Assembly (NCBI GenBank): GCA_902594515.1
Contig: CACJML010000002.1
Span: forward strand, 128,911-192,910
Reading direction: 5' to 3'
Source: an uncultured SAR86 cluster bacterium
GTDB taxonomy: Bacteria; Pseudomonadota; Gammaproteobacteria; Magnimaribacterales; D2472
Length of the DNA stretch: 64,000 nt
In this document: piece by piece, positions 1 through 64,000 of the stretch
Layout: every line of letters starts with the position of its first letter
Numbering within the stretch: the first letter of the stretch is position 1
The notes under the pieces: model-generated
The model's database searches: none
Seen by the model: only the letters and a program-made list of their open reading frames with translations
Told to the model about the DNA's origin: nothing
Position numbers and translations under genes: made by a program

Positions 1-1
1 A

Positions 2-646
2 TTGACTAAAGATGAAAAGAAGGTTTTATGTATTTTTATTCTTGCTGCTCTAGCATGGATGTTTAGAAAATTAATTAATCAAATTCCAGGCTTTGAATTG
101 CTGACAGATGCTGGTGTTGGGTTATTTATTGCTTTGCTGTTTTTTATCATCCCCTCTTCGATGCATAAAAAAGATCTTTTAACTTGGGATCAAGCTAACA
201 AACTCCCATGGGGGCTTCTAGTGTTATTTGGTGGAGGGCTTTCTTTAGCTGCACAAATTGGATCTTCAGGTCTTGGTCTATGGATTGGAGAAGGATTATC
301 CGTTCTTCAATCTGTACCTCCGATAATTCTTATACTATGCGTTGCTACTTTGATAATATTTTTAACAGAAATTACTTCCAATGTTGCAACAACCAGCACC
401 TTCTTACCAGTTGTAGGTGCAGTGGCCATTTCTATTGGAGTATTACCAATATCACTTACAATTCCGGTTGTATTGGCTGCTAGTTGTGCATTTATGCTGC
501 CTGTTGCAACTCCACCTAATGCAATTGTTTTTGGCTCTAATAAATTTAGTATCCCTGATATGATAAGGGCTGGTTTTGCCTTAAATATTATTGGAATTCT
601 TCTGGTTACAATATTTGCTTATTATGTTGCGCCAAATATCTTTTAA
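2..646 (+). CDS. SLC13/DASS family Na+:dicarboxylate/sulfate symporter, C-terminal part (5' truncated by window edge)
   Basis: Polytopic hydrophobic protein with DASS motifs 'FLTEITSNVATT' and 'ASCAFMLPVATPPNAIVF'. Confidence 0.88.
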   Translation: MTKDEKKVLCIFILAALAWMFRKLINQIPGFELLTDAGVGLFIALLFFIIPSSMHKKDLLTWDQANKLPWGLLVLFGGGLSLAAQIGSSGLGLWIGEGLSVLQSVPPIILILCVATLIIFLTEITSNVATTSTFLPVVGAVAISIGVLPISLTIPVVLAASCAFMLPVATPPNAIVFGSNKFSIPDMIRAGFALNIIGILLVTIFAYYVAPNIF

Positions 647-2351
647 CTTTGTCTTCTTTTTATTAAGCGTAGGCTTGTATGGTCAAGAAAGCTATATTGA
701 TTATCGCTCTCCCTTTCACCCAGTGGTGGGTAACTCTGCAATGGTTGTCTCTCAAAATAAAGAATCATCTGATATAGGTATTGAGATATTAGAAATGGGT
801 GGCAATGCAATTGATGCTGCTGTCGCGGTCGGATTTTCTCTTGCTATTACACTTCCAAGAGCTGGAAATTTAGGTGGCGGCGGTTTTCTTTTAGTTTATT
901 TAAAAGAAAAAGACGAAATAATTTCAATTGATTATCGAGGAGCATCTTCAAAAAATGCTGACTTATTTCAAATATTTAAAAAAAGTCTTCCAGGTAATTA
1001 TGAGGATATAAATAGAGATTTAGTGCGTTATGGATATTTTGCCTCAACAGTTCCAGGTACTGTTGCTGGCCTTCTAGAAGCTCATGAACGTTACGGTAAA
1101 CTATCCTTGGATAAGGTTATTGCTCCTGTAATTAAGCAAGCCAGAGAAGGAATCATAGTTTCTTATGATTTACATCATGCCATAAAGAGTGCGCCGCAGC
1201 TTTATAGTGATCCTGAATCGAGAAGAATATATTTTAGCAATGAAGCACCATTAGCCATTAATTCTTTAATGAAAAGACCTGATTTGGCTGATACATTGAC
1301 TTTAATTGCTAAAAATGGAAAAGATGGTTTTTATCGAGGAGAAATAGCTCAGAAAATCGCTGAGGCGTTTTCAGATAATAAAAGTTTTATTAATCTGGAT
1401 GATTTGGCTAGTTATAAAGCAAGAATTCAGTTACCTATTTCAACAAAATATAGAGGAAATACTGTCTTTACCCAAGGCCCACCATCAGGGGGCGGTGTAG
1501 TCTTAATAAATGCGCTGAATGTGCTTGAATCATTTAACCTAAAGAAATATAAAAAAAATTCAGCTGTAACATATCATTTAATTGCTGAGGCACTAAGAAA
1601 AGGTCATCATGCAAGATCAAGAAATGTTGGCGATCCTGAATTTTATGATGTTCCAATTAGTAGTTTAATTGATAAAAAACATGCTAGAGAGCATGCTCAA
1701 AAAATTAAATTCAATACCGCTTTACCTGCCAGTGAGATTAAGCCTATTGAGGTAATCAATGAAAGTAGAGATACAACTCATTACTCAATTATCGACAAGG
1801 AAGGAAATGCCATATCAAATACATACACACTTGGATATTCATTTGGTTCGGGTGTCACAATTCCAGGAACTGGTATTTTGATGAATAATCAAATGAACAA
1901 TTTTGCCTTTAAATACGGTGATGCTTCAGAAATAAGCAGAAGCAGTAGTCCAGGAAATAAATTTGAGCCCGGAAAACGCCCTATGAGTACAATGAATCCG
2001 GTAATAGTGAAAAATAAAGATAATGATATATCTCTTATTACAGGATCGCCTGGTGGCTCATTTATCCCTGCCGCTGCTCTAAGAGTAATATCAGGCATTA
2101 TTGATTTTGACTTGGATATAGGTGAAGCAACTATGCTTCCGAGAATTCATAAAGATTGGCCCTATTCTGGATTAACACATGAGTCCTCAGTGAGCTCAGA
2201 CATAATTGCCATACTTAATAAATTAGGCCATGAAGCTGAAGAATCTAAAACTATGGGTAGCACACAAAGTATTCATATAATTGACAACATCCGCTATGGA
2301 TATGCTGATTTAAGAAGACCTAATTCTGGAGTAGCCATCCAAATTGATTAA
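624..2351 (+). CDS. ggt: Gamma-glutamyltransferase (glutathione hydrolase)
   Basis: 'GGNAIDAAVAVGFSLAITLPRAGNLGGGGF', autocatalytic Thr in 'DTTHYS', 'PGKRPMSTM'. The track start is 591; ATG 624 (MLRQISF..., signal-peptide-like) is more plausible. Confidence 0.93.
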   Translation: MLRQISFNFVFFLLSVGLYGQESYIDYRSPFHPVVGNSAMVVSQNKESSDIGIEILEMGGNAIDAAVAVGFSLAITLPRAGNLGGGGFLLVYLKEKDEIISIDYRGASSKNADLFQIFKKSLPGNYEDINRDLVRYGYFASTVPGTVAGLLEAHERYGKLSLDKVIAPVIKQAREGIIVSYDLHHAIKSAPQLYSDPESRRIYFSNEAPLAINSLMKRPDLADTLTLIAKNGKDGFYRGEIAQKIAEAFSDNKSFINLDDLASYKARIQLPISTKYRGNTVFTQGPPSGGGVVLINALNVLESFNLKKYKKNSAVTYHLIAEALRKGHHARSRNVGDPEFYDVPISSLIDKKHAREHAQKIKFNTALPASEIKPIEVINESRDTTHYSIIDKEGNAISNTYTLGYSFGSGVTIPGTGILMNNQMNNFAFKYGDASEISRSSSPGNKFEPGKRPMSTMNPVIVKNKDNDISLITGSPGGSFIPAAALRVISGIIDFDLDIGEATMLPRIHKDWPYSGLTHESSVSSDIIAILNKLGHEAEESKTMGSTQSIHIIDNIRYGYADLRRPNSGVAIQID

Positions 2352-2841
2352 AGCAATTTCATTTATATTTAAAAAGTCTTCATTATCGCAAGATCAGTTT
2401 ATAGAACATTATGAAAATTCTCATGCACCACTGGCAAGATCAATTTTAGAATTTAGTCATTATGAAAGAAATCATATTTTAAATGTTTATGATGACAATC
2501 CGAGCTGTATAAGCATTTTCAAATACAACTCAGAAGAATTGTTAAAAAAAACTCAAAAAATACTTCAAGATTATCCAAAGGATTTAAAAGAAGATGAATT
2601 GAAGTTTATGGATTTTGATAAAAACTATTATCACTTTGTCGAAGAAGAGATATTATCTATAAAAAAATTTAAATATAAGGTTTTTTCAAAAAAAGAAATC
2701 CATAACGATCAGTTACATGGGCTCTCCATTAATAAACTAATAGATCAAGATAAAATTATTTTTGAATATGGAAGTGAGAATGATTTGTCCACTCAATTCA
2801 ATACTAAGACAGTTTATTTTTGTAGAAATTATTCTTCTTAA
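2344..2841 (+). CDS. EthD-like (dimeric alpha/beta barrel) domain protein
   Basis: N-terminus 'KKSSLSQDQFIEHYENSHAPLA' matches the EthD pattern (F..HY...HAPL); overlaps ggt stop. Confidence 0.65.
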   Translation: MIKAISFIFKKSSLSQDQFIEHYENSHAPLARSILEFSHYERNHILNVYDDNPSCISIFKYNSEELLKKTQKILQDYPKDLKEDELKFMDFDKNYYHFVEEEILSIKKFKYKVFSKKEIHNDQLHGLSINKLIDQDKIIFEYGSENDLSTQFNTKTVYFCRNYSS

Positions 2842-4223
2842 TCGTTAAGCTCAATTGCTTTTTTTATTCTTGCAATAGAAACTTCTTTACCAATCAAAGA
2901 AAGTGTTAATCCCAAAGATGGGGATTTAGTTGAGCCAACCACGGCAACTCTTATTGGTTGATTAAGTTGCGGTGTTTTAAGATCAAGATCTTTTTGGCAT
3001 TTTGCAAGCACATCATCCAATTGATCTTCACTCCATGGTTCAATTAATTCTAACTGTCTTATTACGAACTCCAATAAAGGCTTTGATCCTATAAGAAACT
3101 TATCAACAGATTTTTGATCATATGTCTTAATATCTAAAAAGTACGGAATTAAATCTTGACTAATTGAAGCCAAAGTTGGTGATGAGGTTCTTAAATGAGA
3201 AATTATTTCTTTCCAATTATCCTTTGACTCAAGACTGATACTCTCTTTTTTTAAAAAAGGTTTAAGATGATCAATAAACTCTTCTAAATCTAAATTAGCT
3301 AAATGATTGGTATTAATCCAATCAAGTTTTTTAATATCAAAAACTGCTCCTGCTTTTTGAACTTCCTGCATTCTAAAGTCTCTAATTAAGTCATCTAAAT
3401 AAAAGATTTCTTTATCGCCTTTAGACCATCCAAGTCTTGCCAACATATTAACCATTGAGGATGGTAAATATCCTGAAGCTATATATTCATCAAGACTTGT
3501 AACTGCATCCCTTTTTGAAAGCCTTTTTTTATTTTCTCCAAGGACCAGAGGAAGATGAGCATATTCCAAAGCAGGCAGTCCTAGAGCCTCTTGAATATGG
3601 ATTTGTCTTGGAGTATTGCTAAGATGGTCTTCACCTCTAATTACAGTTGTAACCCCCTGAGAAGCGTCATCAACAACATTACATAAGTGATACGTTGGAT
3701 TGCCATTACTTCTCAATAAAATAAGGTCATCTAACTCGCAATTATCGAATATTACCTCACCTCTAACTAAGTCATTAAACTTAACTTCGCCATCCCTAGG
3801 TGTCTTGAGTCGTAACACTGTATTTTCAGACTTTGAAAGATTTCTTTCTCTGCATTTACCATCATACATTGGCTTTTTTCCAGCCTTTTGTTGTTGATTC
3901 CTAAGTTTTTCAAGCCTCTCTGGCTGACAATCACAATAATATCCCAAACCTGAATCAACAATTTTTTGAGCAGCACTTAAATAGAGATGTCCTCTTTGAG
4001 ATTGTTTCACTGGATCTTCATCTGGGGCTAAGCCCATCATTTGCAATCCATCTAATATATTTTTCTCAAATTTTTCTCTTGATCGCTCTTGGTCAGTATC
4101 TTCAATACGAACAAGAAATTTGCCATCATTTTGTTTAGCATAAATATAGTTATACAAGGCTGTCCGAACACCACCTATATGCAAGTTTCCAGTTGGACTT
4201 GGTGCAAACCTGGTCACAGTCAT
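2838..4223 (-). CDS. gltX: Glutamate--tRNA ligase
   Basis: 'TRFAPSPTGNLHIGG' (HIGH) and 'RLSKR' (KMSKS-like); ATG at 4223 forms an ATGA overlap with the dnaQ stop. Confidence 0.96.
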   Translation of the reverse strand: MTVTRFAPSPTGNLHIGGVRTALYNYIYAKQNDGKFLVRIEDTDQERSREKFEKNILDGLQMMGLAPDEDPVKQSQRGHLYLSAAQKIVDSGLGYYCDCQPERLEKLRNQQQKAGKKPMYDGKCRERNLSKSENTVLRLKTPRDGEVKFNDLVRGEVIFDNCELDDLILLRSNGNPTYHLCNVVDDASQGVTTVIRGEDHLSNTPRQIHIQEALGLPALEYAHLPLVLGENKKRLSKRDAVTSLDEYIASGYLPSSMVNMLARLGWSKGDKEIFYLDDLIRDFRMQEVQKAGAVFDIKKLDWINTNHLANLDLEEFIDHLKPFLKKESISLESKDNWKEIISHLRTSSPTLASISQDLIPYFLDIKTYDQKSVDKFLIGSKPLLEFVIRQLELIEPWSEDQLDDVLAKCQKDLDLKTPQLNQPIRVAVVGSTKSPSLGLTLSLIGKEVSIARIKKAIELND

Positions 4224-4933
4224 GATTGATTCCATAAAGTAGCAATATTGTTCTGAGATTCAATCTCATTCAATCTTTTTTTATGCTCAGATACGTCATT
4301 AGAATTAGCTTTAAAAGATGGAATCTCAATGTCGCTTGCTTCTATCTGATTTTTGATTCCCGCTTCATTAGTTTCAGGACTTAAATTACTGCTAAATTCA
4401 AACTTTGATTGTCCACCAGTTAAATGGAAATAAACATCAGCAAGGATATTTGTATCAAGCATTGCGCCATGATAAGTTCTATCATAATTATTAATATCAA
4501 AGCGCTTAGTAAGAGCATCAAGCGAGTTTCTTTGACCAGGATACTTTTCCCTTGCAATTACAAGCGAATCCTCAACCTCACATATTTCTTCTAACCTTGG
4601 ATAGCTCGAAGAAATTAGGTTAAGTTCATTATTAAGAAAACCAAGATCAAAAGGTGCATTATGAATGATTAATGTGCTGTTATTAATAAACTCTAAGAAC
4701 TCATCAGCAATGTCAGAAAATTTAGGTTTATCTATTAAATCTTTGTTTGAAATTCCATGGACTTTTTGCGCTTCCTCATCAATGAGTCTTTCTGGATTTA
4801 AATATACATGAAAATGATCATCCGTCTTCTTTCTATCTTCTAGCAACAAAGCCCCTATTTCAATTATTCTGTGACCTTGTTCAACCTCTAAGCCTGTTGT
4901 TTCAGTATCGAGGACGATAAATCTTTTACTCAT
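4220..4933 (-). CDS. dnaQ: DNA polymerase III epsilon subunit (proofreading exonuclease)
   Basis: DEDDh motifs 'VLDTETTG', '[10 protein letters not shown]', 'HGAMLD'. Confidence 0.95.
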
Positions 4934-5361
4934 AAATTTTCAATTCCTCTATTTGCTAATTCGTCTGCTTTTTCATTTCCTGGATTTCCAGAGTGACCTT
5001 TCACCCACTCCCACGCAATATTATGTTTGCTAACTAAGTTATCAAGTTGAATCCATAAGTCTTTATTTTTAACATCCTTTTTATTGGCAGTTTTCCAATT
5101 ATTTTTTTTCCAATTATGAATCCATGAATTAATGCCATCCATTACATACTTTGAATCTGTAAAAACTTTAACGGAACACGGCTCTTTAAGAGTATTTAAT
5201 CCTTCAATAACTGCTCTGAGTTCCATTTTATTATTGGTAGTATCAAGTTCTCCACCATACAACTCTTTAACTTCCTCTTGATAGCTTATTAAGACACCCC
5301 ACCCCCCGGTTCCAGGATTACCTCTACAAGCTCCATCTGTATAAATAATTACGTCTTTCAT
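4930..5361 (-). CDS. rnhA: Ribonuclease HI
   Basis: '[17 protein letters not shown]', 'TTNNKMEL', '[18 protein letters not shown]'. Confidence 0.97.
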
Positions 5362-5377
5362 GAGTTAAAATATAACA

Positions 5378-6148
5378 ATGTTAAAGATTTCTTATATCCA
5401 AGCTTATAGTGATAATTATATTTGGTTAATTCAAACTAATGAAGGAAATACTTTAGTTGATCCGGGTGATGCAGGCCCAGTTCAAGATTTCATTCAAAAA
5501 GAAGAAATAGAGATCGATGATATATTGATAACACACCATCATTTTGATCATATTGGTGGCCTTAAAACACTCAAACCGCTGATTAAGGGATCAATCATTG
5601 GTCCAGAAAGTAAAAATATTAATGACTTAGATTATAAAGTTAAAGATGGCGAAACAATCAACACAATAGGTTTGAAATTCTCTGTAATCGAAATTCCCGG
5701 TCATACCCTTGATCACATTGCATTTTACTCAAATACAAAAAAAGATGTGCTTTTCTGTGGCGATACAATTTTCTCAGGAGGTTGCGGCAGAGTTTTTGAA
5801 GGTACTTTTAAACAAATGAATGACTCAATCAATATCCTTAGTCAACTACCAAAGTCTACAGAAATATATTGCGCGCATGAATATACTCTCTCAAACTTAA
5901 TATTTGCAAAGCAAGTTGAACCTAAAAATGATGAATTGAATCATTATTATGATGAAGTTATTATCATGCGAGAGAATGATGTCTCTACAATTCCAACAAC
6001 ATTAAATAGAGAACTGCAAATTAATCCATTTTTAAGAGTTTCTAATGCTAGTCTAAGAGAATCCATCAGTGATAAACTTAACAATTCAGTGCAATTATCT
6101 GACACTGAAATATTTAAGTTTCTTAGAACATGGAAAGATTCTTTGTAG
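5378..6148 (+). CDS. gloB: Hydroxyacylglutathione hydrolase (glyoxalase II)
   Basis: 'THHHFDHIGG', 'PGHTLDH', 'LFCGDT', 'CAHEYT'; divergent from rnhA as in many gammaproteobacteria. Confidence 0.94.
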   Translation: MLKISYIQAYSDNYIWLIQTNEGNTLVDPGDAGPVQDFIQKEEIEIDDILITHHHFDHIGGLKTLKPLIKGSIIGPESKNINDLDYKVKDGETINTIGLKFSVIEIPGHTLDHIAFYSNTKKDVLFCGDTIFSGGCGRVFEGTFKQMNDSINILSQLPKSTEIYCAHEYTLSNLIFAKQVEPKNDELNHYYDEVIIMRENDVSTIPTTLNRELQINPFLRVSNASLRESISDKLNNSVQLSDTEIFKFLRTWKDSL

Positions 6149-7590
6149 TATTTTTTACTCTTTTTATTGCTTACGGCTGTTCCAACTTTAATATAATTCC
6201 TGCAAGGCCCTATGTAGATATTGAGCCATCTAGAGAAGTATTAGTTCCTGAGGTTAAATATAACAACATTTGGGAAAGAATTTTTAAAGAAAATAACTTC
6301 GTAGATGATCCACTTCCAGATCAGACTGAAAAATATGTAAAAAGGTTCGTTAAAAATAAGAAGCACTTTAATGAGTTAATTTTAAATGGAGAGTATTACC
6401 TGTTTGAAGTTCTAGAGGAGCTTGATCGGTATAGGCTTCCATCAGAGTTTGCATTACTTCCTTACATAGAAAGTAACTATGATCCTTTTTCAATATCATC
6501 ATCTGGTGCCGTGGGCTTGTGGCAACTTATGCCAACAACGGGCAAAATTTATAATTTAGAAAAAACATGGTGGGTTGAGGGGCGTCATGACCCAATTGAA
6601 TCAACAAAGGCAGCGGTAAAATATCTAGCATATCTTTATAATAGATTTGATAAGAATCCTACTCTTACATTAATTGCTTATCATGCTGGTCCTACCTATT
6701 TAGAAAAACAAATAAGGATCCTTGAGAGTCGAGGAAGAGAAGTTACCTTGAGTAACCTTAAGCTATCAAAAGAAAGTTTTAATTATGTTCCAAAGTTTTT
6801 GGCAATTAACAAAATTATTAAAGATCCATACAAATATGGTGTTAATTTACCTAATCTTCCAAATGAAAAAGTCATAGAGAAAATCCAAATTGAAGGTCAA
6901 GTAGAAATGCTCCCATTCAGTGAATTTACTGGGGTAACACCAGAATTTTTATACCAGCTCAATGCTGGCTATACAAAGTGGGCAACACCCCCGACAAATA
7001 ATACTGTCCTATTTTTACCAATTGAAAGATTGGAGGCTATTGAGCAGGATATAAATAATTATTTTCAAGAAAACCCAATAAGATGGATGACTCATAATGT
7101 ATCATCAGGAGAAACTTTATGGGACATAGCAAAGCTTTATGATGTAGCTTTAGATGATTTAAAATTAGTAAATTCTAAATCAAATAAGAGCCTCCTCTCT
7201 ATTAATGAAACATTATTAGTACCACTAGGAGATCCAAAAATTACAACTTTTATTCCATATCAAACTCATATTGTGAGTGAAGGAGATACCTTGTGGAGTC
7301 TAGGAAGAAAATATGACATAGCACCAATTGAAATTGCCAGAAATAATCAATTATCTATCAATGGCGTTCTCTCTGTTGGGGTTGCTTTAAATATTGGCAC
7401 GGGGAATATTGCAAGATCAATGCAAGCAAAAAAACGCTCAATTCTTTACAGCGTTAAGCAGGGTGACAATTTATATAAAATTTCTGAATTATTTAATATT
7501 GAGATAAGCGAAATTATGGAGCTTAACAATTTATCTTCTAATGACTTAAGTCCTGGACAAATATTAAAGCTGATAATCAGTGCAATTTAA
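6130..7590 (+). CDS. mltD: Membrane-bound lytic murein transglycosylase D (SLT domain + LysM repeats)
   Basis: Lipobox 'AYGC', SLT 'PYIESNY...GAVGLWQLMP', three LysM-like repeats ('VSSGETLWDIA','VSEGDTLWSLG','VKQGDNLYKIS'); downstream of gloB. Confidence 0.88.
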   Translation: MERFFVVFFTLFIAYGCSNFNIIPARPYVDIEPSREVLVPEVKYNNIWERIFKENNFVDDPLPDQTEKYVKRFVKNKKHFNELILNGEYYLFEVLEELDRYRLPSEFALLPYIESNYDPFSISSSGAVGLWQLMPTTGKIYNLEKTWWVEGRHDPIESTKAAVKYLAYLYNRFDKNPTLTLIAYHAGPTYLEKQIRILESRGREVTLSNLKLSKESFNYVPKFLAINKIIKDPYKYGVNLPNLPNEKVIEKIQIEGQVEMLPFSEFTGVTPEFLYQLNAGYTKWATPPTNNTVLFLPIERLEAIEQDINNYFQENPIRWMTHNVSSGETLWDIAKLYDVALDDLKLVNSKSNKSLLSINETLLVPLGDPKITTFIPYQTHIVSEGDTLWSLGRKYDIAPIEIARNNQLSINGVLSVGVALNIGTGNIARSMQAKKRSILYSVKQGDNLYKISELFNIEISEIMELNNLSSNDLSPGQILKLIISAI

Positions 7591-7591
7591 A

Positions 7592-8443
7592 TTAATCTTC
7601 TGAGGTTTTTGGGTCTAAAGCATCTCGCAAGCCATCACCAAAAAAATTCAATGCAAACAAGGTAATAGTAAATGTTAAAGCTGGATAAATTAAAAGCCAT
7701 GAGAATTCTTCCATTGACTCGACTCCATATCGAATTAGGGTACCCCAACTACTCATAGGTGGTTGAACACCTAATCCAAGAAAACTTAAAAATGCCTCTA
7801 AAAGCATAACTTGCGGAATCGTTAAAGTTGCATATACAGCAATAGGTCCTAGAATATTTGGAAAAATATGTTTTCTAAATAAACGAATATTTGGCACTCC
7901 CATAGCTTGAGCAGCCATAACATATTCTTGATTTTTTATATTTATGACTTGACCTCTTACAATTCGTGCCATCGTCAGCCACTCCACTGCTCCAATTGCC
8001 ATAAATAACAACCATATATTTCTTCCAAAAATGACCATCAATAAAATAATGAAAATAATAAAGGGAAGACCATATAAAATATCTACAATTCGCATCATCA
8101 CTGAATCAACCCTGCCACCAAAATAGCCAGCTACAATTCCCCATGTGACTCCAATCACTAATGCAACAGCTGTGGCTACAAATCCCACTAAAAGTGAGAC
8201 ACGTGCTCCATATAAGATTCTACTGAGTAAATCTCTTCCCAATGTATCAGTGCCAAGAAAATACTCCGAAGATGGTGGCGTCGCCCCAAGCTCTAGATTT
8301 TGATATGCATATGAATGGGATGCTAAAAAGGGTGCAAAAATTGCTGCTAGAATTAAAATTGCAAGTATGCAGGCACTTATCACAGCAGCTTTATTATTGA
8401 TTAATCGTCTATAAGCATCACTCCACAATGATTGATTATTCAT
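7592..8443 (-). CDS. oppC: Oligopeptide ABC transporter permease C
   Basis: 'LGTDTLGRDLLSR', EAA loop 'EYVMAAQAMG', 'EAFLSFLGLG'. Confidence 0.9.
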   Translation of the reverse strand: MNNQSLWSDAYRRLINNKAAVISACILAILILAAIFAPFLASHSYAYQNLELGATPPSSEYFLGTDTLGRDLLSRILYGARVSLLVGFVATAVALVIGVTWGIVAGYFGGRVDSVMMRIVDILYGLPFIIFIILLMVIFGRNIWLLFMAIGAVEWLTMARIVRGQVINIKNQEYVMAAQAMGVPNIRLFRKHIFPNILGPIAVYATLTIPQVMLLEAFLSFLGLGVQPPMSSWGTLIRYGVESMEEFSWLLIYPALTFTITLFALNFFGDGLRDALDPKTSED

Positions 8444-9366
8444 TGATTGTTACCTCTGCTTTGAGGATTAGCCAATAGCAAGGCAAGATCAGAAAGTAAA
8501 TTAAAAATAATGATTAGGACGGAAAAGAAAATTGTGGTTCCAAGAATCATTGTGTAATCCCTATTAAAAGCTGCTTCTACATAAAACCTCCCTAATCCTG
8601 GAATTTGAAAGATGGTCTCTACAACAAAAGAGCCTCCGATTAGTCCAGCTGCTGCGGGACCTAAAAATGAAATAACTGGAATAAGTCCACCACGCATTGC
8701 ATGACCAAATACAACTCTAAATTCTGATAATCCTTTAGCGCGTGCAGTTCTAATGTAGTCTTGATTAAGTGTTTCAAGCATACCGCCCCTACTCAACCTA
8801 GCAATGTAAGCTGCATATGCAGCACCCAGAGTTACAGATGGAAGTATCTTGTCACCGGGCAAAGAATCCCATCCAGAGACTGGAAGTGCTTCCAAGTAAA
8901 TCCCAAAATATAAAACTAACAGTGGCCCAAGTAAAAAAGTTGGCATACAAATTCCAATCATTGCTACTGTCATAGGGATATAATCAAATAGTGTATTTCT
9001 TTTAACAGCAGCTAGAACTCCAGCAGAAATACCAATAATGATAGCTACAATGATTGCATAAAATGCTAATTCTAATGTTACTGGAAAGCCTGTAAAAATC
9101 ATTTCAGTAACTGATCGACCTGGGTATCTAAAGGAAGGACCAAAATCGCCTTGCAAAAGATTAAACATATAATCTTTGTACTGTACTAAAACTGGTGCAT
9201 CTAGATTATAGACTTCATTTAAATTTTTAATTACTTGATCAGGCAATGTCTTCTCGGCATCAAAGGGACCACCAGGTGCCATTCTTATTAAAAAAAATGT
9301 AATTGAGGTCACTATTAAGATTACAGGAATAGCAATCAACAGACGTCTAAAAAAGATGACAAGCAT
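8440..9366 (-). CDS. oppB: Oligopeptide ABC transporter permease B
   Basis: 'MAPGGPFD', 'GDFGPS', EAA loop 'DYIRTARAKGL', 'FQIPGLGR'; start moved to ATG 9366 just after the oppA stop. Confidence 0.9.
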   Translation of the reverse strand: MLVIFFRRLLIAIPVILIVTSITFFLIRMAPGGPFDAEKTLPDQVIKNLNEVYNLDAPVLVQYKDYMFNLLQGDFGPSFRYPGRSVTEMIFTGFPVTLELAFYAIIVAIIIGISAGVLAAVKRNTLFDYIPMTVAMIGICMPTFLLGPLLVLYFGIYLEALPVSGWDSLPGDKILPSVTLGAAYAAYIARLSRGGMLETLNQDYIRTARAKGLSEFRVVFGHAMRGGLIPVISFLGPAAAGLIGGSFVVETIFQIPGLGRFYVEAAFNRDYTMILGTTIFFSVLIIIFNLLSDLALLLANPQSRGNNQ

Positions 9367-9367
9367 A

Positions 9368-10972
9368 TCAGTCTCTTTGAAGGTACACGAATTTAGGATG
9401 ATGAACATCAAGGATGTTTGGATGCCATCCTCTTACATCTTGACTTAATTGATATTGTCTAACGTATGTATAAATCGGAATTATCGGCATCTCATCAATT
9501 AAAAGCCTCTCAGCTTCCATAAAAACTTTATAGCGCTCCTCTTGATTATTGATAGAATTTGCAAGCTCTATCAATTGATCATATTCTGTATTTTCCCAGC
9601 CTGTTTTATTGTTCCCTCGGTTTGGTCGCAAAGTATCAAGAAAAGTATTAGGATCCTCATAATCTCCTATCCAGCCTGCTCTAGAGACCTGAAAATCTCC
9701 AACCATTTCTCTTGCAAGATAGACCTTCCAGTCCTGATTCACAAGTTCAACATCAATACCAAGGTTTTGTTGCCACATTTGTTGAATTGCTAATGCAATT
9801 TTTCTATGTCCCTCTTGGGTATTAAATAAAATCTCTAACTTCGGAAAGCCTTCTCCATTTGGGTAACCAGCCGCAGCAAGTAAAGTGTTTGCAAGAACTG
9901 GATCAAATGGAACTTCAGTATCGGGATAGTAGTTTGCTGAACCTGGTGGAGTAAAAGAATAAGCTGGCTTTTGACCGCACTTTGAGACTTTTTCTACAAT
10001 CTGAGTTCTGTTAATTGCGTATGCCAAGGCTTTCCTGACATTAACGTCTTTGAGAACTTCATTAGTGGTATTAATTCTATAAAAGTAGGTTCCCATATAG
10101 GGATCAATGCGTAAGTTCGGATTATTCTCCTCAAGATAAACAGGACATTTTTCTAGTGGCACTACATTTGTTACATGAAGTTGTCCAGCTCTAAACATTC
10201 TGTCTTCGGTTGATTCATTAGAAACAGGATAAAAATGTATTTCGTTTAACCTTACCTTGCTTGCGTCCCAGTAAGTAGAACTCTTTTCAACAACAATTTT
10301 TTTGTTAAGCTCCCAGGTTTTTAGATTAAACGGTCCGTTGCAAACAAAATTTCCAGGCCTAGTCCACTCACCATTCCTGTCATCGATTGAGCCATATGCA
10401 AGGACAGTATCCTTATGCACCGGATAAGTAGAATAATGTGATAAAAGTTTAATAAAAAACGCTGTCGGCGAGTGAAGCTCTACTTCTAAAGTCTTATTCG
10501 AAATAGCTTTGACTCCTACTTGGTCAAAATCGGTTATTACTCCCTGATGAAACTCCTTAGCATTTTTAACATAATAAAGCATATCAGGATATTGAGATCC
10601 TAAAGATGCTGTTAAGATTCTTTGCCATGACCAAACAAAGTCTTCTGCAGTAACAGGCTCTCCATTTGACCAACTTGCATCTTCATGAATATTAAAGATA
10701 TAAGTTTTACCGTCTTGAGAAATTTCCCATGATTTTGCAACCCCAGGTAAATTAGGTCCGCCTTTAGGATTATTGATTGTTAATCCTTCACAAAGAGCAG
10801 TCAATAAATGATTTTCAGGAACGCCCGTAACGATATGTGGATCAATTCCTTGTGGTTCAGTGCCATTACCAAAATGAAACACTTGATCACGAAGGCCTGC
10901 ATCAACTGGTGATTCATTATTTGAACAACTTGCAAGGAGCAGTAATAAGACAAATGTATATTGAATTTTCAC
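9368..10972 (-). CDS. oppA: Oligopeptide ABC transporter substrate-binding lipoprotein (family 5)
   Basis: Lipobox 'LLASC', 'EPQGIDP', family-5 signature 'PGVAKSWEISQDGKTYIFNI', 'GWIGDY'; GTG start. Confidence 0.9.
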   Translation of the reverse strand: MKIQYTFVLLLLLASCSNNESPVDAGLRDQVFHFGNGTEPQGIDPHIVTGVPENHLLTALCEGLTINNPKGGPNLPGVAKSWEISQDGKTYIFNIHEDASWSNGEPVTAEDFVWSWQRILTASLGSQYPDMLYYVKNAKEFHQGVITDFDQVGVKAISNKTLEVELHSPTAFFIKLLSHYSTYPVHKDTVLAYGSIDDRNGEWTRPGNFVCNGPFNLKTWELNKKIVVEKSSTYWDASKVRLNEIHFYPVSNESTEDRMFRAGQLHVTNVVPLEKCPVYLEENNPNLRIDPYMGTYFYRINTTNEVLKDVNVRKALAYAINRTQIVEKVSKCGQKPAYSFTPPGSANYYPDTEVPFDPVLANTLLAAAGYPNGEGFPKLEILFNTQEGHRKIALAIQQMWQQNLGIDVELVNQDWKVYLAREMVGDFQVSRAGWIGDYEDPNTFLDTLRPNRGNNKTGWENTEYDQLIELANSINNQEERYKVFMEAERLLIDEMPIIPIYTYVRQYQLSQDVRGWHPNILDVHHPKFVYLQRD

Positions 10973-11027
10973 ATGCGTATTATATGAAAAAGCATCAAAA
11001 AAAACTGCCTTAACGTGCTCTATATAT

Positions 11028-11055
11028 AAAAAAAAAGGGGCTAAAAAGCCCCTTT
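11028..11055 (-). terminator. Rho-independent terminator after TonB receptor 1
   Basis: Minus strand: AAAGGGGCT-TTTT-AGCCCCTTT followed by a U-run (A9 on + strand at 11028-11036). Confidence 0.88.
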
Positions 11056-11074
11056 ATAGGTTTTTAAACCAAGA

Positions 11075-14071
11075 TTACAACTCAAATGTGGCATTTACAA
11101 AGATGTAAGTACCAAGTGCATCAAAGTATCCAGGGAAAGTATTACCATTACCCGGAGCAGTACCAGCACTTGATGTATAGACAGGGTCCTCATCAAGAAT
11201 GTTACTAGCACCGACACTAAATCTTAAATTATCATTAAATTGATAATTAACTGTGAAATCAAGATAGGTTTTATCCTCAATATCAATATCTACGGTATTG
11301 AGATCTTCTGTTTCACCTAAGAATCTAAGACCAAGTATGTAATCAAAGTCACCTCTTGAAAGAGATGCAGTATAGTTTCCTGCAAACTCAGGAGTAGGAT
11401 TCTTACCACAAGATTTACCATAATAACCAGCACATTCTAATTCCTCAGCGCCAGGTATAGCGATAAACGTATCTGAATCGGTAATTGTTGAAATACCTTT
11501 AAGGTCTACAACACCAATTGGAGTTTCAAGTGGGTAGGTAAAGATAATATCGTAACCGGTTAAACCAGACTCAGAAACATTAGTGTTTGTAGTAATGATC
11601 TTACCCGGTGATACCCATAGAGTACCAGCAATTGGATCTCTTTCAATTAGATTACAAAAGGTTGGATTTCCAGTCTCTAAACACTGTATTAATGATGTAG
11701 AAGCAGGAATGGTTCCAATACCATCTGTGATCTCAATATCAAAGTAATCCAACGTTACTGATAATCCAGGAACTGATTCAGGAGTCCAAACTACTCCTAA
11801 TGTAACAGATTCAGATTCTTCAGGAACAAGGTTAGGATTACCACCAGTTAAAATATTGTACTGATCAGCTGGTGATTTAAGGTCTGAACCATAGTCAGCA
11901 GCAGATAAGCCTGTTCTGGCGCATTGTTCTTGTGTATAAGTTGGAGGAGTTCCAGCTTCAGGATCCGTACCACATGGGTCTGGATCTAAGTCGGTTAGAC
12001 TTTCACCTTGACCTCTGTACAATTCAGAGATTCCACCGTGACGTGTAGCTGTTTGATAAGTACCTCTTACAGATACTTGGTCATTAATCTGCCAATAACC
12101 ACCAAACTTAAAGGCATCTGTGTCATTATCGGTAGAATAATCTGCAAACCTAGCACCAACTTCAAGGTTGAAGTTATCAGTTACAGGTATACCTAGTTCG
12201 AGGAAGTACTCTTTAACATCATATCCACCGGCAAGTGCAACGATAGGACCACCAGCACCCGTTCTATCAGCCGCCTGTGCAGATGCATCTGGACGATAAT
12301 CTGATTCTAGCTCTCTTGACTCATAACCAAACACTGCGCTTACTGGAGCAGGAGCACCAGGAACAGTCACTCCTGTTTCACCTTCTACATAAGCTTGAAT
12401 GATTGTTTCGCTAGAGTCACCTAATATAAAGTTAGGGATAGCCATGTATGTCTGAATTTCTGGATTAGCATCCCAAATAGCTTGAATACCTCCATCTCCA
12501 GGTAGACCACCGGAGAAAAGGTTGTATGGAATACAATCCGGATCTGATCCATCAACAACTGACACACAAGTTGGCACGCCAGCAATACTCACAACATTAG
12601 TTGCTCTTAGTAGTTTAGTGATAGAAAGGTCATTCTGAATTTCTTCATTGAAATCAACTTCGGATGTTTGATATGAAATATCGTATCTCCAATCATCATT
12701 AAGATCACCTCTTAAACCAATTGAGTAGGTCATATTTTGATACTTGGTAGCATATTTTCTAGGTCCACCCTCGACATTTCTCTTTAAACTTCTAACTGGA
12801 GCCATATAATCAATAATTGTTCCAGCAGCTACTTGGCTATTTAAGTCATTTATGTAAGCCAATGCAGCAGCATTAGTTGCAAAATCAGGAGCATGATCAC
12901 CACCCATTCCGGTCCAGTTACCACATATAGCTTGATACTGTTGAGCTGAAAGATTTGCGTTATAACAAGGCAGTGCTCTTAGATCTCCAAACGTTCCAGA
13001 ATAAGCTATTTGTGATGGAGACTCGTTTTGCATGAATCTTACATTTGCATAGAATTCATCATCATCTGTTAGGCTGTATTTCGCGAAGAATCCAGCATTA
13101 ACTTTATCTTGTGGTCTTTGATAATGATTGGTTGGATTATAGTTATAAAGCGTTCCTGCTCTATCAGCAAACTCATCGCCTACAGTTTTATAATCAAATT
13201 TATAATCAGATACTGAAGTATCTATGGGAGTAAAGCCAGCCTTCGAATATCCAAAATCATATAACCTTCCTGCAGGTATCGTACTAGAACCACCACACCT
13301 AGCGGCACCGCCACTTAAGGCACAAGCCCCACCATCATAGGCTCCTTGAAGTATAGGTTGAGTGTTTATGTGTTCAATGTAACCAGTAATGTGTCCATTT
13401 CCATCGTCAATTGAGCCACCAAATGCTAATGATAATTTAAGAGAATCGCCTTCAGTTACACTTGAAGGAGCTTTTTGGTAGCCATAGGTATCATGAAGAG
13501 CTCTTAGCGCAGAGTTATCATTTTCATGATGATAAAAAGAATTTGTAGCACTTGCTTTAAAGCCTTGAAACTCATCATCAAGAATAAAGTTAACAACACC
13601 AGCTAATGCATCTGAACCGTAAACGGATGTAGCACCACCTGTCAAAACTTCCACTCTTTTGATTAGCAATGCGGGAACCTGACTAATATCAGCACAAACT
13701 CCGCCAGACGAAGTACCAGGAGCCATTCTGTTTCCATTCAATAGAACTAAGGTTCTAGAACAACCAAGATTCCTTAAGTTGGCTGTTGCTGTTCCGTTAG
13801 ATCCATTTGCTGTTTGAGCAATTTGGCCAGGGGCAATTTGAGGAAGATCATTCAATACATCTTCTAATCTGACAGCACCCCTATTGTCTATATCTTCAGC
13901 TGTTACAACTTGGACCTGAGAAGTACTAACAATATTTGGGTTAGTAATCCTTGTACCTGTAACAACCACCTCTTCTACGTTTTCATCGTCAGCTGATTCC
14001 TGTGCGAATGAAAGCGGCACCATTACTAAAGAAGCAATAAGTGCTAATGTAAACTTAGTATTAAAACTCAT
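11075..14071 (-). CDS. TonB-dependent outer membrane receptor (large, 998 aa)
   Basis: Signal peptide, TonB box 'EEVVVTGTRI', plug 'NLRNLGCSRTLVLLNG', 'IKRVEVLTGGATSVYGSDALAGVVNFIL', beta-barrel C-terminus. Confidence 0.95.
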   Translation of the reverse strand: MSFNTKFTLALIASLVMVPLSFAQESADDENVEEVVVTGTRITNPNIVSTSQVQVVTAEDIDNRGAVRLEDVLNDLPQIAPGQIAQTANGSNGTATANLRNLGCSRTLVLLNGNRMAPGTSSGGVCADISQVPALLIKRVEVLTGGATSVYGSDALAGVVNFILDDEFQGFKASATNSFYHHENDNSALRALHDTYGYQKAPSSVTEGDSLKLSLAFGGSIDDGNGHITGYIEHINTQPILQGAYDGGACALSGGAARCGGSSTIPAGRLYDFGYSKAGFTPIDTSVSDYKFDYKTVGDEFADRAGTLYNYNPTNHYQRPQDKVNAGFFAKYSLTDDDEFYANVRFMQNESPSQIAYSGTFGDLRALPCYNANLSAQQYQAICGNWTGMGGDHAPDFATNAAALAYINDLNSQVAAGTIIDYMAPVRSLKRNVEGGPRKYATKYQNMTYSIGLRGDLNDDWRYDISYQTSEVDFNEEIQNDLSITKLLRATNVVSIAGVPTCVSVVDGSDPDCIPYNLFSGGLPGDGGIQAIWDANPEIQTYMAIPNFILGDSSETIIQAYVEGETGVTVPGAPAPVSAVFGYESRELESDYRPDASAQAADRTGAGGPIVALAGGYDVKEYFLELGIPVTDNFNLEVGARFADYSTDNDTDAFKFGGYWQINDQVSVRGTYQTATRHGGISELYRGQGESLTDLDPDPCGTDPEAGTPPTYTQEQCARTGLSAADYGSDLKSPADQYNILTGGNPNLVPEESESVTLGVVWTPESVPGLSVTLDYFDIEITDGIGTIPASTSLIQCLETGNPTFCNLIERDPIAGTLWVSPGKIITTNTNVSESGLTGYDIIFTYPLETPIGVVDLKGISTITDSDTFIAIPGAEELECAGYYGKSCGKNPTPEFAGNYTASLSRGDFDYILGLRFLGETEDLNTVDIDIEDKTYLDFTVNYQFNDNLRFSVGASNILDEDPVYTSSAGTAPGNGNTFPGYFDALGTYIFVNATFEL

Positions 14072-14107
14072 AGTTATATCCCCTTAAATTTAGATTAACT
14101 GAGGTAA

Positions 14108-14135
14108 ATTGTGACGGTTTTGTAACAGAAGTCAA
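14108..14135 (-). promoter_or_regulatory. Sigma70-like promoter of TonB receptor 1 with an overlapping imperfect palindrome
   Basis: Minus strand TTGACT-N16-CACAAT; + strand 14110-14127 reads TGTGAC-N6-GTAACA. Confidence 0.5.
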
Positions 14136-14168
14136 ATTTTTTTTAAAAAGAGGGTTTTTTTGAAACAT

Positions 14169-14198
14169 AAAAAAAGAGGGCTTAAGAGCCCTCTTTTT
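14169..14198. terminator. Rho-independent terminator after TonB receptor 2 (A/T tracts on both sides)
   Basis: AAAAAAA-GAGGGCT-TAAG-AGCCCTC-TTTTT. Confidence 0.9.
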
Positions 14199-14218
14199 AT
14201 CTAAATAACAGTTAGATA

Positions 14219-17200
14219 TTAAAATCTAATCTGGAACTGAGTTGTAATGGTTCTACCAATAAATTGAAGTCTTCTATTAGTATCATATCTGCCTTCCGAT
14301 CCGTCATGATCAAGAGGGTTATTGATTCTAATTGAGAACGTCATATTATCGCCATAATTGTATACAGCACCGATTGTATCGAACCAATAGCTGTCGTACT
14401 CAGTAAATGGCTTACCATCATAACCAATGTATCTGTCAGCTCTAATATCAGTTTGTTGTTTATTAACGTATCCACCGTCAACAAAATCTGCTTGATAAAA
14501 TACTGTTAGATCTTTATAAGCCCAACCAACAGTTAAGTCCCAAGTCCATTCAGGATCAGAAGCATATCCAGTCTTATCAACTAAGTCAGCAGGATCACCT
14601 GAATCTGCAACAAACCTTTGATCTTGTTGTAAACCTCTCCATGAAACAGAAAGATCACCCAAAGAACCTTCATCGCGACCAATGATGGTTGCTAAGTCAT
14701 GTGACCAAGATGCTCTGTAGATGTAGGTAGCAAAATCAATTACACCAGAGTTTCCAGCACCAACTTGGAAATCTGTAACTTGACCAGTTGCATCCCTTTG
14801 GAAATTCAGACAGAAATTATTAGGGAATGATGAAGCGTCATAACAGGCCTCCATAAAGTCTAGTAGACTGAATGTAGTTACATAGTCAGTTAAAAGAATT
14901 TCTATAAAATCAACTGAGAATGTGAAATCACCGTAAGGCTCTAAGAAGTCATACGTTGGGGTGAACATAATTCCATATGAAGTAGTCTCACCATTTTCAT
15001 CTAAGAGATTTGGGTTTCCTCCAGATGTACCTTGAACAGTACCTCCAGCAACAAAACTCCTAAAGTCAGTAACGTCGATTCCATCAGCAATACAGTTTGC
15101 TCTTCTGTTTTCAGGAAAATCACCATCATCAACATATCTTGTATCACAAGGGTCTAAAGCTTGCTGGAAGCTAGGATTTTTAGGTCCATATAGTTGTGAA
15201 ATGTTAGGCGATTTTGTTGTTGTTTGATCAGAATACCTAATAGCAAAGTCATCATTAATTCTCCAATACAGACTTAATGCATCAACATCATAGCTGTTTG
15301 TTCTAAGCGTATTTGTATTGTCAAGATCACGATAACTATAATCAAGTCTCACTTCATCAGCAAATGGAAGATCTGAGACTATTGGCATAGAAAGCTCAAG
15401 ATACTGAGATTCGACTTCAAAGAAACCATTAGTGCTTCGAGTTTGTGAACCTCTAAGCGCAACGGAATACAAAGCCATTTGGCTTGCGTCAAACCTTGCT
15501 TTTTCTTTTCTATTGTCATACCCGATAGCAAACTGCACTGGACCTGCAGGCAGTTCAAAACCTGGAAGTTCACCAGCTACATTCCAATAGAATGATTTTT
15601 GATTAAGTCTGGCACCTTCATTTTCAAAACTTGAGAAATAAGCCTTAGCAGCTTCATTTTCAGGTAGATTGAAACCCATTGGGTTGAAAGGTGAACAGTC
15701 ACCAGGATTTCCTAGACCAACACCACCACCAAGAGTGGAGTAATCAGTGTCTTGAATACCCGTGAAAGCTAAACGATAATCATCAACGTAGTTGAATTTA
15801 CAATCAATCTCGCCTGTTGCAGGATTAATACCGTAATCTAAAGCTGCAAACACCCTTGCTGCAATTTGAATAGGTTCAGTAGAGTTAATTCTTGAATCAC
15901 CCCAGCTTGCACCAATGTCATAGGTAAATTCTTCATCCATGATGTTAAATTTACCTTCAAACCCAGCATTATAAAATTGAGTTTTAGTTTCATTTTCAAA
16001 TCCATCACCTCTGAGCGTTGGAGAAATATCAACCCAAAGTCTTTGCAAATATAGAGTATCGCCTGGACCAAATCCATTAGCGTCTAAAATTGCTGTAGAT
16101 CCTGCAGTTAAGAAAGGATCATCATAATCAATTGGGATACTTCCTGAAGGTGAGTAACAAGTACCTCCAGCATTACAATTATCAGAATCTGCGTATCCAA
16201 ACCAATAGTCAGAATAATGGGCGCTTGAAGAAGATCCATCATCTTCTGCAAAGAAGCCGTTATTATAAAGATCGAAATAAAGTCTGTGATCATCGTTGAT
16301 ATCGTATTTAACAAAAATGCTTACATTCTTTCTTTCAAAACCAGCTCGAAGAATTTTGTTATCTTGAATATTATAGATATCAGATCCTCTGGTGTAGTAG
16401 TACCTTCCATAAGGTACACCAGGATCCATTTGACGCATGTCGCCACCAGCCCCGAAGGTATAAAATAAACCATCCGGTAAGGCTCCACCATAAATACCAA
16501 AATCACCACCAACTTCGTTGTAACCTGTGACGGACAATAAACCCTCAACTGGATTTGAAACAAGTGTTGGACAAATATTTAGGCCATTATCACCAAATGC
16601 TCGTCTGCCTTGCGCATCAGCTAGACCAAGATCGAAACCATTAGAAAGCTCCTGCTCATAAGTGTAACCAACATTTCCGTAAATATCTTGTCCAGAATCT
16701 TGAGGGTTTTCATATAAAAAACCATTGGTACAGTTTCTAATTCTGTCATTCGCTTGATCGTAAAATACTTGCCCACGATCCTCTACCTGTGCATTGATAA
16801 CAATATTACCTCTACCGTCAGCAAAGTTACCACCAATGGTAAAGTTAAAGGATGTATCATCATCCATCCCGGCATAATCGTAAGCGTTAACTGTAAGTTC
16901 AGCACCCTCAAAGTCATCTTTTAAAATGAAGTTGACTACACCAGCGATAGCATCTGCACCATAAACAGCAGCACCACCTACAGGCATGATCTCAACTCTC
17001 TCAATTAGAGCTGAAGGAATATTGTTTAAGTCAACTGCAAGACCAGAACCCGCACCACCAGTTGGTGATTGAGATCCAACAAATCTCCTACTGTTAACAA
17101 GAGTAACAGTTCTACCAGAGCCTAATCCAAAGTTTGAAGCAACTTGTTGCCCGGCACCAAGACCACTTTGGTCTCCAGATAATGAAGCTACAGAACCTAC

Positions 17201-17455
17201 TTCAGGAAGGTCTGTTAGGGCTTGAGCTGCATTAGTATAAGCTCTAGCTCTGTATTCATCTCCGCTGATAATAGTAACCGGTTGTGCAAGTTCAAGTGGA
17301 TTTCTAGCGATCCGTGAACCAGTAGTAATAACCTCTTCTATTACTTCTTCTTCAGCTTCTTCGTTGCTATCTGAGTTGTCTTCTTGCGCAACAACAACAA
17401 AAGAAATTAGAGCAAATAATACAAATAAGGCTTTTAGATCAAGTTTATTAACCAT
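14219..17455 (-). CDS. TonB-dependent outer membrane receptor (large, 1078 aa)
   Basis: Signal peptide, acidic linker, TonB box 'EEVITTGSRI', plug 'GLGSGRTVTLVNSRR', 'IERVEIMPVGGAAVYGADAIAGVVNFIL', C-terminal Phe. Confidence 0.95.
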   Translation of the reverse strand: MVNKLDLKALFVLFALISFVVVAQEDNSDSNEEAEEEVIEEVITTGSRIARNPLELAQPVTIISGDEYRARAYTNAAQALTDLPEVGSVASLSGDQSGLGAGQQVASNFGLGSGRTVTLVNSRRFVGSQSPTGGAGSGLAVDLNNIPSALIERVEIMPVGGAAVYGADAIAGVVNFILKDDFEGAELTVNAYDYAGMDDDTSFNFTIGGNFADGRGNIVINAQVEDRGQVFYDQANDRIRNCTNGFLYENPQDSGQDIYGNVGYTYEQELSNGFDLGLADAQGRRAFGDNGLNICPTLVSNPVEGLLSVTGYNEVGGDFGIYGGALPDGLFYTFGAGGDMRQMDPGVPYGRYYYTRGSDIYNIQDNKILRAGFERKNVSIFVKYDINDDHRLYFDLYNNGFFAEDDGSSSSAHYSDYWFGYADSDNCNAGGTCYSPSGSIPIDYDDPFLTAGSTAILDANGFGPGDTLYLQRLWVDISPTLRGDGFENETKTQFYNAGFEGKFNIMDEEFTYDIGASWGDSRINSTEPIQIAARVFAALDYGINPATGEIDCKFNYVDDYRLAFTGIQDTDYSTLGGGVGLGNPGDCSPFNPMGFNLPENEAAKAYFSSFENEGARLNQKSFYWNVAGELPGFELPAGPVQFAIGYDNRKEKARFDASQMALYSVALRGSQTRSTNGFFEVESQYLELSMPIVSDLPFADEVRLDYSYRDLDNTNTLRTNSYDVDALSLYWRINDDFAIRYSDQTTTKSPNISQLYGPKNPSFQQALDPCDTRYVDDGDFPENRRANCIADGIDVTDFRSFVAGGTVQGTSGGNPNLLDENGETTSYGIMFTPTYDFLEPYGDFTFSVDFIEILLTDYVTTFSLLDFMEACYDASSFPNNFCLNFQRDATGQVTDFQVGAGNSGVIDFATYIYRASWSHDLATIIGRDEGSLGDLSVSWRGLQQDQRFVADSGDPADLVDKTGYASDPEWTWDLTVGWAYKDLTVFYQADFVDGGYVNKQQTDIRADRYIGYDGKPFTEYDSYWFDTIGAVYNYGDNMTFSIRINNPLDHDGSEGRYDTNRRLQFIGRTITTQFQIRF

Positions 17456-17653
17456 AATTGTCCCCTTTAAATGACATTTAAACGCATATATTAGCTTTTT
17501 TTGAATGGCACAGCAACTTTAATGTAACCAAAAATTTTCATCAAATTCACATTAACAAAGGAAAAACTCAATCTTTTTAATAAATAGAGACAAAAGTAAA
17601 GCTATGAGATAATTATGATTTGAAAATCCACGAAAAATATAGGGGTAAACAAA

Positions 17654-18445
17654 ATGTTTTTAAAAGGTAAGAGATTCTTAATAGCTGGGCTCGCAAATAA
17701 ACATTCGATCGCCAATGGGATAGCCTCTGCTATGCATTCTCAAGGGGCAGAGCTTGCTTTTAGTTATCAAAGCGAGAGGTTACATAAGAACGTCTCTAAG
17801 CTTGCAGAAGAATACAATTCGGACCTTCTGGTGGAATGCGATGTGAGCTCAGATAAATCCATAGAACAAATGTATCATGCAATTGCAAAAACCTGGGATA
17901 AGTTTGATGGGTTGATACATTCGATTGGTTTTGCTCCTGGAAATGAGCTTGATGGCAACTACTTAGATGCAGCTACCAGAGAGGGTTTTCAAATTGCACA
18001 TGATATTAGTTCTTATAGTTTTACTGCATTAGCCAAAGGTGCAAAGCCCTACTTAAACGAAAACAGCGCTCTGCTTACATTAAGTTATTTAGGTGCCCAG
18101 CAATCGCTTCCAAATTATAATGTTATGGGTTTGGCTAAAGCTAGTTTAGAAGCAAATGTGAGATTTCTTGCAGCAGCTATGGGTCGTGATCAGATTAGGG
18201 TTAACGGCATTTCTGCAGGACCAATTAAAACTCTAGCAGCATCGGGCGTAAAAAACTTTAGAAAGATGCTTTCCAGTTATGCAGATCGTGCTCCGCTAGG
18301 AAGGACTGTGACAACTGAAGAAGTTGGCAACGTAGCAGCTTTTTTATGTTCTAATCTTGCAAGCGGGATCACTGGTGAAATCTGTTATGTGGACGGTGGT
18401 TTTAATACCGCCGCACTATCTGTTAATGAGTATGAAGATCGCTAG
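17654..18445 (+). CDS. fabI: Enoyl-ACP reductase (NADH)
   Basis: 'GLANKHSIA', '[15 protein letters not shown]', '[14 protein letters not shown]'. Confidence 0.96.
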
Positions 18446-20292
18446 GTTTGAGGTTCCAAATTTCTCAAGTTGACCTTGACATTTTCTTTCAGTTTTTGAT
18501 CAATCAATATCGCATTTTGCTGATTTGCGTATTGTGAAACGATATCTCGATAACCTTCAATCTTTTGAGCAATCTCTTCATCGCTCAAAACGTTTGAGTT
18601 AGACACAAAAACCCAATATTGATTATTATCACTTGCAGTTTGTGTTAATGAATCTCCCGGATTTAATTTAAAAATTGCATCTATGATATCTCTCGGTAAC
18701 AAAGAAGAATATCGAGTTACCTTTTGATAGCTTTCTTTTACAAAGCCCTGAGGCAAATCATCATTATTTTCTTCTTTGAGCCGAGTAAATGCACTCGATT
18801 GCATTTCAGCAATTAATTCATCTGCCTTTTGAGCACGTACTTCGTTAGTTGCTTTTTGACGAGAGTCTTCGTAAGACATCATCTTTGGTGGATAAATTGA
18901 ACTGAGCTCAATAATATAAAAACCATCATCAACTTCAATGACCTCAATGTCACCCTCAATAAACCTTGAATCAAAGAAGGGTTGAGCTTCAGTAATAACG
19001 CTATCACTGAATTCAGATTCCGAAACCTGTTTAGTGTTTTCCGATTTTAGCTTAAGGTTATCAATTACGGAGCTGAAGCTACTTCCTGAAAGGATAAGCT
19101 CCTCTGCATCGATCATTGCTTGATCCATCAGTGATCTAGCTTCTTCACTGATAAACTCTTGCCTTAAGTTCTCTGCAAATGATTTTTTTGATTCGGCTTC
19201 AGATTTTAGGATCTCAGTAACTTTAATAATATGTAATGTTTCACCCAGATCAATTGGTGTTGAAATTTGGTTAATTGAAAGTCCATTTATAGCATCTTCA
19301 AATTCTTGAGGAAAAGCATCACCGCTTGAATAACCAAGATCGCCCCCTACTTCGATTGAGGCCTCATCATCACTGTATTTTTTAACAGCCTCAGAAAAGT
19401 CAAGAGCTCCACTCATAAGATCTTTATAAACATCTTGCGCTTTCCTAACAGCTTCACCATCGGTTTTAGTAAACATAATATGTGAGATTCTGTTTTGGGT
19501 ACCAATCTGAATCTCTTCAAGATATTCCTCATAAGCGCTATCGATGAGTTGGTTATCGATATCTAGATTCTCTGAAAAGCTCTCAAGTGAGTTAAAAGCA
19601 TAATTAAACTCTCTTTTTTCGTCTGAAAGAAATAACAATTGATTAGCATCATAAAATTCTTTTGCTTCTTCGTTGGACGCACTTTGAAGTGAAATTATTT
19701 CATCACGATCAGATTTAATGAATTTAATATCCTTTGTTGCTTCTGCAAAAGCTGTAAAGTCAATTAAATCATTATTTAGAACAAAGTTTGATTGAGAAAT
19801 TGTATTAATAAGATTATCAGCGGAAATAGATGTTAAAACAAACTGTAGATACTCATCTGGGATCATGCCAGCTCCTCTTATAGCTGCCTCAAAAATTGAT
19901 TGATCAAATTTTCCACTTTCATCCAAGAAAGTTTCTTCCCTAATAATGGTTCGTTTAACATCATCTAGGGAAATGTCTAAGTTATTATCAAAAGCTACTG
20001 ATTCAATTATCTTTTGATTAATTATTTGGGACCTTAAAATGTTTAATAGCTCTTGTTCTTCAAGCTGATCAGTTGAAAAGTTTTCACCAAAAATAGATTT
20101 GTATCTCTCTTCAACTCTCACAGTTGCATTATTAACATCCAATTGAGTAACTTCGATTCCATTCACATTTCCATAATTTGAAAAAAGAGTATTAAATGAG
20201 GACACACCAGTAAAAATAAAAGGTAGTGCGCACACTCCCACAATTACATAAAGTGTCTTTCCTGAAAGAAGATTTCTGAATGAATTCAACAT
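18442..20292 (-). CDS. ppiD: Periplasmic chaperone / peptidyl-prolyl isomerase D
   Basis: N-terminal TM anchor, SurA-like domain, parvulin-like '[11 protein letters not shown]...GGDLG'; canonical position after hupB. Confidence 0.85.
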
Positions 20293-20329
20293 GCTTAATA
20301 TTAATTATTAAAACCAAAGAGAATCATAC

Positions 20330-20359
20330 AAAAAAAAGGGGTGCAAAAGCACCCCTTTT
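20330..20359 (-). terminator. Rho-independent terminator after hupB
   Basis: A8-GGGGTGC-AAAA-GCACCCC-TTTT on + strand. Confidence 0.88.
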
Positions 20360-20378
20360 ACTAAATTAAAAGCTTAGA

Positions 20379-20657
20379 TTAAGAGCCTTTTACTTTGTCT
20401 TTAAGACCTTTACCAGCTTTAAAACCTGGAACCTTTGATGCAGGAATATGCATTGGAGCTCCTGTTTGTGGGTTTCTGCCATCTCTAGCAGCTCTATGCC
20501 TTACAGAAAAAGTACCAAAACCAACTAGTGAAACTGAATCACCACTCCCAAGTGCACCACCAATGGCATCAAGTGTTGCGTCGACAGCTCTGGCAGCTGA
20601 CGCCTTTGTTAGATCAGCAGAACTTGCAACTGCATCAACTAAATCAGATTTATTCAT
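20379..20657 (-). CDS. hupB: DNA-binding protein HU
   Basis: '[11 protein letters not shown]', 'VSLVGFGTF', 'RDGRNPQTG', 'VPGFKAGK'; SD GAGGAG; follows lon. Confidence 0.95.
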
Positions 20658-20693
20658 ATTATCTCCTCTCGTTAGATATGATTGCTATAACCT

Positions 20694-20722
20694 ATGTAAG
20701 TCGATATAGGTATAAATGTCAA
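20694..20722 (-). promoter_or_regulatory. Sigma70-like promoter for hupB
   Basis: Minus strand TTGACA-N17-TTACAT. Confidence 0.5.
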
Positions 20723-20738
20723 GTTTATAAACCTATTG

Positions 20739-23150
20739 CTAGTGGGATTTTTGCTTAGGTACTGATGATTTAGGTTTAGATTTCAAGGTTGACGGACTTG
20801 ATTTTAATTGCCGTTTTGATGATTTAGCTTTGGGCTCATCTGTAAGTGCAAGTGAAATTACTTCATCAATCCATTTAACAGGGTGGATTTGGAGAGCCTT
20901 CGTGATTTGTTTTGGAAACTCTTTTAACTCAGGAAAATTTTCTTCAGGAATAATTACTTGCTTAATGCCAGCGCGCTTTGCAGCTAGGAGCTTTTCTTTT
21001 AATCCTCCAATTTTTAAAACCTGACCATGTAGCGTTATTTCTCCTGTCATAGCTGTATCTGATCTTATGGGAATGTCGGTGAGAACCGATATTAAAGCCG
21101 TGCACATACCTATTCCGGCACTTGGGCCATCTTTAGGAGTAGCGCCCTCAGGTACATGAATGTGAATATCTAATTTTTCATGAAATGAGGGATTCAGTCC
21201 TAGAATTTTGGATCTTGATCTAACAACAGTCAGTGCCGCCTGAATAGATTCTTGCATGACGTCTCCAAGAGAACCTGTCTTAATGATCCTACCTTTTCCA
21301 GGAACTTTGGAGGCTTCAATGGTTAGCAGTTCCCCGCCAACTTCTGTCCAAGCTAACCCTGCAAGCTTTCCAATACTATCTTCCTTATCAGCTGTACCGA
21401 ATTGGAACTTTCTTACACCGTTATACCTTTCTAAGTTTTTGGATGTGATATTGGTTTCTGGAAGTTTTTTACTACTCAGCTCAATTTCTTTAACAGACTT
21501 TCTTAGAACTTTTGAAATCTGCCTTTCAAGACCTCTTACGCCCGCTTCACGCGTGTAATATCTTATTAAATCTAAGATTGCTTTATCATCAAAATTAACT
21601 TCATTTGAAGCAAGTCCATTTCTTTCGAGCTGCTTTGGTATCAAATACTGTTTGGCAATATTTAATTTTTCATCTTCAATATATCCTGGGATTCTTATGA
21701 TCTCCATTCTATCAAGCAGTGGGCCTGGAATATTTAAACTATTTGCTGTACAAACAAACATAACCTCAGACAGATCAAAATCAACCTCAAGATAATGATC
21801 AGAGAATGTAGAGTTTTGTTCGGGATCTAAAACCTCCAAAAGTGCTGAGGCAGGATCGCCACGAAAATCCATTCCCATTTTATCTATTTCATCCAACAAA
21901 AAGAGAGGATTTTTTGAATCAGCCTTAGATATCTTTTGAATAATTTTTCCTGGCATTGAACCTATATATGTTCTTCTGTGACCACGGATTTCGGCCTCGT
22001 CTCTTACACCACCTAAGGACATTCTTATAAACTTTCGATTGGTTGCATTTGCAATGGATTGACCTAAAGATGTTTTACCAACTCCTGGTGGACCAACCAA
22101 ACAAAGCACTGGCGCTTTGAGTTTTTTTACTCTTTTTTGCACCGCAAGATATTCTAGGATTCTCTCTTTGATTTCCTCTAAGCCATAATGATCACTATCA
22201 AGTACGGATAGTGCATTTTTAATATTTGATTTAATCTTAGTTTTCTTTTTCCATGGCAAATTTGAGACCCAATCAAGATAAGACCTTACAACCGAAGCTT
22301 CTGCTGACATGGGCGACATTAGTTTAAACTTAGAAAACTCACTCATAGCTTTTTTTAGGGCCTCTTTTGGCATGCCAGATTTTTTTATTTGTGTTTCTAG
22401 TTGAGAAATTTCATCGCCCTCTTCTGAAATATCTCCCAATTCCTTTTGAGCAGCTTTGATTTGTTCATTGAGGTAGTATTCTCTTTGAGATTTCTCCATC
22501 TGTTTTTTTACTCTATCTCTGATTTTTTTATCTACATCAACCGCATCTATTTGTCCTTGTATCAAACTGATAAGCATATCTGCTCTTTTTGATAAATCCT
22601 CACATTCTAAAATAGATTGAGCATCTGAAATTGAAATAGGAAGATGAGATGCTACAGAGTCAATAACTCTTGTTACATCATCGAATGCATCAATGCTTGA
22701 AAGGACTTCAGGAGCTACTTTTTTTGTGACTTTAATAAAATCTCCAAACTTGCCTTTGATAAAGTTACATAAGTTTTTATTATCAGCAGGATCCAGCTGA
22801 GATTCAGGAATAATTTTTACTTGGGCTTTTAGAAAATCTTTTTCTTTTAGAGCTTTCAGGGCCTTGCATCTATGATCGCCCTCGACCAATAACTTTACTG
22901 TTCCATCAGGAAGCTTGATTAACTGCAAAATGGTGGCAAGGGTTTGAACTTTATAAATTTCATCAAATGAAGGATTGTCTATTGAGCCATCGATCTGAGT
23001 TCCTAAAAGAATCTTTTTGTTAGCAGCCATTGCTTGATTAAGAGCATTGATTGATGGCTCTCTCCCAACAAATAAAGTCGTAACATTACCTGGAAATACA
23101 ACAACATCCCTTAATGGTAATAAAGGTAAATCATATTTAACTGCAGGCAT
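20739..23150 (-). CDS. lon: ATP-dependent Lon protease
   Basis: '[10 protein letters not shown]', Walker A 'GPPGVGKTS', catalytic 'PKDGPSAG', 'IGGLKEK'. Confidence 0.97.
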
Positions 23151-23154
23151 AAAT

Positions 23155-24402
23155 TTAAGAACCTGAAGAGGTTTTCTTTTTCGGAGTTTTATATACTTTT
23201 ATTGGATCCGATTGTCTGGATGCTGCATTTTCATCAACAACAACTTTTTCAAGCTCTTCATTTGGAAGTTCAAACATTGTATCCATTAAGATTTCTTCCA
23301 TGATTGATCTTAATCCTCTGGCACCAGTCTTTCTTTTAATCGCTTGACGGGCAACTTCTTTCAAAGCTGTTTCCTTAAAATCTAAATTTACGGAATCTAG
23401 ATCAAATAAGTATTTATACTGATCAACCAAAGCATTTTTAGGTTCTTGTAAAATTCTTACCAACGACTCTTCATCAAGTTCATGTAATGTTGAAATTACA
23501 GGCAGCCTTCCAACGAACTCAGGAATTAAACCATACTTAACTAAATCCTCTGGCTCAAGCTGATCGACTAAATTTTGAACAGATGCATCTGTATCTTTAA
23601 TAGCTGCTGAAAATCCAATACCTGATTTATCAGTTCTTTGTTTAACAACCTCATCGATACCTGAGAATGCTCCTCCACAAATAAACAAAATGTTTGATGT
23701 ATCAATTTGAATAAACTCTTGTTGGGGATGTTTCCTGCCACCTTGAGGAGGAATTGATGCAACAGTACCTTCGATTAATTTTAATAATGCTTGTTGAACA
23801 CCCTCACCAGAAACGTCTCTAGTAATTGATGGGTTATCAGATTTTCTAGCAATTTTGTCAATTTCATCGATGTAGACAATTCCGAGTCGAGCTTTTTCAG
23901 GGTCATAGTCACATTTTTGAAGAAGTTTTTGGATAATGTTTTCAACATCTTCGCCGACATAACCTGCCTCAGTAAGTGTTGTGGCATCAGCAATGGTGAA
24001 TGGCACATTAAGAATTCTTGCAAGAGTCTGAGCTAGAAGTGTCTTTCCGCTACCTGTTGGTCCCAACAATAAAACATTACTTTTTTGGAGTTCAACAGCA
24101 TCCTTGTTAGATTGATTTTTTAGCCTCTTATAATGATTATAAACTGCAACAGATAAAACCTTCTTAGCCTTTTCTTGACCAATCACATAGTCATCCAATT
24201 GGTTAAATATTTCCGCTGGGGACGGGAGCTCGTTTAGAGTATCTGGATCATCAGCTTTGATTTCTTCTTCAATAATATCATTACACAAATCAACACACTC
24301 ATCACAAATGTATACACTTGGACCAGCAATTAGTTTTTTTACATCCTCTTGATTTTTACCGCAAAAAGAGCATGTTAGTTTTTGATTGTCGCTACTTTCC
24401 AT
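23155..24402 (-). CDS. clpX: ATP-dependent Clp protease ATPase subunit ClpX
   Basis: Zn finger 'CSFCGK...ICDECVDLC', 'GPTGSGKT', 'IGF'-like 'GIGFSA'. Confidence 0.97.
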
Positions 24403-25021
24403 CTTTAGTATCGTCTCTTGAATCTAGGATATCATCAATAATCCCATATGATTTGGCTTCATCAGCATTTAAAAAATTATCTCGATCAGTGTCTTGCTCA
24501 ATCTTTTTAAGAGTTTTACCTGTATGTTTTGACAGAATTTCATTAACTTTTTGCTTCATCTCTAAGATCTCTTTGGCATGAATTTCTATATCAGATGCTT
24601 GGCCCTGAAAACCACCTAGTGGTTGATGAATCATCACACGCGAATTAGGAAGTGCAAACCTTTTGCCAGCTGCTCCGCCTGCTAATAAAAGAGATCCCAT
24701 ACTTGCTGCTTGTCCAACACACAAGGTAGCAACCTCTGGCTTAACAAACTGCATCGTGTCATAAATTGCAAGTCCAGATGAAATGATTCCACCTGGAGAG
24801 TTAATATAAATACTTATGTCTTTTTCAGGATTTTCTGATTCAAGAAACAATAATTGAGCAATTACTAAATTGGATATGTAGTCATCGATAGGTCCAGTAA
24901 GAAAAATTATTCTTTCCTTAAGCAGTCTTGAATAAATATCAAAAGCTCTCTCACCTCTGGGTGTTTGCTCAACAACCATTGGCACTAAACCGGAATTAAG
25001 AATGTCAGTTTTATGATCCAT
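24392..25021 (-). CDS. clpP: Clp protease proteolytic subunit
   Basis: '[13 protein letters not shown]', 'YINSPGG', 'GQAASMG', 'MIHQP'. Confidence 0.97.
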
Positions 25022-25023
25022 AA

Positions 25024-26328
25024 TTATTTTATGTTGGCTAAATCTTTGAATTTTATTTCTCTTACCCTTGATTTAAGCTCATTTTTCAATTTTTCAATAA
25101 GCAGTTCTTCTAAAATGATCATTTTATAATTTTCGAGCTGTTTGGGTTGAGATTTAATCCATGTCTTAAATTGGTCTGGATCTTTATATTTTTTTGCTTC
25201 CTTCTCAACAAACTCATCAACCTTTTCTTGATTAACTTCCAATTTAAAAAACTTTACAAACTCACTAAACAGTAAATCCAATTTAACCCTTTTTTCTGCA
25301 TTTTCTAAGAAAGTATCTAAGGGAAATAAATCCTCCGGCGCTTCATCAGCTTGTTGACCCATTCTCATTAATGAGTCTTTTCGCATTAGAGTGGCCTGCT
25401 CATTTATAACTGAACTAGGCGCAGAAAACTTATTTACCTCAAGTAACAAGTCATAGATAGATTCTTTTGTAAGAGAATCTTCTTGCTGCTTAACTTCTTG
25501 TTGCATTCTTTTTTCAATTTCTGCCTTAAAGTTCTGCTCATTTTTAACTTCTTCCATTGCCAAAGACTTATAAAGCTCTTCATTGATGGTTGCATTTTGC
25601 TTTTCTTGAACTTTATTTACTTTGATTAAGAAATTTGCATTTTTTCCAGCAAGATCACTTTTAAAATAATCGTCTGGAAATTTAACTTCTGCATTAAATT
25701 CATCATTTATTTTCTTACCGATAATTGCATCCTCAAAACCTGGAATCATGGATTTGGATCCTATTACCAGTGCAAAGTCTTTAGATGAATTTCCCTCAAA
25801 CTCTTCACCGTCAACAGTACCTGCGAAGTCAATAATGACTTGATCTTTCTCTAAAGCAGCTCTGTCAACATCCTTCCAAGTACCATAGCGCTCCAAAATA
25901 TCTGCTACAGCAAGATCAATATCATCACTTTCAATAGTAATCTTTGATTCCTCAAAAGACTTCCATCTAGTAAGTTTGGGTTTAAATTCTGGAAAAACTT
26001 CGAATTCTGCTGAATACACGATACCCTTTTTAGGATCCTCAGAATCGATGCTGATGTTAGGTGAAGACGCAGGTTTGATTTCTTTTTCAGCTATCTCAAG
26101 CGGGTAAGTTTCCTGAATTACTTCATTCAATACTTCATAGTGAATTGAAGGTCCATATTTTTGAACTAGCACATCGTTTGGTACTTTACCTTTTCTAAAT
26201 CCATCAAGCTTTACGGTAGACCTAATCTTATTAAGCTTAGCCTGATATTTATCATCGTATTTTTTAGTCTCGACATTTACAGTCAACTTTCGATTTAGAT
26301 CTTTGAGTTTTTTTAGTTTACTGGTCAT
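25024..26328 (-). CDS. tig: Trigger factor
   Basis: Ribosome-binding '[10 protein letters not shown]', FKBP domain 'IDFAG...[12 protein letters not shown]'; real start 26328 because the track start runs through tRNA-His. Confidence 0.92.
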
Positions 26329-26346
26329 AAGTTTATATCTAATTGA

Positions 26347-26424
26347 TGGGGCGAGCGATGGGGTTCGAACCCACGGCCTCCGGAGCCACAATCCAGCGCT
26401 CTAACCAACTGAGCTACGCCCGCC
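26347..26424 (-). tRNA. tRNA-His (GUG), with encoded G-1 and CCA
   Basis: Reverse complement GGCGGGCGTAGCTCAGTTGGTTAGAGCGCTGGATTGTGGCTCCGGAGGCCGTGGGTTCGAACCCCATCGCTCGCCCCA; anticodon GTG, C73 discriminator. Confidence 0.95.
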
Positions 26425-26488
26425 ATGCAAAAGGGTCACATTATAAGAGAAAAATCATATAATCTATACAATTAATGGGGGAGATTGG

Positions 26489-27892
26489 ATGACAAAGCTT
26501 TCTATGCTCGAATCAACAAATCGTTTAATTGATAAAGCACTTAAGTATTCCGATGTATCGCCAGATATTGCTCATCGAATTAAAGTTCCTAATGCCACTT
26601 ATTCAATTAATTTTGGGGTAAGGCTGCGCGATAAAATTCATACATTTACTGGTTGGCGATGTGTTCATTCAGAGCACATGGAGCCGGTCAAAGGTGGTAT
26701 CAGATATGACCTTGATGCAAATCTTGAGGAAGTAGAGGCATTAGCAGCATTAATGACTTATAAAAATGCAATTATTGAAGTTCCTTATGGGGGATCAAAA
26801 GGTGGATTAAAGATTGATCCAACTGAGTGGACTGAAAATGAGTTAGAAAGAATTACAAGACGCTTTGCTCAAGAGCTAATTAAGCGAGATATGATTGATC
26901 CAGCAAGAAATGTCCCTGCTCCTGATATGGGAACCGGATCTAGAGAGATGGCCTGGATAGCAGACGAGTACAGAATCATGAATCCTGCAGATATAAATGC
27001 TAAAGCATGCGTAACGGGAAAACCTGTCGGTAAAGGAGGAATAGCAGGCAGGGTTGAAGCGACTGGCAGAGGTGTGCAATTTATTATTAGAGAATTTTTT
27101 AGAAATCCTGATGATTTAAAGAAATTGGAACTCAAAGGCACTCTTAAGAATAAAAAGATCGGTATTCAGGGTTTTGGTAATGTTGGCTATCATGCCGCTA
27201 AATTTTTACAAGAAGATGATGAAGCAAAAATTATTTCAATTATTGAGTTCAATGGGGGTCTAATAAATCCTAAGGGCATCAACGTCGAAAAAGCTAAATT
27301 ATTTTTTAGTAAACATGGAACTTTTAAAAATTGTCCTGAGGGCAAGTTCCAAGAAAATACAGATAGTATGTTAACTGCGGAGTTCGATATTCTAATTCCG
27401 GCTGCGAAGGAAAATGTTATCGATCAAAAAAATGCTAAAAACATTAAATCTAAATTAATTGTTGAGGCTGCCAATGGACCAATTAGCTTTGAGGCTGATG
27501 AGATTTTAAATAAACAAGGTGTGATTATTATTCCTGATATTATTGCCAATGCTGGTGGTGTCGCGGTGAGTTATTTTGAATGGGTTAGGAATCTTCGTCA
27601 TATTCGATTTGGCAGATTAGAAAAACGAAGAAATTTTACTCAACTTCAATCCATGATTGATGCAGTTGAAAGCATGACAGGAAAATCCATGCCCAAAGCA
27701 TTTAAGGATAAATTTAATAATGGTGTTGAAGAAATCGATCTAATTCGCTCAGGACTAGATGACATGATGCGAGAAGCATACCAAAAAGTTCGTGATGTAA
27801 TGATTGAATCCAAGATACCAGATCTGAGAACAGCAGCCTACAAAGCAGCCATTGATAAAATTGCAATTTCTTACGAAACGATTGGTCTATAA
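26489..27892 (+). CDS. gdhA: Glu/Leu/Phe/Val dehydrogenase, animal-GLUD-like glutamate dehydrogenase
   Basis: 'PVKGGIRY', 'VPYGGSKGG', 'VPAPDMGTG', 'VTGKP', NAD-binding 'GFGNVG', 'EAANGP'. Confidence 0.9.
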   Translation: MTKLSMLESTNRLIDKALKYSDVSPDIAHRIKVPNATYSINFGVRLRDKIHTFTGWRCVHSEHMEPVKGGIRYDLDANLEEVEALAALMTYKNAIIEVPYGGSKGGLKIDPTEWTENELERITRRFAQELIKRDMIDPARNVPAPDMGTGSREMAWIADEYRIMNPADINAKACVTGKPVGKGGIAGRVEATGRGVQFIIREFFRNPDDLKKLELKGTLKNKKIGIQGFGNVGYHAAKFLQEDDEAKIISIIEFNGGLINPKGINVEKAKLFFSKHGTFKNCPEGKFQENTDSMLTAEFDILIPAAKENVIDQKNAKNIKSKLIVEAANGPISFEADEILNKQGVIIIPDIIANAGGVAVSYFEWVRNLRHIRFGRLEKRRNFTQLQSMIDAVESMTGKSMPKAFKDKFNNGVEEIDLIRSGLDDMMREAYQKVRDVMIESKIPDLRTAAYKAAIDKIAISYETIGL

Positions 27893-28534
27893 AGCTGTTG
27901 GGAATAAGACCGAATTATTATCAGATGAACTCCAAACATCATATTTATTCATGATCTGCTGAAACAAAGAAGAATCTTCAAATTGAGTCAATAGCTTGAT
28001 AACTTTTAAGTATTTCTGATTAAAAAAATAATCATTATCGGCTATTTTAAACTGTCTAATAAAAGGTAATATTGAAATATCTAACAAGCTAACTTCGTCA
28101 GAAAAAATCCATTTACTGTTGGAGATATTTTTATCTAATGCACCTAAAATCTCATCACAGAAATCACGATGATTTTGAGGTTCTGTATTGTATCTTTGAG
28201 AGTATTTGTATCGATCTAAGTGATGCTTAAAGTCGGTATCAAATTCATGGATTGTTTTTAAAGCAAAATCTTGCTGCTCTAAATTTAGAACCATTAATTT
28301 TTTTGAGTTCTGAGATATAGCCCATTGGATAATCTCATTACTCTCCTCAATAACACGATCCTCTAGTTGCAGTACAGGCACAGTGCCTTTGGGAGAAATT
28401 TCTAGCATTTCAGTGGGTTTATTTTTTAAATAGACCTCTCTTAGCTCACACTTAATATCTGCAAGGTAAATAGCCATTCGCGCTCGCATTGCATACGGAC
28501 ATCTTCTGAATGAATAAAGAATCGGTTGCTTCAT
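27887..28534 (-). CDS. Glutathione S-transferase family protein
   Basis: 'LYSFRRCPYAMRAR', 'SPKGTVPVL', 'ESNEI' GST N-domain; 'FKHHLDRYKY'. Confidence 0.88.
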   Translation of the reverse strand: MKQPILYSFRRCPYAMRARMAIYLADIKCELREVYLKNKPTEMLEISPKGTVPVLQLEDRVIEESNEIIQWAISQNSKKLMVLNLEQQDFALKTIHEFDTDFKHHLDRYKYSQRYNTEPQNHRDFCDEILGALDKNISNSKWIFSDEVSLLDISILPFIRQFKIADNDYFFNQKYLKVIKLLTQFEDSSLFQQIMNKYDVWSSSDNNSVLFPTAL

Positions 28535-29469
28535 TTTTGTTCAACTTCCTTTTTTGAGCCAATGTGTTTTTGATTGCGACTTTTTGCAAGATCAATTTGC
28601 ATTTGTCTGTCCGCATATCTTCTTTTTTGTTCCTCAGTCTTATGATCGAAACAATGGGCGCAACTCACACCACGAATAAAATTAGGAGATAACTTATCGT
28701 CTTCAGTGATTGGCATTCTGCATCCATGACATAAATCATATGAGCCTGGTTCAAGCTTATGATTTAGAGCCACCCTATCATCAAACACAAAACATTCTCC
28801 ATTCCAGAGGGATTCCTCAGGCTTAACTTTTTCGAGGTAATTCAAGATCCCTCCTTTGAGATGATAAACCTTTTCAAAGCCTTTATCCTTTAAAAATGAG
28901 CTAGCTTTTTCACATCTAATTCCACCAGTGCAAAACATCGCAATTTTTTTATCTTTGGGTAGTTTAGAGCCTTCAGTTTCAGCCCACTCAGGAAATTCCC
29001 TAAAATTAGTTGTTTCAGGCTGAATAGCTCCCTCAAAACTTCCAATAGAAACTTCATAGGTATTTCTTGTATCCAATACTAGAACATCTTCGTCGGTGAT
29101 GAGTTGGTTCCAATCTAGTGGATCAACATATTCACCAACTTTTTCTCTAGGATTAATTTCACAATTGCCAATGGTTACGATTTCTCTTTTTAATTTCACC
29201 TTAAGTCGAGGAAAAGGCATAAAATCAGCAGAAGAAACTTTAAAATCGCTCTCACTAAATAAATCTTTTTCAAATAAAAAATTTTTGAACTTATCAATAC
29301 TCTTAGATGAGCCTGAAACAGTTCCATTGATACCTTCCTCAGCAAGTAGAACTGTGCCTTTAATGCTCAAACTTTCTAGAAATTCGTAAAACTCAGTTTG
29401 AAGTTCAGACAGCAAAGAAATCTTTGTAAATTTATAAAATGCTGCTATTGAAAAAACTTGGTCACCCAT
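28531..29469 (-). CDS. trhO: tRNA uridine(34) hydroxylase TrhO (YceA/UPF0176 rhodanese-domain)
   Basis: 'GTVLLAEEGINGT', 'DTRNTYEV..G.F', 'MFCTGGIRCEKAS', 'YHLKGGILNY', 'GECFVFDDR'. Confidence 0.88.
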   Translation of the reverse strand: MGDQVFSIAAFYKFTKISLLSELQTEFYEFLESLSIKGTVLLAEEGINGTVSGSSKSIDKFKNFLFEKDLFSESDFKVSSADFMPFPRLKVKLKREIVTIGNCEINPREKVGEYVDPLDWNQLITDEDVLVLDTRNTYEVSIGSFEGAIQPETTNFREFPEWAETEGSKLPKDKKIAMFCTGGIRCEKASSFLKDKGFEKVYHLKGGILNYLEKVKPEESLWNGECFVFDDRVALNHKLEPGSYDLCHGCRMPITEDDKLSPNFIRGVSCAHCFDHKTEEQKRRYADRQMQIDLAKSRNQKHIGSKKEVEQK

Positions 29470-29478
29470 AATAAAAAA

Positions 29479-29555
<77 letters not shown>

Positions 29556-29557
29556 AC

Positions 29558-29634
29558 TGGTCGGGGTAGTAAGATTCGAACTTACGACCACTCGCTCCCA
29601 AAGCGAGTGCGCTACCAGACTGCGCCATACCCCG
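29558..29634 (-). tRNA. tRNA-Pro (UGG)
   Basis: Reverse complement CGGGGTATGGCGCAGTCTGGTAGCGCACTCGCTTTGGGAGCGAGTGGTCGTAAGTTCGAATCTTACTACCCCGACCA. Confidence 0.95.
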
Positions 29635-29713
29635 AGGGTTGTGATATTAATGATAATAAAAGAAATAATCAATCTTCATTGCATATTAAATTTATGATGA
29701 GAAAATATCACTA

Positions 29714-30556
29714 ATGTCATCAATTATTCTTAACGGTAAATCTCTTGCTAGCGATTTTGAATCTGAAATAAAAAAAGAAACCGAGCAACTGATTTCAAGG
29801 GGAATTACTCCCACCCTAGCTACCATTTTGGTGGGTTTAGACCCAGCATCTGCTACTTACGTGAAAATGAAACAAAGCACTTGTCAGCGATTAGGCATGA
29901 AATCTATTGCTGTTGAGCTAGATGAAAAAACGACCACTAGTGAATTATTAAATAAAATTCATGAGCTAAATAAAGATGATTCAGTTCATGGGATTCTGTT
30001 ACAACACCCGGTCCCATCTCACATTGATGAACGCAAATGCTTTGATGCTATCGAATTAGATAAAGATGTTGATGGCGTTACCTGCTTAGGATTTGGTTCA
30101 ATGACGATGCAAGAACCAGCCTATGGATCGTGCACTCCAGCTGGCATTATGCGAATGCTTGAGCATTACGATATCCCAATCGAAGGCAAGCATGCAGTGG
30201 TAGTTGGAAGAAGCCCTATTCTAGGAAAACCTATGGCAATGATGCTTCTGAACGAAAATGCTACTGTCACAATTTGTCATTCCAGAACAAAAAACTTACA
30301 AGCAATTGTTAAAGAGGCGGATATTTTGGTGGGCGCTGTTGGAGTTCCAAAACTCATAAAATCTGACTGGATAAAACCTGGGGCTGTTGTCATTGATGCG
30401 GGCTATCACCCTCAAGAAAAATGTGGTGATATTGATTTAAAAGGAATCGAATCTACAGCCTATGCTTTTACGCCTGTGCCTGGCGGTGTTGGTCCTATGA
30501 CCATTAATACACTTATCTATCAAACACTCCTTTCAGCAAAAAAATTAGTCGAGTGA
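29714..30556 (+). CDS. folD: Methylenetetrahydrofolate dehydrogenase/cyclohydrolase
   Basis: 'ASATYVKMK', 'HGILLQHP', 'KDVDG', '[10 protein letters not shown]', '[11 protein letters not shown]'. Confidence 0.96.
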
Positions 30557-32244
30557 GTGTCCTTCCAGTAATTGTAGGTTACGGCGGAATTAATGCAGCC
30601 GGAAGGTCTGCAGGAGATTATGCGCTTAAGCGGATGGTTTATGAAAATTTATCCAACACCGAAAAGATTAAAACCATCGAATCCTTAGCCCAATTAACGA
30701 GCAATCCCGATGAAAAGTATAATTTAAATAATTCGCTTATCAGAAAACTTTCAAAAAATTTCTTTGAAGAAGTTTCTTACAGAAATCCAAGCCTGCCTGG
30801 TTTAGCAGCTGGACAGCTGCCAACAGGATTTAACCCAAGCGACACATACAACGCAAGACAACATCCAAGGTCTTTAGCTATGTCAATTTTTGCTGCCTCT
30901 GATGCACTTAAAAGCATTGGTCTAAATTGGGATGAAGTTTCTGCAAAGGTGGGTCCAGAAAATGTTTCGTGCTTATCAGGGTGCGCAATCTCAACTGCTG
31001 ATAAATTTGGTATGGGAGGTTTTTACCAAGCACAGCTTTCTGGAGCAAGAACTACCAGCAAACATCTTGCTATGTCTCTGGGAGAAATGAGCGCAGATTT
31101 TGTACATGCATACGTCCTTGGCTCCATGGGTGTCACTGGAAATCACACCGGTGCATGCGCAACCTTTCAATATAACCTCAGCATGGGTATTGATTTAATT
31201 AATTCTGGGCAATCAAAAATATGTTTTGTGGGCGCTGCTGAGAGTGGCTTGGTGCCAGAGGTATATGAGGGTTTTGCTGCAGCAAAGGGGTTGGCAGAAG
31301 ATAAGAATCTTATCAACTTACAGGCACAGCTGAATGAAGATACTGAGGAAGTAAATTACCGAAAAGCATGTCGACCTTTTGGTGAGAATGTTGGAATGTC
31401 TATTGGTGAGTCTGCTCAATTTGTAGTCCTGATGGCAGATGATCTGGCGCTCGAGTTAGGCTGCAATATTTACGGTGCTGCTTTGTCGTCTCATATCCAT
31501 GCTGATGGATATAAAAAATCTATTTCCGGTCCGGGTGCGGGCAACTATATTACGATTGGAAGAGTTCTTAACGAAGTAAGTGATGCATTTGGAACAGATG
31601 CCCTTAATCGAGTTTTAGTGCATGCACATGGAACTGGCACTCCCCAAAACAGGGTTACTGAATCACATATTCTATCCAGTCTTGCCAATGCATTTGGTAT
31701 TGCAGCTATGCCAGTGACTGCAATTAAGTCCCATTTAGCACACTCATTGGCAGCGGCTGGAGGAGATCAACTAACCTCCATGCTAGGTTCATGGCAACTG
31801 GATATTGTCCCAGGTATTACATCCACCCCTGAACTTGCGGAGAATGTTTATAAATCTAATTTAAGTTTTTTACTCAAGAATCAACAGATAGAAAAAACAG
31901 AATATGACTTTGCAATATTAAATGCGAAAGGCTTCGGAGGTAATAATGGCACTTCCCTGATCATGTCACCATTGAAAACTACCGAAATTCTTCAACAAAA
32001 ACATACTGGAAAAAAATGGAAATCATTTAAAAAAATTCAAGAAAATACAATCAATGAACTTGAAAATTTTGATACTGAATTAAGAATGCAACCGCCCATT
32101 GCGAGGTATAAATTTGGAGAAGGAGTGATTGATGGTGAATCTGAACTAGAGTTCTCAAATTCAGACTTGATTATTAAATCTAACAATCAAAAAATTAGTA
32201 TTAAGTCTGAGCTACCATACAAAAAATTCCTTAAGAAGAAATAA
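30553..32244 (+). CDS. Beta-ketoacyl synthase, FabY-like (KAS I/II fold, fatty-acid initiation)
   Basis: N-terminus '[16 protein letters not shown]' resembles Pseudomonas FabY; catalytic Cys 'GACATF', His '[10 protein letters not shown]', His 'KSHLAHS', 'KGFGGNN'; GTG start overlapping folD stop. Confidence 0.78.
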
Positions 32245-32269
32245 GCATATCTAATTTTTAGATGTTTAC

Positions 32270-32848
32270 TTAAGCTGTTTGATTAAATCCTTGAAAAATT
32301 TCACTTAGTGGCAATCCATTAATAGCCTCTAAACTTCCTTTGACCTCACTAAAAAGCTGATGACCATTTTCTTCATACTTATAAGCCCCGCATGCAGAGA
32401 AAGGTTGGTCTAAATTAACGTAATTTTGGATTTCACTTAGGCTTAACTCTCGCATTTTCATGGTACAGATAATTTCCACCTCATGAATAACTGAATTATC
32501 TTTAGAAAAAACATACTGACCAATCAAATAATGTGTTTTACCGCTTAGTTCTTTTAACTGATGAATTGCACGATCCACAGTTCTTGGTTTTGAAAAGATT
32601 TTATTTTTCAGTAAGCATATTTGATCGCATCCTAAAACCAAATGATTGGGAAATTTATGATTGATGCTTAAAGATTTAGCCTTGGCTAATTCATAACATA
32701 ATTGAGCTGGCTCCATTCCTTGAAGTGTTTTTTTTAAAGCATCTTCATCTGCTGTGGGCGAATAAAATTTTATTGAGCTATCGAACTTTGATGCTAATTT
32801 CCTTCGAATCTCAGATGTGGAGGCTAAAATCAGTGAATGATTTTCCAA
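32270..32848 (-). CDS. Maf family nucleoside triphosphate pyrophosphatase
   Basis: 'LILASTSEIRR', 'LAKAKS', 'VLGCDQ', 'KP', 'CGAYKYE', 'GLPL'. Confidence 0.85.
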   Translation of the reverse strand: MENHSLILASTSEIRRKLASKFDSSIKFYSPTADEDALKKTLQGMEPAQLCYELAKAKSLSINHKFPNHLVLGCDQICLLKNKIFSKPRTVDRAIHQLKELSGKTHYLIGQYVFSKDNSVIHEVEIICTMKMRELSLSEIQNYVNLDQPFSACGAYKYEENGHQLFSEVKGSLEAINGLPLSEIFQGFNQTA

Positions 32849-33481
32849 TTAATTTTTTGATAAATTAATAAATGATAAGAATTCGTTTCTTGTAACTTGA
32901 TTTTCTTTAAAAACTCCTTTCATACAGCTTGTTACCGTTGTTGATTCTGTTTTATGAACACCTCGCGTAGACATGCATTGGTGGCCGGCGTCAACGACAA
33001 CAGCTACACCTTTAGGATTTAAAACATTTTCAATGGTAGTAGCTATTTGCGAAGTCATCGTTTCTTGCGTTTGAAGCCTTTTACCAAAAACGTCAACTAT
33101 CCTAGCTAACTTACTTATTCCTACAACTCTATTGTTGGGTATATAACCAATATGAGCTTTTCCTAAAATTGGAACCATATGATGTTCACAATGAGATTCA
33201 AGGCGAATATCTTTGACAATAACCATCTCATCATAACCTTCGACTTCCTCAAAGGTTTTTCTTAGAATTTCTTCAGGATCCTGTTCATATCCCTCAAAAA
33301 ACTGCATATATGCATTAACAACTCTTTTTGGGGTTTCAATTAAGCCCTCTCTATTTGGATCATCGCCAGCCCATTCAATTAATGTTCTAACAGCATCCAT
33401 AGCTTTTTCTCTTGATGGTTTATTCGAAGTAGCATTGTTGGAAACTGCTTTCATCGGCTTTTTAACATCTGGTTTATTCAT
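32849..33481 (-). CDS. folE: GTP cyclohydrolase I
   Basis: 'ETPKRV', 'SHCEHH', 'GISKLARI', 'RLQTQE', 'HQCMSTRGV'; start moved to 33481. Confidence 0.95.
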   Translation of the reverse strand: MNKPDVKKPMKAVSNNATSNKPSREKAMDAVRTLIEWAGDDPNREGLIETPKRVVNAYMQFFEGYEQDPEEILRKTFEEVEGYDEMVIVKDIRLESHCEHHMVPILGKAHIGYIPNNRVVGISKLARIVDVFGKRLQTQETMTSQIATTIENVLNPKGVAVVVDAGHQCMSTRGVHKTESTTVTSCMKGVFKENQVTRNEFLSFINLSKN

Positions 33482-33533
33482 AGTGGGCACATTATAACGA
33501 CTAAAAAGTCTAATTTTAAAGGCCAATGCCTAA

Positions 33534-33893
33534 TTAATTTGATATTGTTGGTTCTTCTTCTGAAGATGCATTATCACTGGATTCAGGAATAACTTTTTCA
33601 ATATCATCATTACTTTCGATATCATCATCCTGATCAAATGGAAAAGGCTTCTGTTCAGTTTTGTAGGTTAAGTATTCAAAACTCTCTGTTAAGAAACTAA
33701 TTAGCCAGTTGGTAATGTTTTTAATTTGATTATTTGGTGAACCTGCAATTAAATGAAATAAAAACTGCAAGAAAATCAAGATTAGAATCAAAGGTAGTGC
33801 GATAATTTCTATTATTAACGAATATACAACCATAAACAGCAGGCGGATCCACTTGCTAGGTTTTAACAGTTCTTCTTTTTTTATCTCATTCAT
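33534..33893 (-). CDS. DUF4389-like membrane protein with acidic tail
   Basis: 'WIRLLFMV', 'QFLFHLIAGSPN', 'YLTYKTEQKPFPF'. Confidence 0.7.
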   Translation of the reverse strand: MNEIKKEELLKPSKWIRLLFMVVYSLIIEIIALPLILILIFLQFLFHLIAGSPNNQIKNITNWLISFLTESFEYLTYKTEQKPFPFDQDDDIESNDDIEKVIPESSDNASSEEEPTISN

Positions 33894-34917
33894 TTCCAAT
33901 TCCTCCAGCAAATTCTACATCAAGATGGCCTGGATGACTTATTAAATCATCCATTAATATATTTGGGTTTGCATTTTCAAAAACTATTTTATGTAAGGCA
34001 TTTACTAGTGGCATTGCTAGATTATTATTATTAGCCTCTTCATAAACAACTTCGAGTGTTCTTACACCTTCGGCGACCTGCCCAATTGCTGCTTTGGCCT
34101 CTTCAAGGCTGTCGCCTTTTGCAAGCCTTCTTCCAAGCGAAAAGTTCCTTGAGAGTTTTGAGGTACAGGTAGCGACCAAGTCACCCATTCCAGCTAAACC
34201 TAAAAAGGTTATTGGATTGGCTCCTTTATGAACAGCAAACTTACTCATCTCAGTCATGCTTCTAGTGATAATTAAACCTATGGCATTTTCACCAACATCT
34301 AACTCATCTCCTATGCCACAACAAATGGCATAAATATTTTTTAGAGCACCTGCATACTCAACCCCTTTTACGTCAGCACTTTCATAAATCTTAAATTTCT
34401 CACTCTCTAGCGCGTTCTTGATTAATGCTTTTAATTCAGCGTTATGGGAGGCAATTACTGAGCCAGCTACCTTTTCATTCGCAATTTCCTTAGCTAAATT
34501 TGGTCCACTTAGAACCCCAAATTTATCGCCAATGATTGTATCTAGTTCATGAGAGATGATTTCTGTCATACTTCGCATGGGATTTTTGGCAATTGCTTTG
34601 GTGCATGAAACAACATACATGTTGTCCTCAACAAGAGGTTTGAGTCGTTTAATAATATTTTCAAAGATTGTGCTTGGCGTTGCGACTAATACTAGATCAG
34701 CCTCTGAAATGCATTGTTCTAGGCGCTCGGACGCAATGATTTTCTCAGAAAGTTTTAGCTCCGGATGATACGTAGCATTGGCCCCCTCAGCATTAATTCT
34801 AAGAGCTTGCTCTGTATCTCTTACCCAAAGAGAGGTTTCAAAGCCATTTGAAGCAGACAAATTGGCAAGTACAGTCCCAAAACTGCCGCCTCCCAAAACA
34901 GCGATTTTTTTATTCAT
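33886..34917 (-). CDS. gpsA: NAD(P)H-dependent glycerol-3-phosphate dehydrogenase
   Basis: 'AVLGGGSFGT', 'LSGPNLAKE', 'GALKNIYAI', 'GDLVATC...SRN', 'AEG'. Confidence 0.95.
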   Translation of the reverse strand: MNKKIAVLGGGSFGTVLANLSASNGFETSLWVRDTEQALRINAEGANATYHPELKLSEKIIASERLEQCISEADLVLVATPSTIFENIIKRLKPLVEDNMYVVSCTKAIAKNPMRSMTEIISHELDTIIGDKFGVLSGPNLAKEIANEKVAGSVIASHNAELKALIKNALESEKFKIYESADVKGVEYAGALKNIYAICCGIGDELDVGENAIGLIITRSMTEMSKFAVHKGANPITFLGLAGMGDLVATCTSKLSRNFSLGRRLAKGDSLEEAKAAIGQVAEGVRTLEVVYEEANNNNLAMPLVNALHKIVFENANPNILMDDLISHPGHLDVEFAGGIGNE

Positions 34918-34922
34918 GCTTA

Positions 34923-36740
34923 TCAGATCAGAAATTTATCCAGCTGCCTCAAATACTTTGAAGGATCTTTGGGAGATCCCCCTTCAGCAATAATTGCATA
35001 ATCCAGTAGAAATTTACTGAAATTACTAAATTCTCTCCCCTCGAGCGTATCAAGTTTTTTTATCAGTTTGTGCTTAAGGTTTATTTCAAGGCTAGGTTTC
35101 GAATCTGGAATTTTTTGCCCTGCTGATTCAAGAATTTTACGCATTTGAATGCCAGGATCATGCTTTGCAGTGACCAATCTTGCAGCTGAATCAACCAGTC
35201 TGCTGCTTACGACAACCTCTGCAACCTCATCTTTTAGCTTGCTTGTAATTCTTTCAATAAGTTTCTCATTATCCTTTGATAATTTGGGTTTAGATTCAGC
35301 ATCGTCAAAATCTGCTTTAGCGGCATTCACCAATTCTTTGCCATTATATTCGGAAAGGGTTGTCATTAACCATTCATCAATACGATCCGTAAGTAATAAA
35401 ACTTCGGTATCAGCCTTTTTTAGACTTTCAATATGCGGTGAATTCAATGCTGCTTCATAGGTATCTCCAAGACAGTAATAAATCTTATCCTGATCTTTAT
35501 CCATCCTTTCAATATAGCTGTCTAGATCAACATTTACTTCACCATCATCATTCTTACTTGAAGTAAAGATAAATAAACTTGCAATTTCATCTTTATTTTC
35601 ATAATCCTCAGCAGGACCCTCTTTAAGCGCAAGACCAAATTCATGCCAAAATTCTTGATAGGTACTCATGTCATCTTTTTTAAGTTTTTTTAGAGCATCT
35701 AAGACACGTTTGGTTAGAGCTTTTTTGATTGAATCAACCAAGGGATGTTCTTGCAAGATTTCCCTGGAAACATTAAGGGGTAAATCGCTTGAGTCAATGA
35801 CCCCCTTAACAAACCGTAAATAAATGGGTAGGAAATGCGCTGCATCATCCATGATAAAGACACGCTGAATAAAAAGCTTTAAGCCTTTAGGGGTATCACG
35901 ATTCCATAAATCAAAGGGTGATTTCTTTGGAATGTAAAGAAGGTTTGAATACTCCTGCTTGCCTTCAACTTTATTATGAATCCACAACAAAGGATCATCA
36001 AAGTCGTGACTTAGATACTTATAAAATTCTTTATACTCATCTTCTTTGACGGACCTTTTTGATTTTAGCCAAATTGCTTCATTATCATTTAATCTCTTTT
36101 TCTCCATGCCTTCAGCCGATAGGTAGATTGGGAAATTAATGTATTGTGAGTATTTTGAAATTATGAAACTAACTCTGGATTCATCAATAAACTCTTTATT
36201 TTCATCATTTAGATAAATTATGATGGTGGTTCCATGATCATCTTTAGATTTTTTTGAAAGTTCGTAAGTGTCTTCTCCAGAACTTTTCCATAAATGTCCA
36301 TCATCCTCTTTATCTATTGCAGATTTCGAATGGACTTCAACTTCTTTTGCAACCATAAACACAGAATAGAAACCCACTCCAAATTGGCCTATTAACTGCG
36401 AATCTTTCTGTTTATCTCCGGTAATACTACTTAAAAAACTTGCAGTTCCAGATTTTGCAATGGTGCCAATATTTTCTATTAGCTCGGCTTCAGTCATGCC
36501 AATACCATTATCTGAAATGGAGATGATATTGTTTTTTGGATCCAGGCTAATGCTGATAGCGTAATCGCTTTGAAGTGAGGAGTCCTCGAGTGATTTAAAT
36601 CTTAATTTATCAAGTGCATCTGATGCATTAGAAATCAATTCTCTAAGAAAAATCTCTTTATTTGAATAAAGAGAGTGAATCATCAGCTGAAGTAACTGTT
36701 TGGTCTCGGTTTGAAAAGCTTTAGTTTTTGGTCTGGCCAT
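34923..36740 (-). CDS. htpG: Hsp90 chaperone HtpG
   Basis: 'YSNKEIFLRELISNASDA', 'DNGIGM', 'IGQFGVGFYS', 'LPLNVSRE'. Confidence 0.96.
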   Translation of the reverse strand: MARPKTKAFQTETKQLLQLMIHSLYSNKEIFLRELISNASDALDKLRFKSLEDSSLQSDYAISISLDPKNNIISISDNGIGMTEAELIENIGTIAKSGTASFLSSITGDKQKDSQLIGQFGVGFYSVFMVAKEVEVHSKSAIDKEDDGHLWKSSGEDTYELSKKSKDDHGTTIIIYLNDENKEFIDESRVSFIISKYSQYINFPIYLSAEGMEKKRLNDNEAIWLKSKRSVKEDEYKEFYKYLSHDFDDPLLWIHNKVEGKQEYSNLLYIPKKSPFDLWNRDTPKGLKLFIQRVFIMDDAAHFLPIYLRFVKGVIDSSDLPLNVSREILQEHPLVDSIKKALTKRVLDALKKLKKDDMSTYQEFWHEFGLALKEGPAEDYENKDEIASLFIFTSSKNDDGEVNVDLDSYIERMDKDQDKIYYCLGDTYEAALNSPHIESLKKADTEVLLLTDRIDEWLMTTLSEYNGKELVNAAKADFDDAESKPKLSKDNEKLIERITSKLKDEVAEVVVSSRLVDSAARLVTAKHDPGIQMRKILESAGQKIPDSKPSLEINLKHKLIKKLDTLEGREFSNFSKFLLDYAIIAEGGSPKDPSKYLRQLDKFLI

Positions 36741-36762
36741 AATTATCCCTATGTTGATACTT

Positions 36763-36790
36763 ATATAGTGCTTGAGATCATGAGTTCAAC
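36763..36790 (-). promoter_or_regulatory. Candidate sigma32 (RpoH) promoter for htpG
   Basis: Minus strand GTTGAA-N14-CACTATAT; same layout as the element upstream of hsp20. Confidence 0.55.
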
Positions 36791-36792
36791 TC

Positions 36793-36948
36793 TTAGTTAC
36801 CCTTTCTTGATTCCCTTCGATGCTCACCTCTGCACTTTTTGCTGCAAAATTGTACATTATCCCAATCTTTTTCCCATTTCTTTCTCCAATTAAAGAGTTT
36901 GCTGCATTGCAAACAAGTTTTGGAGGGTAAATTGAGTTTTTTGTGCAA
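36793..36948 (-). CDS. DUF2256-like small Cys-rich protein (51 aa, not in ORF track)
   Basis: Manual translation from TTG: MHKKLNLPSKTCLQCSKLFNWRKKWEKDWDNVQFCSKKCRGEHRRESRKGN; matches the DUF2256 pattern LPxKxCxxC..F.WRKKW..W..V..CS..C. Confidence 0.85.
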   Translation of the reverse strand: MHKKLNLPSKTCLQCSKLFNWRKKWEKDWDNVQFCSKKCRGEHRRESRKGN

Positions 36949-36955
36949 AGTTAAC

Positions 36956-37342
36956 TTATAAAGAAAAGAAAATAAGAATCGATGAAATAAATATAACTGC
37001 TGTGCAATAAACGCTTAAGCCATGCAAATAACTAAAAGTTTTAGACCAATCCCTATCTCTCGCTGCATTGGTTGCAGGAATCACGATAAAACCAATGGCT
37101 GCATGGATAGCATTAAAAATAGATAAGTACCAAACATAAGCTGTTGTTTCATTAAACAAAGCGTAAATCAGAACTGGAAAAGAGAAAATTAATAGTCCTA
37201 GGTAATACCTTGGGAAGATTTTTCTGAGGAATTTTGAAGATGATTCATCATCCAGCACACTAAAAATGATAGGGGTGGTAAGAGCAAGATGCGTCAATAC
37301 AATTCCTGCCTGAAATACGATGGTTAGTTTTAATATCTCCAT
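36956..37342 (-). CDS. DUF4149-like membrane protein
   Basis: Four TM segments, 'PIIFSVLD...KFLRKIFPRYY', 'PATNAARD', 'LHGLSV'; start moved to ATG 37342. Confidence 0.7.
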   Translation of the reverse strand: MEILKLTIVFQAGIVLTHLALTTPIIFSVLDDESSSKFLRKIFPRYYLGLLIFSFPVLIYALFNETTAYVWYLSIFNAIHAAIGFIVIPATNAARDRDWSKTFSYLHGLSVYCTAVIFISSILIFFSL

Positions 37343-37360
37343 ACTCAATACAGCGCACAA

Positions 37361-37438
37361 TGGCGGACCGGACGGGACTCGAACCCGCGACCTCCTGCGT
37401 GACAGGCAGGCATTCTAACCAGACTGAACTACCGGTCC
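37361..37438 (-). tRNA. tRNA-Asp (GUC)
   Basis: Reverse complement GGACCGGTAGTTCAGTCTGGTTAGAATGCCTGCCTGTCACGCAGGAGGTCGCGGGTTCGAGTCCCGTCCGGTCCGCCA. Confidence 0.95.
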
Positions 37439-37603
37439 GCGATAGTTCCCGAATAATATCTATTTAAAAATTTTCTGCAAGTATTCTTGATGGTTAAATT
37501 TAAAAAAATTGATTTTTTCATAAACATCTGACATCCTTTTGGGAATAAAAACTTCTTTAAGGGGGAGTTTTTAGTTTATAAACTAAAAATAATAGGAGTA
37601 AAC

Positions 37604-38335
37604 ATGAAATATCTATTAGCTTTAGTCGGTGTCGTTGCAATGCCTAGCTTTGCAGCTGATCTTTCGACTAACGATATGACAGGTATTACTTTTTGGCTAG
37701 TAACTGCTGCAATGTTGGCAGCTACAGTCTTTTTCTTTGCTGAAAGAGATGTAGTCAAAGGTAAATGGAAAACTTCACTTTCAGTAGCTGGTTTGGTTAC
37801 TGGTGTGGCGTTTTGGCATTATCTATACATGAGAGGTGTTTGGGCTGATACTGGCACATCACCAACTGTGTACAGATATATTGACTGGTTGATAACAGTG
37901 CCTCTACAAATAATTGAATTTTATTTGATACTGAGGGTTTGCACTAATGTGGGTTCTGGATTGTTCTGGAAACTTCTTGTTGCATCACTTGTTATGCTTA
38001 TTGCAGGTTTCTTAGGTGAAATCGGATCTGCACCAGCATGGCCAGCGTTTATAGTCGGGATGATAGCTTGGTTATACATTATCTATGAGGTGTTCTCTGG
38101 TGAAGCCGGACAACTCAATGCCTCTAGTGGTAATGCTGCGGCTCAAAGCGCTTTTAGTACTATAAGATTAATTGTAACTTTTGGATGGGCTATTTATCCA
38201 ATAGGTTATATCTTAGGTGTTGGAAGTAATCCTGATATGGCAAATGCAAACATAATCTATAACCTTGCTGATTTTATTAATAAAATTGCGTTTGGTTTAG
38301 CGATATATGTTGCTGCCGTAAGCGATTCAGACTAA
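37604..38335 (+). CDS. Proteorhodopsin (DTE proton pump), predicted blue-absorbing
   Basis: 'FWHYLYM' (His75), 'YRYIDWLITVPLQIIE' (Asp97, Thr101, Gln105, Glu108 in GPR numbering), 'DFINK' (Asp227, Schiff-base Lys231); SD AGGAG. Confidence 0.96.
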   Translation: MKYLLALVGVVAMPSFAADLSTNDMTGITFWLVTAAMLAATVFFFAERDVVKGKWKTSLSVAGLVTGVAFWHYLYMRGVWADTGTSPTVYRYIDWLITVPLQIIEFYLILRVCTNVGSGLFWKLLVASLVMLIAGFLGEIGSAPAWPAFIVGMIAWLYIIYEVFSGEAGQLNASSGNAAAQSAFSTIRLIVTFGWAIYPIGYILGVGSNPDMANANIIYNLADFINKIAFGLAIYVAAVSDSD

Positions 38336-38352
38336 TTTAAATTTGTTTGATG

Positions 38353-38380
38353 AAGCCCGGATTTATCCGGGCTTTTTTTT
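38353..38380 (+). terminator. Rho-independent terminator after proteorhodopsin
   Basis: AAGCCCGGA-TTTA-TCCGGGC followed by T8. Confidence 0.9.
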
Positions 38381-38383
38381 GGC

Positions 38384-38459
38384 TGGTGGGTGATGACAGG
38401 CTCGAACTGCCGACCCTCTCGGTGTAAACGAGATGCTCTCCCAACTGAGCTAATCACCC
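38384..38459 (-). tRNA. tRNA-Val (UAC)
   Basis: Reverse complement GGGTGATTAGCTCAGTTGGGAGAGCATCTCGTTTACACCGAGAGGGTCGGCAGTTCGAGCCTGTCATCACCCACCA. Confidence 0.95.
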
Positions 38460-38869
38460 GAAAAAAGTTCGTTCATCTGGTTTTCCATTGCTTGGTAATC
38501 CCAGAAAGCACGTAATGATACTATTTTATTATCTGAATTAACACGGTAAATGACGATCATCTTTGTCTTAATCTCAGCACCATTTATTTTATTGGTTATA
38601 TGCACAAAGTTAGCGCACTCATCACCACACGGAATAGATTCTTTGATTTCAAATATTAAATCTCCATTGGCAATAACGTTATCGTAAAAGGCCTCAATTG
38701 CTTCCAATCCCTTGTGCCCCTCTCCAGAAGGATCTAATGGACTAACTCCAATAGGATCTTGCACAACCGCATTTTTCGCAAATAAACTTAACCACTTAGC
38801 TTTGTCTTTACCGACGGCATACTCTCTTGATAAAAACCCTAATTCTTGTGCTTTAGTTTTTGCTTCCAT
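38450..38869 (-). CDS. NTF2/SnoaL-like (ketosteroid isomerase-like) protein
   Basis: 'WLSLFAKNAVVQDPIG...GHKGLEAIEAFYD', 'IVSLRAFW'. Confidence 0.8.
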   Translation of the reverse strand: MEAKTKAQELGFLSREYAVGKDKAKWLSLFAKNAVVQDPIGVSPLDPSGEGHKGLEAIEAFYDNVIANGDLIFEIKESIPCGDECANFVHITNKINGAEIKTKMIVIYRVNSDNKIVSLRAFWDYQAMENQMNELFSGD

Positions 38870-39746
38870 TTGTTAACTCCAATCTAGCCAAGTATATTCC
38901 AGTCAAAGCAAGTACACCAAACATCGATTGAAAGATCGTAAGCCATTCCATCATGATCAGTGCGCCTAAAATAGTTGCCGTAATAGGCTGCATCAGTAAT
39001 CCAATTGCAGCAAAGGATGCTTTCACTTTTGGCATACCAATAGTAATAAAGTATTGCCCCCCTACCTGGCAAAGGACTGCAAGAGCAATTAAGTTGAGCC
39101 ATCCATTAATTTCAGTTGGCATATATACAGAGGATTCAGCAAATGCTGCAGGCAAAGAAAACAACCCACAGAAGAAAGTCGTATAAAGAATGACTTTAGT
39201 TGGGCTCTCATGACCTAATCGAGAAATTAAAATCAAATAGGCTGCATAAAAAAAAGCTGCAATCAGTGATATAACATCACCAAAGATAGAGCTTGGAGTT
39301 TGATCGGGTGAACCAATTATCAAACCAAATACACCTAAGTAAGTAATAAGCATCGCTAGAATTAACTTAATAGTTATGGCTTCTCTGAGGATAAAAAAAC
39401 CAAATAGGGCCACATAAATAGGTGCAGTATTTACCATAATCGTAGCATTAGAAATGGATGTAAATTCAAGACTCCAATGCCAGCCGGTCATATCAATACA
39501 AAATGCAAGTCCTGCAATTACAGCAATCAAATAAGTTTTTCGCTCTTTTAATCGAAAAGGATTTTTTGAGTCTAAATAAAAATTTAAAACCAATAAAAAG
39601 GGTAATGCTAAAAACATTCTGTAAAAAAGAACCCAGCTTGGACTCAGCTCGCTGAGTCTTACAAAAATGGGTGCAATCCCAATTAGTGCGGCACCAAATG
39701 CAAGAATTAAAAAGGCAGCAACTGAATGTTTTTGAATTTGCATCAC
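38853..39746 (-). CDS. DMT (EamA) family transporter
   Basis: About 10 TM segments, 'APIFVRLS', 'TSISNATIMVNTAPIYV', two-repeat architecture; GTG 39746 or ATG 39743 start. Confidence 0.85.
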   Translation of the reverse strand: MMQIQKHSVAAFLILAFGAALIGIAPIFVRLSELSPSWVLFYRMFLALPFLLVLNFYLDSKNPFRLKERKTYLIAVIAGLAFCIDMTGWHWSLEFTSISNATIMVNTAPIYVALFGFFILREAITIKLILAMLITYLGVFGLIIGSPDQTPSSIFGDVISLIAAFFYAAYLILISRLGHESPTKVILYTTFFCGLFSLPAAFAESSVYMPTEINGWLNLIALAVLCQVGGQYFITIGMPKVKASFAAIGLLMQPITATILGALIMMEWLTIFQSMFGVLALTGIYLARLELTNGSKN

Positions 39747-39773
39747 GATATACTAGCTTAGAAAATATCAAAT

Positions 39774-41114
39774 ATGGACGAGAACAATAATTTTATTTCC
39801 GTCGGTGAACTCAACCGTAAAGCCAAGCACCTACTCGAATCTGAGCTAGGTACAGTTCAGGTGGTTGGAGAAGTATCTAACCTTGCAAAGCCCTCTTCTG
39901 GGCATATGTATTTTACCCTTAAAGATGAAGATGGGGCTGTGAGGTGTGCGATGTTTAGAAATCAAAATATTCGTCTTAACTTTGCTCCAGAAAACGGAGA
40001 CTTATGTGCGGTGGAAGCTCAAGTTAGTCTTTATGCACCTAGGGGTGACTATCAACTCATTGTTAGTCGAATGGAACCCTACGGTGAAGGGAACTTAGCC
40101 AAACAATTTGAATTATTGAAAGCCAAACTTGAAAAAGAAGGTTTATTTGATCATGCTCTCAAACGCGAAATTCCAAAATACCCAATCCATGTCGCTGTAG
40201 TGACCTCCTCCTCTACAGCAGCCTTTCAAGACGTAATGACTACCGTTGAACGAAGAGCAAGAAATACGCAGCTCACCATCGTAGAAGCCACTGTCCAAGG
40301 CGATACAGCTCCTAGAAGTTTAATAAATGCGCTCGAACAAATAGAGGCATTTAATGCAAATAACCCAAGCAATGCATTTGATTTAATTCTTATGTGTCGT
40401 GGAGGAGGTTCAATTGAAGATTTATGGTGCTTTAACCATGAGGACTTGGCTCGAAAGATCCATCGTTTAGACATTCCACTTATTTCAGCGGTGGGTCATG
40501 AAATTGACTTCACCATTTGCGATTTTGTTGCTGACTTGAGGGCGCCCACGCCCACAGCAGGTGCAGAAATTGTTACTGAGTATTATTATCAATCACTCGA
40601 ACTCTTGAATGAACTCCAAGAAAAGATTAAGAAATCTTTTCAGGCATCCATCAATGATGAACAGCAAAAGATTGCTCTTTTAAAAGCTCAACTTAAATCA
40701 CCTCTCTCCGTAATTAAAGAGCGAGCTCAGGCCATTGATTCCATGGAGTTAAAAATTTTCCAAAATGTAAAAAATGCACTTAAAGATAAGCATCAGGCCA
40801 TTTCTATTAATCAGACTTCCTTGAATCAGCTAACGCCTTCAAAAAAAATTAGAGAATTACGATTGCGCTTCATGCAGCTGACTAAAGAATTTAAAGGTAA
40901 AATTGCGCGCAGACTTGAGGATCACCTTACTCAACTTAGTGGAATTGAAAAAAGACTCCATGCAGTTAGCCCATATTCTATTCTTGATCGCGGTTACTCA
41001 ATTGTTACTAACTCTAACCAAGAAATTATAAAAAATGTTGATCAGGCTAAGCCCTCAGAGAAGCTCTCTGTAAAACTTTCAGATGGTGAACTATCGGTGG
41101 AAGTATCAAAGTGA
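39774..41114 (+). CDS. xseA: Exodeoxyribonuclease VII large subunit
   Basis: 'GEVSN...SGHMYFTLKD', 'RGGGSIEDLW', 'SAVGHEIDFTI', 'APTPTA', 'SPYSILDRGYS'. Confidence 0.95.
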   Translation: MDENNNFISVGELNRKAKHLLESELGTVQVVGEVSNLAKPSSGHMYFTLKDEDGAVRCAMFRNQNIRLNFAPENGDLCAVEAQVSLYAPRGDYQLIVSRMEPYGEGNLAKQFELLKAKLEKEGLFDHALKREIPKYPIHVAVVTSSSTAAFQDVMTTVERRARNTQLTIVEATVQGDTAPRSLINALEQIEAFNANNPSNAFDLILMCRGGGSIEDLWCFNHEDLARKIHRLDIPLISAVGHEIDFTICDFVADLRAPTPTAGAEIVTEYYYQSLELLNELQEKIKKSFQASINDEQQKIALLKAQLKSPLSVIKERAQAIDSMELKIFQNVKNALKDKHQAISINQTSLNQLTPSKKIRELRLRFMQLTKEFKGKIARRLEDHLTQLSGIEKRLHAVSPYSILDRGYSIVTNSNQEIIKNVDQAKPSEKLSVKLSDGELSVEVSK

Positions 41115-41896
41115 AGTACTATCTTAAAGTTTTACTCCTGTTGAATTTCATAAATCCAATTAATGCTGAAACCTTAACTTTTAAAAGTGGGGAGCTAGCT
41201 GCTGTTAGCATTAGCGGAGAAGATGGATCTGGAACTCTTATCAAATCAAATAGTCAAATTAAAAAAATTCTAGCTTTCCCTTTTGTTGCAAATGATAAAA
41301 CCATTACTGATGAGGATATCAAAGGAGCAATGAAGATTGAATACATTAACTTTGGTGAATCTCGCATCACCATTGCAGATGCCTCGAAAGTAAATCTAAG
41401 TGCATCAGACCAGCAACGTGCAAATAAAGAAGCACTATTAATTCGTGAAGCACTTACAAAAAATGATTCAACCCTAACACCCTCATTTCAATTTATGAGA
41501 CCCGTTGCAGGAATTGTAACTTCACCATACGGTAAACAGCGATACATTAATGGGCAGAAACGTTCCGTTCATTTGGCGCTTGATATGAATGGTAAAACTG
41601 GGGATCCCATCATTGCTCCCTCAAAAGGCAGAGTTGTTTTGATAGGTGATTTTTTCTATACAGGCAACACGGTAATTTTAAGTCATGGTGAGGGACTTTA
41701 TACATCCTATGCACACATGGATGAAATTACCACAGATCTTGGAAAAATTATTCAACAAGGTAATCAAATTGGAACCGTTGGAGCTACCGGAAGAGTTACA
41801 GGGCCACATTTACATTGGACCGTTTATTTTAAAGGTAACAAGATTAATCCTGAGTGGTTAATTGAAGAAGGTTTTTTAAAAACTCTTTTGAAGTGA
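41111..41896 (+). CDS. M23 family metallopeptidase
   Basis: 'HLALD' (HxxxD) and 'TGRVTGPHLHW' (HxH); follows xseA as in pseudomonads. Confidence 0.88.
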   Translation: MKYYLKVLLLLNFINPINAETLTFKSGELAAVSISGEDGSGTLIKSNSQIKKILAFPFVANDKTITDEDIKGAMKIEYINFGESRITIADASKVNLSASDQQRANKEALLIREALTKNDSTLTPSFQFMRPVAGIVTSPYGKQRYINGQKRSVHLALDMNGKTGDPIIAPSKGRVVLIGDFFYTGNTVILSHGEGLYTSYAHMDEITTDLGKIIQQGNQIGTVGATGRVTGPHLHWTVYFKGNKINPEWLIEEGFLKTLLK

Positions 41897-42331
41897 AGAT
41901 AGGATCTCTTCTATAGCTGTTGCATCGATTGGTCTTTTGCTTGCAAATACAACCTCGCCATTGGGATTAATAAAAAATGTAGCAGGTAGTGATTGAGGGG
42001 TCTCAATACCCCAGATAGTTTTAGGGTGCGTCAATAGCGAAGGATATGTGTGGCCAAATCGATCAAGCTGCTCTTCGAGCTCTTCGCCCTCCAAACGATC
42101 AAAATTAAATCCAAAGACTTTGATGTCAGGATTTAAATTTGAAAATTTAGCAAGCTCAGGAATTTCTTTAAGGCATGGCGGACACCAGTCTGCCCAATAG
42201 TTCACAATCACCCAATGACCTTTAAGAGATTCTGAGGATATTGAGCGGGTATCATGTAAATCTATGTCGCCTTGTGAGCAAGACAGCATCACGAGCAAAA
42301 CAGTATACAAAGATATTTTTTTACCATTCAT
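41876..42331 (-). CDS. TlpA/ResA-like thioredoxin lipoprotein
   Basis: Lipobox 'MLSC', 'VNYWADWCPPCLKEIP', 'LPATFFI'; start moved to 42331. Confidence 0.88.
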   Translation of the reverse strand: MNGKKISLYTVLLVMLSCSQGDIDLHDTRSISSESLKGHWVIVNYWADWCPPCLKEIPELAKFSNLNPDIKVFGFNFDRLEGEELEEQLDRFGHTYPSLLTHPKTIWGIETPQSLPATFFINPNGEVVFASKRPIDATAIEEILSSLQKSF

Positions 42332-42356
42332 CAAAGATGCATTGTAAGATTGTTGC

Positions 42357-42944
42357 ATGAATGATCAATACCTATTGATACTTTTTTATTCAGCTTCTGG
42401 GAGTGTAAAAAATCTTGCGCATGCCATTGCCGATGGTGCTGAAGCCTCTGGAATGCCAACTAAAATTAGGACTGTTCCCAGGGTATCACCTAACTCAAAA
42501 GCAACTGAGCCTGAAGAGCCTGTTGAGGGTGAAATCTATTGCACAAAAGAAGAGCTCCAACATTGTTCAGGCCTTGCTATAGGCTCGCCTACAAGATTTG
42601 GTTCCATGGCAGCTCCAATGAAGCATTTTCTTGATTCAACCGGTGATTTATGGGCTGCGAATGCATTGGAAAATAAACCAGGGATGGCATTTACATCAAC
42701 AAGCTCGATGCATGGTGGGCAAGAGATTACTTTGTGGAATATTCTAACTTACATGCTGCATCAAGGGATGATGATTATTGGTGCGCCCTACTCGATTGAT
42801 GCGCTGCATCAAACGAAAAGTGGTGGCACACCTTATGGAGCAAGTCATGTAAATACAGCAGGGCCTGCACTAACTAATGATGAGCGTGCTATAGCAGAAG
42901 CTGCTGGTAAAAGATTGGCACACACGATAAAGCAGGTGTCTTAG
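42357..42944 (+). CDS. wrbA: NAD(P)H:quinone oxidoreductase WrbA
   Basis: 'GLAIGSPTRFGSMA', 'FTSTSSMHGGQE', 'GGTPYGASH'. Confidence 0.92.
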   Translation: MNDQYLLILFYSASGSVKNLAHAIADGAEASGMPTKIRTVPRVSPNSKATEPEEPVEGEIYCTKEELQHCSGLAIGSPTRFGSMAAPMKHFLDSTGDLWAANALENKPGMAFTSTSSMHGGQEITLWNILTYMLHQGMMIIGAPYSIDALHQTKSGGTPYGASHVNTAGPALTNDERAIAEAAGKRLAHTIKQVS

Positions 42945-43274
42945 ATGATACTTTCGAATTTGAAGTTATTTAGATTAGGAATGCTCTTTTTTATCCTTTT
43001 TGCATTAATAAAAACTAGTATTATTAAAGAATTGAGCCCACTTTTTTGGATCTGGGTTACCCCCTTGCTTATTATTGAGCTTGTCTCATGGATTTATCCA
43101 TCTAAAAAATTTTTCCAATCTGTTGGGTTTGTTTTACTGATGTATTTTATGTTTGATTCGTTATCTGTTTTTGGTGTTCCAAATGTTTCTGTTTTTGAGA
43201 TTATTGAAGTCTCGATGATTATCATCCTCTTTGTTAACAGCGTCTTTATTGCATCGACGCTAAAGGTAAAGTAA
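42945..43274 (+). CDS. Small 4-TM membrane protein (DUF2069-like)
   Basis: Hydrophobic, 'PLL...LMYF' pattern; lies directly after wrbA, where DUF2069 is commonly found. Confidence 0.5.
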   Translation: MILSNLKLFRLGMLFFILFALIKTSIIKELSPLFWIWVTPLLIIELVSWIYPSKKFFQSVGFVLLMYFMFDSLSVFGVPNVSVFEIIEVSMIIILFVNSVFIASTLKVK

Positions 43275-43310
43275 ATTAATCAGCCTTTTTAAAAAAATTA
43301 GAATATTTTT

Positions 43311-45443
43311 ATGCAAAAATTATCACTACCATTAATCTTAATATTTACTGTAAGTCTCTCTGCTGAGCCACTTATTATTCAGCCAGGACTCCCTGGGACT
43401 GTATCTAAAGAAATTAATTCCGAAGAAGCGATAAATATTGCTAATACTGGGTTTACTAAAGATGATACGGTTTTCATGAACCACATGATCGTTCATCATC
43501 AACAAGCGCTTACACTTTCTAGACTTGCACCTAATCGAACCAATACCCAAGAAATATTAGATTTAGCTGGAAGAATTGACGTTTCTCAGGAGGATGAGAT
43601 TTCATTCATGCAAGGCTGGCTTGAAGAACGAAATATTGAAGTTCATGCCTATATGTCTATGCATCACATGAAAATGATGGGTATGGCCAGCGATCAAGAT
43701 ATTGCAGAGCTTTCAAACAGCAAAGGCATGGAATTCGATGAATTGTTTTTAAGATTAATGATTGCTCACCATGAGGGTGCATTGGATATGGTGAAGGAGC
43801 TTAAAAGACAACCCGGCTCTGCTTATGATCCTTTAATGTTTGAATTTGTTTCAGATTTATCTAATGACCAAGGCGTTGAAATTGAGAGAATGAATACTCT
43901 TCTAACTGGTCTTTCAAAAGATCCAAGAGCATCCCTCAAAGGCGGCCTGTACCATGCCGAGGAAGCCATTCTGAATTTAGACCTTGTTCAATCTTTAAAA
44001 AAACCTGCAGGCTTTTTTGATCCCTCTAACCCATTAAATGAAAGGTTATCCAATGAGGACAAAGAGGATGAAGAAGAAAAACCGCTTGCTGAACGCTCAA
44101 GAAACAGTCGATCTCCAATGCTAAGTTTCTCGAATACAGATATGGCTTTTAGCGGTAACGTTATGGTTGCTGGTAGTTATCATGGATTTAATATCTATAA
44201 TTTAGATAATCAAGGTCATGCCAAATTGGTCTCTTCGGTAATTTGCCCTGGAGGTCAAGGCGATGTTTCGATTGTAGGTAATCTTTTGATAATGTCGGTT
44301 GAGCAAAATCGTGGAAGAATCGATTGTGGTCTTCAAGGGGCAGGCACGGAACCAAATCCAGACAGGTTTAGAGGTATTAGAATTTTTGATATTTCAGATT
44401 TAAAAAGACCCCAACAAGTTGGTGCAGTCCAAACATGTCGTGGGTCGCATACGCATTCAGTTGTCAGTGGTCCAGATGAAAATGGCATCATTATTGTTTA
44501 TAACTCAGGAACTTCAAGCGTTAGAGATCAAGAAGAGCTTGAAAGCTGCTTTGAAGCCATCCCGGGTGACAATCGTACCGCCCTCTTTCGAATCGATGTC
44601 ATAGAGATTCCTGTTGCCGATCCGTCGCAAGCCAAAATTGTTAAAAGTCCGACTGTGTTTGCTGATCCTGAAACTGGCGCATTAGCAGGCTTATGGAGAG
44701 GTGGAGATCACGGAGATGATACGCAAGACACTTCAAGAACCGATGAATGTCATGACATAACGGTATTCCCATCAAAAAATCTTGCAGCCGGAGCCTGCTC
44801 AGGCAATGGAATTTTATTTGATATTTCAGATCCTTATAATCCTAGGCGCTTAGATGTAGTAACGGATGTGGGTTTTGCTTATTGGCATTCTGCTACCTTT
44901 AATAACGCTGGAGATAAGATTGTCTTCACCGATGAATGGGGTGGCGGTGGCAGACCACGTTGTAGAGCCTGGGATCCAATGGATTGGGGTGCAAATGCTA
45001 TCTACGATATTGTTGACAATAAACTGGTTTTTAAAAGTCATTACAAAATGCCTGCGCCACAAACTGAAACAGAAAACTGCGTCGCTCATAACGGCTCCAT
45101 CATACCCATCCCTAACCGTGATATTTTTGTCCAAGCTTGGTATCAAGGCGGTCTTTCTGTTATGGATTTTACCGATTCTGAAAATCCGATAGAGATAGGT
45201 TATTTTGATCGTGGACCCATTTCCGAGGAACAACTCATCAGTGGAGGTTATTGGTCAACATATTATTACGAGGGCAAAATTTACGGGACAGAAATTGCTC
45301 GAGGCATTGATGTTTTTGAGATGATCCCAAGTCAATTCATTACCCAAAAAGAAATTGATATGGCTGCTAAAGCCTATCCTGCAGTAGGTGATGAAAGATT
45401 GTTCAACCCGCAACAACAATTTCCACTTACTTGGCCAAAATAA
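43311..45443 (+). CDS. Secreted DUF305 (ferritin-like) + LVIVD-repeat fusion protein
   Basis: Signal peptide; two 'MIxHHxxA' motifs (MIVHHQQA, MIAHHEGA) with a Met/His-rich linker; C-terminal repeats 'IRIFDISD','ILFDISDP','VMDFTDSENPIEIGYFD' and many Cys. Confidence 0.8.
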   Translation: MQKLSLPLILIFTVSLSAEPLIIQPGLPGTVSKEINSEEAINIANTGFTKDDTVFMNHMIVHHQQALTLSRLAPNRTNTQEILDLAGRIDVSQEDEISFMQGWLEERNIEVHAYMSMHHMKMMGMASDQDIAELSNSKGMEFDELFLRLMIAHHEGALDMVKELKRQPGSAYDPLMFEFVSDLSNDQGVEIERMNTLLTGLSKDPRASLKGGLYHAEEAILNLDLVQSLKKPAGFFDPSNPLNERLSNEDKEDEEEKPLAERSRNSRSPMLSFSNTDMAFSGNVMVAGSYHGFNIYNLDNQGHAKLVSSVICPGGQGDVSIVGNLLIMSVEQNRGRIDCGLQGAGTEPNPDRFRGIRIFDISDLKRPQQVGAVQTCRGSHTHSVVSGPDENGIIIVYNSGTSSVRDQEELESCFEAIPGDNRTALFRIDVIEIPVADPSQAKIVKSPTVFADPETGALAGLWRGGDHGDDTQDTSRTDECHDITVFPSKNLAAGACSGNGILFDISDPYNPRRLDVVTDVGFAYWHSATFNNAGDKIVFTDEWGGGGRPRCRAWDPMDWGANAIYDIVDNKLVFKSHYKMPAPQTETENCVAHNGSIIPIPNRDIFVQAWYQGGLSVMDFTDSENPIEIGYFDRGPISEEQLISGGYWSTYYYEGKIYGTEIARGIDVFEMIPSQFITQKEIDMAAKAYPAVGDERLFNPQQQFPLTWPK

Positions 45444-45458
45444 ATAGTTGGAAGTTTA

Positions 45459-45510
45459 TTGACAAGTTCTAAATGTAAAGTAAACTTTACATGTCAAATA
45501 AACTTTACAT
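45459..45510 (+). promoter_or_regulatory. Sigma70 promoter overlapped by tandem 20-bp palindromic operators
   Basis: TTGACA(45459)-N16-TAAACT; ATGTAAAG-TAAA-CTTTACAT (45473-45492) and ATGTCAAA-TAAA-CTTTACAT (45491-45510). Confidence 0.75.
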
Positions 45511-45518
45511 TATAAATT

Positions 45519-45974
45519 ATGGCTAAAATTACTCACCGTGGAATGTGGATCAAGATTAGTTCTCTTAATCCTGAGGATAAAAAAAACTACTTAACATCAA
45601 TGGCTCTTTTTATGATTGGTGCCTTTGCATGGGGTGTCCACCTTGCGTCTGTGGGTTTTTTTAATGATGTACCTGATACCGAAAATGCGACCTCCTCGGT
45701 CTATAACTTTGCAAGATTAATAGTGGTTGTCTCGTGGGCAATCGCAACCCTTTTTTACATTAAATTTTTAAAAACTCAAGATGAGCTAATTATTAAATGG
45801 CATGAATTTATTGGGAGTTGGGGTGCAATAGGTTTTCTTAGCTTTGGAATGATGATGTCACTTTTATCCCCCTATCTAAACTTTAAACCTGGATTTTATG
45901 AACTTTTCCTAGCCTTTTGTGCGGGAACGGTGATTGGTGGACTTAGGTTTCACAACAAGTATTTAAGTGAATGA
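45519..45974 (+). CDS. Hypothetical 4-TM membrane protein co-transcribed with an XRE regulator
   Basis: Four hydrophobic segments with central 'QDEL'; ATGA overlap with the downstream HTH gene. Confidence 0.7.
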   Translation: MAKITHRGMWIKISSLNPEDKKNYLTSMALFMIGAFAWGVHLASVGFFNDVPDTENATSSVYNFARLIVVVSWAIATLFYIKFLKTQDELIIKWHEFIGSWGAIGFLSFGMMMSLLSPYLNFKPGFYELFLAFCAGTVIGGLRFHNKYLSE

Positions 45975-46165
45975 AAAATAACATTCAACAACTAAGAAAA
46001 ACTATGCATCTTAGTCAGGAAGATTTGGCTGCCAAGACAGATGTCAGTCGCCAGACCATCAATTCGATTGAGACCGGCAAGTTTGATCCATCACTTCCCT
46101 TAGTTTTTAAGCTTTTAAAAACTCTAGACGTGTCACTTGAAGAGTTATTTATTTTTGAGGAATGA
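45971..46165 (+). CDS. XRE/Cro-family HTH transcriptional regulator
   Basis: 'MKNNIQQLR...LSQEDLA...VSRQTINSIETGKFDPSLPL'. Confidence 0.92.
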   Translation: MKNNIQQLRKTMHLSQEDLAAKTDVSRQTINSIETGKFDPSLPLVFKLLKTLDVSLEELFIFEE

Positions 46166-46192
46166 AACTATTTTTAAGTTAAGGAAAAAGAT

Positions 46193-46402
46193 ATGGGAAT
46201 AATTATTGGCGTTTTAATGCTGACTTTAGGAATTTTGTTTCTGCATGAAATTATCCTAAGCGTTTTTGGTTTAATGTTTGGACTTCTGATTGCCTCTCTT
46301 GCAATCCTTATTAGTATTGTGAGTTTCACTTTTGTTGTGGCCACGATGGTGATCATTGGAGTCTTATGTTTGATGGGTTTAATTATTAGCATTTTAATTT
46401 AA
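46193..46402 (+). CDS. Small, extremely hydrophobic membrane protein
   Basis: 69 aa, nearly all hydrophobic; SD AAGGA; fills the gap between XRE and sppA on the same strand. Confidence 0.55.
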   Translation: MGIIIGVLMLTLGILFLHEIILSVFGLMFGLLIASLAILISIVSFTFVVATMVIIGVLCLMGLIISILI

Positions 46403-46412
46403 GGAGAAAAAT

Positions 46413-48233
46413 ATGGATGCACTAAAATCTATTTTTAGTTGGCTTGGAAAGTTTTTAGAAAAAACAAGGGTTGTGCTTCTCAATGTTGCAACTGCATTTA
46501 TTTTAATTGTTATTACCGTTGCAATTATGGGCGGTATTTTTGGTGGTGATACTGAAATAGACAAAGAAGGAAAAGTTGTCTTTTTAGATCCAGCTGCAGT
46601 TATCACGGATGAAGAAGCTTTCGCAGATTCTCTATTTGCTAATACAGATGTCAATCAAATGACGTTTAGAGATTTTGAAGACCTTGTGAATGAGTTGGCT
46701 GATGATGAAGAAATAGCTGCTATCGTCATTGATTTTAGCTCAACTGGATTTGCTGGACCCACTACACTACTTAATGTCGCAGGATTGATGAAAAAGCTTC
46801 AGGCCTCTGATATAGAATTGATTGCATACTCAGATTATTTTAATACGCCTGCTTACCTAATAGCTTCTTATGCCGATGAAATATGGGGACATTCAAGTGG
46901 TTCATTTGGATTGAGAGGTCCAGGTGGATACAGGCCCTATCTTAATGAGCTGCTTACAAAGAATCTTAAATTCACCATTCACGATTTTTCAGAAGGTACT
47001 TTCAAGTCTGCTGGAGAAACAATCACCCGCTCCAGCATGTCTGATTTTGAAAGAAAGCAAACTAAAGAGCTCTTAGATCCAATTTGGACAGAAATGAAAA
47101 GTCTAATTGCCAAACAAAGAGCCATGAGCATTGATGATGTCCAAGACTTTGCTGATAAATACTCTGCCGGATTATTAGGTGAGGCTAACTATATAAATCT
47201 CAGTGCTGCCACTGAAATTGGATTCATTGATGGAGTTAAATCTTATCCTGAATTTAGAGAGCACATGATTGAAAAGTTTGGTTTAGATGAAGACTCTGAT
47301 AGAGATACATACCCCAATATAAGTTATCAAGAATACATGGATACTTATGAGATAGAAAAAGATTCAGCAGATAACAAGGTTGCGGTCGTGACTGTTGAAG
47401 GAACGATTACACGCGGAGAGATTCAACCCGGTGTTGCAGGCGCCGATGGTCTTGCAAGACTATTGAGAAGTGCTCATGAGGATGAAGATGTTAAAGCTCT
47501 TGTTGTTAGAGTTAATAGCGGTGGGGGTGGCGTTATGGCAAGTGAGATTATCAGAGATGAAATTCAGCGTGCTAAATCAAAAGGTATTAATGTGGTCGTA
47601 TCAATGGGTGATGTTGCAGCTTCTGGGGGGGTGTGGATTGCAACGCCTGCAGAGTATATTTTTGCTGAGCCAACCACCATCACCGGCTCAATTGGAGTGG
47701 CCATTGCTTTTCCTACTTTTGAAAATACCATGGATGAAATAGGGATTGATTTTGATGGAGTGGTAACAACTAAAAATGCAGGTTGGGATCTTAATCAAGC
47801 CATGACAGCTGAAATCAAAGCAGCCATCCAAGATGATACAGCGAAAGTTTATAACCGTTTTGTTTCACTGGTGGCTGAATCCAGAGAAGAATCTGAAGAT
47901 TACATTCGTACCATAGCTGAAGGACGGGTTTGGATAGGAACCAAGGCTTTAGAGATTAATCTAGTCGATGAAATTGGTAATTTTGATGATGCTGTTGCTA
48001 AAGCGGCTGAACTTGCTGGTCTTGAGGAATATGAGGTTGATTACTTTAAAGAAACACTTGATCCTGAGATTGAAGTACTGCTTGAACTAACTGAAAGCTT
48101 TGATATTAAGTTAATTGATCAGCAAACTTTGAATTCATTTAAAAGCATGACGGAGATACTCAATGAAGTTCTTCAAGTCAGTAAACCAACAACGCTGATA
48201 GCATGTCAAACTTGTGAAGTCGCTTTGCAATAA
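46413..48233 (+). CDS. sppA: Signal peptide peptidase SppA (protease IV, long form)
   Basis: 'YLIASYADEI', 'KALVVRVNSGGG', 'VSMGDVAASGG', 'TGSIGV', 'EGRVWIG'. Confidence 0.92.
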   Translation: MDALKSIFSWLGKFLEKTRVVLLNVATAFILIVITVAIMGGIFGGDTEIDKEGKVVFLDPAAVITDEEAFADSLFANTDVNQMTFRDFEDLVNELADDEEIAAIVIDFSSTGFAGPTTLLNVAGLMKKLQASDIELIAYSDYFNTPAYLIASYADEIWGHSSGSFGLRGPGGYRPYLNELLTKNLKFTIHDFSEGTFKSAGETITRSSMSDFERKQTKELLDPIWTEMKSLIAKQRAMSIDDVQDFADKYSAGLLGEANYINLSAATEIGFIDGVKSYPEFREHMIEKFGLDEDSDRDTYPNISYQEYMDTYEIEKDSADNKVAVVTVEGTITRGEIQPGVAGADGLARLLRSAHEDEDVKALVVRVNSGGGGVMASEIIRDEIQRAKSKGINVVVSMGDVAASGGVWIATPAEYIFAEPTTITGSIGVAIAFPTFENTMDEIGIDFDGVVTTKNAGWDLNQAMTAEIKAAIQDDTAKVYNRFVSLVAESREESEDYIRTIAEGRVWIGTKALEINLVDEIGNFDDAVAKAAELAGLEEYEVDYFKETLDPEIEVLLELTESFDIKLIDQQTLNSFKSMTEILNEVLQVSKPTTLIACQTCEVALQ

Positions 48234-48237
48234 AGCG

Positions 48238-48945
48238 CTAAGAGAGAAGTATCTGCTTAGCAAAAGGAATGGTTATCTTTCTCTTTTGTTGAGCAGAAGC
48301 TTGATCTAAGTGTTTTAGCAAGGAAAATAAATGTTGAAACTCTCTTTTTTCTCTTTTCAACAAATAGTCAATCACCTCGTGATCAAGTGATATTTCAAGT
48401 TTGGTCGCACAAAAATTTAAAGCCTCTTTAAGCATGTCATCAGGCACCGATAAAATGTGCAAAGATTGCATCCGGGATAAACGAGATGATAGATCTGGTA
48501 GGAGATCTAGTTCTAAGATGCTTTCCTCCGTTCCAAAATAAAGATTGCATTTATTTTCTTTGGATTGATTAATTAGGTGAAAAATCATCTCTTGCCACTT
48601 TGGGTGGTTGTGCACTAAATGAACATCATCGATGCAAAGCGCATCGTAAATATCAAAATTCTCTATGAAATCTGGTTCCATATTAATGGCAACTTTCATG
48701 GGTAAATAAAAAGCTTGCTTATCAATCAACTTATATTCATTGCAAATAGCTTGCAATAAAAAAGATTTACCGGATCTTTCTGTTCCAGTTATAACGAATT
48801 CTGATTCCGTTGATTCCTCTAGTGACTTTGAGAGGCTGTAGATCAGTTGCTGGATATGCGAATGATAAAAATTATCAAACCTTGGATATTGATCAATTGC
48901 AAATGGAAAAATTAGTTGCTTAGGATTCATTAGAATGAAGTTCAT
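48238..48945 (-). CDS. hda: DnaA regulatory inactivator Hda
   Basis: Clamp-binding 'QLIF', Walker A-like 'GTERSGKSFLLQA', 'IDDVH', 'DLSSRL'; typical synteny with purM. Confidence 0.82.
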   Translation of the reverse strand: MNFILMNPKQLIFPFAIDQYPRFDNFYHSHIQQLIYSLSKSLEESTESEFVITGTERSGKSFLLQAICNEYKLIDKQAFYLPMKVAINMEPDFIENFDIYDALCIDDVHLVHNHPKWQEMIFHLINQSKENKCNLYFGTEESILELDLLPDLSSRLSRMQSLHILSVPDDMLKEALNFCATKLEISLDHEVIDYLLKREKREFQHLFSLLKHLDQASAQQKRKITIPFAKQILLS

Positions 48946-49477
48946 TGGTTTGCCTTAACCAATTCATCGTATAAGAAATCAAACTTAATAAGCACAAAGT
49001 GCAGATAAGCAGGTGATAAATGGGCTGCATTAAGTTTAATGTGAATACGATTTCAACAAGAATACTTAAAAAATAAATGATCTGCATAAATGTGGTGATC
49101 TTCCCCAACAAGTTTGGTTTCGGTGAACCAACCTCATAAACAGTCATGTGGAATGCTGCACCAATCAAGATGACAGTATCTCTAAATACTAAAATAAAAA
49201 AAACATAACTTGGAATGTATCCGTTGATCCAAAAAATAGAGACCATTCCAATCAAAAGAATCTTATCTGCAATGGGGTCCAGTACTTTTCCTAAATCCGT
49301 TCGCCAATTAAAAGTTCGTGCAAGAAAGCCATCGAGCGCATCGGTGAGTGCAGCTATAAGAAAAAGACCCAGTGAAATTAAGTACTCCTCAATGTAAAAA
49401 TACAGCAGGATCGGATAAGCAAGAATAATTCTTATCAGCGACAAAAGATTGGGGATAAAAATTAGATACTGTCGCAT
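48920..49477 (-). CDS. CDP-alcohol phosphatidyltransferase family protein
   Basis: 'PNLLSLIRI', 'AALTDALDGFLAR...LGKVLDPIADK'. Confidence 0.88.
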   Translation of the reverse strand: MRQYLIFIPNLLSLIRIILAYPILLYFYIEEYLISLGLFLIAALTDALDGFLARTFNWRTDLGKVLDPIADKILLIGMVSIFWINGYIPSYVFFILVFRDTVILIGAAFHMTVYEVGSPKPNLLGKITTFMQIIYFLSILVEIVFTLNLMQPIYHLLICTLCLLSLISYTMNWLRQTNELHSNES

Positions 49478-49479
49478 GG

Positions 49480-50493
49480 CTAATTAAACTCCACCTGCAA
49501 TGATTCGGTATTACTGTCATAAATAGGATTAATGAATCTTCTGGAACTTTGCAGTTCACGCATGAGTTCTTGTGGTTCAAACCGTAGCTTTAGATTCATT
49601 TGTGTCTCTCCCCTCATGATCGAGGTAGTTTGAAATGTTCTAATCGAAAAAATTTTTTTCACTTCATTTAGAAACATCTCATGCTCTGAGTAATTATCAA
49701 TGCCTGTTACCACAAATCTAAAAGTATTTTGATCTTGTTCTGAAAAATTAATTGCCAGGACTTCATCAATGTAATTATTAATCTGATCATCAAGAAATAA
49801 AATTAACTGCTCTTGTTGCAAATTAACAAGTGATTTAAAGTCACCGTTTATGCTCCATGAGTTAATTCCAGTTTTTATCAATTCAATATTTACTACTGCC
49901 TCTGTATTGCCTTTGGAAAGAAAATAGTCAGATGGATTTTCATAATTGAGTTTATTTTTGAGATTTTGGATGTCTTGAAGATCAAACTCAGGAACATCAA
50001 GAAAAATACCTCTTGTTTCAGTTAAATTTTTAAGCAAATTAGATAACTTTGTTTTTAATTCTGTATCATCACCATCAATACCTAAAAATTCAGGCTGAGA
50101 AGTACCGTCATCAATATTAATTAAAAAACTAATGCTGGGTCGATTGAATCCAATGATTGGAAAAGCATTAGCATCGAATAACTCAATAACTTCATCTTCT
50201 AAAAATTTAACCCTAAGATACCCTTCACCATCAATTTCTTCCGTAGTATAGCTGGCGACATAACTGGTCTTATTGATTTGCTGACGGTTAATTTCATTTC
50301 TAAATTTAAGGCTGGATGAGCCTGAAAGTTTAATCAGCAGCTTATCAAAAGCTCGATTCAAACCATAGTTAACATTGGTGTACTCTTCAGTGCTGATTCG
50401 AACTTCAAATAAGGATGAAAATTCACGTGCATTTATCTCAACTGCATTTAAAACTAATATCAAAATAGGTAAGATTAATTTATCTTTCATCAC
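49480..50493 (-). CDS. DUF2066-like exported protein
   Basis: Signal peptide, 'LFEVRI', 'RAFDKLLIKLSG'; sits in the conserved purM/hda neighbourhood. Confidence 0.6.
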   Translation of the reverse strand: MMKDKLILPILILVLNAVEINAREFSSLFEVRISTEEYTNVNYGLNRAFDKLLIKLSGSSSLKFRNEINRQQINKTSYVASYTTEEIDGEGYLRVKFLEDEVIELFDANAFPIIGFNRPSISFLINIDDGTSQPEFLGIDGDDTELKTKLSNLLKNLTETRGIFLDVPEFDLQDIQNLKNKLNYENPSDYFLSKGNTEAVVNIELIKTGINSWSINGDFKSLVNLQQEQLILFLDDQINNYIDEVLAINFSEQDQNTFRFVVTGIDNYSEHEMFLNEVKKIFSIRTFQTTSIMRGETQMNLKLRFEPQELMRELQSSRRFINPIYDSNTESLQVEFN

Positions 50494-50505
50494 TGAATAT
50501 TGTAA

Positions 50506-51528
50506 ATGACCAATAAATCTAATCCTAATGATCCCTACGCAAAAGCTGGGGTAAATATCGATGATGGAAACGCACTGATTAAGCTCATCAAATCAAGCGT
50601 TAACGCGACTCATAATAAGTCAGTGATTGGTGGCATTGGAGGGTTTGCTGGATTGTATGAATTAAATCATCAGCTTAAAAAACCTACACTGGTTGCCTGC
50701 ACTGATGGTGTTGGTACCAAAGTTACTCTTAGCAAGAAATACAATACTCTTGGAAGCGTTGGGCAGGACCTTGTGGCTATGTGCGTTAACGATATGGCAT
50801 CTTGCGGAGCAATACCTCTATTTTTTTTAGATTATTTTGCCAGCTCAAAACTTGAGCTAAAGGAGACTGCAACAATCATTAAGGGGATTGCAAAAGCTTG
50901 CAAGAAAACAAATATGGCTCTCTTGGGAGGTGAAACCGCTGAAATGCCTGGACACTACACTAAAGGTAATTTTGATATAGCAGGATTTGCAGTGGGTGTT
51001 GTTGATAAATCAAAAATTATTAATGGTAAAAAAATAAAAACTAACCATGTAATTCTAGGCATTGAATCCAGTGGACCGCATTCAAATGGCTATTCTTTAA
51101 TTAGAAAAATACTCTCTCGGCACAAGCCCCCACCATCTGTGTTAAAAACACTATTAAAACCAACCCACCTTTACACCCCCCTAGTGAATGATGTGGTCAA
51201 AAAAAATATTAAAGTTTCAGGTATTGCTAACATTACCGGTGGTGGCATCACTGAAAATATACCTCGAATAATACCCAAACACCTTGCAGCTGAAATTGAT
51301 CTAAACGGTTGGAAGTTTCCAAAAGCTTTTCAATGGCTACAAGAAAAAGGCAAGATCAGCCATGAAGATATGTTAAGAATTTTTAATTGCGGCATCGGTC
51401 TAGCAGTAATTCTTCCTCTTTCAGAACTTAAGTCATTTGAAAATCTTGTCGGCAAATATAAATTTAAGACTTATCGAATTGGAAAAATTGTTAAACGAAC
51501 TCAAAGCGAGTTAACTTACTTAAATTAA
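50506..51528 (+). CDS. purM: Phosphoribosylformylglycinamidine cyclo-ligase
   Basis: 'YAKAGVNID', 'TDGVGTK', 'DLVAMCVND', 'GGETAEMP', 'HSNGYSL', 'FNCGIG'. Confidence 0.96.
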   Translation: MTNKSNPNDPYAKAGVNIDDGNALIKLIKSSVNATHNKSVIGGIGGFAGLYELNHQLKKPTLVACTDGVGTKVTLSKKYNTLGSVGQDLVAMCVNDMASCGAIPLFFLDYFASSKLELKETATIIKGIAKACKKTNMALLGGETAEMPGHYTKGNFDIAGFAVGVVDKSKIINGKKIKTNHVILGIESSGPHSNGYSLIRKILSRHKPPPSVLKTLLKPTHLYTPLVNDVVKKNIKVSGIANITGGGITENIPRIIPKHLAAEIDLNGWKFPKAFQWLQEKGKISHEDMLRIFNCGIGLAVILPLSELKSFENLVGKYKFKTYRIGKIVKRTQSELTYLN

Positions 51529-52173
51529 ATGAAGCGCATCGTTGTACTGATCTCTGGCAGCGGATCAAATCTTGAGGCTATTATTAAAGCCTGCCTCAGT
51601 CAGCGCATTAATGGCGAAGTTGTTCATGTGATTTCAAATGTTCCAGATGTGTTTGGTTTAGCGCGTGCTGCAAACCACAACATACCCTCATCGGTGATTA
51701 ATCATAATGACTTTATTGACCGGGAGAGCTTTGACAGGGAGCTTTACAATCAGGTTAGTAACCTAAATCCAGATGTGGTTGTGCTTGCCGGTTTTATGAG
51801 AATTCTTACTGCAAATTTTACTAATCCGTTAAAGGGCAAGCTGATTAATATTCACCCTTCCCTATTACCAAAATATCCTGGGCTAAATACCCACCAACAA
51901 GCCATAGATAATCAAGATTCACATCACGGCATTTCCATTCACTATGTTACTGAAGAATTGGATGGAGGACCGATCATTGCACAAGGAGCGATGAAACTTG
52001 ATCTGCAAAGCTCTTTGGAAGAGGTCATTGATCAAATTCATCGCATTGAACACGAATTATATCCAAGAGTAATAGCTGAACTTCTTGATATGAAGGTCGG
52101 TCTTAAAGATAATACTGTTCAATTTAGTCATGATTCAGAATTTAAAGATGCTCAACCGCTCCAGTTTAATTAG
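51529..52173 (+). CDS. purN: Phosphoribosylglycinamide formyltransferase
   Basis: 'VLISGSGSNLEAI', 'LAGFMRIL', 'NIHPSLLPKYPG', 'LDGGPII'. Confidence 0.96.
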   Translation: MKRIVVLISGSGSNLEAIIKACLSQRINGEVVHVISNVPDVFGLARAANHNIPSSVINHNDFIDRESFDRELYNQVSNLNPDVVVLAGFMRILTANFTNPLKGKLINIHPSLLPKYPGLNTHQQAIDNQDSHHGISIHYVTEELDGGPIIAQGAMKLDLQSSLEEVIDQIHRIEHELYPRVIAELLDMKVGLKDNTVQFSHDSEFKDAQPLQFN

Positions 52174-52846
52174 TTTTGGTTTTAGCTTTATGGTGCTCTT
52201 CAGCTTTAAAGCTGAGGCGGAATCAATGATTCCAGACTTTAGTGCCCGATACATCTTTGAAACCGATCAATTTGATTTTGAAGGTATACGTCAACTTAAA
52301 ACCTTTGCAGATAAGCGAATCTTTAGTTTTGAAGATAGAGCAAGGTTAATTAAAGCTGAATTTTATTCAGAGTTTATTGATGCAGATGAAATCAAATCGC
52401 TTTCTTACGACGCTAATTTTAGATTTACTTTCTTTCGCAGATTTACAAATTTTGACTTTGATTGGGAGACAAAAAAATTAACCAGTACTGGGCAATATGA
52501 TTGGCAGACAACTTTGATGGAAGCCCCGGTCTATGATCCTCTCAATGTTCAAGTGGAGTTAAGAAAACGTTTAATGCTAGGAGAAACTGAGTTCTCGTTG
52601 CAGTTGCCTGAAATCAAAACAGGTGAATTGGTGGAAAATACTTACGCCATCAAAGGTGAAACTATTTTTACCTTAGAAGGTAAGGAGTATCCTTGTGTAA
52701 TTTTAGAACGCGTTAGATCTCAAGATAATCGAATCACGACCTACACCATGGCAAAAGATCTGAACTATTTAATTTTTAAGATAACCGATAATGATCCTGA
52801 TGGTGATATCGCCTTGACCATCAAGCAGCTCTTAAGTTTTGGGTAA
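52130..52846 (+). CDS. DUF3108-like exported protein
   Basis: Signal-like N-terminus, 'FDWETKK', '[14 protein letters not shown]'; follows purN as in pseudomonads; true start probably a later Met. Confidence 0.6.
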
Positions 52847-53401
52847 CGTGACTCCTGTCTGACCTTGGTACTTGCCTTTACGATCTTTGTAAGATGTTTC
52901 GCAATCCTCATCGGATTCCAAGAAAATCATTTGAGCAACACCCTCACCTGCATAAATTTTTGCCGGTAGCGTTGTAGTATTAGAAAACTCTAGAGTTACA
53001 TGACCTTCCCATTCAGGTTCAAGTGGAGTTACGTTAACAATAATGCCGCATCGAGCGTAAGTCGATTTCCCCAAACAAATGGTTAATACGTTGCGAGGAA
53101 TCTTAAAATATTCAATCGTTCTTGCTAGCGCAAATGAGTTAGGCGGAATCACACAGACATCTGATTTCACATCAACAAAACTATTTTCATCAAAGGATTT
53201 GGGATCAACGGTTGCTGAATTAATGTTAGTAAAAACTTTAAACTCATCTGCACAACGCACGTCGTAACCAAAACTTGAAACCCCGTAAGAAATAATTTTA
53301 TTACCGCTGTCCGCATCTCGGACTTGATTCTCAGTAAAGGGTTCAATCAACTGGTGCTCTTGAGCCATCTCCTTTATCCATTTATCCGATTTAATTGTCA
53401 T
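52832..53401 (-). CDS. dcd: dCTP deaminase
   Basis: '[13 protein letters not shown]', 'GKSTYARCG', 'PLEPEWEG', '[11 protein letters not shown]'. Confidence 0.95.
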
Positions 53402-53988
53402 GAAATATCAATCCTCCCTTGAATCGCTCTAGCAATTGTATTGCTATCTACATACTCTAATTCACCGCCGATAGGAATGCCATGAGAAATTCTTGAAACC
53501 TTCACATCGCTAAGATGATCTTTAATAAAATAAGCCGTTGCATCACCCTCAACGGTCGAGCTGGTGGCCAAAATAACTTCTTCAATATGATCGGTTTTAA
53601 TGTATTGCAACAAATCCGGAATACCCAAATCTTCAGGAGCGATCCCATCAATGGGTGAAAGTCTTCCCATCAGTACAAAGTAGCGTCCTTTAAATCCACC
53701 TGTAGATTCAATGGCTAAAACATCTGAAGGACTTTCAACAATACATAGACTACTCTGATCTCTTGAAGAATCCGAGCAGATTCGACAATATTCATCACTG
53801 GTTAAAATACGGCATTGCTTACAACGTTGAACATTCTCTAAAGCCTCTTTGAGAGTATCCCCAAGATAAGCTGCACCATCTTTGTTCTTATCGAGTAAAT
53901 ACAAAGCCATACGTTGCGCTGATTTTTTCCCCACCCCAGGCAAAATTGTAAGTGCCTCAATTAAGTCAAATAAAAGATCTCGTTTCAT
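53398..53988 (-). CDS. recR: Recombination mediator RecR
   Basis: HhH '[11 protein letters not shown]', Zn finger 'CKQC...CRIC', Toprim 'VESPSD', '[12 protein letters not shown]'. Confidence 0.96.
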
Positions 53989-55595
53989 TCTTTAGTGCTA
54001 ATAGAATCAGGTTCAATTGTGCCATCAAATGATTTAAGAATCTCTGAAATTATTGGCTGCTTTTCAAGCTCTTCAATAGTGGACTGTAAATTTTGATTAG
54101 CAATTTTTTCTTTTAATAAAGAGGGTGAGTTAGTCACGTTACCCTCCTCGATCACAACTTCCGGCCTCACTTTAAAATGCTCCTTACATTTATCACTAAA
54201 CTCCTCAAGCAATGCTGATGTTGGAGACGAAAAATTCTTAGGCTTCACTAAGACCAGCTTATTGCCGATTACATCTTTGAATTCAAGCTCACTGAAAAGT
54301 TGATAACAGATGCCATTTAAACCTAATTGCTCAAAATCTTTTGCCCAGTCGCTAATGTAAAGAGATTCCACAGACGCTGCTTTGCCGTTGGTTGCAGAAG
54401 CTTTAATTTTTTTATCTGGCTGTTTTAATTTAACTTCCTCTTTTACCTTCTTCTCAGGAGGTTTACTCACATCAGCTTTTATCTGGGGTTTAGGATTTTT
54501 TTTTTCGTTTATTTGAGGCTTGGACTCATTTAAGGGGTGAAAGGATAGCATTCTCAATACGCACATTTCTACAGCCTGGTAAGGACTCGGATGAACAGAA
54601 AATTTCTCTAAAGCATTAATGGCTATTTGATATAAAAGTTGTAGCAGTTCACCGTCAACAGAATTTGCAAGCCTAACAAGATCCTCATCCTCAGATCCAA
54701 GTTGTTGCGTCATGGTTAATTGGTGCATTAGGTCTATCAATGCCTCAATCACTTTTTGATAATCGACCTGTAGCTCTAAGATACGCTGTAACGAATGGTG
54801 TGCGCCCTCTCCATTGCCTGCGAGAATATGCTCAACCAACTCAAATAAATAGACATCATCAATGGTGCCCAGCAATTCCTTCACTTGGCTGGTTTCAAGT
54901 TTTCCAGCTCCGAATGCGATTGCTTGATCAAGCAAGGTCAAACCATCGCGAACCGATCCTTGTGCACTTTGTGCAATCAATTGAGTGGTTGCGGGATCAT
55001 GTTCAATGCCCTCTTTATCTAAAATGGTATTCATATGATTGGCTATTTGAGTCTGCGCTACCGCTTTAAGGTTGAGTTGCAAGCATCGAGAAAGCACTGT
55101 CTTAGGAACCTTATCTAGTTCGGTGGTCGCCATCAAAAAAATCATATGCGGAGGTGGTTCCTCTAAAGTTTTTAAAAGTGCATTAAACGAGCTTTTTGAT
55201 AGCATGTGCACTTCATCAATGAGGTAGATTTTATAATTTGCATTTGCGGGTTTATACACTGCAGATTCAAGCAAATCTCGCATATCATCCACACCCGTTC
55301 TTGAGGCAGCATCAACTTCAATAAATTCTAAATGATGACCCGATTTAATTTCCTCACATGCCGAACAGGTATCGCAGGGCTCTGATGCCGCACCACGATT
55401 ATGACAGTTGAGGGCTTTAGCAAGGATTCTTGCTATGGTGGTCTTTCCAACTCCTCGAGTGCCACTAAAAATGAAAGCCTGATGCAGGTTTCCGCTTATT
55501 AAACTATTCTGAAGGGCTTGTAAAATATGGTCTTGGCCAACCACTTCTGCAAATAAAGCAGGTCTGTATTTACGCGCTAATACCTCATATGACAT
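53985..55595 (-). CDS. dnaX: DNA polymerase III subunit tau/gamma
   Basis: 'YEVLARKYRP', Walker A 'GTRGVGKTT', Zn module, 'IDEVHMLS', SRC motif 'LSRCL'. Confidence 0.96.
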   Translation of the reverse strand: MSYEVLARKYRPALFAEVVGQDHILQALQNSLISGNLHQAFIFSGTRGVGKTTIARILAKALNCHNRGAASEPCDTCSACEEIKSGHHLEFIEVDAASRTGVDDMRDLLESAVYKPANANYKIYLIDEVHMLSKSSFNALLKTLEEPPPHMIFLMATTELDKVPKTVLSRCLQLNLKAVAQTQIANHMNTILDKEGIEHDPATTQLIAQSAQGSVRDGLTLLDQAIAFGAGKLETSQVKELLGTIDDVYLFELVEHILAGNGEGAHHSLQRILELQVDYQKVIEALIDLMHQLTMTQQLGSEDEDLVRLANSVDGELLQLLYQIAINALEKFSVHPSPYQAVEMCVLRMLSFHPLNESKPQINEKKNPKPQIKADVSKPPEKKVKEEVKLKQPDKKIKASATNGKAASVESLYISDWAKDFEQLGLNGICYQLFSELEFKDVIGNKLVLVKPKNFSSPTSALLEEFSDKCKEHFKVRPEVVIEEGNVTNSPSLLKEKIANQNLQSTIEELEKQPIISEILKSFDGTIEPDSISTKE

Positions 55596-55609
55596 AGCGT
55601 TTTATGATA

Positions 55610-56056
55610 TCACGACTGATCTAAAACTGATTCGATTTGAGCCTGAGAAAACCCTCGATTATAGAGAAATTGTTTACGCTTCATGATCTCTTTAAAATCT
55701 TCGGTTGGTTGCTTATATTTTTTTTCTAACTCATGTCTGAGAATCCCATCCCAGCCTTCAAAGGCATCAATTGCATCAGCAATTTCAATGCTTCCAACTT
55801 GTTTTTGTTGCAGTTCCATTTTAATGCGTTGAGGTCCAAAACCTTTCTTTGCTCGAGCCATCACATACATCTCAGCAAAACGAGCGTCATCTAATAGTTT
55901 ATTGAGCTTTAACTTATCAAGCGTTTCATTGATAAGTTCTTGTGCATCAGGATAACGCTTGATTAATTTTATATACAGTTCACCCCTCGAGTGTTCTCGC
56001 CTTGAAATCAAGTCGAGGGATTTGTTATAGATCAGTGAACTTAGATCGTCATTCAT
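55610..56056 (-). CDS. recX: Regulatory protein RecX
   Basis: 'LISRREHSRGEL', 'LDDARFAE', 'GFGPQRIKMELQQK', 'FLYNRGFS'. Confidence 0.9.
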   Translation of the reverse strand: MNDDLSSLIYNKSLDLISRREHSRGELYIKLIKRYPDAQELINETLDKLKLNKLLDDARFAEMYVMARAKKGFGPQRIKMELQQKQVGSIEIADAIDAFEGWDGILRHELEKKYKQPTEDFKEIMKRKQFLYNRGFSQAQIESVLDQS

Positions 56057-56511
56057 TCCAGAGGTAGAACTCTAGATTTTCCGGAACTTTTAATGATTTT
56101 GACTCTTTGACCCACCGCGAACATGTACTGACTTTCTTCTTGAATGATGGAAATCGTTTTACCGTTATCGAGTTCAAGCAATAGCTCTATCGCAGCTTTT
56201 CGAGTGGCTGTATCACCTATAGCTGAGCCCACAGCAGATCCGACCAAACCACCTAATACCCCAGCAATACCGGATTCAACTTCAGAATCAGTGGCTGATT
56301 GACCGGCAGCAGCACCAATGACAGCACCTGCAACTGCACCCACTTCACGATCGCCAGCAATCACGACTCTGTCAACGTCCACAACCGTTGCAAAAGTTAC
56401 TGATTGTGCCTTTTGCGCAACCGAACGATCCACCACATCCGGACGCTGGGAGCTGTAAGCACAACCGGTAATGATTAATATTGAGAGAATAAGATAGCTA
56501 GCCTGCTTCAT
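56053..56511 (-). CDS. Glycine-zipper 2TM outer membrane lipoprotein (SlyB/Pcp-like)
   Basis: Lipobox 'ITGC', glycine zipper 'GAVAGAVIGAAAG...GVLGGLVGSAVGSAIG', 'GQRVKI'. Confidence 0.85.
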   Translation of the reverse strand: MKQASYLILSILIITGCAYSSQRPDVVDRSVAQKAQSVTFATVVDVDRVVIAGDREVGAVAGAVIGAAAGQSATDSEVESGIAGVLGGLVGSAVGSAIGDTATRKAAIELLLELDNGKTISIIQEESQYMFAVGQRVKIIKSSGKSRVLPLE

Positions 56512-56920
56512 TGGTTTCCTCCAATTGAGTAAAGTTTTTCAATAAATCGTCAGTAATGATGTAGTAGTTTTTATTCTTTCGAATGCCGGATAATAATTTC
56601 ACTTTTAAGACACGATCACTAAATTTAGATTCAAGTAATTGAATTTGATCGCCTTTGATGAGGTATTCAAGATTTCTTGAATCAATAATTGAAAATATAT
56701 CCCACTGCTGATCGCGCCTTGCAGTATAGGTATGAAAAGCATCGCCAGACATAAAGTAAAGGACTTGGCCGTCACCTCTTAACCTGCTTTGAGAGGCATT
56801 TTGAGTTAATGTCCAGATGCTGTCTTTGATTTCATCAAATTCAATTTTGCCTTCGGCAGCAATATCCAAAGGTCCGGTTAAGCTTAGGACAAGTAAAGAA
56901 AGAAGAGTTTTATTTTTCAT
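56498..56920 (-). CDS. Hypothetical exported protein
   Basis: 140-aa ORF with signal peptide, packed in the operon; no family recognised. Confidence 0.6.
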   Translation of the reverse strand: MKNKTLLSLLVLSLTGPLDIAAEGKIEFDEIKDSIWTLTQNASQSRLRGDGQVLYFMSGDAFHTYTARRDQQWDIFSIIDSRNLEYLIKGDQIQLLESKFSDRVLKVKLLSGIRKNKNYYIITDDLLKNFTQLEETNEAG

Positions 56921-56936
56921 ACTTATAAGACCAATT

Positions 56937-57329
56937 TTACATCATTAAGTTCAAAATATAATTTATCAATCCATACACCGACATACCCGCAATCGAGAAC
57001 CAAGTTACTAAAATACCAATGAGCCTTGGAGGGGTACTTTCAGTTGAAATATACATACCGTAGCTATGGGCAATTCTTGCTAAAAAAAACAGCGATCCAA
57101 GCACATGGATTTTCCAAAGGGCTACTCCTTGCATTTCAATTAAAGCCAATAAAATTAAAAAGATCGGCACATACTCAGTTAAATTTCCATGCGCCCTAAC
57201 TTTTTGTAAAAACTCAGATTGATTACCGTCACCTAACAAGGTATTGGTCTTTAATCGACTGCTGCCTACTTTGTAAGCCAGCGTTACTTGCAAGAGCCCT
57301 AAAAGTGATGCGTAAAGTAATGTAATCAT
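56937..57329 (-). CDS. MAPEG family membrane protein
   Basis: 'RAHGNLTEYVP', 'ARIAHSYG' MAPEG motifs. Confidence 0.88.
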   Translation of the reverse strand: MITLLYASLLGLLQVTLAYKVGSSRLKTNTLLGDGNQSEFLQKVRAHGNLTEYVPIFLILLALIEMQGVALWKIHVLGSLFFLARIAHSYGMYISTESTPPRLIGILVTWFSIAGMSVYGLINYILNLMM

Positions 57330-57589
57330 TTGTATTCCCCTTTTAATTTCAGCTCTTTAATGGGTGATACGCCATGCTTTTTTTTATATGCGTATGACCT
57401 CTCAAAAGCCTCATGTTGAAATCCGCTCAAACGTGCTTTGATCTCTTCAAGATTTTTTGCTTTCCATTCCTGATCAGTTTGTGGACTTTTCCAAGTCTGA
57501 ATTTCTGCACGGGTGCGACCACAACCGTAGCAATAATCAGTTACAGGATCATGCAAACAAACTGAGATGCAAGGCGACAAAACGGACAT
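57326..57589 (-). CDS. DUF1289-like Cys-rich small protein
   Basis: 'SPCISVC...CYGCGRTRAEIQTW'. Confidence 0.85.
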   Translation of the reverse strand: MSVLSPCISVCLHDPVTDYCYGCGRTRAEIQTWKSPQTDQEWKAKNLEEIKARLSGFQHEAFERSYAYKKKHGVSPIKELKLKGEYK

Positions 57590-57630
57590 ATCAGAAGGTT
57601 AATCAAAAACCTTTCAGATATCAAAAAAAT

Positions 57631-57658
57631 GTTGAATTTTTTAGAAACGCATCCATAT
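57631..57658 (+). promoter_or_regulatory. Candidate sigma32 promoter for hsp20
   Basis: GTTGAA-N14-ATCCATAT. Confidence 0.6.
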
Positions 57659-57665
57659 AAATAGT

Positions 57666-57751
57666 GTAGATGCCAATTGGGTCTACGTTTTCATTAACCC
57701 GTGTAAGCCTAATGGTTACACATTTAAATAGTCGCTATAGGAGGACTAATT
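57666..57751 (+). ncRNA. ROSE-like RNA thermometer in the hsp20 5' UTR
   Basis: Three hairpins (57666-57686, 57701-57721, 57729-57748); the last contains UCGCU pairing with AGGA of the SD, with a bulged G. Confidence 0.72.
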
Positions 57752-58204
57752 ATGGTACTTAATTTTACCGATCCGTTCCTAACCACTCGTGTGTTAGGGT
57801 TTGAAAGTTTATTCGATAGACTGCAACGTTTATCGGAATCCCAAGATAGATCTTCGTATCCGCCTTACAACATCAGGCGCAATGAAAATCAAATTTTCAT
57901 TGATGTCGCTGTTGCCGGGTTATCGAAAGATGACTTAAGCATTGAACTGGCCGATGGCGTGCTGACAGTTGAGCATGCAGGTCCTCAAGCTGAAGTGGTC
58001 AATGGCTCAAATGAAGTGGTCTATCAAGGGATTGCTCAGCGTGCATTTAAGCAGCAGTTTACACTTGCTGAGCATGTTGAAGTTAGAGGTGCAGAACTCG
58101 TTAATGGGATGTTGACCATTGAGTTAGAAAAGATCATTCCGGATGAGAAAAAACCAAGAATGATTAGCATTAAGACACCCAAGAAATTACTTGGAGGTAG
58201 TTAA
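57752..58204 (+). CDS. Small heat shock protein (Hsp20/IbpA family)
   Basis: 'YPPYNI', 'AVAGLS', 'GIAQRAFKQQFTLAE', 'A.L.NGMLTIEL'. Confidence 0.94.
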   Translation: MVLNFTDPFLTTRVLGFESLFDRLQRLSESQDRSSYPPYNIRRNENQIFIDVAVAGLSKDDLSIELADGVLTVEHAGPQAEVVNGSNEVVYQGIAQRAFKQQFTLAEHVEVRGAELVNGMLTIELEKIIPDEKKPRMISIKTPKKLLGGS

Positions 58205-58221
58205 TCTCTTCACCAATACCT

Positions 58222-58245
58222 AAGGGGGCTGTGCCCCCTTTTTTT
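58222..58245 (+). terminator. Rho-independent terminator after hsp20
   Basis: AAGGGGGC-TGT-GCCCCC followed by T7. Confidence 0.88.
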
Positions 58246-58267
58246 ATGAAATGTTAAAGTACGCCCT

Positions 58268-60217
58268 ATGAAAATCTTGTTGGTTCTTTTGTCTTGCTTG
58301 CAGTTATCTCTACTGGCAGGAGAAAGTGTGAATTCAGGCCATGCTGAAGTAAGACTGATTAGTAATCTTCAATCACAACTAGATGAAACCTTTTATCTGG
58401 GCATTGAGATGGCAATGGATAGGGGGTGGCATACTTATTGGCAAAATCCAGGTGATTCTGGAGGTGCTTTTGATGTTATCTGGGAAAGTCCTGAGGGTTT
58501 TATTATTGAAAACGTCAGTTGGCCAACACCAGAGTTGATTCCCTACCCGCCTTTAATGACTTATGGCTATGAGGATTATGTGCTTTTTCCTTTTCAGGTT
58601 TTTAGATCAGCCAATTCAGATCTTGGAGTCATTAAGGCAACCATTAATTTCCTAATTTGTGCAGATATTTGTGTCCCGGAATCAGCCTCAATTGAAATTG
58701 ATTTATCCACAGAACAACCCAGCTCATTAATTGCAGATGCAATTAAGAGTGTTCCAAACAGGGTGATGCCGGTATCTTTAGATGCAAACAATCAAAACCT
58801 TAACCTTGGATTTGCTTTCGATGGCACCATCAATGACGCTTATTTTTTTACAGACAATCAAGGCGACATCAAACATTCTTCTTCACAAAAATTAAGACGG
58901 CTGGGTGGTAATAATTATGAACTCATATTAGAGCAAGCCTCTTTAACCCCCAATCAACTCAGCGGGATCCTAAAAATTAATGATTCAGGTTTTATCGTGA
59001 TGTCCACAGCAGTTGATGAATCCATCACAAATTCATTTTCTATTAATCTTTTTCAAGCACTTTTGTTTGCATTTATTGGAGGTCTGATACTTAACCTCAT
59101 GCCATGTGTATTCCCAGTTATTGCTCTCAAAGCTCTGAGTTTTATCAAAATTAGTGAGCATGCTCCACACCAAGCTAAGTGGCATGGCTGGAGCTACACT
59201 GTTGGGGTGCTCAGCAGCTTCGTCGCCATTGCCTTAGTTTTAATTGGGTTAAAGGCTGCGGGAGAATCTTTGGGATGGGGATTTCAGCTCCAAGCACCTG
59301 AAATTGTTGGAGGCCTTGCCTTACTCATGGTGCTGATAGGATTTATCTTGCTAAGCGATATCAATATTGGTACCTCGCTCACTTCTGTGGGCAGTAAAAT
59401 GCAACAAGGTCAATCGTATTCCAATTCATTTGCAACCGGAGTTCTTGCTGTGGTTGTTGCATCCCCATGTACCGCACCTTTTATGGGTGCAGCTCTTGGG
59501 TTTGCACTCGTACAACCTACCGCAATGAGTTTAATAATTTTTATTATGTTAGGACTGGGTTTTGCCCTGCCTTATTTAATGCTTTCCATTGTTCCAAGTT
59601 TGGTTGCCTGGCTTCCAAAACCCGGTGCATGGATGGAAACTTTTAAGCAGATCATGGCTTTTCCAATGTTTGCCACTGCGATCTGGTTGATATGGGTTTT
59701 TGCACAACAAACTTCGCCAACCGATCTAGTTATTTTAATGGGTCTTATTTTGGTCATGGGTTTTGGGTTATGGTTTGGCAGGTCACGAAATCGAACACAA
59801 AATATTGGGATCAGTGTGATCGTTCTTTTGTCAGTGATTTTTGGTCTTGCGAATTTAGATAAAACCTTTACCCAAAAATTGGCTGAAGATGATTCACTCA
59901 CCTGGCAAGCAGGCATTGAAGAGCAACTTCAAGCGCAACAACAAGCCTATTTCATTAACTTTACTGCTGCTTGGTGCATCACGTGTCAGGCAAATGAACA
60001 AATTGCTTTAAGCAGAGTCTCTGTAAAAGAGTTTTTTAATACCAATAACATTAAATACATTAAAGCCGATTGGACCAACCGCAACGATGATATTGCAAAT
60101 ACGCTAAGCTCTTACAACCGGTCAGGTGTCCCTCTTTATGTTTTCTGGAAACCCGGAATGCAAACCCCAAAAATCTTGCCAGCAATACTCACAGAGGGTT
60201 ATATTTTAGGTCTATGA
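58268..60217 (+). CDS. DsbD-family thiol:disulfide interchange protein
   Basis: N-domain 'GWHTYWQNPGDSG...CADICVPE', TM 'NLMPCVFPV' and 'SPCTAPFMG', C-terminal thioredoxin 'FTAAWCITCQANE'. Confidence 0.9.
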   Translation: MKILLVLLSCLQLSLLAGESVNSGHAEVRLISNLQSQLDETFYLGIEMAMDRGWHTYWQNPGDSGGAFDVIWESPEGFIIENVSWPTPELIPYPPLMTYGYEDYVLFPFQVFRSANSDLGVIKATINFLICADICVPESASIEIDLSTEQPSSLIADAIKSVPNRVMPVSLDANNQNLNLGFAFDGTINDAYFFTDNQGDIKHSSSQKLRRLGGNNYELILEQASLTPNQLSGILKINDSGFIVMSTAVDESITNSFSINLFQALLFAFIGGLILNLMPCVFPVIALKALSFIKISEHAPHQAKWHGWSYTVGVLSSFVAIALVLIGLKAAGESLGWGFQLQAPEIVGGLALLMVLIGFILLSDINIGTSLTSVGSKMQQGQSYSNSFATGVLAVVVASPCTAPFMGAALGFALVQPTAMSLIIFIMLGLGFALPYLMLSIVPSLVAWLPKPGAWMETFKQIMAFPMFATAIWLIWVFAQQTSPTDLVILMGLILVMGFGLWFGRSRNRTQNIGISVIVLLSVIFGLANLDKTFTQKLAEDDSLTWQAGIEEQLQAQQQAYFINFTAAWCITCQANEQIALSRVSVKEFFNTNNIKYIKADWTNRNDDIANTLSSYNRSGVPLYVFWKPGMQTPKILPAILTEGYILGL

Positions 60218-60840
60218 AATACTTAGTTAGCTTAATCTTCTTGTTCACCCTTAACCTAAATGCAGTTGAGGTGGTGCTTCAGGATCCTCAACTTAACGAA
60301 CCTGCGCCTAAATTTAGTGCCCTTGATAGCAATGGTAAAACCATTAGCTTAGATGATTTTAAAGGTCAGCCGGTGATTTTAGAGTGGACCAATCATGAGT
60401 GTCCTTATGTGGTCAGACACTACAAAGAAGACAACATGCAAAAGGTGCAACGTATTGCTAAAGCTGAAGGCTACGTTTGGCTGAGTGTGATTTCTTCAGC
60501 ACCTGGTGAGCAAGGTTATGTGAGCGCCAAAAAAGCCAATGAGTTGACCATATCCAGAAATGCAGCGAATGATTATGTTTTATTGGATGAATCCGGAGCA
60601 CTGGGCATGCAATACGGAGCTAAAACCACTCCTCACATGTACATGATTGATGCTGAAGGGATTTTGAGGTTCAAAGGCGGAATTGATGACATTGGCGGTG
60701 GTGCAAAGTTCTTTTCAGCGTCGCTAACTGATGCAGTCAACTATATTGCAATGAATGACACGCCAGTGAGTAAGAATCAAAAACCAGACATTCAAGAAAG
60801 CGTGCCTTATGGTTGTTCCGTTAAATATAACTACGACTGA
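60214..60840 (+). CDS. Exported redoxin (AhpC/TSA/thioredoxin-like)
   Basis: 'APKFSALDSNGK', 'LEWTNHECPYV', 'AKTTPHMY', 'PYGCSVKY'; ATGA overlap with dsbD. Confidence 0.85.
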   Translation: MKYLVSLIFLFTLNLNAVEVVLQDPQLNEPAPKFSALDSNGKTISLDDFKGQPVILEWTNHECPYVVRHYKEDNMQKVQRIAKAEGYVWLSVISSAPGEQGYVSAKKANELTISRNAANDYVLLDESGALGMQYGAKTTPHMYMIDAEGILRFKGGIDDIGGGAKFFSASLTDAVNYIAMNDTPVSKNQKPDIQESVPYGCSVKYNYD

Positions 60841-61349
60841 AAGATATATTTTGACCATTCCTTATCAGGGAATGAATCACTGTTAAATGTGTAGCCATTG
60901 AGCAACGAGCTAAAGGAGGGCTTGATGGGTTCCTTAATAGGAGTGCCGGGTTTATTTGCTTTTTTAAGATTACAAGCCTTACACGCTGTCACGACATTTT
61001 CCCAATTGGAAGGTCCCTTTTTAGATTTTGGAATGACGTGATCTAAGGTTAAATCTTTTTTATCAAAAATTTCAGCACAATACTGGCAGGTATACATATC
61101 CCTCAATAAAACGTTGGATCTTGAAAACTTAACGTAGTTATGAAATTTATGGAATCTTGGCAGCATTAAAATACTTGGAACTTTCATTTCTATGGTCGGT
61201 GAATGCACCACAAAATCTTCATGCTCACGCAGCAAAATCACATTCCGTGTTAAAACTAACTTAATAGCTGTCTTCCAGTTAATAACCGATAAGGGAAAAT
61301 AGCTCACAGGCTTTCCATTCCCATTTAACAGCAGGCAATCTTTAGACAT
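60831..61349 (-). CDS. Stand-alone HNH endonuclease (McrA-like, Zn-binding)
   Basis: 'RDMYTCQYC', 'LTLDHVIPKSKKG...WENVVTACKACNLKK'. Confidence 0.88.
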   Translation of the reverse strand: MSKDCLLLNGNGKPVSYFPLSVINWKTAIKLVLTRNVILLREHEDFVVHSPTIEMKVPSILMLPRFHKFHNYVKFSRSNVLLRDMYTCQYCAEIFDKKDLTLDHVIPKSKKGPSNWENVVTACKACNLKKANKPGTPIKEPIKPSFSSLLNGYTFNSDSFPDKEWSKYIFQS

Positions 61350-61447
61350 TTCGGTAAAGTTTATTTATTTTTCTTGAAGAGTTAATATAGATCGCAAACT
61401 TAGGGGTTACAAGCTGATATTCAGCAATTTACGTAAAATTTACATAA

Positions 61448-62155
61448 ATGATGGAATTTACGCCATTTCAAATGTTCGGGCCACAGCATATGCTGACTAT
61501 ATTCGCTACGTTTGGGATTGCTTTAATCGTTCCTTATTACTTTAAAAACAGTGATATGGAGACAAAAAAAATTGCGGGTATCTCAATTTCAGTCATTATT
61601 GCTTATCAGCTGATCACCCAAGCATTCACCACGTTTACCTTTAATCTGCCTTGGCAAGAAGCACTGCCATTACACATGTGCGATATGTCAGCCATGGCGA
61701 TCATGATTTACTTATTTAATCGTAAAAAAGTATTTTTTAATTGTGCCTTCTTCTGGGGTTTGGGTGGAGCCAGCATGGCGATACTAACGCCTGATGTGCT
61801 CTTTGAGTTCCCAGAACAACAATACCTACCATTTTTTGTGATCCATGGATCAATTCTTTTGGGTGTATTTTATGCTTGCATAGTTCTCAATCAACGCCCA
61901 TTCCTAGCCGATGTGCATAAAGTAATCTTTATCACGATTATTTGCATGGGAATTATTTATGTACTGAATTTGCTTCTAGGTGAAGGTGCAAACTTCTGGT
62001 ATTTATTGAAAAAACCTGAAGCCGGTTCCATCATGGATATGTTCCCCGAACCTCCATTCCATTTATTGATAACCACGCCCATAGGAATTGTGCTGTTTTA
62101 TCTAATTTATTCACCACTATTGATTAAAGACCTCCTGGCTAAGCGTGCAGCATAA
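61448..62155 (+). CDS. YwaF/TIGR02206-like integral membrane protein
   Basis: 'FGPQH', 'LPLHMCD', 'AILTPD', 'HGSI', 'ANFWYL..KP'. Confidence 0.8.
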   Translation: MMEFTPFQMFGPQHMLTIFATFGIALIVPYYFKNSDMETKKIAGISISVIIAYQLITQAFTTFTFNLPWQEALPLHMCDMSAMAIMIYLFNRKKVFFNCAFFWGLGGASMAILTPDVLFEFPEQQYLPFFVIHGSILLGVFYACIVLNQRPFLADVHKVIFITIICMGIIYVLNLLLGEGANFWYLLKKPEAGSIMDMFPEPPFHLLITTPIGIVLFYLIYSPLLIKDLLAKRAA

Positions 62156-63149
62156 CTTCAAATCTTACGTTGCTGAGATTGAAAAAACACATAGTATTAT
62201 TGAGCCGCACATTCAAAATACTCCACTGCTAAATTCTAAAGATCTGGATGCAAAACTTGGGATGCAAATCTTTTGTAAGGCTGAAAACCTTCAGGTTACA
62301 GGATCTTTTAAAATACGCGGTGCACTCTCCGCGATTTCAAGGCTTACCGATGAGCAACTTAAACAAGGAGTTTTGGCTTACTCATCTGGCAACCATGCCC
62401 AAGGCGTCGCAATGGCAGCTAAATGTTATAAAACTAATGCAACAATCATAATGCCAAAAGATGCTCCAAAAATAAAAATACAAAATACGAAACTATTAGG
62501 CGCAAATATTCTCTTTTATGATCGAGATAAAGATAATAGAGAAGATATTGGAGAAGAGATTGCAAGAGAAGATAACTTAACTATCATCAAGCCATATGAC
62601 TCCCTTGAAACAATTTTTGGTCAAGGTACTACAGCACTGGAGGCGATTCAGCAAACTGATGTAATGATTGATTCTTCAATAATTTGTGCTGGTGGTGGTG
62701 GTTTATCTGCAGGCTGTTCAATAATTTTAAAAAAGAAATATCCAGAAATTAAAATATATACTGCAGAACCTGAGGACTGGAATGATCATGAGATTTCTTT
62801 CAAACATAAGAAGATTTTTACTTCATCTAACTCAGGTTCGAGACTATGTGATGGCATTTTAACTAGGCAACCTGGAAAAATACCTTTTTCAATAAATTTG
62901 GCGCTAAATTTAAGGGGCTTATCTTGCGAAGAAGCTTATGTTTTTAAATCAATTAAATTGGCTAAGGACGTTTTTGGTATAAATCTAGAGCCAAGTGGGG
63001 CCATTGCTCTGGCAAACCTGATAAAGCATAAAGAACACTTCTTAGATCAAAGTGTATTAATTTTTTTTTCAGGCGGGAATATTGATCCTCAAACTCTAAA
63101 CTTGTGTCTTTCTAATGCTGAAAATAATAATGATATTATAGATATTTAA
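62145..63149 (+). CDS. PLP-dependent serine/threonine dehydratase family protein
   Basis: 'KAENLQVTGSFKIRGA' (PLP Lys), 'SSGNHAQG', 'GQGT', 'AGGGGL', 'EPSGA', 'SGGNID'. Confidence 0.88.
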   Translation: MQHNFKSYVAEIEKTHSIIEPHIQNTPLLNSKDLDAKLGMQIFCKAENLQVTGSFKIRGALSAISRLTDEQLKQGVLAYSSGNHAQGVAMAAKCYKTNATIIMPKDAPKIKIQNTKLLGANILFYDRDKDNREDIGEEIAREDNLTIIKPYDSLETIFGQGTTALEAIQQTDVMIDSSIICAGGGGLSAGCSIILKKKYPEIKIYTAEPEDWNDHEISFKHKKIFTSSNSGSRLCDGILTRQPGKIPFSINLALNLRGLSCEEAYVFKSIKLAKDVFGINLEPSGAIALANLIKHKEHFLDQSVLIFFSGGNIDPQTLNLCLSNAENNNDIIDI

Positions 63150-63160
63150 TTAAACCGATA

Positions 63161-63793
63161 ATGACAGAAAAAAAATCTATAAGAACTAAAAATAGTTTAT
63201 TGGATGCAATGTGGGAACTAATCCTAGAGGGTGATAAAGTTATTTCAGTTAGAACAATTACTGAACGCGCTAAAACGGCTTATGGTTCTTTCTATCGGTA
63301 CTATAAGAATCTTGATCAAATTCACAAAGAACTTATTCAAAGAAGAGTTTCTATTCTTGCAGAATTTGGTAACAATGAATTACTACAAATTAAATCTCCT
63401 ATTCTAAGGATATATGTTGGTTATTATCTTGCTTTTGATATGTTCAAACAAGAAAATGTCTCTCAGTGGCTAAAGCAGCATCCTGTTTTTTTAAATGAAA
63501 CTTGGGAGAAGTTTTCAGAACCCACTACTGAGGCATTTCTTCAAGAAGCATTAGAAGTCAAGGATGTCCCAGAGTTTAGTAAAAAGAATTTTGAACATTA
63601 TTTACGAATTAGAGGTTTTATATTTTGGAATTATCAACACATAATTCGTCTACTTTCATCAGGCAGGGACTTAAATGATATATATATTGATTTCATGAGT
63701 GCTACTAACTTATTGAATTTACCATCTAAAATACATCACGATCTTGTTAACAAATCTCTAAAAATAATTAAAGATTTTCAGCTTCCTGGTTAA
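63161..63793 (+). CDS. TetR/AcrR family transcriptional regulator
   Basis: N-terminal HTH 'ISVRTITERAKTAYGSFYRYYKNLD'. Confidence 0.75.
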   Translation: MTEKKSIRTKNSLLDAMWELILEGDKVISVRTITERAKTAYGSFYRYYKNLDQIHKELIQRRVSILAEFGNNELLQIKSPILRIYVGYYLAFDMFKQENVSQWLKQHPVFLNETWEKFSEPTTEAFLQEALEVKDVPEFSKKNFEHYLRIRGFIFWNYQHIIRLLSSGRDLNDIYIDFMSATNLLNLPSKIHHDLVNKSLKIIKDFQLPG

Positions 63794-63801
63794 TAACTTT
63801 T

Positions 63802-64000
63802 ATGCAATTTAGTATTAAGCAGCTTACAAGGTATGGTTTGTATGGATTTGCAATATTTGCAAGCCTTCTTCCCTTATTTAATCCGTTTAATATTTTTACA
63901 AATTTGCAGAACTATTCTTTTGATACTTTTCAACAGCTATTTCCTCGAAAAGTTTACGAGGATGATCCAGTAGTCATTGTTGATATTGATGATCATTCAT
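63802..64000 (+). CDS. CHASE2-domain membrane protein, 5' part (3' truncated; not in ORF track)
   Basis: Open frame to window end: MQFSIKQLTRYGLYGFAIFASLLPLF...FDTFQQLFPR...DPVVIVDIDDHS; TM segment followed by the CHASE2 start motif 'VVIVDID'. Confidence 0.7.
   Translation, partial: MQFSIKQLTRYGLYGFAIFASLLPLFNPFNIFTNLQNYSFDTFQQLFPRKVYEDDPVVIVDIDDHS

Follow-up and report, generated by a model that had tools for sequence, protein, structure and literature searches.

Promoter-like -10 boxes abutting start codons, and candidate leaderless mRNAs, in a subset of SAR86 transcription units

The window analysed here, a stretch of 64,000 nucleotides, comes from a SAR86 (Magnimaribacterales) gammaproteobacterium with an A/T-rich and highly streamlined marine genome. 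Its G+C content is 37%, and its intergenic spacers are still richer in A/T. An initial annotation had listed 14 hexamers resembling -10 boxes just upstream of start codons, all of which are present with the sequence and spacing it gave. They are shown below with the elements found at xseA, ppiD and gene 45519; candidate gene identities were confirmed by Pfam, and spacings are given as the number of nucleotides between hexamer and start codon (N6 for six).

5359-5377, minus strand: rnhA; tgt-TATATT (5369-5374), N7, ATG (5359-5361)
5366-5380, plus strand: gloB; TAAAAT (5366-5371), N6, ATG
10970-10984, minus strand: oppA-like solute-binding protein gene; TATAAT (10979-10984), N6, GTG
20290-20303, minus strand: ppiD; TAATAT, N5, ATG; absent from the initial list
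33479-33496, minus strand: folE; TATAAT (33491-33496), N9, ATG; predicted leader 2-3 nt
39741-39755, minus strand: EamA transporter (DMT) gene; TAGTAT (39750-39755), N6, ATG (39741-39743)
39749-39776, plus strand: xseA; TATACT (39749-39754), the opposite strand of the EamA box, N19 to the ATG; GAAAAT at N7
42329-42346, minus strand: TlpA-like redoxin gene (tlpA); TACAAT, N9, ATG (42329-42331); -35-like TTGATC, 16 nt
42345-42359, plus strand: WrbA-type FMN reductase gene (wrbA); TAAGAT, N6, ATG
43299-43313, plus strand: DUF305 protein gene; TAGAAT (43299-43304), N6, ATG; 36 nt gap to the upstream gene
45506-45521, plus strand: gene 45519 (no Pfam hit); TACATT, N7, ATG; absent from the initial list
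50488-50504, minus strand: DUF2066 protein gene; TACAAT, N8, ATG (50488-50490); 1 nt between the box and the divergent purM ATG
55593-55612, minus strand: dnaX; tga-TATCAT (extended -10), N8, ATG; N-terminus MSYEVLARKWRP
57587-57601, minus strand: DUF1289 protein gene; TAACCT (weak hexamer), N6, ATG; the family has two members only
58222-58270, plus strand: hsp20 terminator (58222-58240 plus T-run), then dsbD; tgt-TAAAGT (58255-58260), N7, ATG
61347-61363, minus strand: HNH endonuclease gene; TAAACT (weak hexamer), N8, ATG; orthologs ambiguous
61434-61450, plus strand: YwaF/TMEM164 gene; TAAAAT, N8, ATG

Are these genes the first of their operons, as had been claimed, and are their starts correctly placed? 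By distance most are operon-leading, but dnaX, 14 nt behind recX, and the DUF305 gene are not. For EamA, tlpA, DUF2066 and folE the start had been chosen downstream of the first GTG, ATG or TTG of the longest open reading frame. Ortholog alignment backs this choice in the first three; for folE it is backed by gene calls in other assemblies, many of which have the 210-aa form, and by the conservation of TATAAT-N9-ATG in L169, L172 and L174. The start of rnhA is unambiguous, with an in-frame stop (TAA) at -6 and an RNase H domain that begins at residue 2.

For the enrichment counts, start codons were refined through ortholog alignment by a procedure blind to the motif, and a Shine-Dalgarno (SD) sequence was defined as any 4-mer of AGGAGG or GGGG at -17 to -4. 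A TAnnnT hexamer lies at N5-9 before 13 of the 25 operon-leading genes of the window, compared with 5.3±2.0 after dinucleotide shuffling (p≤0.001) and with 4 of 36 internal genes. Control offsets, scanned with the same five-wide windows, yield TAnnnT in 1 to 8 of the 25 leading genes. The spacing histogram has its maximum at N6-8, in leading genes only, and a single match at N10-13. Across 25 well-sampled leading families TAnnnT is most frequent at N6 (0.16 versus about 0.035), and its profile is flat in internal families. A nucleotide profile pooled across all loci gave no clear logo, and full -35/-10 promoters showed no enrichment, numbering 34 against an expectation of 57 from shuffles. A -35-like hexamer accompanies only one candidate, tlpA, and a TGn precedes the hexamer in rnhA, dnaX and dsbD.

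None of the 14 listed genes carries an SD 4-mer, nor does ppiD or gene 45519, and those set against them for a clear SD (the TonB receptors, proteorhodopsin, hupB, hsp20, fabI and sppA) do carry one. The SD-bearing genes comprise these, with two TonB receptors, plus gdh and htpG. No box precedes any of the eight leading genes with an SD; likewise, the box is kept in 7 of the 25 well-sampled families and the SD in 6, with both kept in none. Among SD-less genes the box is found in 13 of 17 leading versus 4 of 25 internal ones (p=1.3e-4). The absence of an SD alone proves nothing, because SD-less initiation is common here on internal genes, about two thirds of which (25 of 36) lack the motif. Both signals are missing from several leading genes (purM, folD, tig and UPF0176). 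The 'two-tier' scheme put forward in the annotation, with SD-led abundant proteins and leaderless housekeeping genes, is therefore too simple. Its split mostly holds, the exceptions being a solute-binding protein with a box and trigger factor, which belongs to neither class, but many genes have neither signal, and the SD-less internal genes point to a third large class, initiated independently of an SD on leadered or coupled mRNA.

Conservation across SAR86 subclades is the strongest evidence for promoter boxes abutting start codons. In rnhA, EamA, xseA, DUF2066, dnaX, dsbD and oppA the spacing from hexamer to ATG is kept while the flanks vary, the constant element being an A at position 2 and a T at position 6. 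Of 15 distinct rnhA upstream sequences, 14 have such a hexamer at N7 and none has an SD; for EamA, 13 of the 14 distinct sequences, drawn from every subclade, have nAGTAT or AGGTAT at N6, with spacers that vary. TAnnnT at N5-9 is present in all 20 distinct sequences for DUF2066 (TACAAT-N6 to N8, replaced by TAAAAT-N6 in one other clade; no SD in any) and in all 20 for dnaX. The dnaX box of the window starts right behind the recX stop codon, whose TGA provides the TG of the extended -10; TGnTATnAT is found in every ortholog sequence listed, though the gap to recX ranges from 12 to 24 nt. For dsbD, a terminator followed by TAAAGT, TAACAT or TAAAAT at N7 is seen in 14 of 20 sequences, one of the 20 having an SD motif. 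The oppA box, about 50 nt past the terminator of the TonB receptor gene in the window, is conserved in 7 of 11 orthologs (TATAAT at N6-7 in most clades). GTG starts, such as that of oppA in the window, are poorly translated without a leader in E. coli. Of 10 tlpA orthologs, 8 have TAnnnT at N5-9, though not at a constant spacing.

Other candidates are less constant. The gloB box is at N6 in three subclades and N14-16 in one, with no SD in any, and that of DUF305 is at N6 or N9 in close relatives only. Boxes are not conserved for wrbA, whose start in the L005 clade is probably a later ATG behind AAGGAA; for YwaF (3 of 11 orthologs); for ppiD, which has an AGGAA-type SD instead in 3 of 4 orthologs; or for gene 45519, which has SD-like GGAG or GAAGGA in other clades. 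In the window a promoter-like TTTACA-16-CATTAT overlaps the box of gene 45519. The weak hexamers of DUF1289 and HNH both have few orthologs.

Several boxes lie between divergent genes. Most relatives have TATACT-N6-ATG at xseA (A2/T6 at N6 in 13 of 15). In 17 of 20 loci precisely 18 bp separate the start codons of EamA and xseA, with an unvarying TATACT between them; in L036, N6 is kept on both sides despite 15 bp between starts. The rnhA and gloB boxes overlap on opposite strands, with start codons 17 bp apart.

Promoter-like boxes abutting start codons are a real observation: motif positions, enrichment, conservation and mutual exclusion with the SD are established. From this we infer that the hexamers fire, that the ATG is where transcription begins and that the mRNAs are translated without a leader. 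The annotation had reasoned likewise from a -10 box at transcription-start distance from an SD-less start, and its reading gains support because the spacing maximum is confined to leading genes, because the spacing is conserved in at least seven families, because dsbD in the window and oppA have an intrinsic terminator ahead of the box, and because divergent starts 12-31 nt apart share a box. About half of the operon-leading genes of the window probably have leaderless mRNAs, since their box lies 5-9 nt before an SD-less start at a spacing often kept in distant relatives. For a subset of SAR86 transcription units, perhaps a quarter to a half, we consider it likely that sigma-70-type -10 promoters at the start codon lead to leaderless translation. 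The wider claim that the arrangement is genome-wide is not established, given that only 7 of 25 families keep the box and that, beyond the window, it precedes only 4 of 19 leading genes.

The promoters would be of sigma-70 type, with a -10 hexamer and little or no -35, some with an extended TGn and some behind the T-run of an upstream terminator. They would serve about a quarter to half of operon-leading genes and a few genes close behind another, such as dnaX. A hexamer 5-9 nt before the start codon would have RNA polymerase begin on the A of the ATG or no more than 1-3 nt away from it; leaders of 1-3 nt rather than zero are expected for the N8-9 candidates. The mRNA would then be too short at its 5' end for an SD, and the ribosome would bind the 5'-terminal AUG directly. 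Between diverging genes a single near-symmetric -10 element would drive both ways, with start codons about 18 bp apart. The abundant TonB receptors, HU, proteorhodopsin, Hsp20, HtpG, GDH and FabI retain long upstream regions and strong SDs.

The most serious alternative, although an improbable one, is that these mRNAs are leadered and translated independently of an SD, from promoters farther upstream inside neighbouring genes, with ordinary or antisense-overlapping 5' UTRs, TAnnnT being part of an A/U-rich initiation region (S1-type or coupled). The SD-less internal genes and the leading genes with neither signal imply that such initiation clearly occurs in this genome; the missing -35 boxes also fit, as does a box 14-17 nt upstream, with no SD, at gloB of L089-type loci and perhaps at dsbD of certain clades (a TACAAT at 17 nt, next to the TAACAT at N7). 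However, an A/U-rich region does not account for the rarity of the hexamer before SD-less internal genes, for A2 and T6 held at fixed spacing while the A/U-rich spacer varies, or for the constant TGn of dnaX. Upstream promoters are also hard to reconcile with the terminators: in L091-type oppA loci the hairpin and T-run lead straight into the box, and in window dsbD 14 nt separate stem and box. Finally, the sole oppA clade with an SD (AAGGAAA; L111/L122/L126) is exactly the one whose TATAAT has shifted about 20 nt upstream.

We give markedly less credence to real promoters coupled with wrong starts, the true start codons lying farther downstream, or the transcripts having other purposes, with ordinary leaders. 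Start calls are indeed uncertain for wrbA, HNH, YwaF, folE and dsbD (two ATGs in some clades), but the rnhA and dnaX N-termini match the family N-terminus and cannot start later, orthologs share a consensus start column for EamA, DUF2066 and tlpA, and the next in-frame start is 30-50 codons off for rnhA, gloB and oppA. Least probable, by a little, is chance with selection of favourable cases: TAnnnT is frequent in A/T-rich DNA, about 5 of 25 leading genes would have it by chance, the annotation had a free choice of starts (four were picked downstream) and a four-position spacing window, the count outside the window is close to chance, and five of the six N6 hexamers first listed open with in-frame TAA or TAG; yet at most 2 of 2000 dinucleotide shuffles matched the observed count (none with the last 25 nt shuffled, p=0.001 with the last 40 nt), the enrichment survives naive longest-ORF starts, the spacing persists in subclades with only 55-72% identity to the window in PurM or RnhA, and the conserved hexamers (TATATT at N7, nAGTAT, TACAAT, TATnAT) are mostly not stop codons.

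Leaderless genes are a known mechanism; their occurrence in SAR86, if true, would be new, and our literature search found no paper linking SAR86 with leaderless mRNAs. Zheng et al. (2011, PMC3160421) used TANNNT, a -10 box about 10 nt before the start, as the criterion for bacterial leaderless genes, and reported that in 15 of 239 gammaproteobacterial genomes, chiefly of Xanthomonadales and Legionellales, such genes make up 3-5.7%. The 'group C' of GeneMarkS-2 (PMC6028130), with leaderless transcription in 25-50% of operons, covers mainly Actinobacteria and Deinococcus-Thermus and only 5.6% of Proteobacteria; the SAR86 fraction lies within this range, whether counted by families (7 of 25) or by window genes (13 of 25). 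SAR86 resembles these bacteria (PMC3160421; PMC6028130; Deinococcus-Thermus, PMC12340547) in the -10-like hexamer 6-8 nt before operon-first starts, the absence of an SD, the SD-led operons alongside and the poorly conserved -35, but it is another lineage with an A/T-rich streamlined marine genome, and its transcription starts are predicted from sequence. The many SD-less genes, internal ones included, recall the Bacteroidetes-type 'group B' with SD-independent, A/U-rich leaders; there, however, first and internal genes share one non-SD motif (PMC6028130), whereas the SAR86 hexamer resembles a -10 box and is restricted to leading genes. Extended -10 promoters (TGnTATAAT), which do not need a -35, are matched at the predicted sites of rnhA, dnaX and dsbD; most of our candidate sites lack TGn.

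The divergent pairs recall the bidirectional sigma-70 promoters of Warman et al. (2021), as described in PMC10268837, where a near-symmetric -10 is read on both strands and measured transcription starts lie 18 bp apart. EamA and xseA ortholog starts show the same 18 bp, with A-11 and T-7 reciprocally paired (TATACT/AAGTAT). The promoters described there often have an antisense or non-coding second transcript and leadered mRNAs, whereas EamA and xseA would both yield leaderless mRNAs, so that the whole intergenic region is 17 nt. The window pairs differ as well, with start codons 16, 17, 26 and 31 bp apart and two hexamers offset by more than 1 bp.

The window is very compact (37% G+C, about 65 genes in 64 kb), and its five tRNAs were the only elements detected by Rfam, with no leader RNA found. 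Its PurM is 93-94% identical to that of SAR86-labelled single-cell genomes and MAGs, and dozens more SAR86 loci are syntenic with it. The initial annotation listed 14 genes in which a -10-like hexamer, TAnnnT (hereafter the box), stands a few nucleotides before a start codon without a Shine-Dalgarno (SD) sequence, and proposed that their mRNAs are candidates for being leaderless, with the 5' end at or near the start codon. Pfam bore out the gene names (RNase H, GloB, the SBP_bac_5 protein 'oppA', FolE, EamA, a TlpA-like redoxin, FMN reductase, DUF305, DUF2066, DnaX, DUF1289, DsbD, HNH and TMEM164/YwaF), as well as those of the genes cited for contrast (two TonB-dependent receptors, FabI, HU, proteorhodopsin, Hsp20 and SppA), to which we added GDH and HtpG, also identified by Pfam. 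All 14 hexamers were found at the spacing claimed and, where a coordinate had been supplied, at that coordinate. No SD-core 4-mer occurs at -17 to -4 in any of the listed genes, while every contrast gene said to have an SD carries one there.

Start codons were refined from ortholog alignments by taking the most upstream column common to at least half of the orthologs; an earlier rule was dropped, as it picked conserved internal Met columns and shifted starts by 50-115 codons. For EamA, tlpA, DUF2066 and folE, the ATG proposed initially lies downstream of the first possible start codon of the longest ORF. Refinement from the alignment alone picked the same ATG in the first three, and for folE gene callers give the 210-aa form in many assemblies. 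We called a gene 'leading' when it is divergent from its upstream gene or at least 40 nt away from it. Judged by distance, the description of the listed genes as operon-leading fails for dnaX and DUF305, because they lie only 14 nt after recX and 36 nt after the neighboring gene, respectively.

With refined starts, 13 of the 25 leading genes in the window have TAnnnT with 5 to 9 nt between hexamer and start codon (N5-9), where shuffling the final 25 or 40 nt with dinucleotide content preserved gives 5.3±2.0 (p≤0.001); among internal genes the count is 4 of 36, including dnaX and DUF305, each with its own conserved box. Other offsets of the same width give 1 to 8 of 25 leading genes. Matches in leading genes are distributed as two at N5, five at N6, three each at N7 and N8, one at N9 and one over N10-13, which is the distance expected if transcription begins at the ATG. 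The enrichment is also seen with naive longest-ORF starts. The positional signal on which the initial proposal depended is present, leading genes being enriched at 5-9 nt over both internal genes and shuffled sequence. The eight leading genes with an SD all lack a box; conversely, none of the 13 box-carrying leading genes has an SD 4-mer at -17 to -4. Among SD-less genes, the box is found in 13 of 17 leading versus 4 of 25 internal genes (p=1.3e-4).

Two scans of our collection yielded 80 SAR86 loci (1.27 Mb), which collapse to 115 gene families because synteny is high; these loci therefore give depth rather than independent genes. Nucleotide frequencies pooled upstream of all called starts in 40 SAR86 loci produced no logo, the signal being weakened by redundant loci, spurious ORFs and a mixture of gene classes. 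Before filtering, 'families' from outside the window were mostly junk ORFs of 50-100 aa, and the family-level test was borderline for strict TAnnnT (0.215 versus 0.14, p≈0.05). Filtering to real, well-sampled families revealed a clear peak: in the 25 leading families represented by three or more distinct sequences, the frequency of TAnnnT reaches 0.16 at N6, against a background of about 0.035, and the spacing profile of internal families is flat. Of these 25 families, the box is retained in seven and an SD in six, with no overlap between the two groups; the other twelve retain neither signal.

Could the box be an artefact of in-frame stop codons, a TAA or TAG at -12 supplying its 'TA'? We rejected this as a general cause because there is no falling series at N0, 3, 6 and 9 and the conserved boxes are not stops.

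Conservation was assessed over distinct upstream sequences, in which the following boxes recur:

rnhA: nATATT at exactly N7 in 14 of 15 sequences
EamA: nAGTAT or AGGTAT at N6 in 13 of 14
xseA: hexamer at N6 in 13 of 15
DUF2066: TACAAT or TAAAAT at N6-8 in 20 of 20
dnaX: TAnnnT at N5-9 in 20 of 20
dsbD: a terminator, then the box at N7, in 14 of 20
oppA: TATAAT at N6-7 in 7 of 11

All dnaX sequences listed have an extended -10, TGnTATnAT, at N6-9. Spacers and flanks of the conserved boxes vary among the distinct sequences. No SD occurs in rnhA, xseA, DUF2066 or dnaX, and few in EamA (2/14) and dsbD (1/20); control families keep theirs (TonB receptor 24/24, hsp20 12/12, sppA 25/26). Conservation does not extend to every box: those of wrbA, gene 45519, YwaF and ppiD are not conserved in orthologs, and TAACCT and TAAACT are weak hexamers.

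As an observation on the hexamers themselves, five of the six listed at N6 open with a stop triplet (TAA or TAG) that shares the reading frame of the start codon 12 nt further on, at the following window positions; hexamers kept across clades mostly have no such triplet at their front.

5366-5371: N6 hexamer opening with in-frame TAA/TAG
39750-39755: N6 hexamer opening with in-frame TAA/TAG
42345-42350: N6 hexamer opening with in-frame TAA/TAG
43299-43304: N6 hexamer opening with in-frame TAA/TAG
57596-57601: N6 hexamer opening with in-frame TAA/TAG

In the oppA family the position of the box differs between SAR86 subclades. In the relatives' loci L091, L116 and L125, and in the window (10970-10984), the arrangement is TATAAT-N6-start with no SD. 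One clade (L111, L122 and L126) has TATAAT about 20 nt upstream together with an AAGGAAA SD, and is the only oppA clade with an SD, as would be predicted were the box the promoter; from their sequences, the two subclades look like a natural leaderless/leadered pair. In L091-type orthologs an intrinsic terminator abuts the box (hairpin, T-run, ATATATAAT, 6 nt, ATG). The window's oppA box is about 50 nt downstream of the TonB-receptor terminator, and its dsbD box begins 14 nt past the hsp20 terminator stem. Pairs of -10 with a TTGACA-like -35 element 16-18 nt upstream were not enriched (34 found for 57 expected in shuffles); only tlpA (TTGATC-16-TACAAT) and possibly gene 45519 have a candidate -35. 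An extended -10, with TG one base upstream of the hexamer, is seen among the window's candidates only in rnhA, dnaX and dsbD.

The core observation, a box near an SD-less start, is confirmed as to the 14 hexamers, the absence of SD and the enrichment over shuffles. Since a -10 box usually lies 6-8 nt from its transcription start site (TSS), the TSS would coincide with the start codon, as leaderless genes require (5' UTR of 0 to about 5 nt), and the best-supported explanation is that a conserved core comprising rnhA, gloB, oppA, EamA, xseA (in relatives), DUF2066, dnaX, dsbD and folE is probably leaderless, a leader of 2-3 nt being predicted for folE. Leaderless genes with a -10 box are a known kind. 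Calling genes leaderless from a TANNNT some 10 nt ahead of the start is established practice (PMC3160421). In group C, a GeneMarkS-2 genome class, SD-led operons coexist with leaderless ones, which make up 25-50% of the total and have the box 6-8 nt ahead of their start codon (PMC6028130). As in that class, the -10 motif of the window is localized before first genes, largely absent before internal ones (4 of 36) and free of SD. Group C genomes are mostly Actinobacteria and Deinococcus-Thermus and include 5.6% of Proteobacteria (PMC6028130); in Gammaproteobacteria, 3-5.7% of genes were called leaderless in a few Xanthomonadales and Legionellales (PMC3160421). Our literature search found no paper linking SAR86 with leaderless mRNAs, and the description of the first SAR86 isolate reports a coding density of 96.3% and is silent on promoters, translation signals and SD (PMC11582366). 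A closed genome of 1.62 Mb exists for the cultured SAR86 strain Magnimaribacter mokuoloeensis HIMB1674.

Start-to-start distances of divergent pairs in the window are bimodal: some are 16, 17, 26 or 31 bp, the rest 98 bp or more. Genes with an adjacent -10 box belong to the short class, and most SD-led genes to the long one, which also includes folD and UPF0176 (245 bp), a pair lacking box and SD alike. Start codons are 17 bp apart in rnhA/gloB and 16 bp in DUF2066/purM. In 17 of 20 loci exactly 18 bp separate those of EamA and xseA, with an invariant TATACT between them that is read as TATACT-N6-ATG on one strand and as AAGTAT-N6-ATG on the opposite one; in L036 they are 15 bp apart, with N6 still on both sides. 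According to PMC10268837, divergent TSSs of bidirectional promoters lie 7-25 bp apart, most often 18 bp, and in measured cases A-11 of each -10 element pairs with T-7 of the other. With start codons as a proxy for TSSs, EamA/xseA would fit the 18-bp geometry exactly if both ATGs are transcription starts, and the reciprocal pairing is present in the L005 type (TATACT/AAGTAT, offset 1). The rnhA/gloB hexamers of the window are offset by 3 bp. In the window lineage, xseA (39774) has lost the N6 arrangement, its box lying 19 nt from the ATG and the starts 31 bp apart instead of 18 bp. Our literature search found no description of two leaderless genes with one common bidirectional -10, though single cases may exist. 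As for purM (50506), no clade has a convincing box or SD, and a single nucleotide separates its ATG from the conserved TACAAT of DUF2066.

How far does the box extend? It precedes 13 of 25 leading genes in the window and is kept in 7 of 25 conserved families, the prevalence count covering 115 gene families. Beyond the window, 19 leading genes comprise four with a box, seven with an SD and eight with neither, so the window may be richer in boxes than average; extension past both window ends and one non-syntenic FolE contig (L174) added ten leading genes, with two boxes. The initial annotation had also proposed a two-tier initiation system. No leading gene of the window and no well-sampled leading family combines box and SD, but this picture is too simple, because an SD precedes just 19 of the 61 window genes (chance expectation 4.7), and initiation without an SD, on leadered or coupled mRNA, forms a third, large class. 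A recognizable SD is found in only 11 of 36 internal genes, and in many internal genes the start codon and the stop codon of the preceding gene share a 4-nt overlap (ATGA); at the sequence level this points to translational coupling, or to initiation independent of an SD, as a widespread feature.

A broader scenario, which we regard as doubtful when taken whole, would combine several steps. Genome streamlining would have largely removed 5' UTRs in SAR86, leaving a large, order-wide conserved gene set leaderless, as widely as is otherwise usual in Actinobacteria and Deinococcus; both genes of a divergent pair, with starts 18 bp apart and 17 nt of intergenic sequence, would be transcribed without leaders from a single symmetric -10 hexamer; and other mRNAs would possibly acquire a near-leaderless 5' end when a tRNA upstream of them is processed. 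In the surface ocean, few bacterial groups are as abundant as SAR86. If a quarter to half of its transcription units were leaderless, gene callers that expect an SD would misplace starts in metagenome-assembled genomes, models of SAR86 expression would need a second initiation route, and leaderless initiation would emerge as a means by which a gammaproteobacterium can compact its genome. The 17 nt between two divergent start codons would then be a minimal natural two-gene control region and would give -10 bidirectionality a functional role.

At three of four tRNA loci, a protein gene follows closely on the same strand, after a very short spacer with neither SD nor -10 box:

26326-26423, - strand: tRNA followed by a gene
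29467-29555, - strand: tRNA followed by a gene
37340-37438, - strand: tRNA followed by a gene

The combinations are tRNA-His, 18 nt, tig; tRNA-Arg, 9 nt (TTTTTTATT), UPF0176/rhodanese; and tRNA-Asp, 18 nt, first ATG of the DUF4149 ORF. tRNA-Val is followed by a terminator instead of a gene. This layout recurs in close relatives. Each of the three tRNAs may be co-transcribed with the gene behind it, and 3' maturation of the tRNA would then leave an mRNA with almost no leader.

Two further sites deserve mention. In L165 (7625, - strand), and also in L081 and L089, the ATG of a 285-aa gene with no known function lies 9 nt past a terminator hairpin (gggagcatttgctccc-ttttttata-ATG), and TATAATG overlaps the start codon; there is no SD and no separate -10. 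In the window, a perfect palindrome, TGTAAAGTAAACTTTACA (45474-45491, + strand), just upstream of gene 45519 (151 aa, no Pfam hit), matches the TyrR-box consensus, TGTAAA-N6-TTTACA. It overlaps a promoter-like TTTACA-16-CATTAT, and a second copy of AAACTTTACA lies downstream.

Follow-up and report, generated by a model that had tools for sequence, protein, structure and literature searches.

A conserved poly-A run in dnaX of SAR86 bacteria as a probable transcriptional slippage site for a minimal gamma subunit

Known routes to a second DnaX protein and the SAR86 gene

In Thermus thermophilus, dnaX carries an A9 run with stops in both shifted frames, and tau and gamma are formed at a ratio of about 1:1 (Larsen et al. 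2000; Yurieva et al. 1997; as relayed in PMC1088944 and PMC5009743). In E. coli and other enterobacteria, gamma is produced by −1 programmed ribosomal frameshifting on A_AAA_AAG, which is flanked by an upstream Shine-Dalgarno (SD)-like site and a downstream stem-loop and is represented in Rfam as the DnaX element. For two-ORF dnaX genes with A10 runs, transcriptional realignment has been proposed (Antonov et al. 2013, PMC3711429), and in Buchnera and Blochmannia slippage on poly(A) tracts is described as rescuing genes that are frameshifted in the DNA (Tamas 2008; Wernegreen 2010). In Caulobacter crescentus, finally, gamma arises by ClpXP proteolysis of tau (Vass & Chien; bioRxiv 10.1101/2022.11.10.516041).

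The dnaX gene described here lies in a 64-kb stretch of SAR86 DNA, hereafter termed the window, and the coordinates of its features are collected in Table 1. The window protein was assigned to DnaX by its match to TIGR02397 (411 bits, cut-off 250) and was also matched by NF005942. An AAA+ clamp-loader module, a lid, and a domain III, as expected for this family, were found as PF13177 at residues 21 to 178, PF22608 at 183 to 231, and PF12169 at 235 to 353. Alignment to the E. coli gamma/tau structures in the PDB (E = 2e-102) paired residues 1 to 355 with residues 1 to 362 of E. coli gamma and residue 362 with residue 370; domain III ends at approximately residue 362, and the A10 run corresponds to E. 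coli residues 372 to 375 or thereabouts, in agreement with the first-pass annotation, which had placed it at the end of domain III. That the tau C-terminal domain follows, as had likewise been proposed, was borne out by PF12170. The match in the window protein itself is weak and below the cut-off (E = 0.0034, 18 bits, profile positions 21 to 142 of 142); as six of seven SAR86 orthologues were matched, with a best value of 5e-9, domain V was counted as present 3′ of the putative recoding site. No match to PF12168, the DnaB-binding domain IV, was obtained in any of the seven SAR86 proteins, and the linker holds no recognisable domain IV. Current annotations of SAR86 genomes give tau alone for dnaX.

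Table 1. Positions of the dnaX features within the window
Feature	Position	Strand	Remarks
dnaX CDS	53985..55595	−	Zero frame = tau, 536 aa, 59.5 kDa; from ORF list, TIGR02397, NF005942, Pfam
Clamp-loader domains I to III (AAA+ module, lid, collar)	54507..55595	−	Codons 1–363; from Pfam and PDB alignment; common to tau and predicted gamma
A10 run (candidate slippery site)	54496..54505	−	T10 on the plus strand of the window (template); CDS nt 1091–1100, codons 364–367, GAA AAA AAA AAT
TAA stop, −1 frame	54490..54492	−	Would be reached with one A added or by a −1 ribosomal shift; product would end in ...EKKKS
TAA stop, +1 frame	54479..54481	−	Would be reached with one A lost or two added; product would end in ...EKK(K)ILNPR, 371/372 aa
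Tau-only Lys/Pro/Glu-rich linker	54357..54495	−	Starts directly after the run, ends at about codon 413; poorly conserved in alignment
Tau-only C-terminal domain V (binds polymerase alpha subunit)	53988..54356	−	Codons 414–536; PF12170 at 414–532

The run encodes E-K-K-N within the minus-strand context CAA ATA AAC GAA AAA AAA AAT CCT AAA CCC CAG ATA AAA. It had been noted as the longest homopolymer inside a coding sequence and is in fact the longest of the entire window, which holds only two runs of at least 9 nt inside any CDS. Its coordinates, its codons, and both truncated products had been given with all numbers correct; the letters of the sequence quoted with them were also right, but the quoted AAC codon (54507–54509) lies just outside the range assigned to that sequence. 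Translation of the edited sequence predicts a product of 368 aa (40.7 kDa) ending in ...EKKKS for A11 and one of 371 aa (41.1 kDa) ending in ...EKKILNPR for A9, the off-frame stops lying 2 and 5 sense codons past the second AAA.

As far as the Thermus site is described in the sources named above, the two loci share a sense A run of 9 nt or more, in SAR86 located between domain III and the tau-only domains, a tau whose whole length is read from one ORF in the zero frame, and stops near in both shifted frames, found in the window and across SAR86, so that every slip by other than a multiple of three would lead to gamma; ribosomal stimulators are needed in neither case. They differ in that the SAR86 run is A10 instead of A9, that the predicted SAR86 gamma lacks the linker, and that SAR86 is an AT-rich mesophilic gammaproteobacterium in which slippage is predicted from sequence. 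With E. coli, the SAR86 locus has in common the gene, a slippery sequence built of Lys codons, and the predicted outcome, i.e., tau together with a gamma that is cut short at its C terminus, a few codons past the shift, whereas it is devoid of AAG, of an SD-like stimulator, of a 3′ hairpin, and of an Rfam match. The E. coli shift site occupies codons 428 to 430 and yields a gamma of 431 aa; from the position of the SAR86 run, the predicted SAR86 gamma would therefore be about 57 to 60 residues shorter. The two-ORF dnaX genes also have an A10 run inside dnaX, but their zero frame ends just past the run and tau needs slippage, whereas the SAR86 zero frame encodes the complete tau. Two of the scanned loci, L034 and L052, look like this two-ORF type. 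In Buchnera and Blochmannia, according to the accounts cited, A10-type runs in AT-rich gammaproteobacterial genes are likewise conserved by selection and are passed owing to polymerase infidelity, but there slippage restores genes that are out of frame in the DNA; SAR86 dnaX is intact, and slippage would add a second, shorter product. Caulobacter shares with the prediction for SAR86 that two DnaX forms come from one gene, although its route is post-translational and works without a recoding signal. This occurrence of two forms argues that gamma itself is under selection.

Conservation of the run and of its codons across SAR86

By composition alone, the A10 run is within chance for an AT-rich window. 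Dinucleotide shuffles gave 4.3 ± 2.6 such runs expected per 64-kb window versus 1 observed, and long runs were depleted, with 4 A9-mers seen versus 12.4 expected. As A10 is not rare for this composition, the single-window statistic was set aside and comparative tests were used. SAR86 loci were found by scanning with a 52-aa segment of domain III located upstream of the run, so that the sampling was unbiased as to the run; this query replaced the whole protein, for which matches to at least six SAR86 loci had been swamped by the generic YLIDEVHM motif.

All 79 evaluable SAR86 species representatives possess the run, as A10 in 71 and as A9 in 8, even though their protein identity is only 43 to 52%, and in intact SAR86 dnaX genes it was never shorter than 9 or longer than 10. 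It is positioned 18 to 27 codons past the CxLRML motif, in the linker just after domain III, and its aligned position and codon phase are identical in 78 of the 79 representatives. The exception, L150, has an A8 at the usual position and an A10 about 6 codons downstream in another phase. L153 carries A10, and L130 is truncated ahead of the run. All 77 genome loci with recoverable dnaX keep the tau frame across the run, and in 76 of them the ORF reaches 480 aa or more. The frame is broken 3′ of the run in L152 and in L120, which has one inserted nucleotide when compared with its nearest relatives; both breaks are probably assembly indels. The 76 full-length orthologues share 43 to 97% protein identity with the window protein.

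This conservation effectively refutes the view that the A10 run originated by chance, as a neutral homopolymer, or from an error of sequencing or assembly. The number of A10 runs expected from dinucleotide composition (about 4 per 64 kb) would favour such an origin, as would the error-prone assembly of homopolymers; ocean metagenome contigs combined A10 or A9 with tau in frame in 77 of 80 cases, the remaining 3 of 80 showing frame-breaking variants. However, single-cell genomes, metagenome-assembled genomes, and metagenome contigs, which stem from many projects and cover about 80 species, show this same run at this same site. In the 560-member cluster of the window protein, 13 of the 15 members listed (40 read) have the full length of 536 aa. 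Run-length variants at the DNA level were sought in this cluster. Of its two short members, one is a contig-end fragment; the other comes from a "pilon" long-read assembly in which the gene is split, with the break near codons 400 to 414, away from the run.

At the codon level, the run showed no variation. Its codons are GAA in 71/71, AAA in 76/76, and AAA in 76/76 cases, i.e., AAG and GAG are absent among 223. As controls, the 20 other columns with Lys or Glu conserved to at least 90% were used. In these, AAG accounted for 156/676 and GAG for 249/821 codons (23 to 30%), and every column varied. Invariant columns thus numbered 3/3 in the run versus 0/20 in the controls (Fisher p ~6e-4; given the phylogenetic kinship of the 76 sequences, naive probabilities overstate significance). 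The first-pass annotation had named AAG or GAG codons that interrupt the run in orthologues as evidence against its proposal; no such codon was found, with zero synonymous changes in the 76 full-length SAR86 genes. Its expectation that the run and the flanking stops would be conserved was also confirmed, both shifted frames remaining closed along with the 9- to 10-nt run. At the level of sequence comparison, the run was shown to be under nucleotide-level purifying selection across the whole SAR86 order.

Such selection might in principle act for a reason other than recoding, with any truncated product tolerated as a side effect. The E-K-K-N peptide might itself be functional and be encoded with AT-biased codons, or the run might serve as a DNA A-tract, e.g., an internal promoter. 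We regard this explanation as decidedly improbable, even though the residues K365, K366, and N367 do not vary among the proteins and AAA makes up 78% of the Lys codons in this AT-rich genome. The complete lack of AAG and GAG in the run contrasts with their use at other conserved Lys and Glu columns, the motif is embedded in an otherwise unconserved linker in which the residues flanking the run vary, long runs are otherwise selected against, and stops are maintained in both shifted frames. A promoter or terminator at the run was ruled out, as no site resembling either was found there on either strand.

Closure of the shifted frames and the probable mode of slippage

Both shifted frames are closed within 5 codons in 92% of the SAR86 species versus 19% of background positions. 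For the −1 frame alone, the values are 97% versus 57%, and for the +1 frame 95% versus 40%. The closure holds over 49 different 3′ contexts. The background median distance to a stop is 4 codons in the −1 frame and 8 codons in the +1 frame, and the per-gene percentile of the off-frame stop signal is approximately 0.13; because off-frame stops are common in AT-rich genes, the stop part of the signal is only moderate.

The surroundings of the run were searched for stimulators of ribosomal frameshifting. SD-like 4- to 5-mers within 30 nt upstream were present in 20 of 76 genes (26%) versus 18% of the background, with none upstream of the run in the window gene. Downstream, the minimum free energy of 50-nt segments averaged −2.4 kcal/mol (z = +1.0 against segments of the same gene, i.e., less structured), and upstream folding, including nascent-RNA hairpins of the IS-element type, was unremarkable (z ~0). 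An Rfam scan of the site gave no match at E ≤ 10. The heptamer A_AAA_AAG is absent; A_AAA_AAA is found instead, with no AAG at the second Lys codon in 76/76 SAR86 genes. The positive controls, relatives with A_AAA_AAG-type sites, displayed a GGAG(G) SD-like motif upstream in 6 of 9 loci and downstream GC hairpins of 7 to 10 bp with −16 to −23 kcal/mol. With these controls working, the negative SD, folding, and Rfam tests rule out an E. coli-type cassette at the SAR86 run. No tRNA-Lys gene was found within the 64-kb window.

These results bear on the possibility that −1 programmed ribosomal frameshifting on the in-phase heptamer is the main source of gamma, that is, by the E. coli mechanism without its stimulators. 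The phase is correct (GA[A AAA AAA]), the −1 stop follows 2 codons on, the same EKKKS product would result, and related Gammaproteobacteria frameshift on A_AAA_AAG in the same dnaX region. We nevertheless consider this explanation unlikely, although some translational share in gamma formation is conceivable. The run is conserved at 9 to 10 nt, yet a ribosomal heptamer needs only 7; the +1 stop is maintained as well, although it is irrelevant to a −1 shift; and the SD-like motif, hairpin, and Rfam match of the frameshifting relatives are missing. AAG is never used, although A_AAA_AAG is a far shiftier ribosomal site than one with AAA in the A site (PMC5009743). Slippage by bacterial RNA polymerases, and likewise selection against runs, sets in at a length of 9 nt (PMC1088944, PMC6260861). 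The conserved length, the maintained +1 stop, and the depletion of other long A/T runs in the window were all counted for transcriptional slippage, and the choice between a transcriptional and a ribosomal slip, which the first-pass annotation had left open, is one in which the sequence evidence favours the former.

A further alternative is sliding of the ribosome on poly(A), with exit in any frame and without a defined tandem slip, possibly accompanied by some transcriptional slippage; its probability appears low, below that of the −1 shift. Sliding reportedly concerns A stretches longer than three codons, which counts against it here, and the sharp minimum of 9 nt fits the RNA polymerase threshold for dnaX, mxiE, spa13, and Buchnera genes. 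Sliding would, on the other hand, also account for both shifted frames being kept closed, and it has been described for E. coli, where it occurs on homopolymeric A stretches that encode lysine (Koutmou et al. 2015, PMC4363877).

We therefore regard the A10 run as probably a site of programmed transcriptional slippage like that in Thermus thermophilus dnaX, one which would provide tau and a minimal gamma of about 41 kDa. The proposal of programmed slippage yielding these two products had already been made in the first-pass annotation and is supported by the conservation of the run, the codon test, and the closed frames. According to this model, RNA polymerase would copy the T10 template with the rA:dT hybrid lying wholly inside the homopolymer, so that the hybrid could shift its register by one or several bases and still be fully paired. 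The resulting mRNAs would be mixed, with A9, A10, A11, A12, A13, and so on. Those with 10 or 10+3n A residues would give the 536-aa tau, with or without extra Lys residues, and all others would run into a stop 2 to 6 codons past the run, giving a gamma of 368 to 372 aa. This protein would consist of domains I to III alone; with neither the linker nor the alpha-binding domain V, it could take a place in the clamp loader but would be unable to tether the polymerase. We infer that the SAR86 RNA polymerase slips on the run and that gamma accumulates and is functional. As a caution, some AT-rich bacteria may have evolved suppression of slippage on A9/T9 (Baranov et al., PMC1088944).

Bearing on the role of gamma and on related sites

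SAR86 bacteria are among the most abundant bacteria of the ocean, genome-streamlined and still uncultured, and the role of gamma has been under debate for over 30 years. An otherwise disfavoured homopolymer of 9 to 10 nt is kept in an essential gene with its escape frames closed, which argues that a second DnaX form is under selection. If transcriptional slippage at this run holds true, the retention of the element in a genome-streamlined lineage would be strong natural evidence that gamma is functionally required, and the predicted product suggests that a gamma of domains I to III alone may be sufficient. While poly-A slippage in dnaX is known from Thermus, its presumed occurrence in SAR86 has most likely not been reported before. 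The run would appear as seeming indel errors in metatranscriptomes, and from reads over it, slippage by the polymerase of an uncultured organism could be gauged in situ.

As a tentative extension, stimulator-free poly-A slippage, and not the textbook E. coli cassette, might be the common route to gamma in marine Gammaproteobacteria. In SAR86, the signal would then be cut to 9 to 10 nt at the domain III boundary, giving the smallest natural gamma (domains I to III), and the A9 and A10 clades might tune the tau:gamma ratio. Single-ORF sites of the Thermus type are hard to detect for standard frameshift finders (PMC1088944, PMC4066793). Among 74 other gammaproteobacterial dnaX genes, 11 further poly-A sites were found, which suggests that this class of site may be under-reported.

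The A10 run in dnaX and its predicted products

The open reading frame enclosing the run was identified as dnaX by TIGR02397 (411 bits versus a cut-off of 250). Re-reading of the minus strand at 54300-54700, which contains ...CCT CAA ATA AAC GAA AAA AAA AAT CCT AAA CCC CAG ATA AAA GCT..., confirmed the A10 run reported inside this gene in the first-pass annotation, and simulation of different run lengths showed all of its numbers on run and products to be correct. A10 gives tau (536 aa, 59.5 kDa), A11 a product of 368 aa ending in EKKKS (40.7 kDa), A9 one of 371 aa ending in EKKILNPR (41.1 kDa), A12 one of 372 aa, and A13 tau with one additional lysine.

Residues 1 to 362 of E. coli gamma align to residues 1 to 355 of the window protein and, because E. 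coli residue 370 aligns to residue 362, the run is placed at approximately E. coli residues 372 to 375, i.e., at the end of the crystallized gamma(1-373). The predicted SAR86 gamma of 368 to 372 aa would thus be a "minimal" gamma comprising domains I to III. The 3' side of the run encodes a Lys/Pro/Glu-rich linker of about 45 residues followed by domain V, for which PF12170 gave a weak match in the window protein and matched 6 of 7 SAR86 orthologues (best, 5e-9); the Pfam model of the DnaB-binding domain IV matched none of these 7. SAR86 tau is short (520 to 561 aa), with domains III and V separated by about 45 poorly conserved residues, and its helicase-binding region may be strongly reduced. 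Speculatively, ribosomes on gamma-type messages would stop about 500 nt upstream, resulting in less recR translation if recR needs translational coupling.

Features of the dnaX locus and other homopolymer runs (window positions unless residues are indicated)
Feature	Position	Strand	Remark
recX-dnaX-recR-dcd	52832-56056	-	recX upstream, recR and dcd downstream of dnaX; ybaB absent between dnaX and recR
dnaX ORF	53985..55595	-	536 aa; encloses A10 run
A10 run (T10 on plus strand)	54496-54505	-	CDS nt 1091-1100, codons 364-367, E-K-K-N
Linker and domain V	53988-54495	-
Further linker run	54407-54413
dnaX stop/recR start	53985-53988		4-nt overlap, ATGA
recR/dcd	53398-53401		4-nt overlap
PF13177	residues 21-178		Pfam
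Lid	residues 183-231		Pfam
Domain III, PF12169	residues 235-353		Pfam
Domain V, PF12170	residues 414-532		Pfam
T9 run	63061-63069	+	ATT TTT TTT TCA, ...LIFFSGGN...
ORF with T9 run	62145-63149		334 aa
A9 run	11028-11036		intergenic
A8 run	10997-11004		close to A9 run

Conservation and selection in SAR86

The A10 run is the longest homopolymer in the 64-kb window. Long runs are depleted rather than enriched there, with one A10 versus 4.3 and four A9-mers versus 12.4 in dinucleotide-preserving shuffles, and only two runs of at least 9 nt lie in coding sequence, though the window is 96% coding. At background positions, an off-frame stop is reached after a median of 4 codons when the frame shifts to -1 and 8 when it shifts to +1. 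On the window data alone, the run is not more than expected by chance, and off-frame stops are common in AT-rich genes; the argument is thus carried by the comparative data. The other coding run, a T9, is located 91% through an ORF that, from its sequence alone, looks like a PLP-dependent enzyme of the threonine-dehydratase/serine-racemase type. The window has just one more A9, located close to an A8 in an intergenic gap, of which there are few.

The window belongs to a SAR86-cluster gammaproteobacterium, and its best nucleotide identity was 95.9%, to the single-cell genome AG-919-P19. All six SAR86 species representatives first listed (45 to 96% protein identity) have exactly A10, with its codon phase unchanged, and in the protein alignment K365-K366-N367 form an invariant island within an unconserved linker. 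For broader sampling, a 52-aa domain III segment upstream of the run, chosen to avoid bias, was searched against one-genome-per-species contigs. This gave 80 loci (designated by L-numbers), 79 of them evaluable, as L130 ends before the run. The run was A10 in 71 (including L153, and L150, where it is displaced six codons further downstream) and A9, in the form GAA AAA AAA ACT, in 8, always 18 to 27 codons past the CxLRML motif. Metagenome contigs retrieved with the same query showed A10 (66), A9 (12), A8 (1), and A10 after an upstream frame error (1); three of them (L166, L170, and L212) carry frame-breaking variants, as homopolymer error or polymorphism would give. In intact genes of both sets, run length was always 9 or 10.

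In three loci (L120, L152, and L241), 1-nt indels split dnaX at sites 3' of the A10 run rather than within it. L120 contains one more A than L214 and L217 six codons past the run, and L152 and L241 are "pilon" assemblies with breaks near other short A runs; these splits are probably assembly errors. Several SAR86 species have further A7 to A9 runs in the linker just 3' of the main run, at nonconserved positions (e.g., A9 at codon 380 in L002; codon 382 in L005 and L006).

Codon usage was analyzed in 76 full-length SAR86 dnaX genes (43 to 97% identical to the window protein). The run codons were GAA in 71/71 and AAA in 76/76 and 76/76 cases, whereas 20 control columns with at least 90% conserved Lys or Glu all varied synonymously (AAG, 156/676; GAG, 249/821). 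Invariant columns thus numbered 3/3 in the run versus 0/20 in the controls (Fisher p of about 6e-4), which rules out protein-level constraint plus AT bias as the sole cause; AAG or GAG codons breaking the run were looked for and found in none of the 76 genes. Across SAR86 species, the -1 frame was closed within 5 codons in 97% (background positions of the same genes, 57%), the +1 frame in 95% (40%), and both in 92% (19%). Closure was seen over 49 distinct 12-nt 3' contexts; the consensus is G-A10-T-T-Y-T/A-A-A-A, with TAA immediately past the run in one or the other shifted frame. Conservation, codon test, and shifted-frame stops support the initial proposal that slippage yields tau plus a minimal gamma, and the run is very probably a selected recoding signal for a truncated gamma.

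Transcriptional versus ribosomal route

Gamma may alternatively be made by a -1 ribosomal shift, as an A_AAA_AAA heptamer is in phase within the run. Several observations speak against this shift as the principal source: conservation extends over 9 to 10 nt instead of 7; AAG, a far shiftier A-site codon (PMC5009743), is never used in the run by SAR86; upstream SD-like motifs are not enriched (26% versus 18%); and folding is weaker in the downstream 50 nt than in the gene on average (z = +1.0), the upstream 50 nt being average. An Rfam scan that included the DnaX frameshift element matched no family at E <= 10, which also counts against a -1 shift. The conserved +1-frame stop would be superfluous for a -1 shift but is expected if A is both inserted and deleted. 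Applied to positive controls, nine dnaX genes from Gammaproteobacteria that carry A_AAA_AAG in phase, these tests mostly detected GGAG(G) 12 to 17 nt upstream, a GC-rich downstream hairpin of 7 to 10 bp (-16 to -23 kcal/mol), and a stop in the -1 frame 1 to 3 codons past A_AAA_AAG. The mechanistic rationale for transcriptional slippage would be that an RNA:DNA hybrid of about 9 bp can re-register without mismatch only when wholly inside a homopolymer. A run length of 9 marks the onset of bacterial RNA polymerase slippage and of selection against runs (PMC1088944; PMC6260861). Transcriptional slippage is therefore favored here as the probable main mechanism.

dnaX recoding beyond SAR86

Textbook examples of dnaX recoding are ribosomal frameshifting (E. 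coli), transcriptional slippage (Thermus), and proteolysis (Caulobacter). In Thermus thermophilus, an A9 run in a gene whose zero frame encodes tau, with stops in each of the shifted frames, gives tau and gamma at about 1:1 (PMC1088944, PMC5009743). Run length, lack of AAG, stimulators, and Rfam matches, and the positive control suggest that the SAR86 site works like that of Thermus and unlike the E. coli cassette, whose frameshift site is at codons 428 to 430, whereas the SAR86 run corresponds to about E. coli residues 372 to 375. The mechanism itself would not surprise a specialist. SAR86 is a very cleanly conserved addition to the known poly-A type; of value are the predicted minimal gamma, the presence of the site throughout an uncultured ocean lineage that is both dominant and streamlined, and the fact that metatranscriptomes already available allow the slippage prediction to be tested. 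The literature searched contained no mention of SAR86 together with dnaX.

Among 74 non-SAR86 gammaproteobacterial dnaX genes, 11 carried A9 to A11 runs after domain III and 9 an in-phase A_AAA_AAG; Thermus-type sites thus look widespread and under-reported. Nine of the 11 poly-A loci have nearby stops in both shifted frames (A9 to A10; L015, L022, L030, L036, L039, L060, L070, L075, and L076), with hosts including Thiotrichaceae, Sedimenticola, Methylococcaceae, Pseudohongiella, and other MAGs, and some in GC-rich context (e.g., ccgccgccgggcA10gcggctag in L060). In L034 (Cycloclasticus MAG, A11) and L052 (A9), the zero frame ends just past the run and one shifted frame is open, tau continuing there after loss (L034) or gain (L052) of one A. 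Unless these are MAG homopolymer errors, they represent the two-ORF dnaX arrangement of Antonov et al. 2013 (PMC3711429), in which slippage at A10 runs makes tau. Full E. coli-like cassettes, with GGAG(G), A_AAA_AAG, a GC hairpin, and a -1 stop in succession at codons ~381 to 390, occur in Halieaceae, Luminiphilus, and related MAGs (L009, L013, L014, L025, L055, L063, and others), so that two recoding solutions alternate among fairly close marine gammaproteobacteria.
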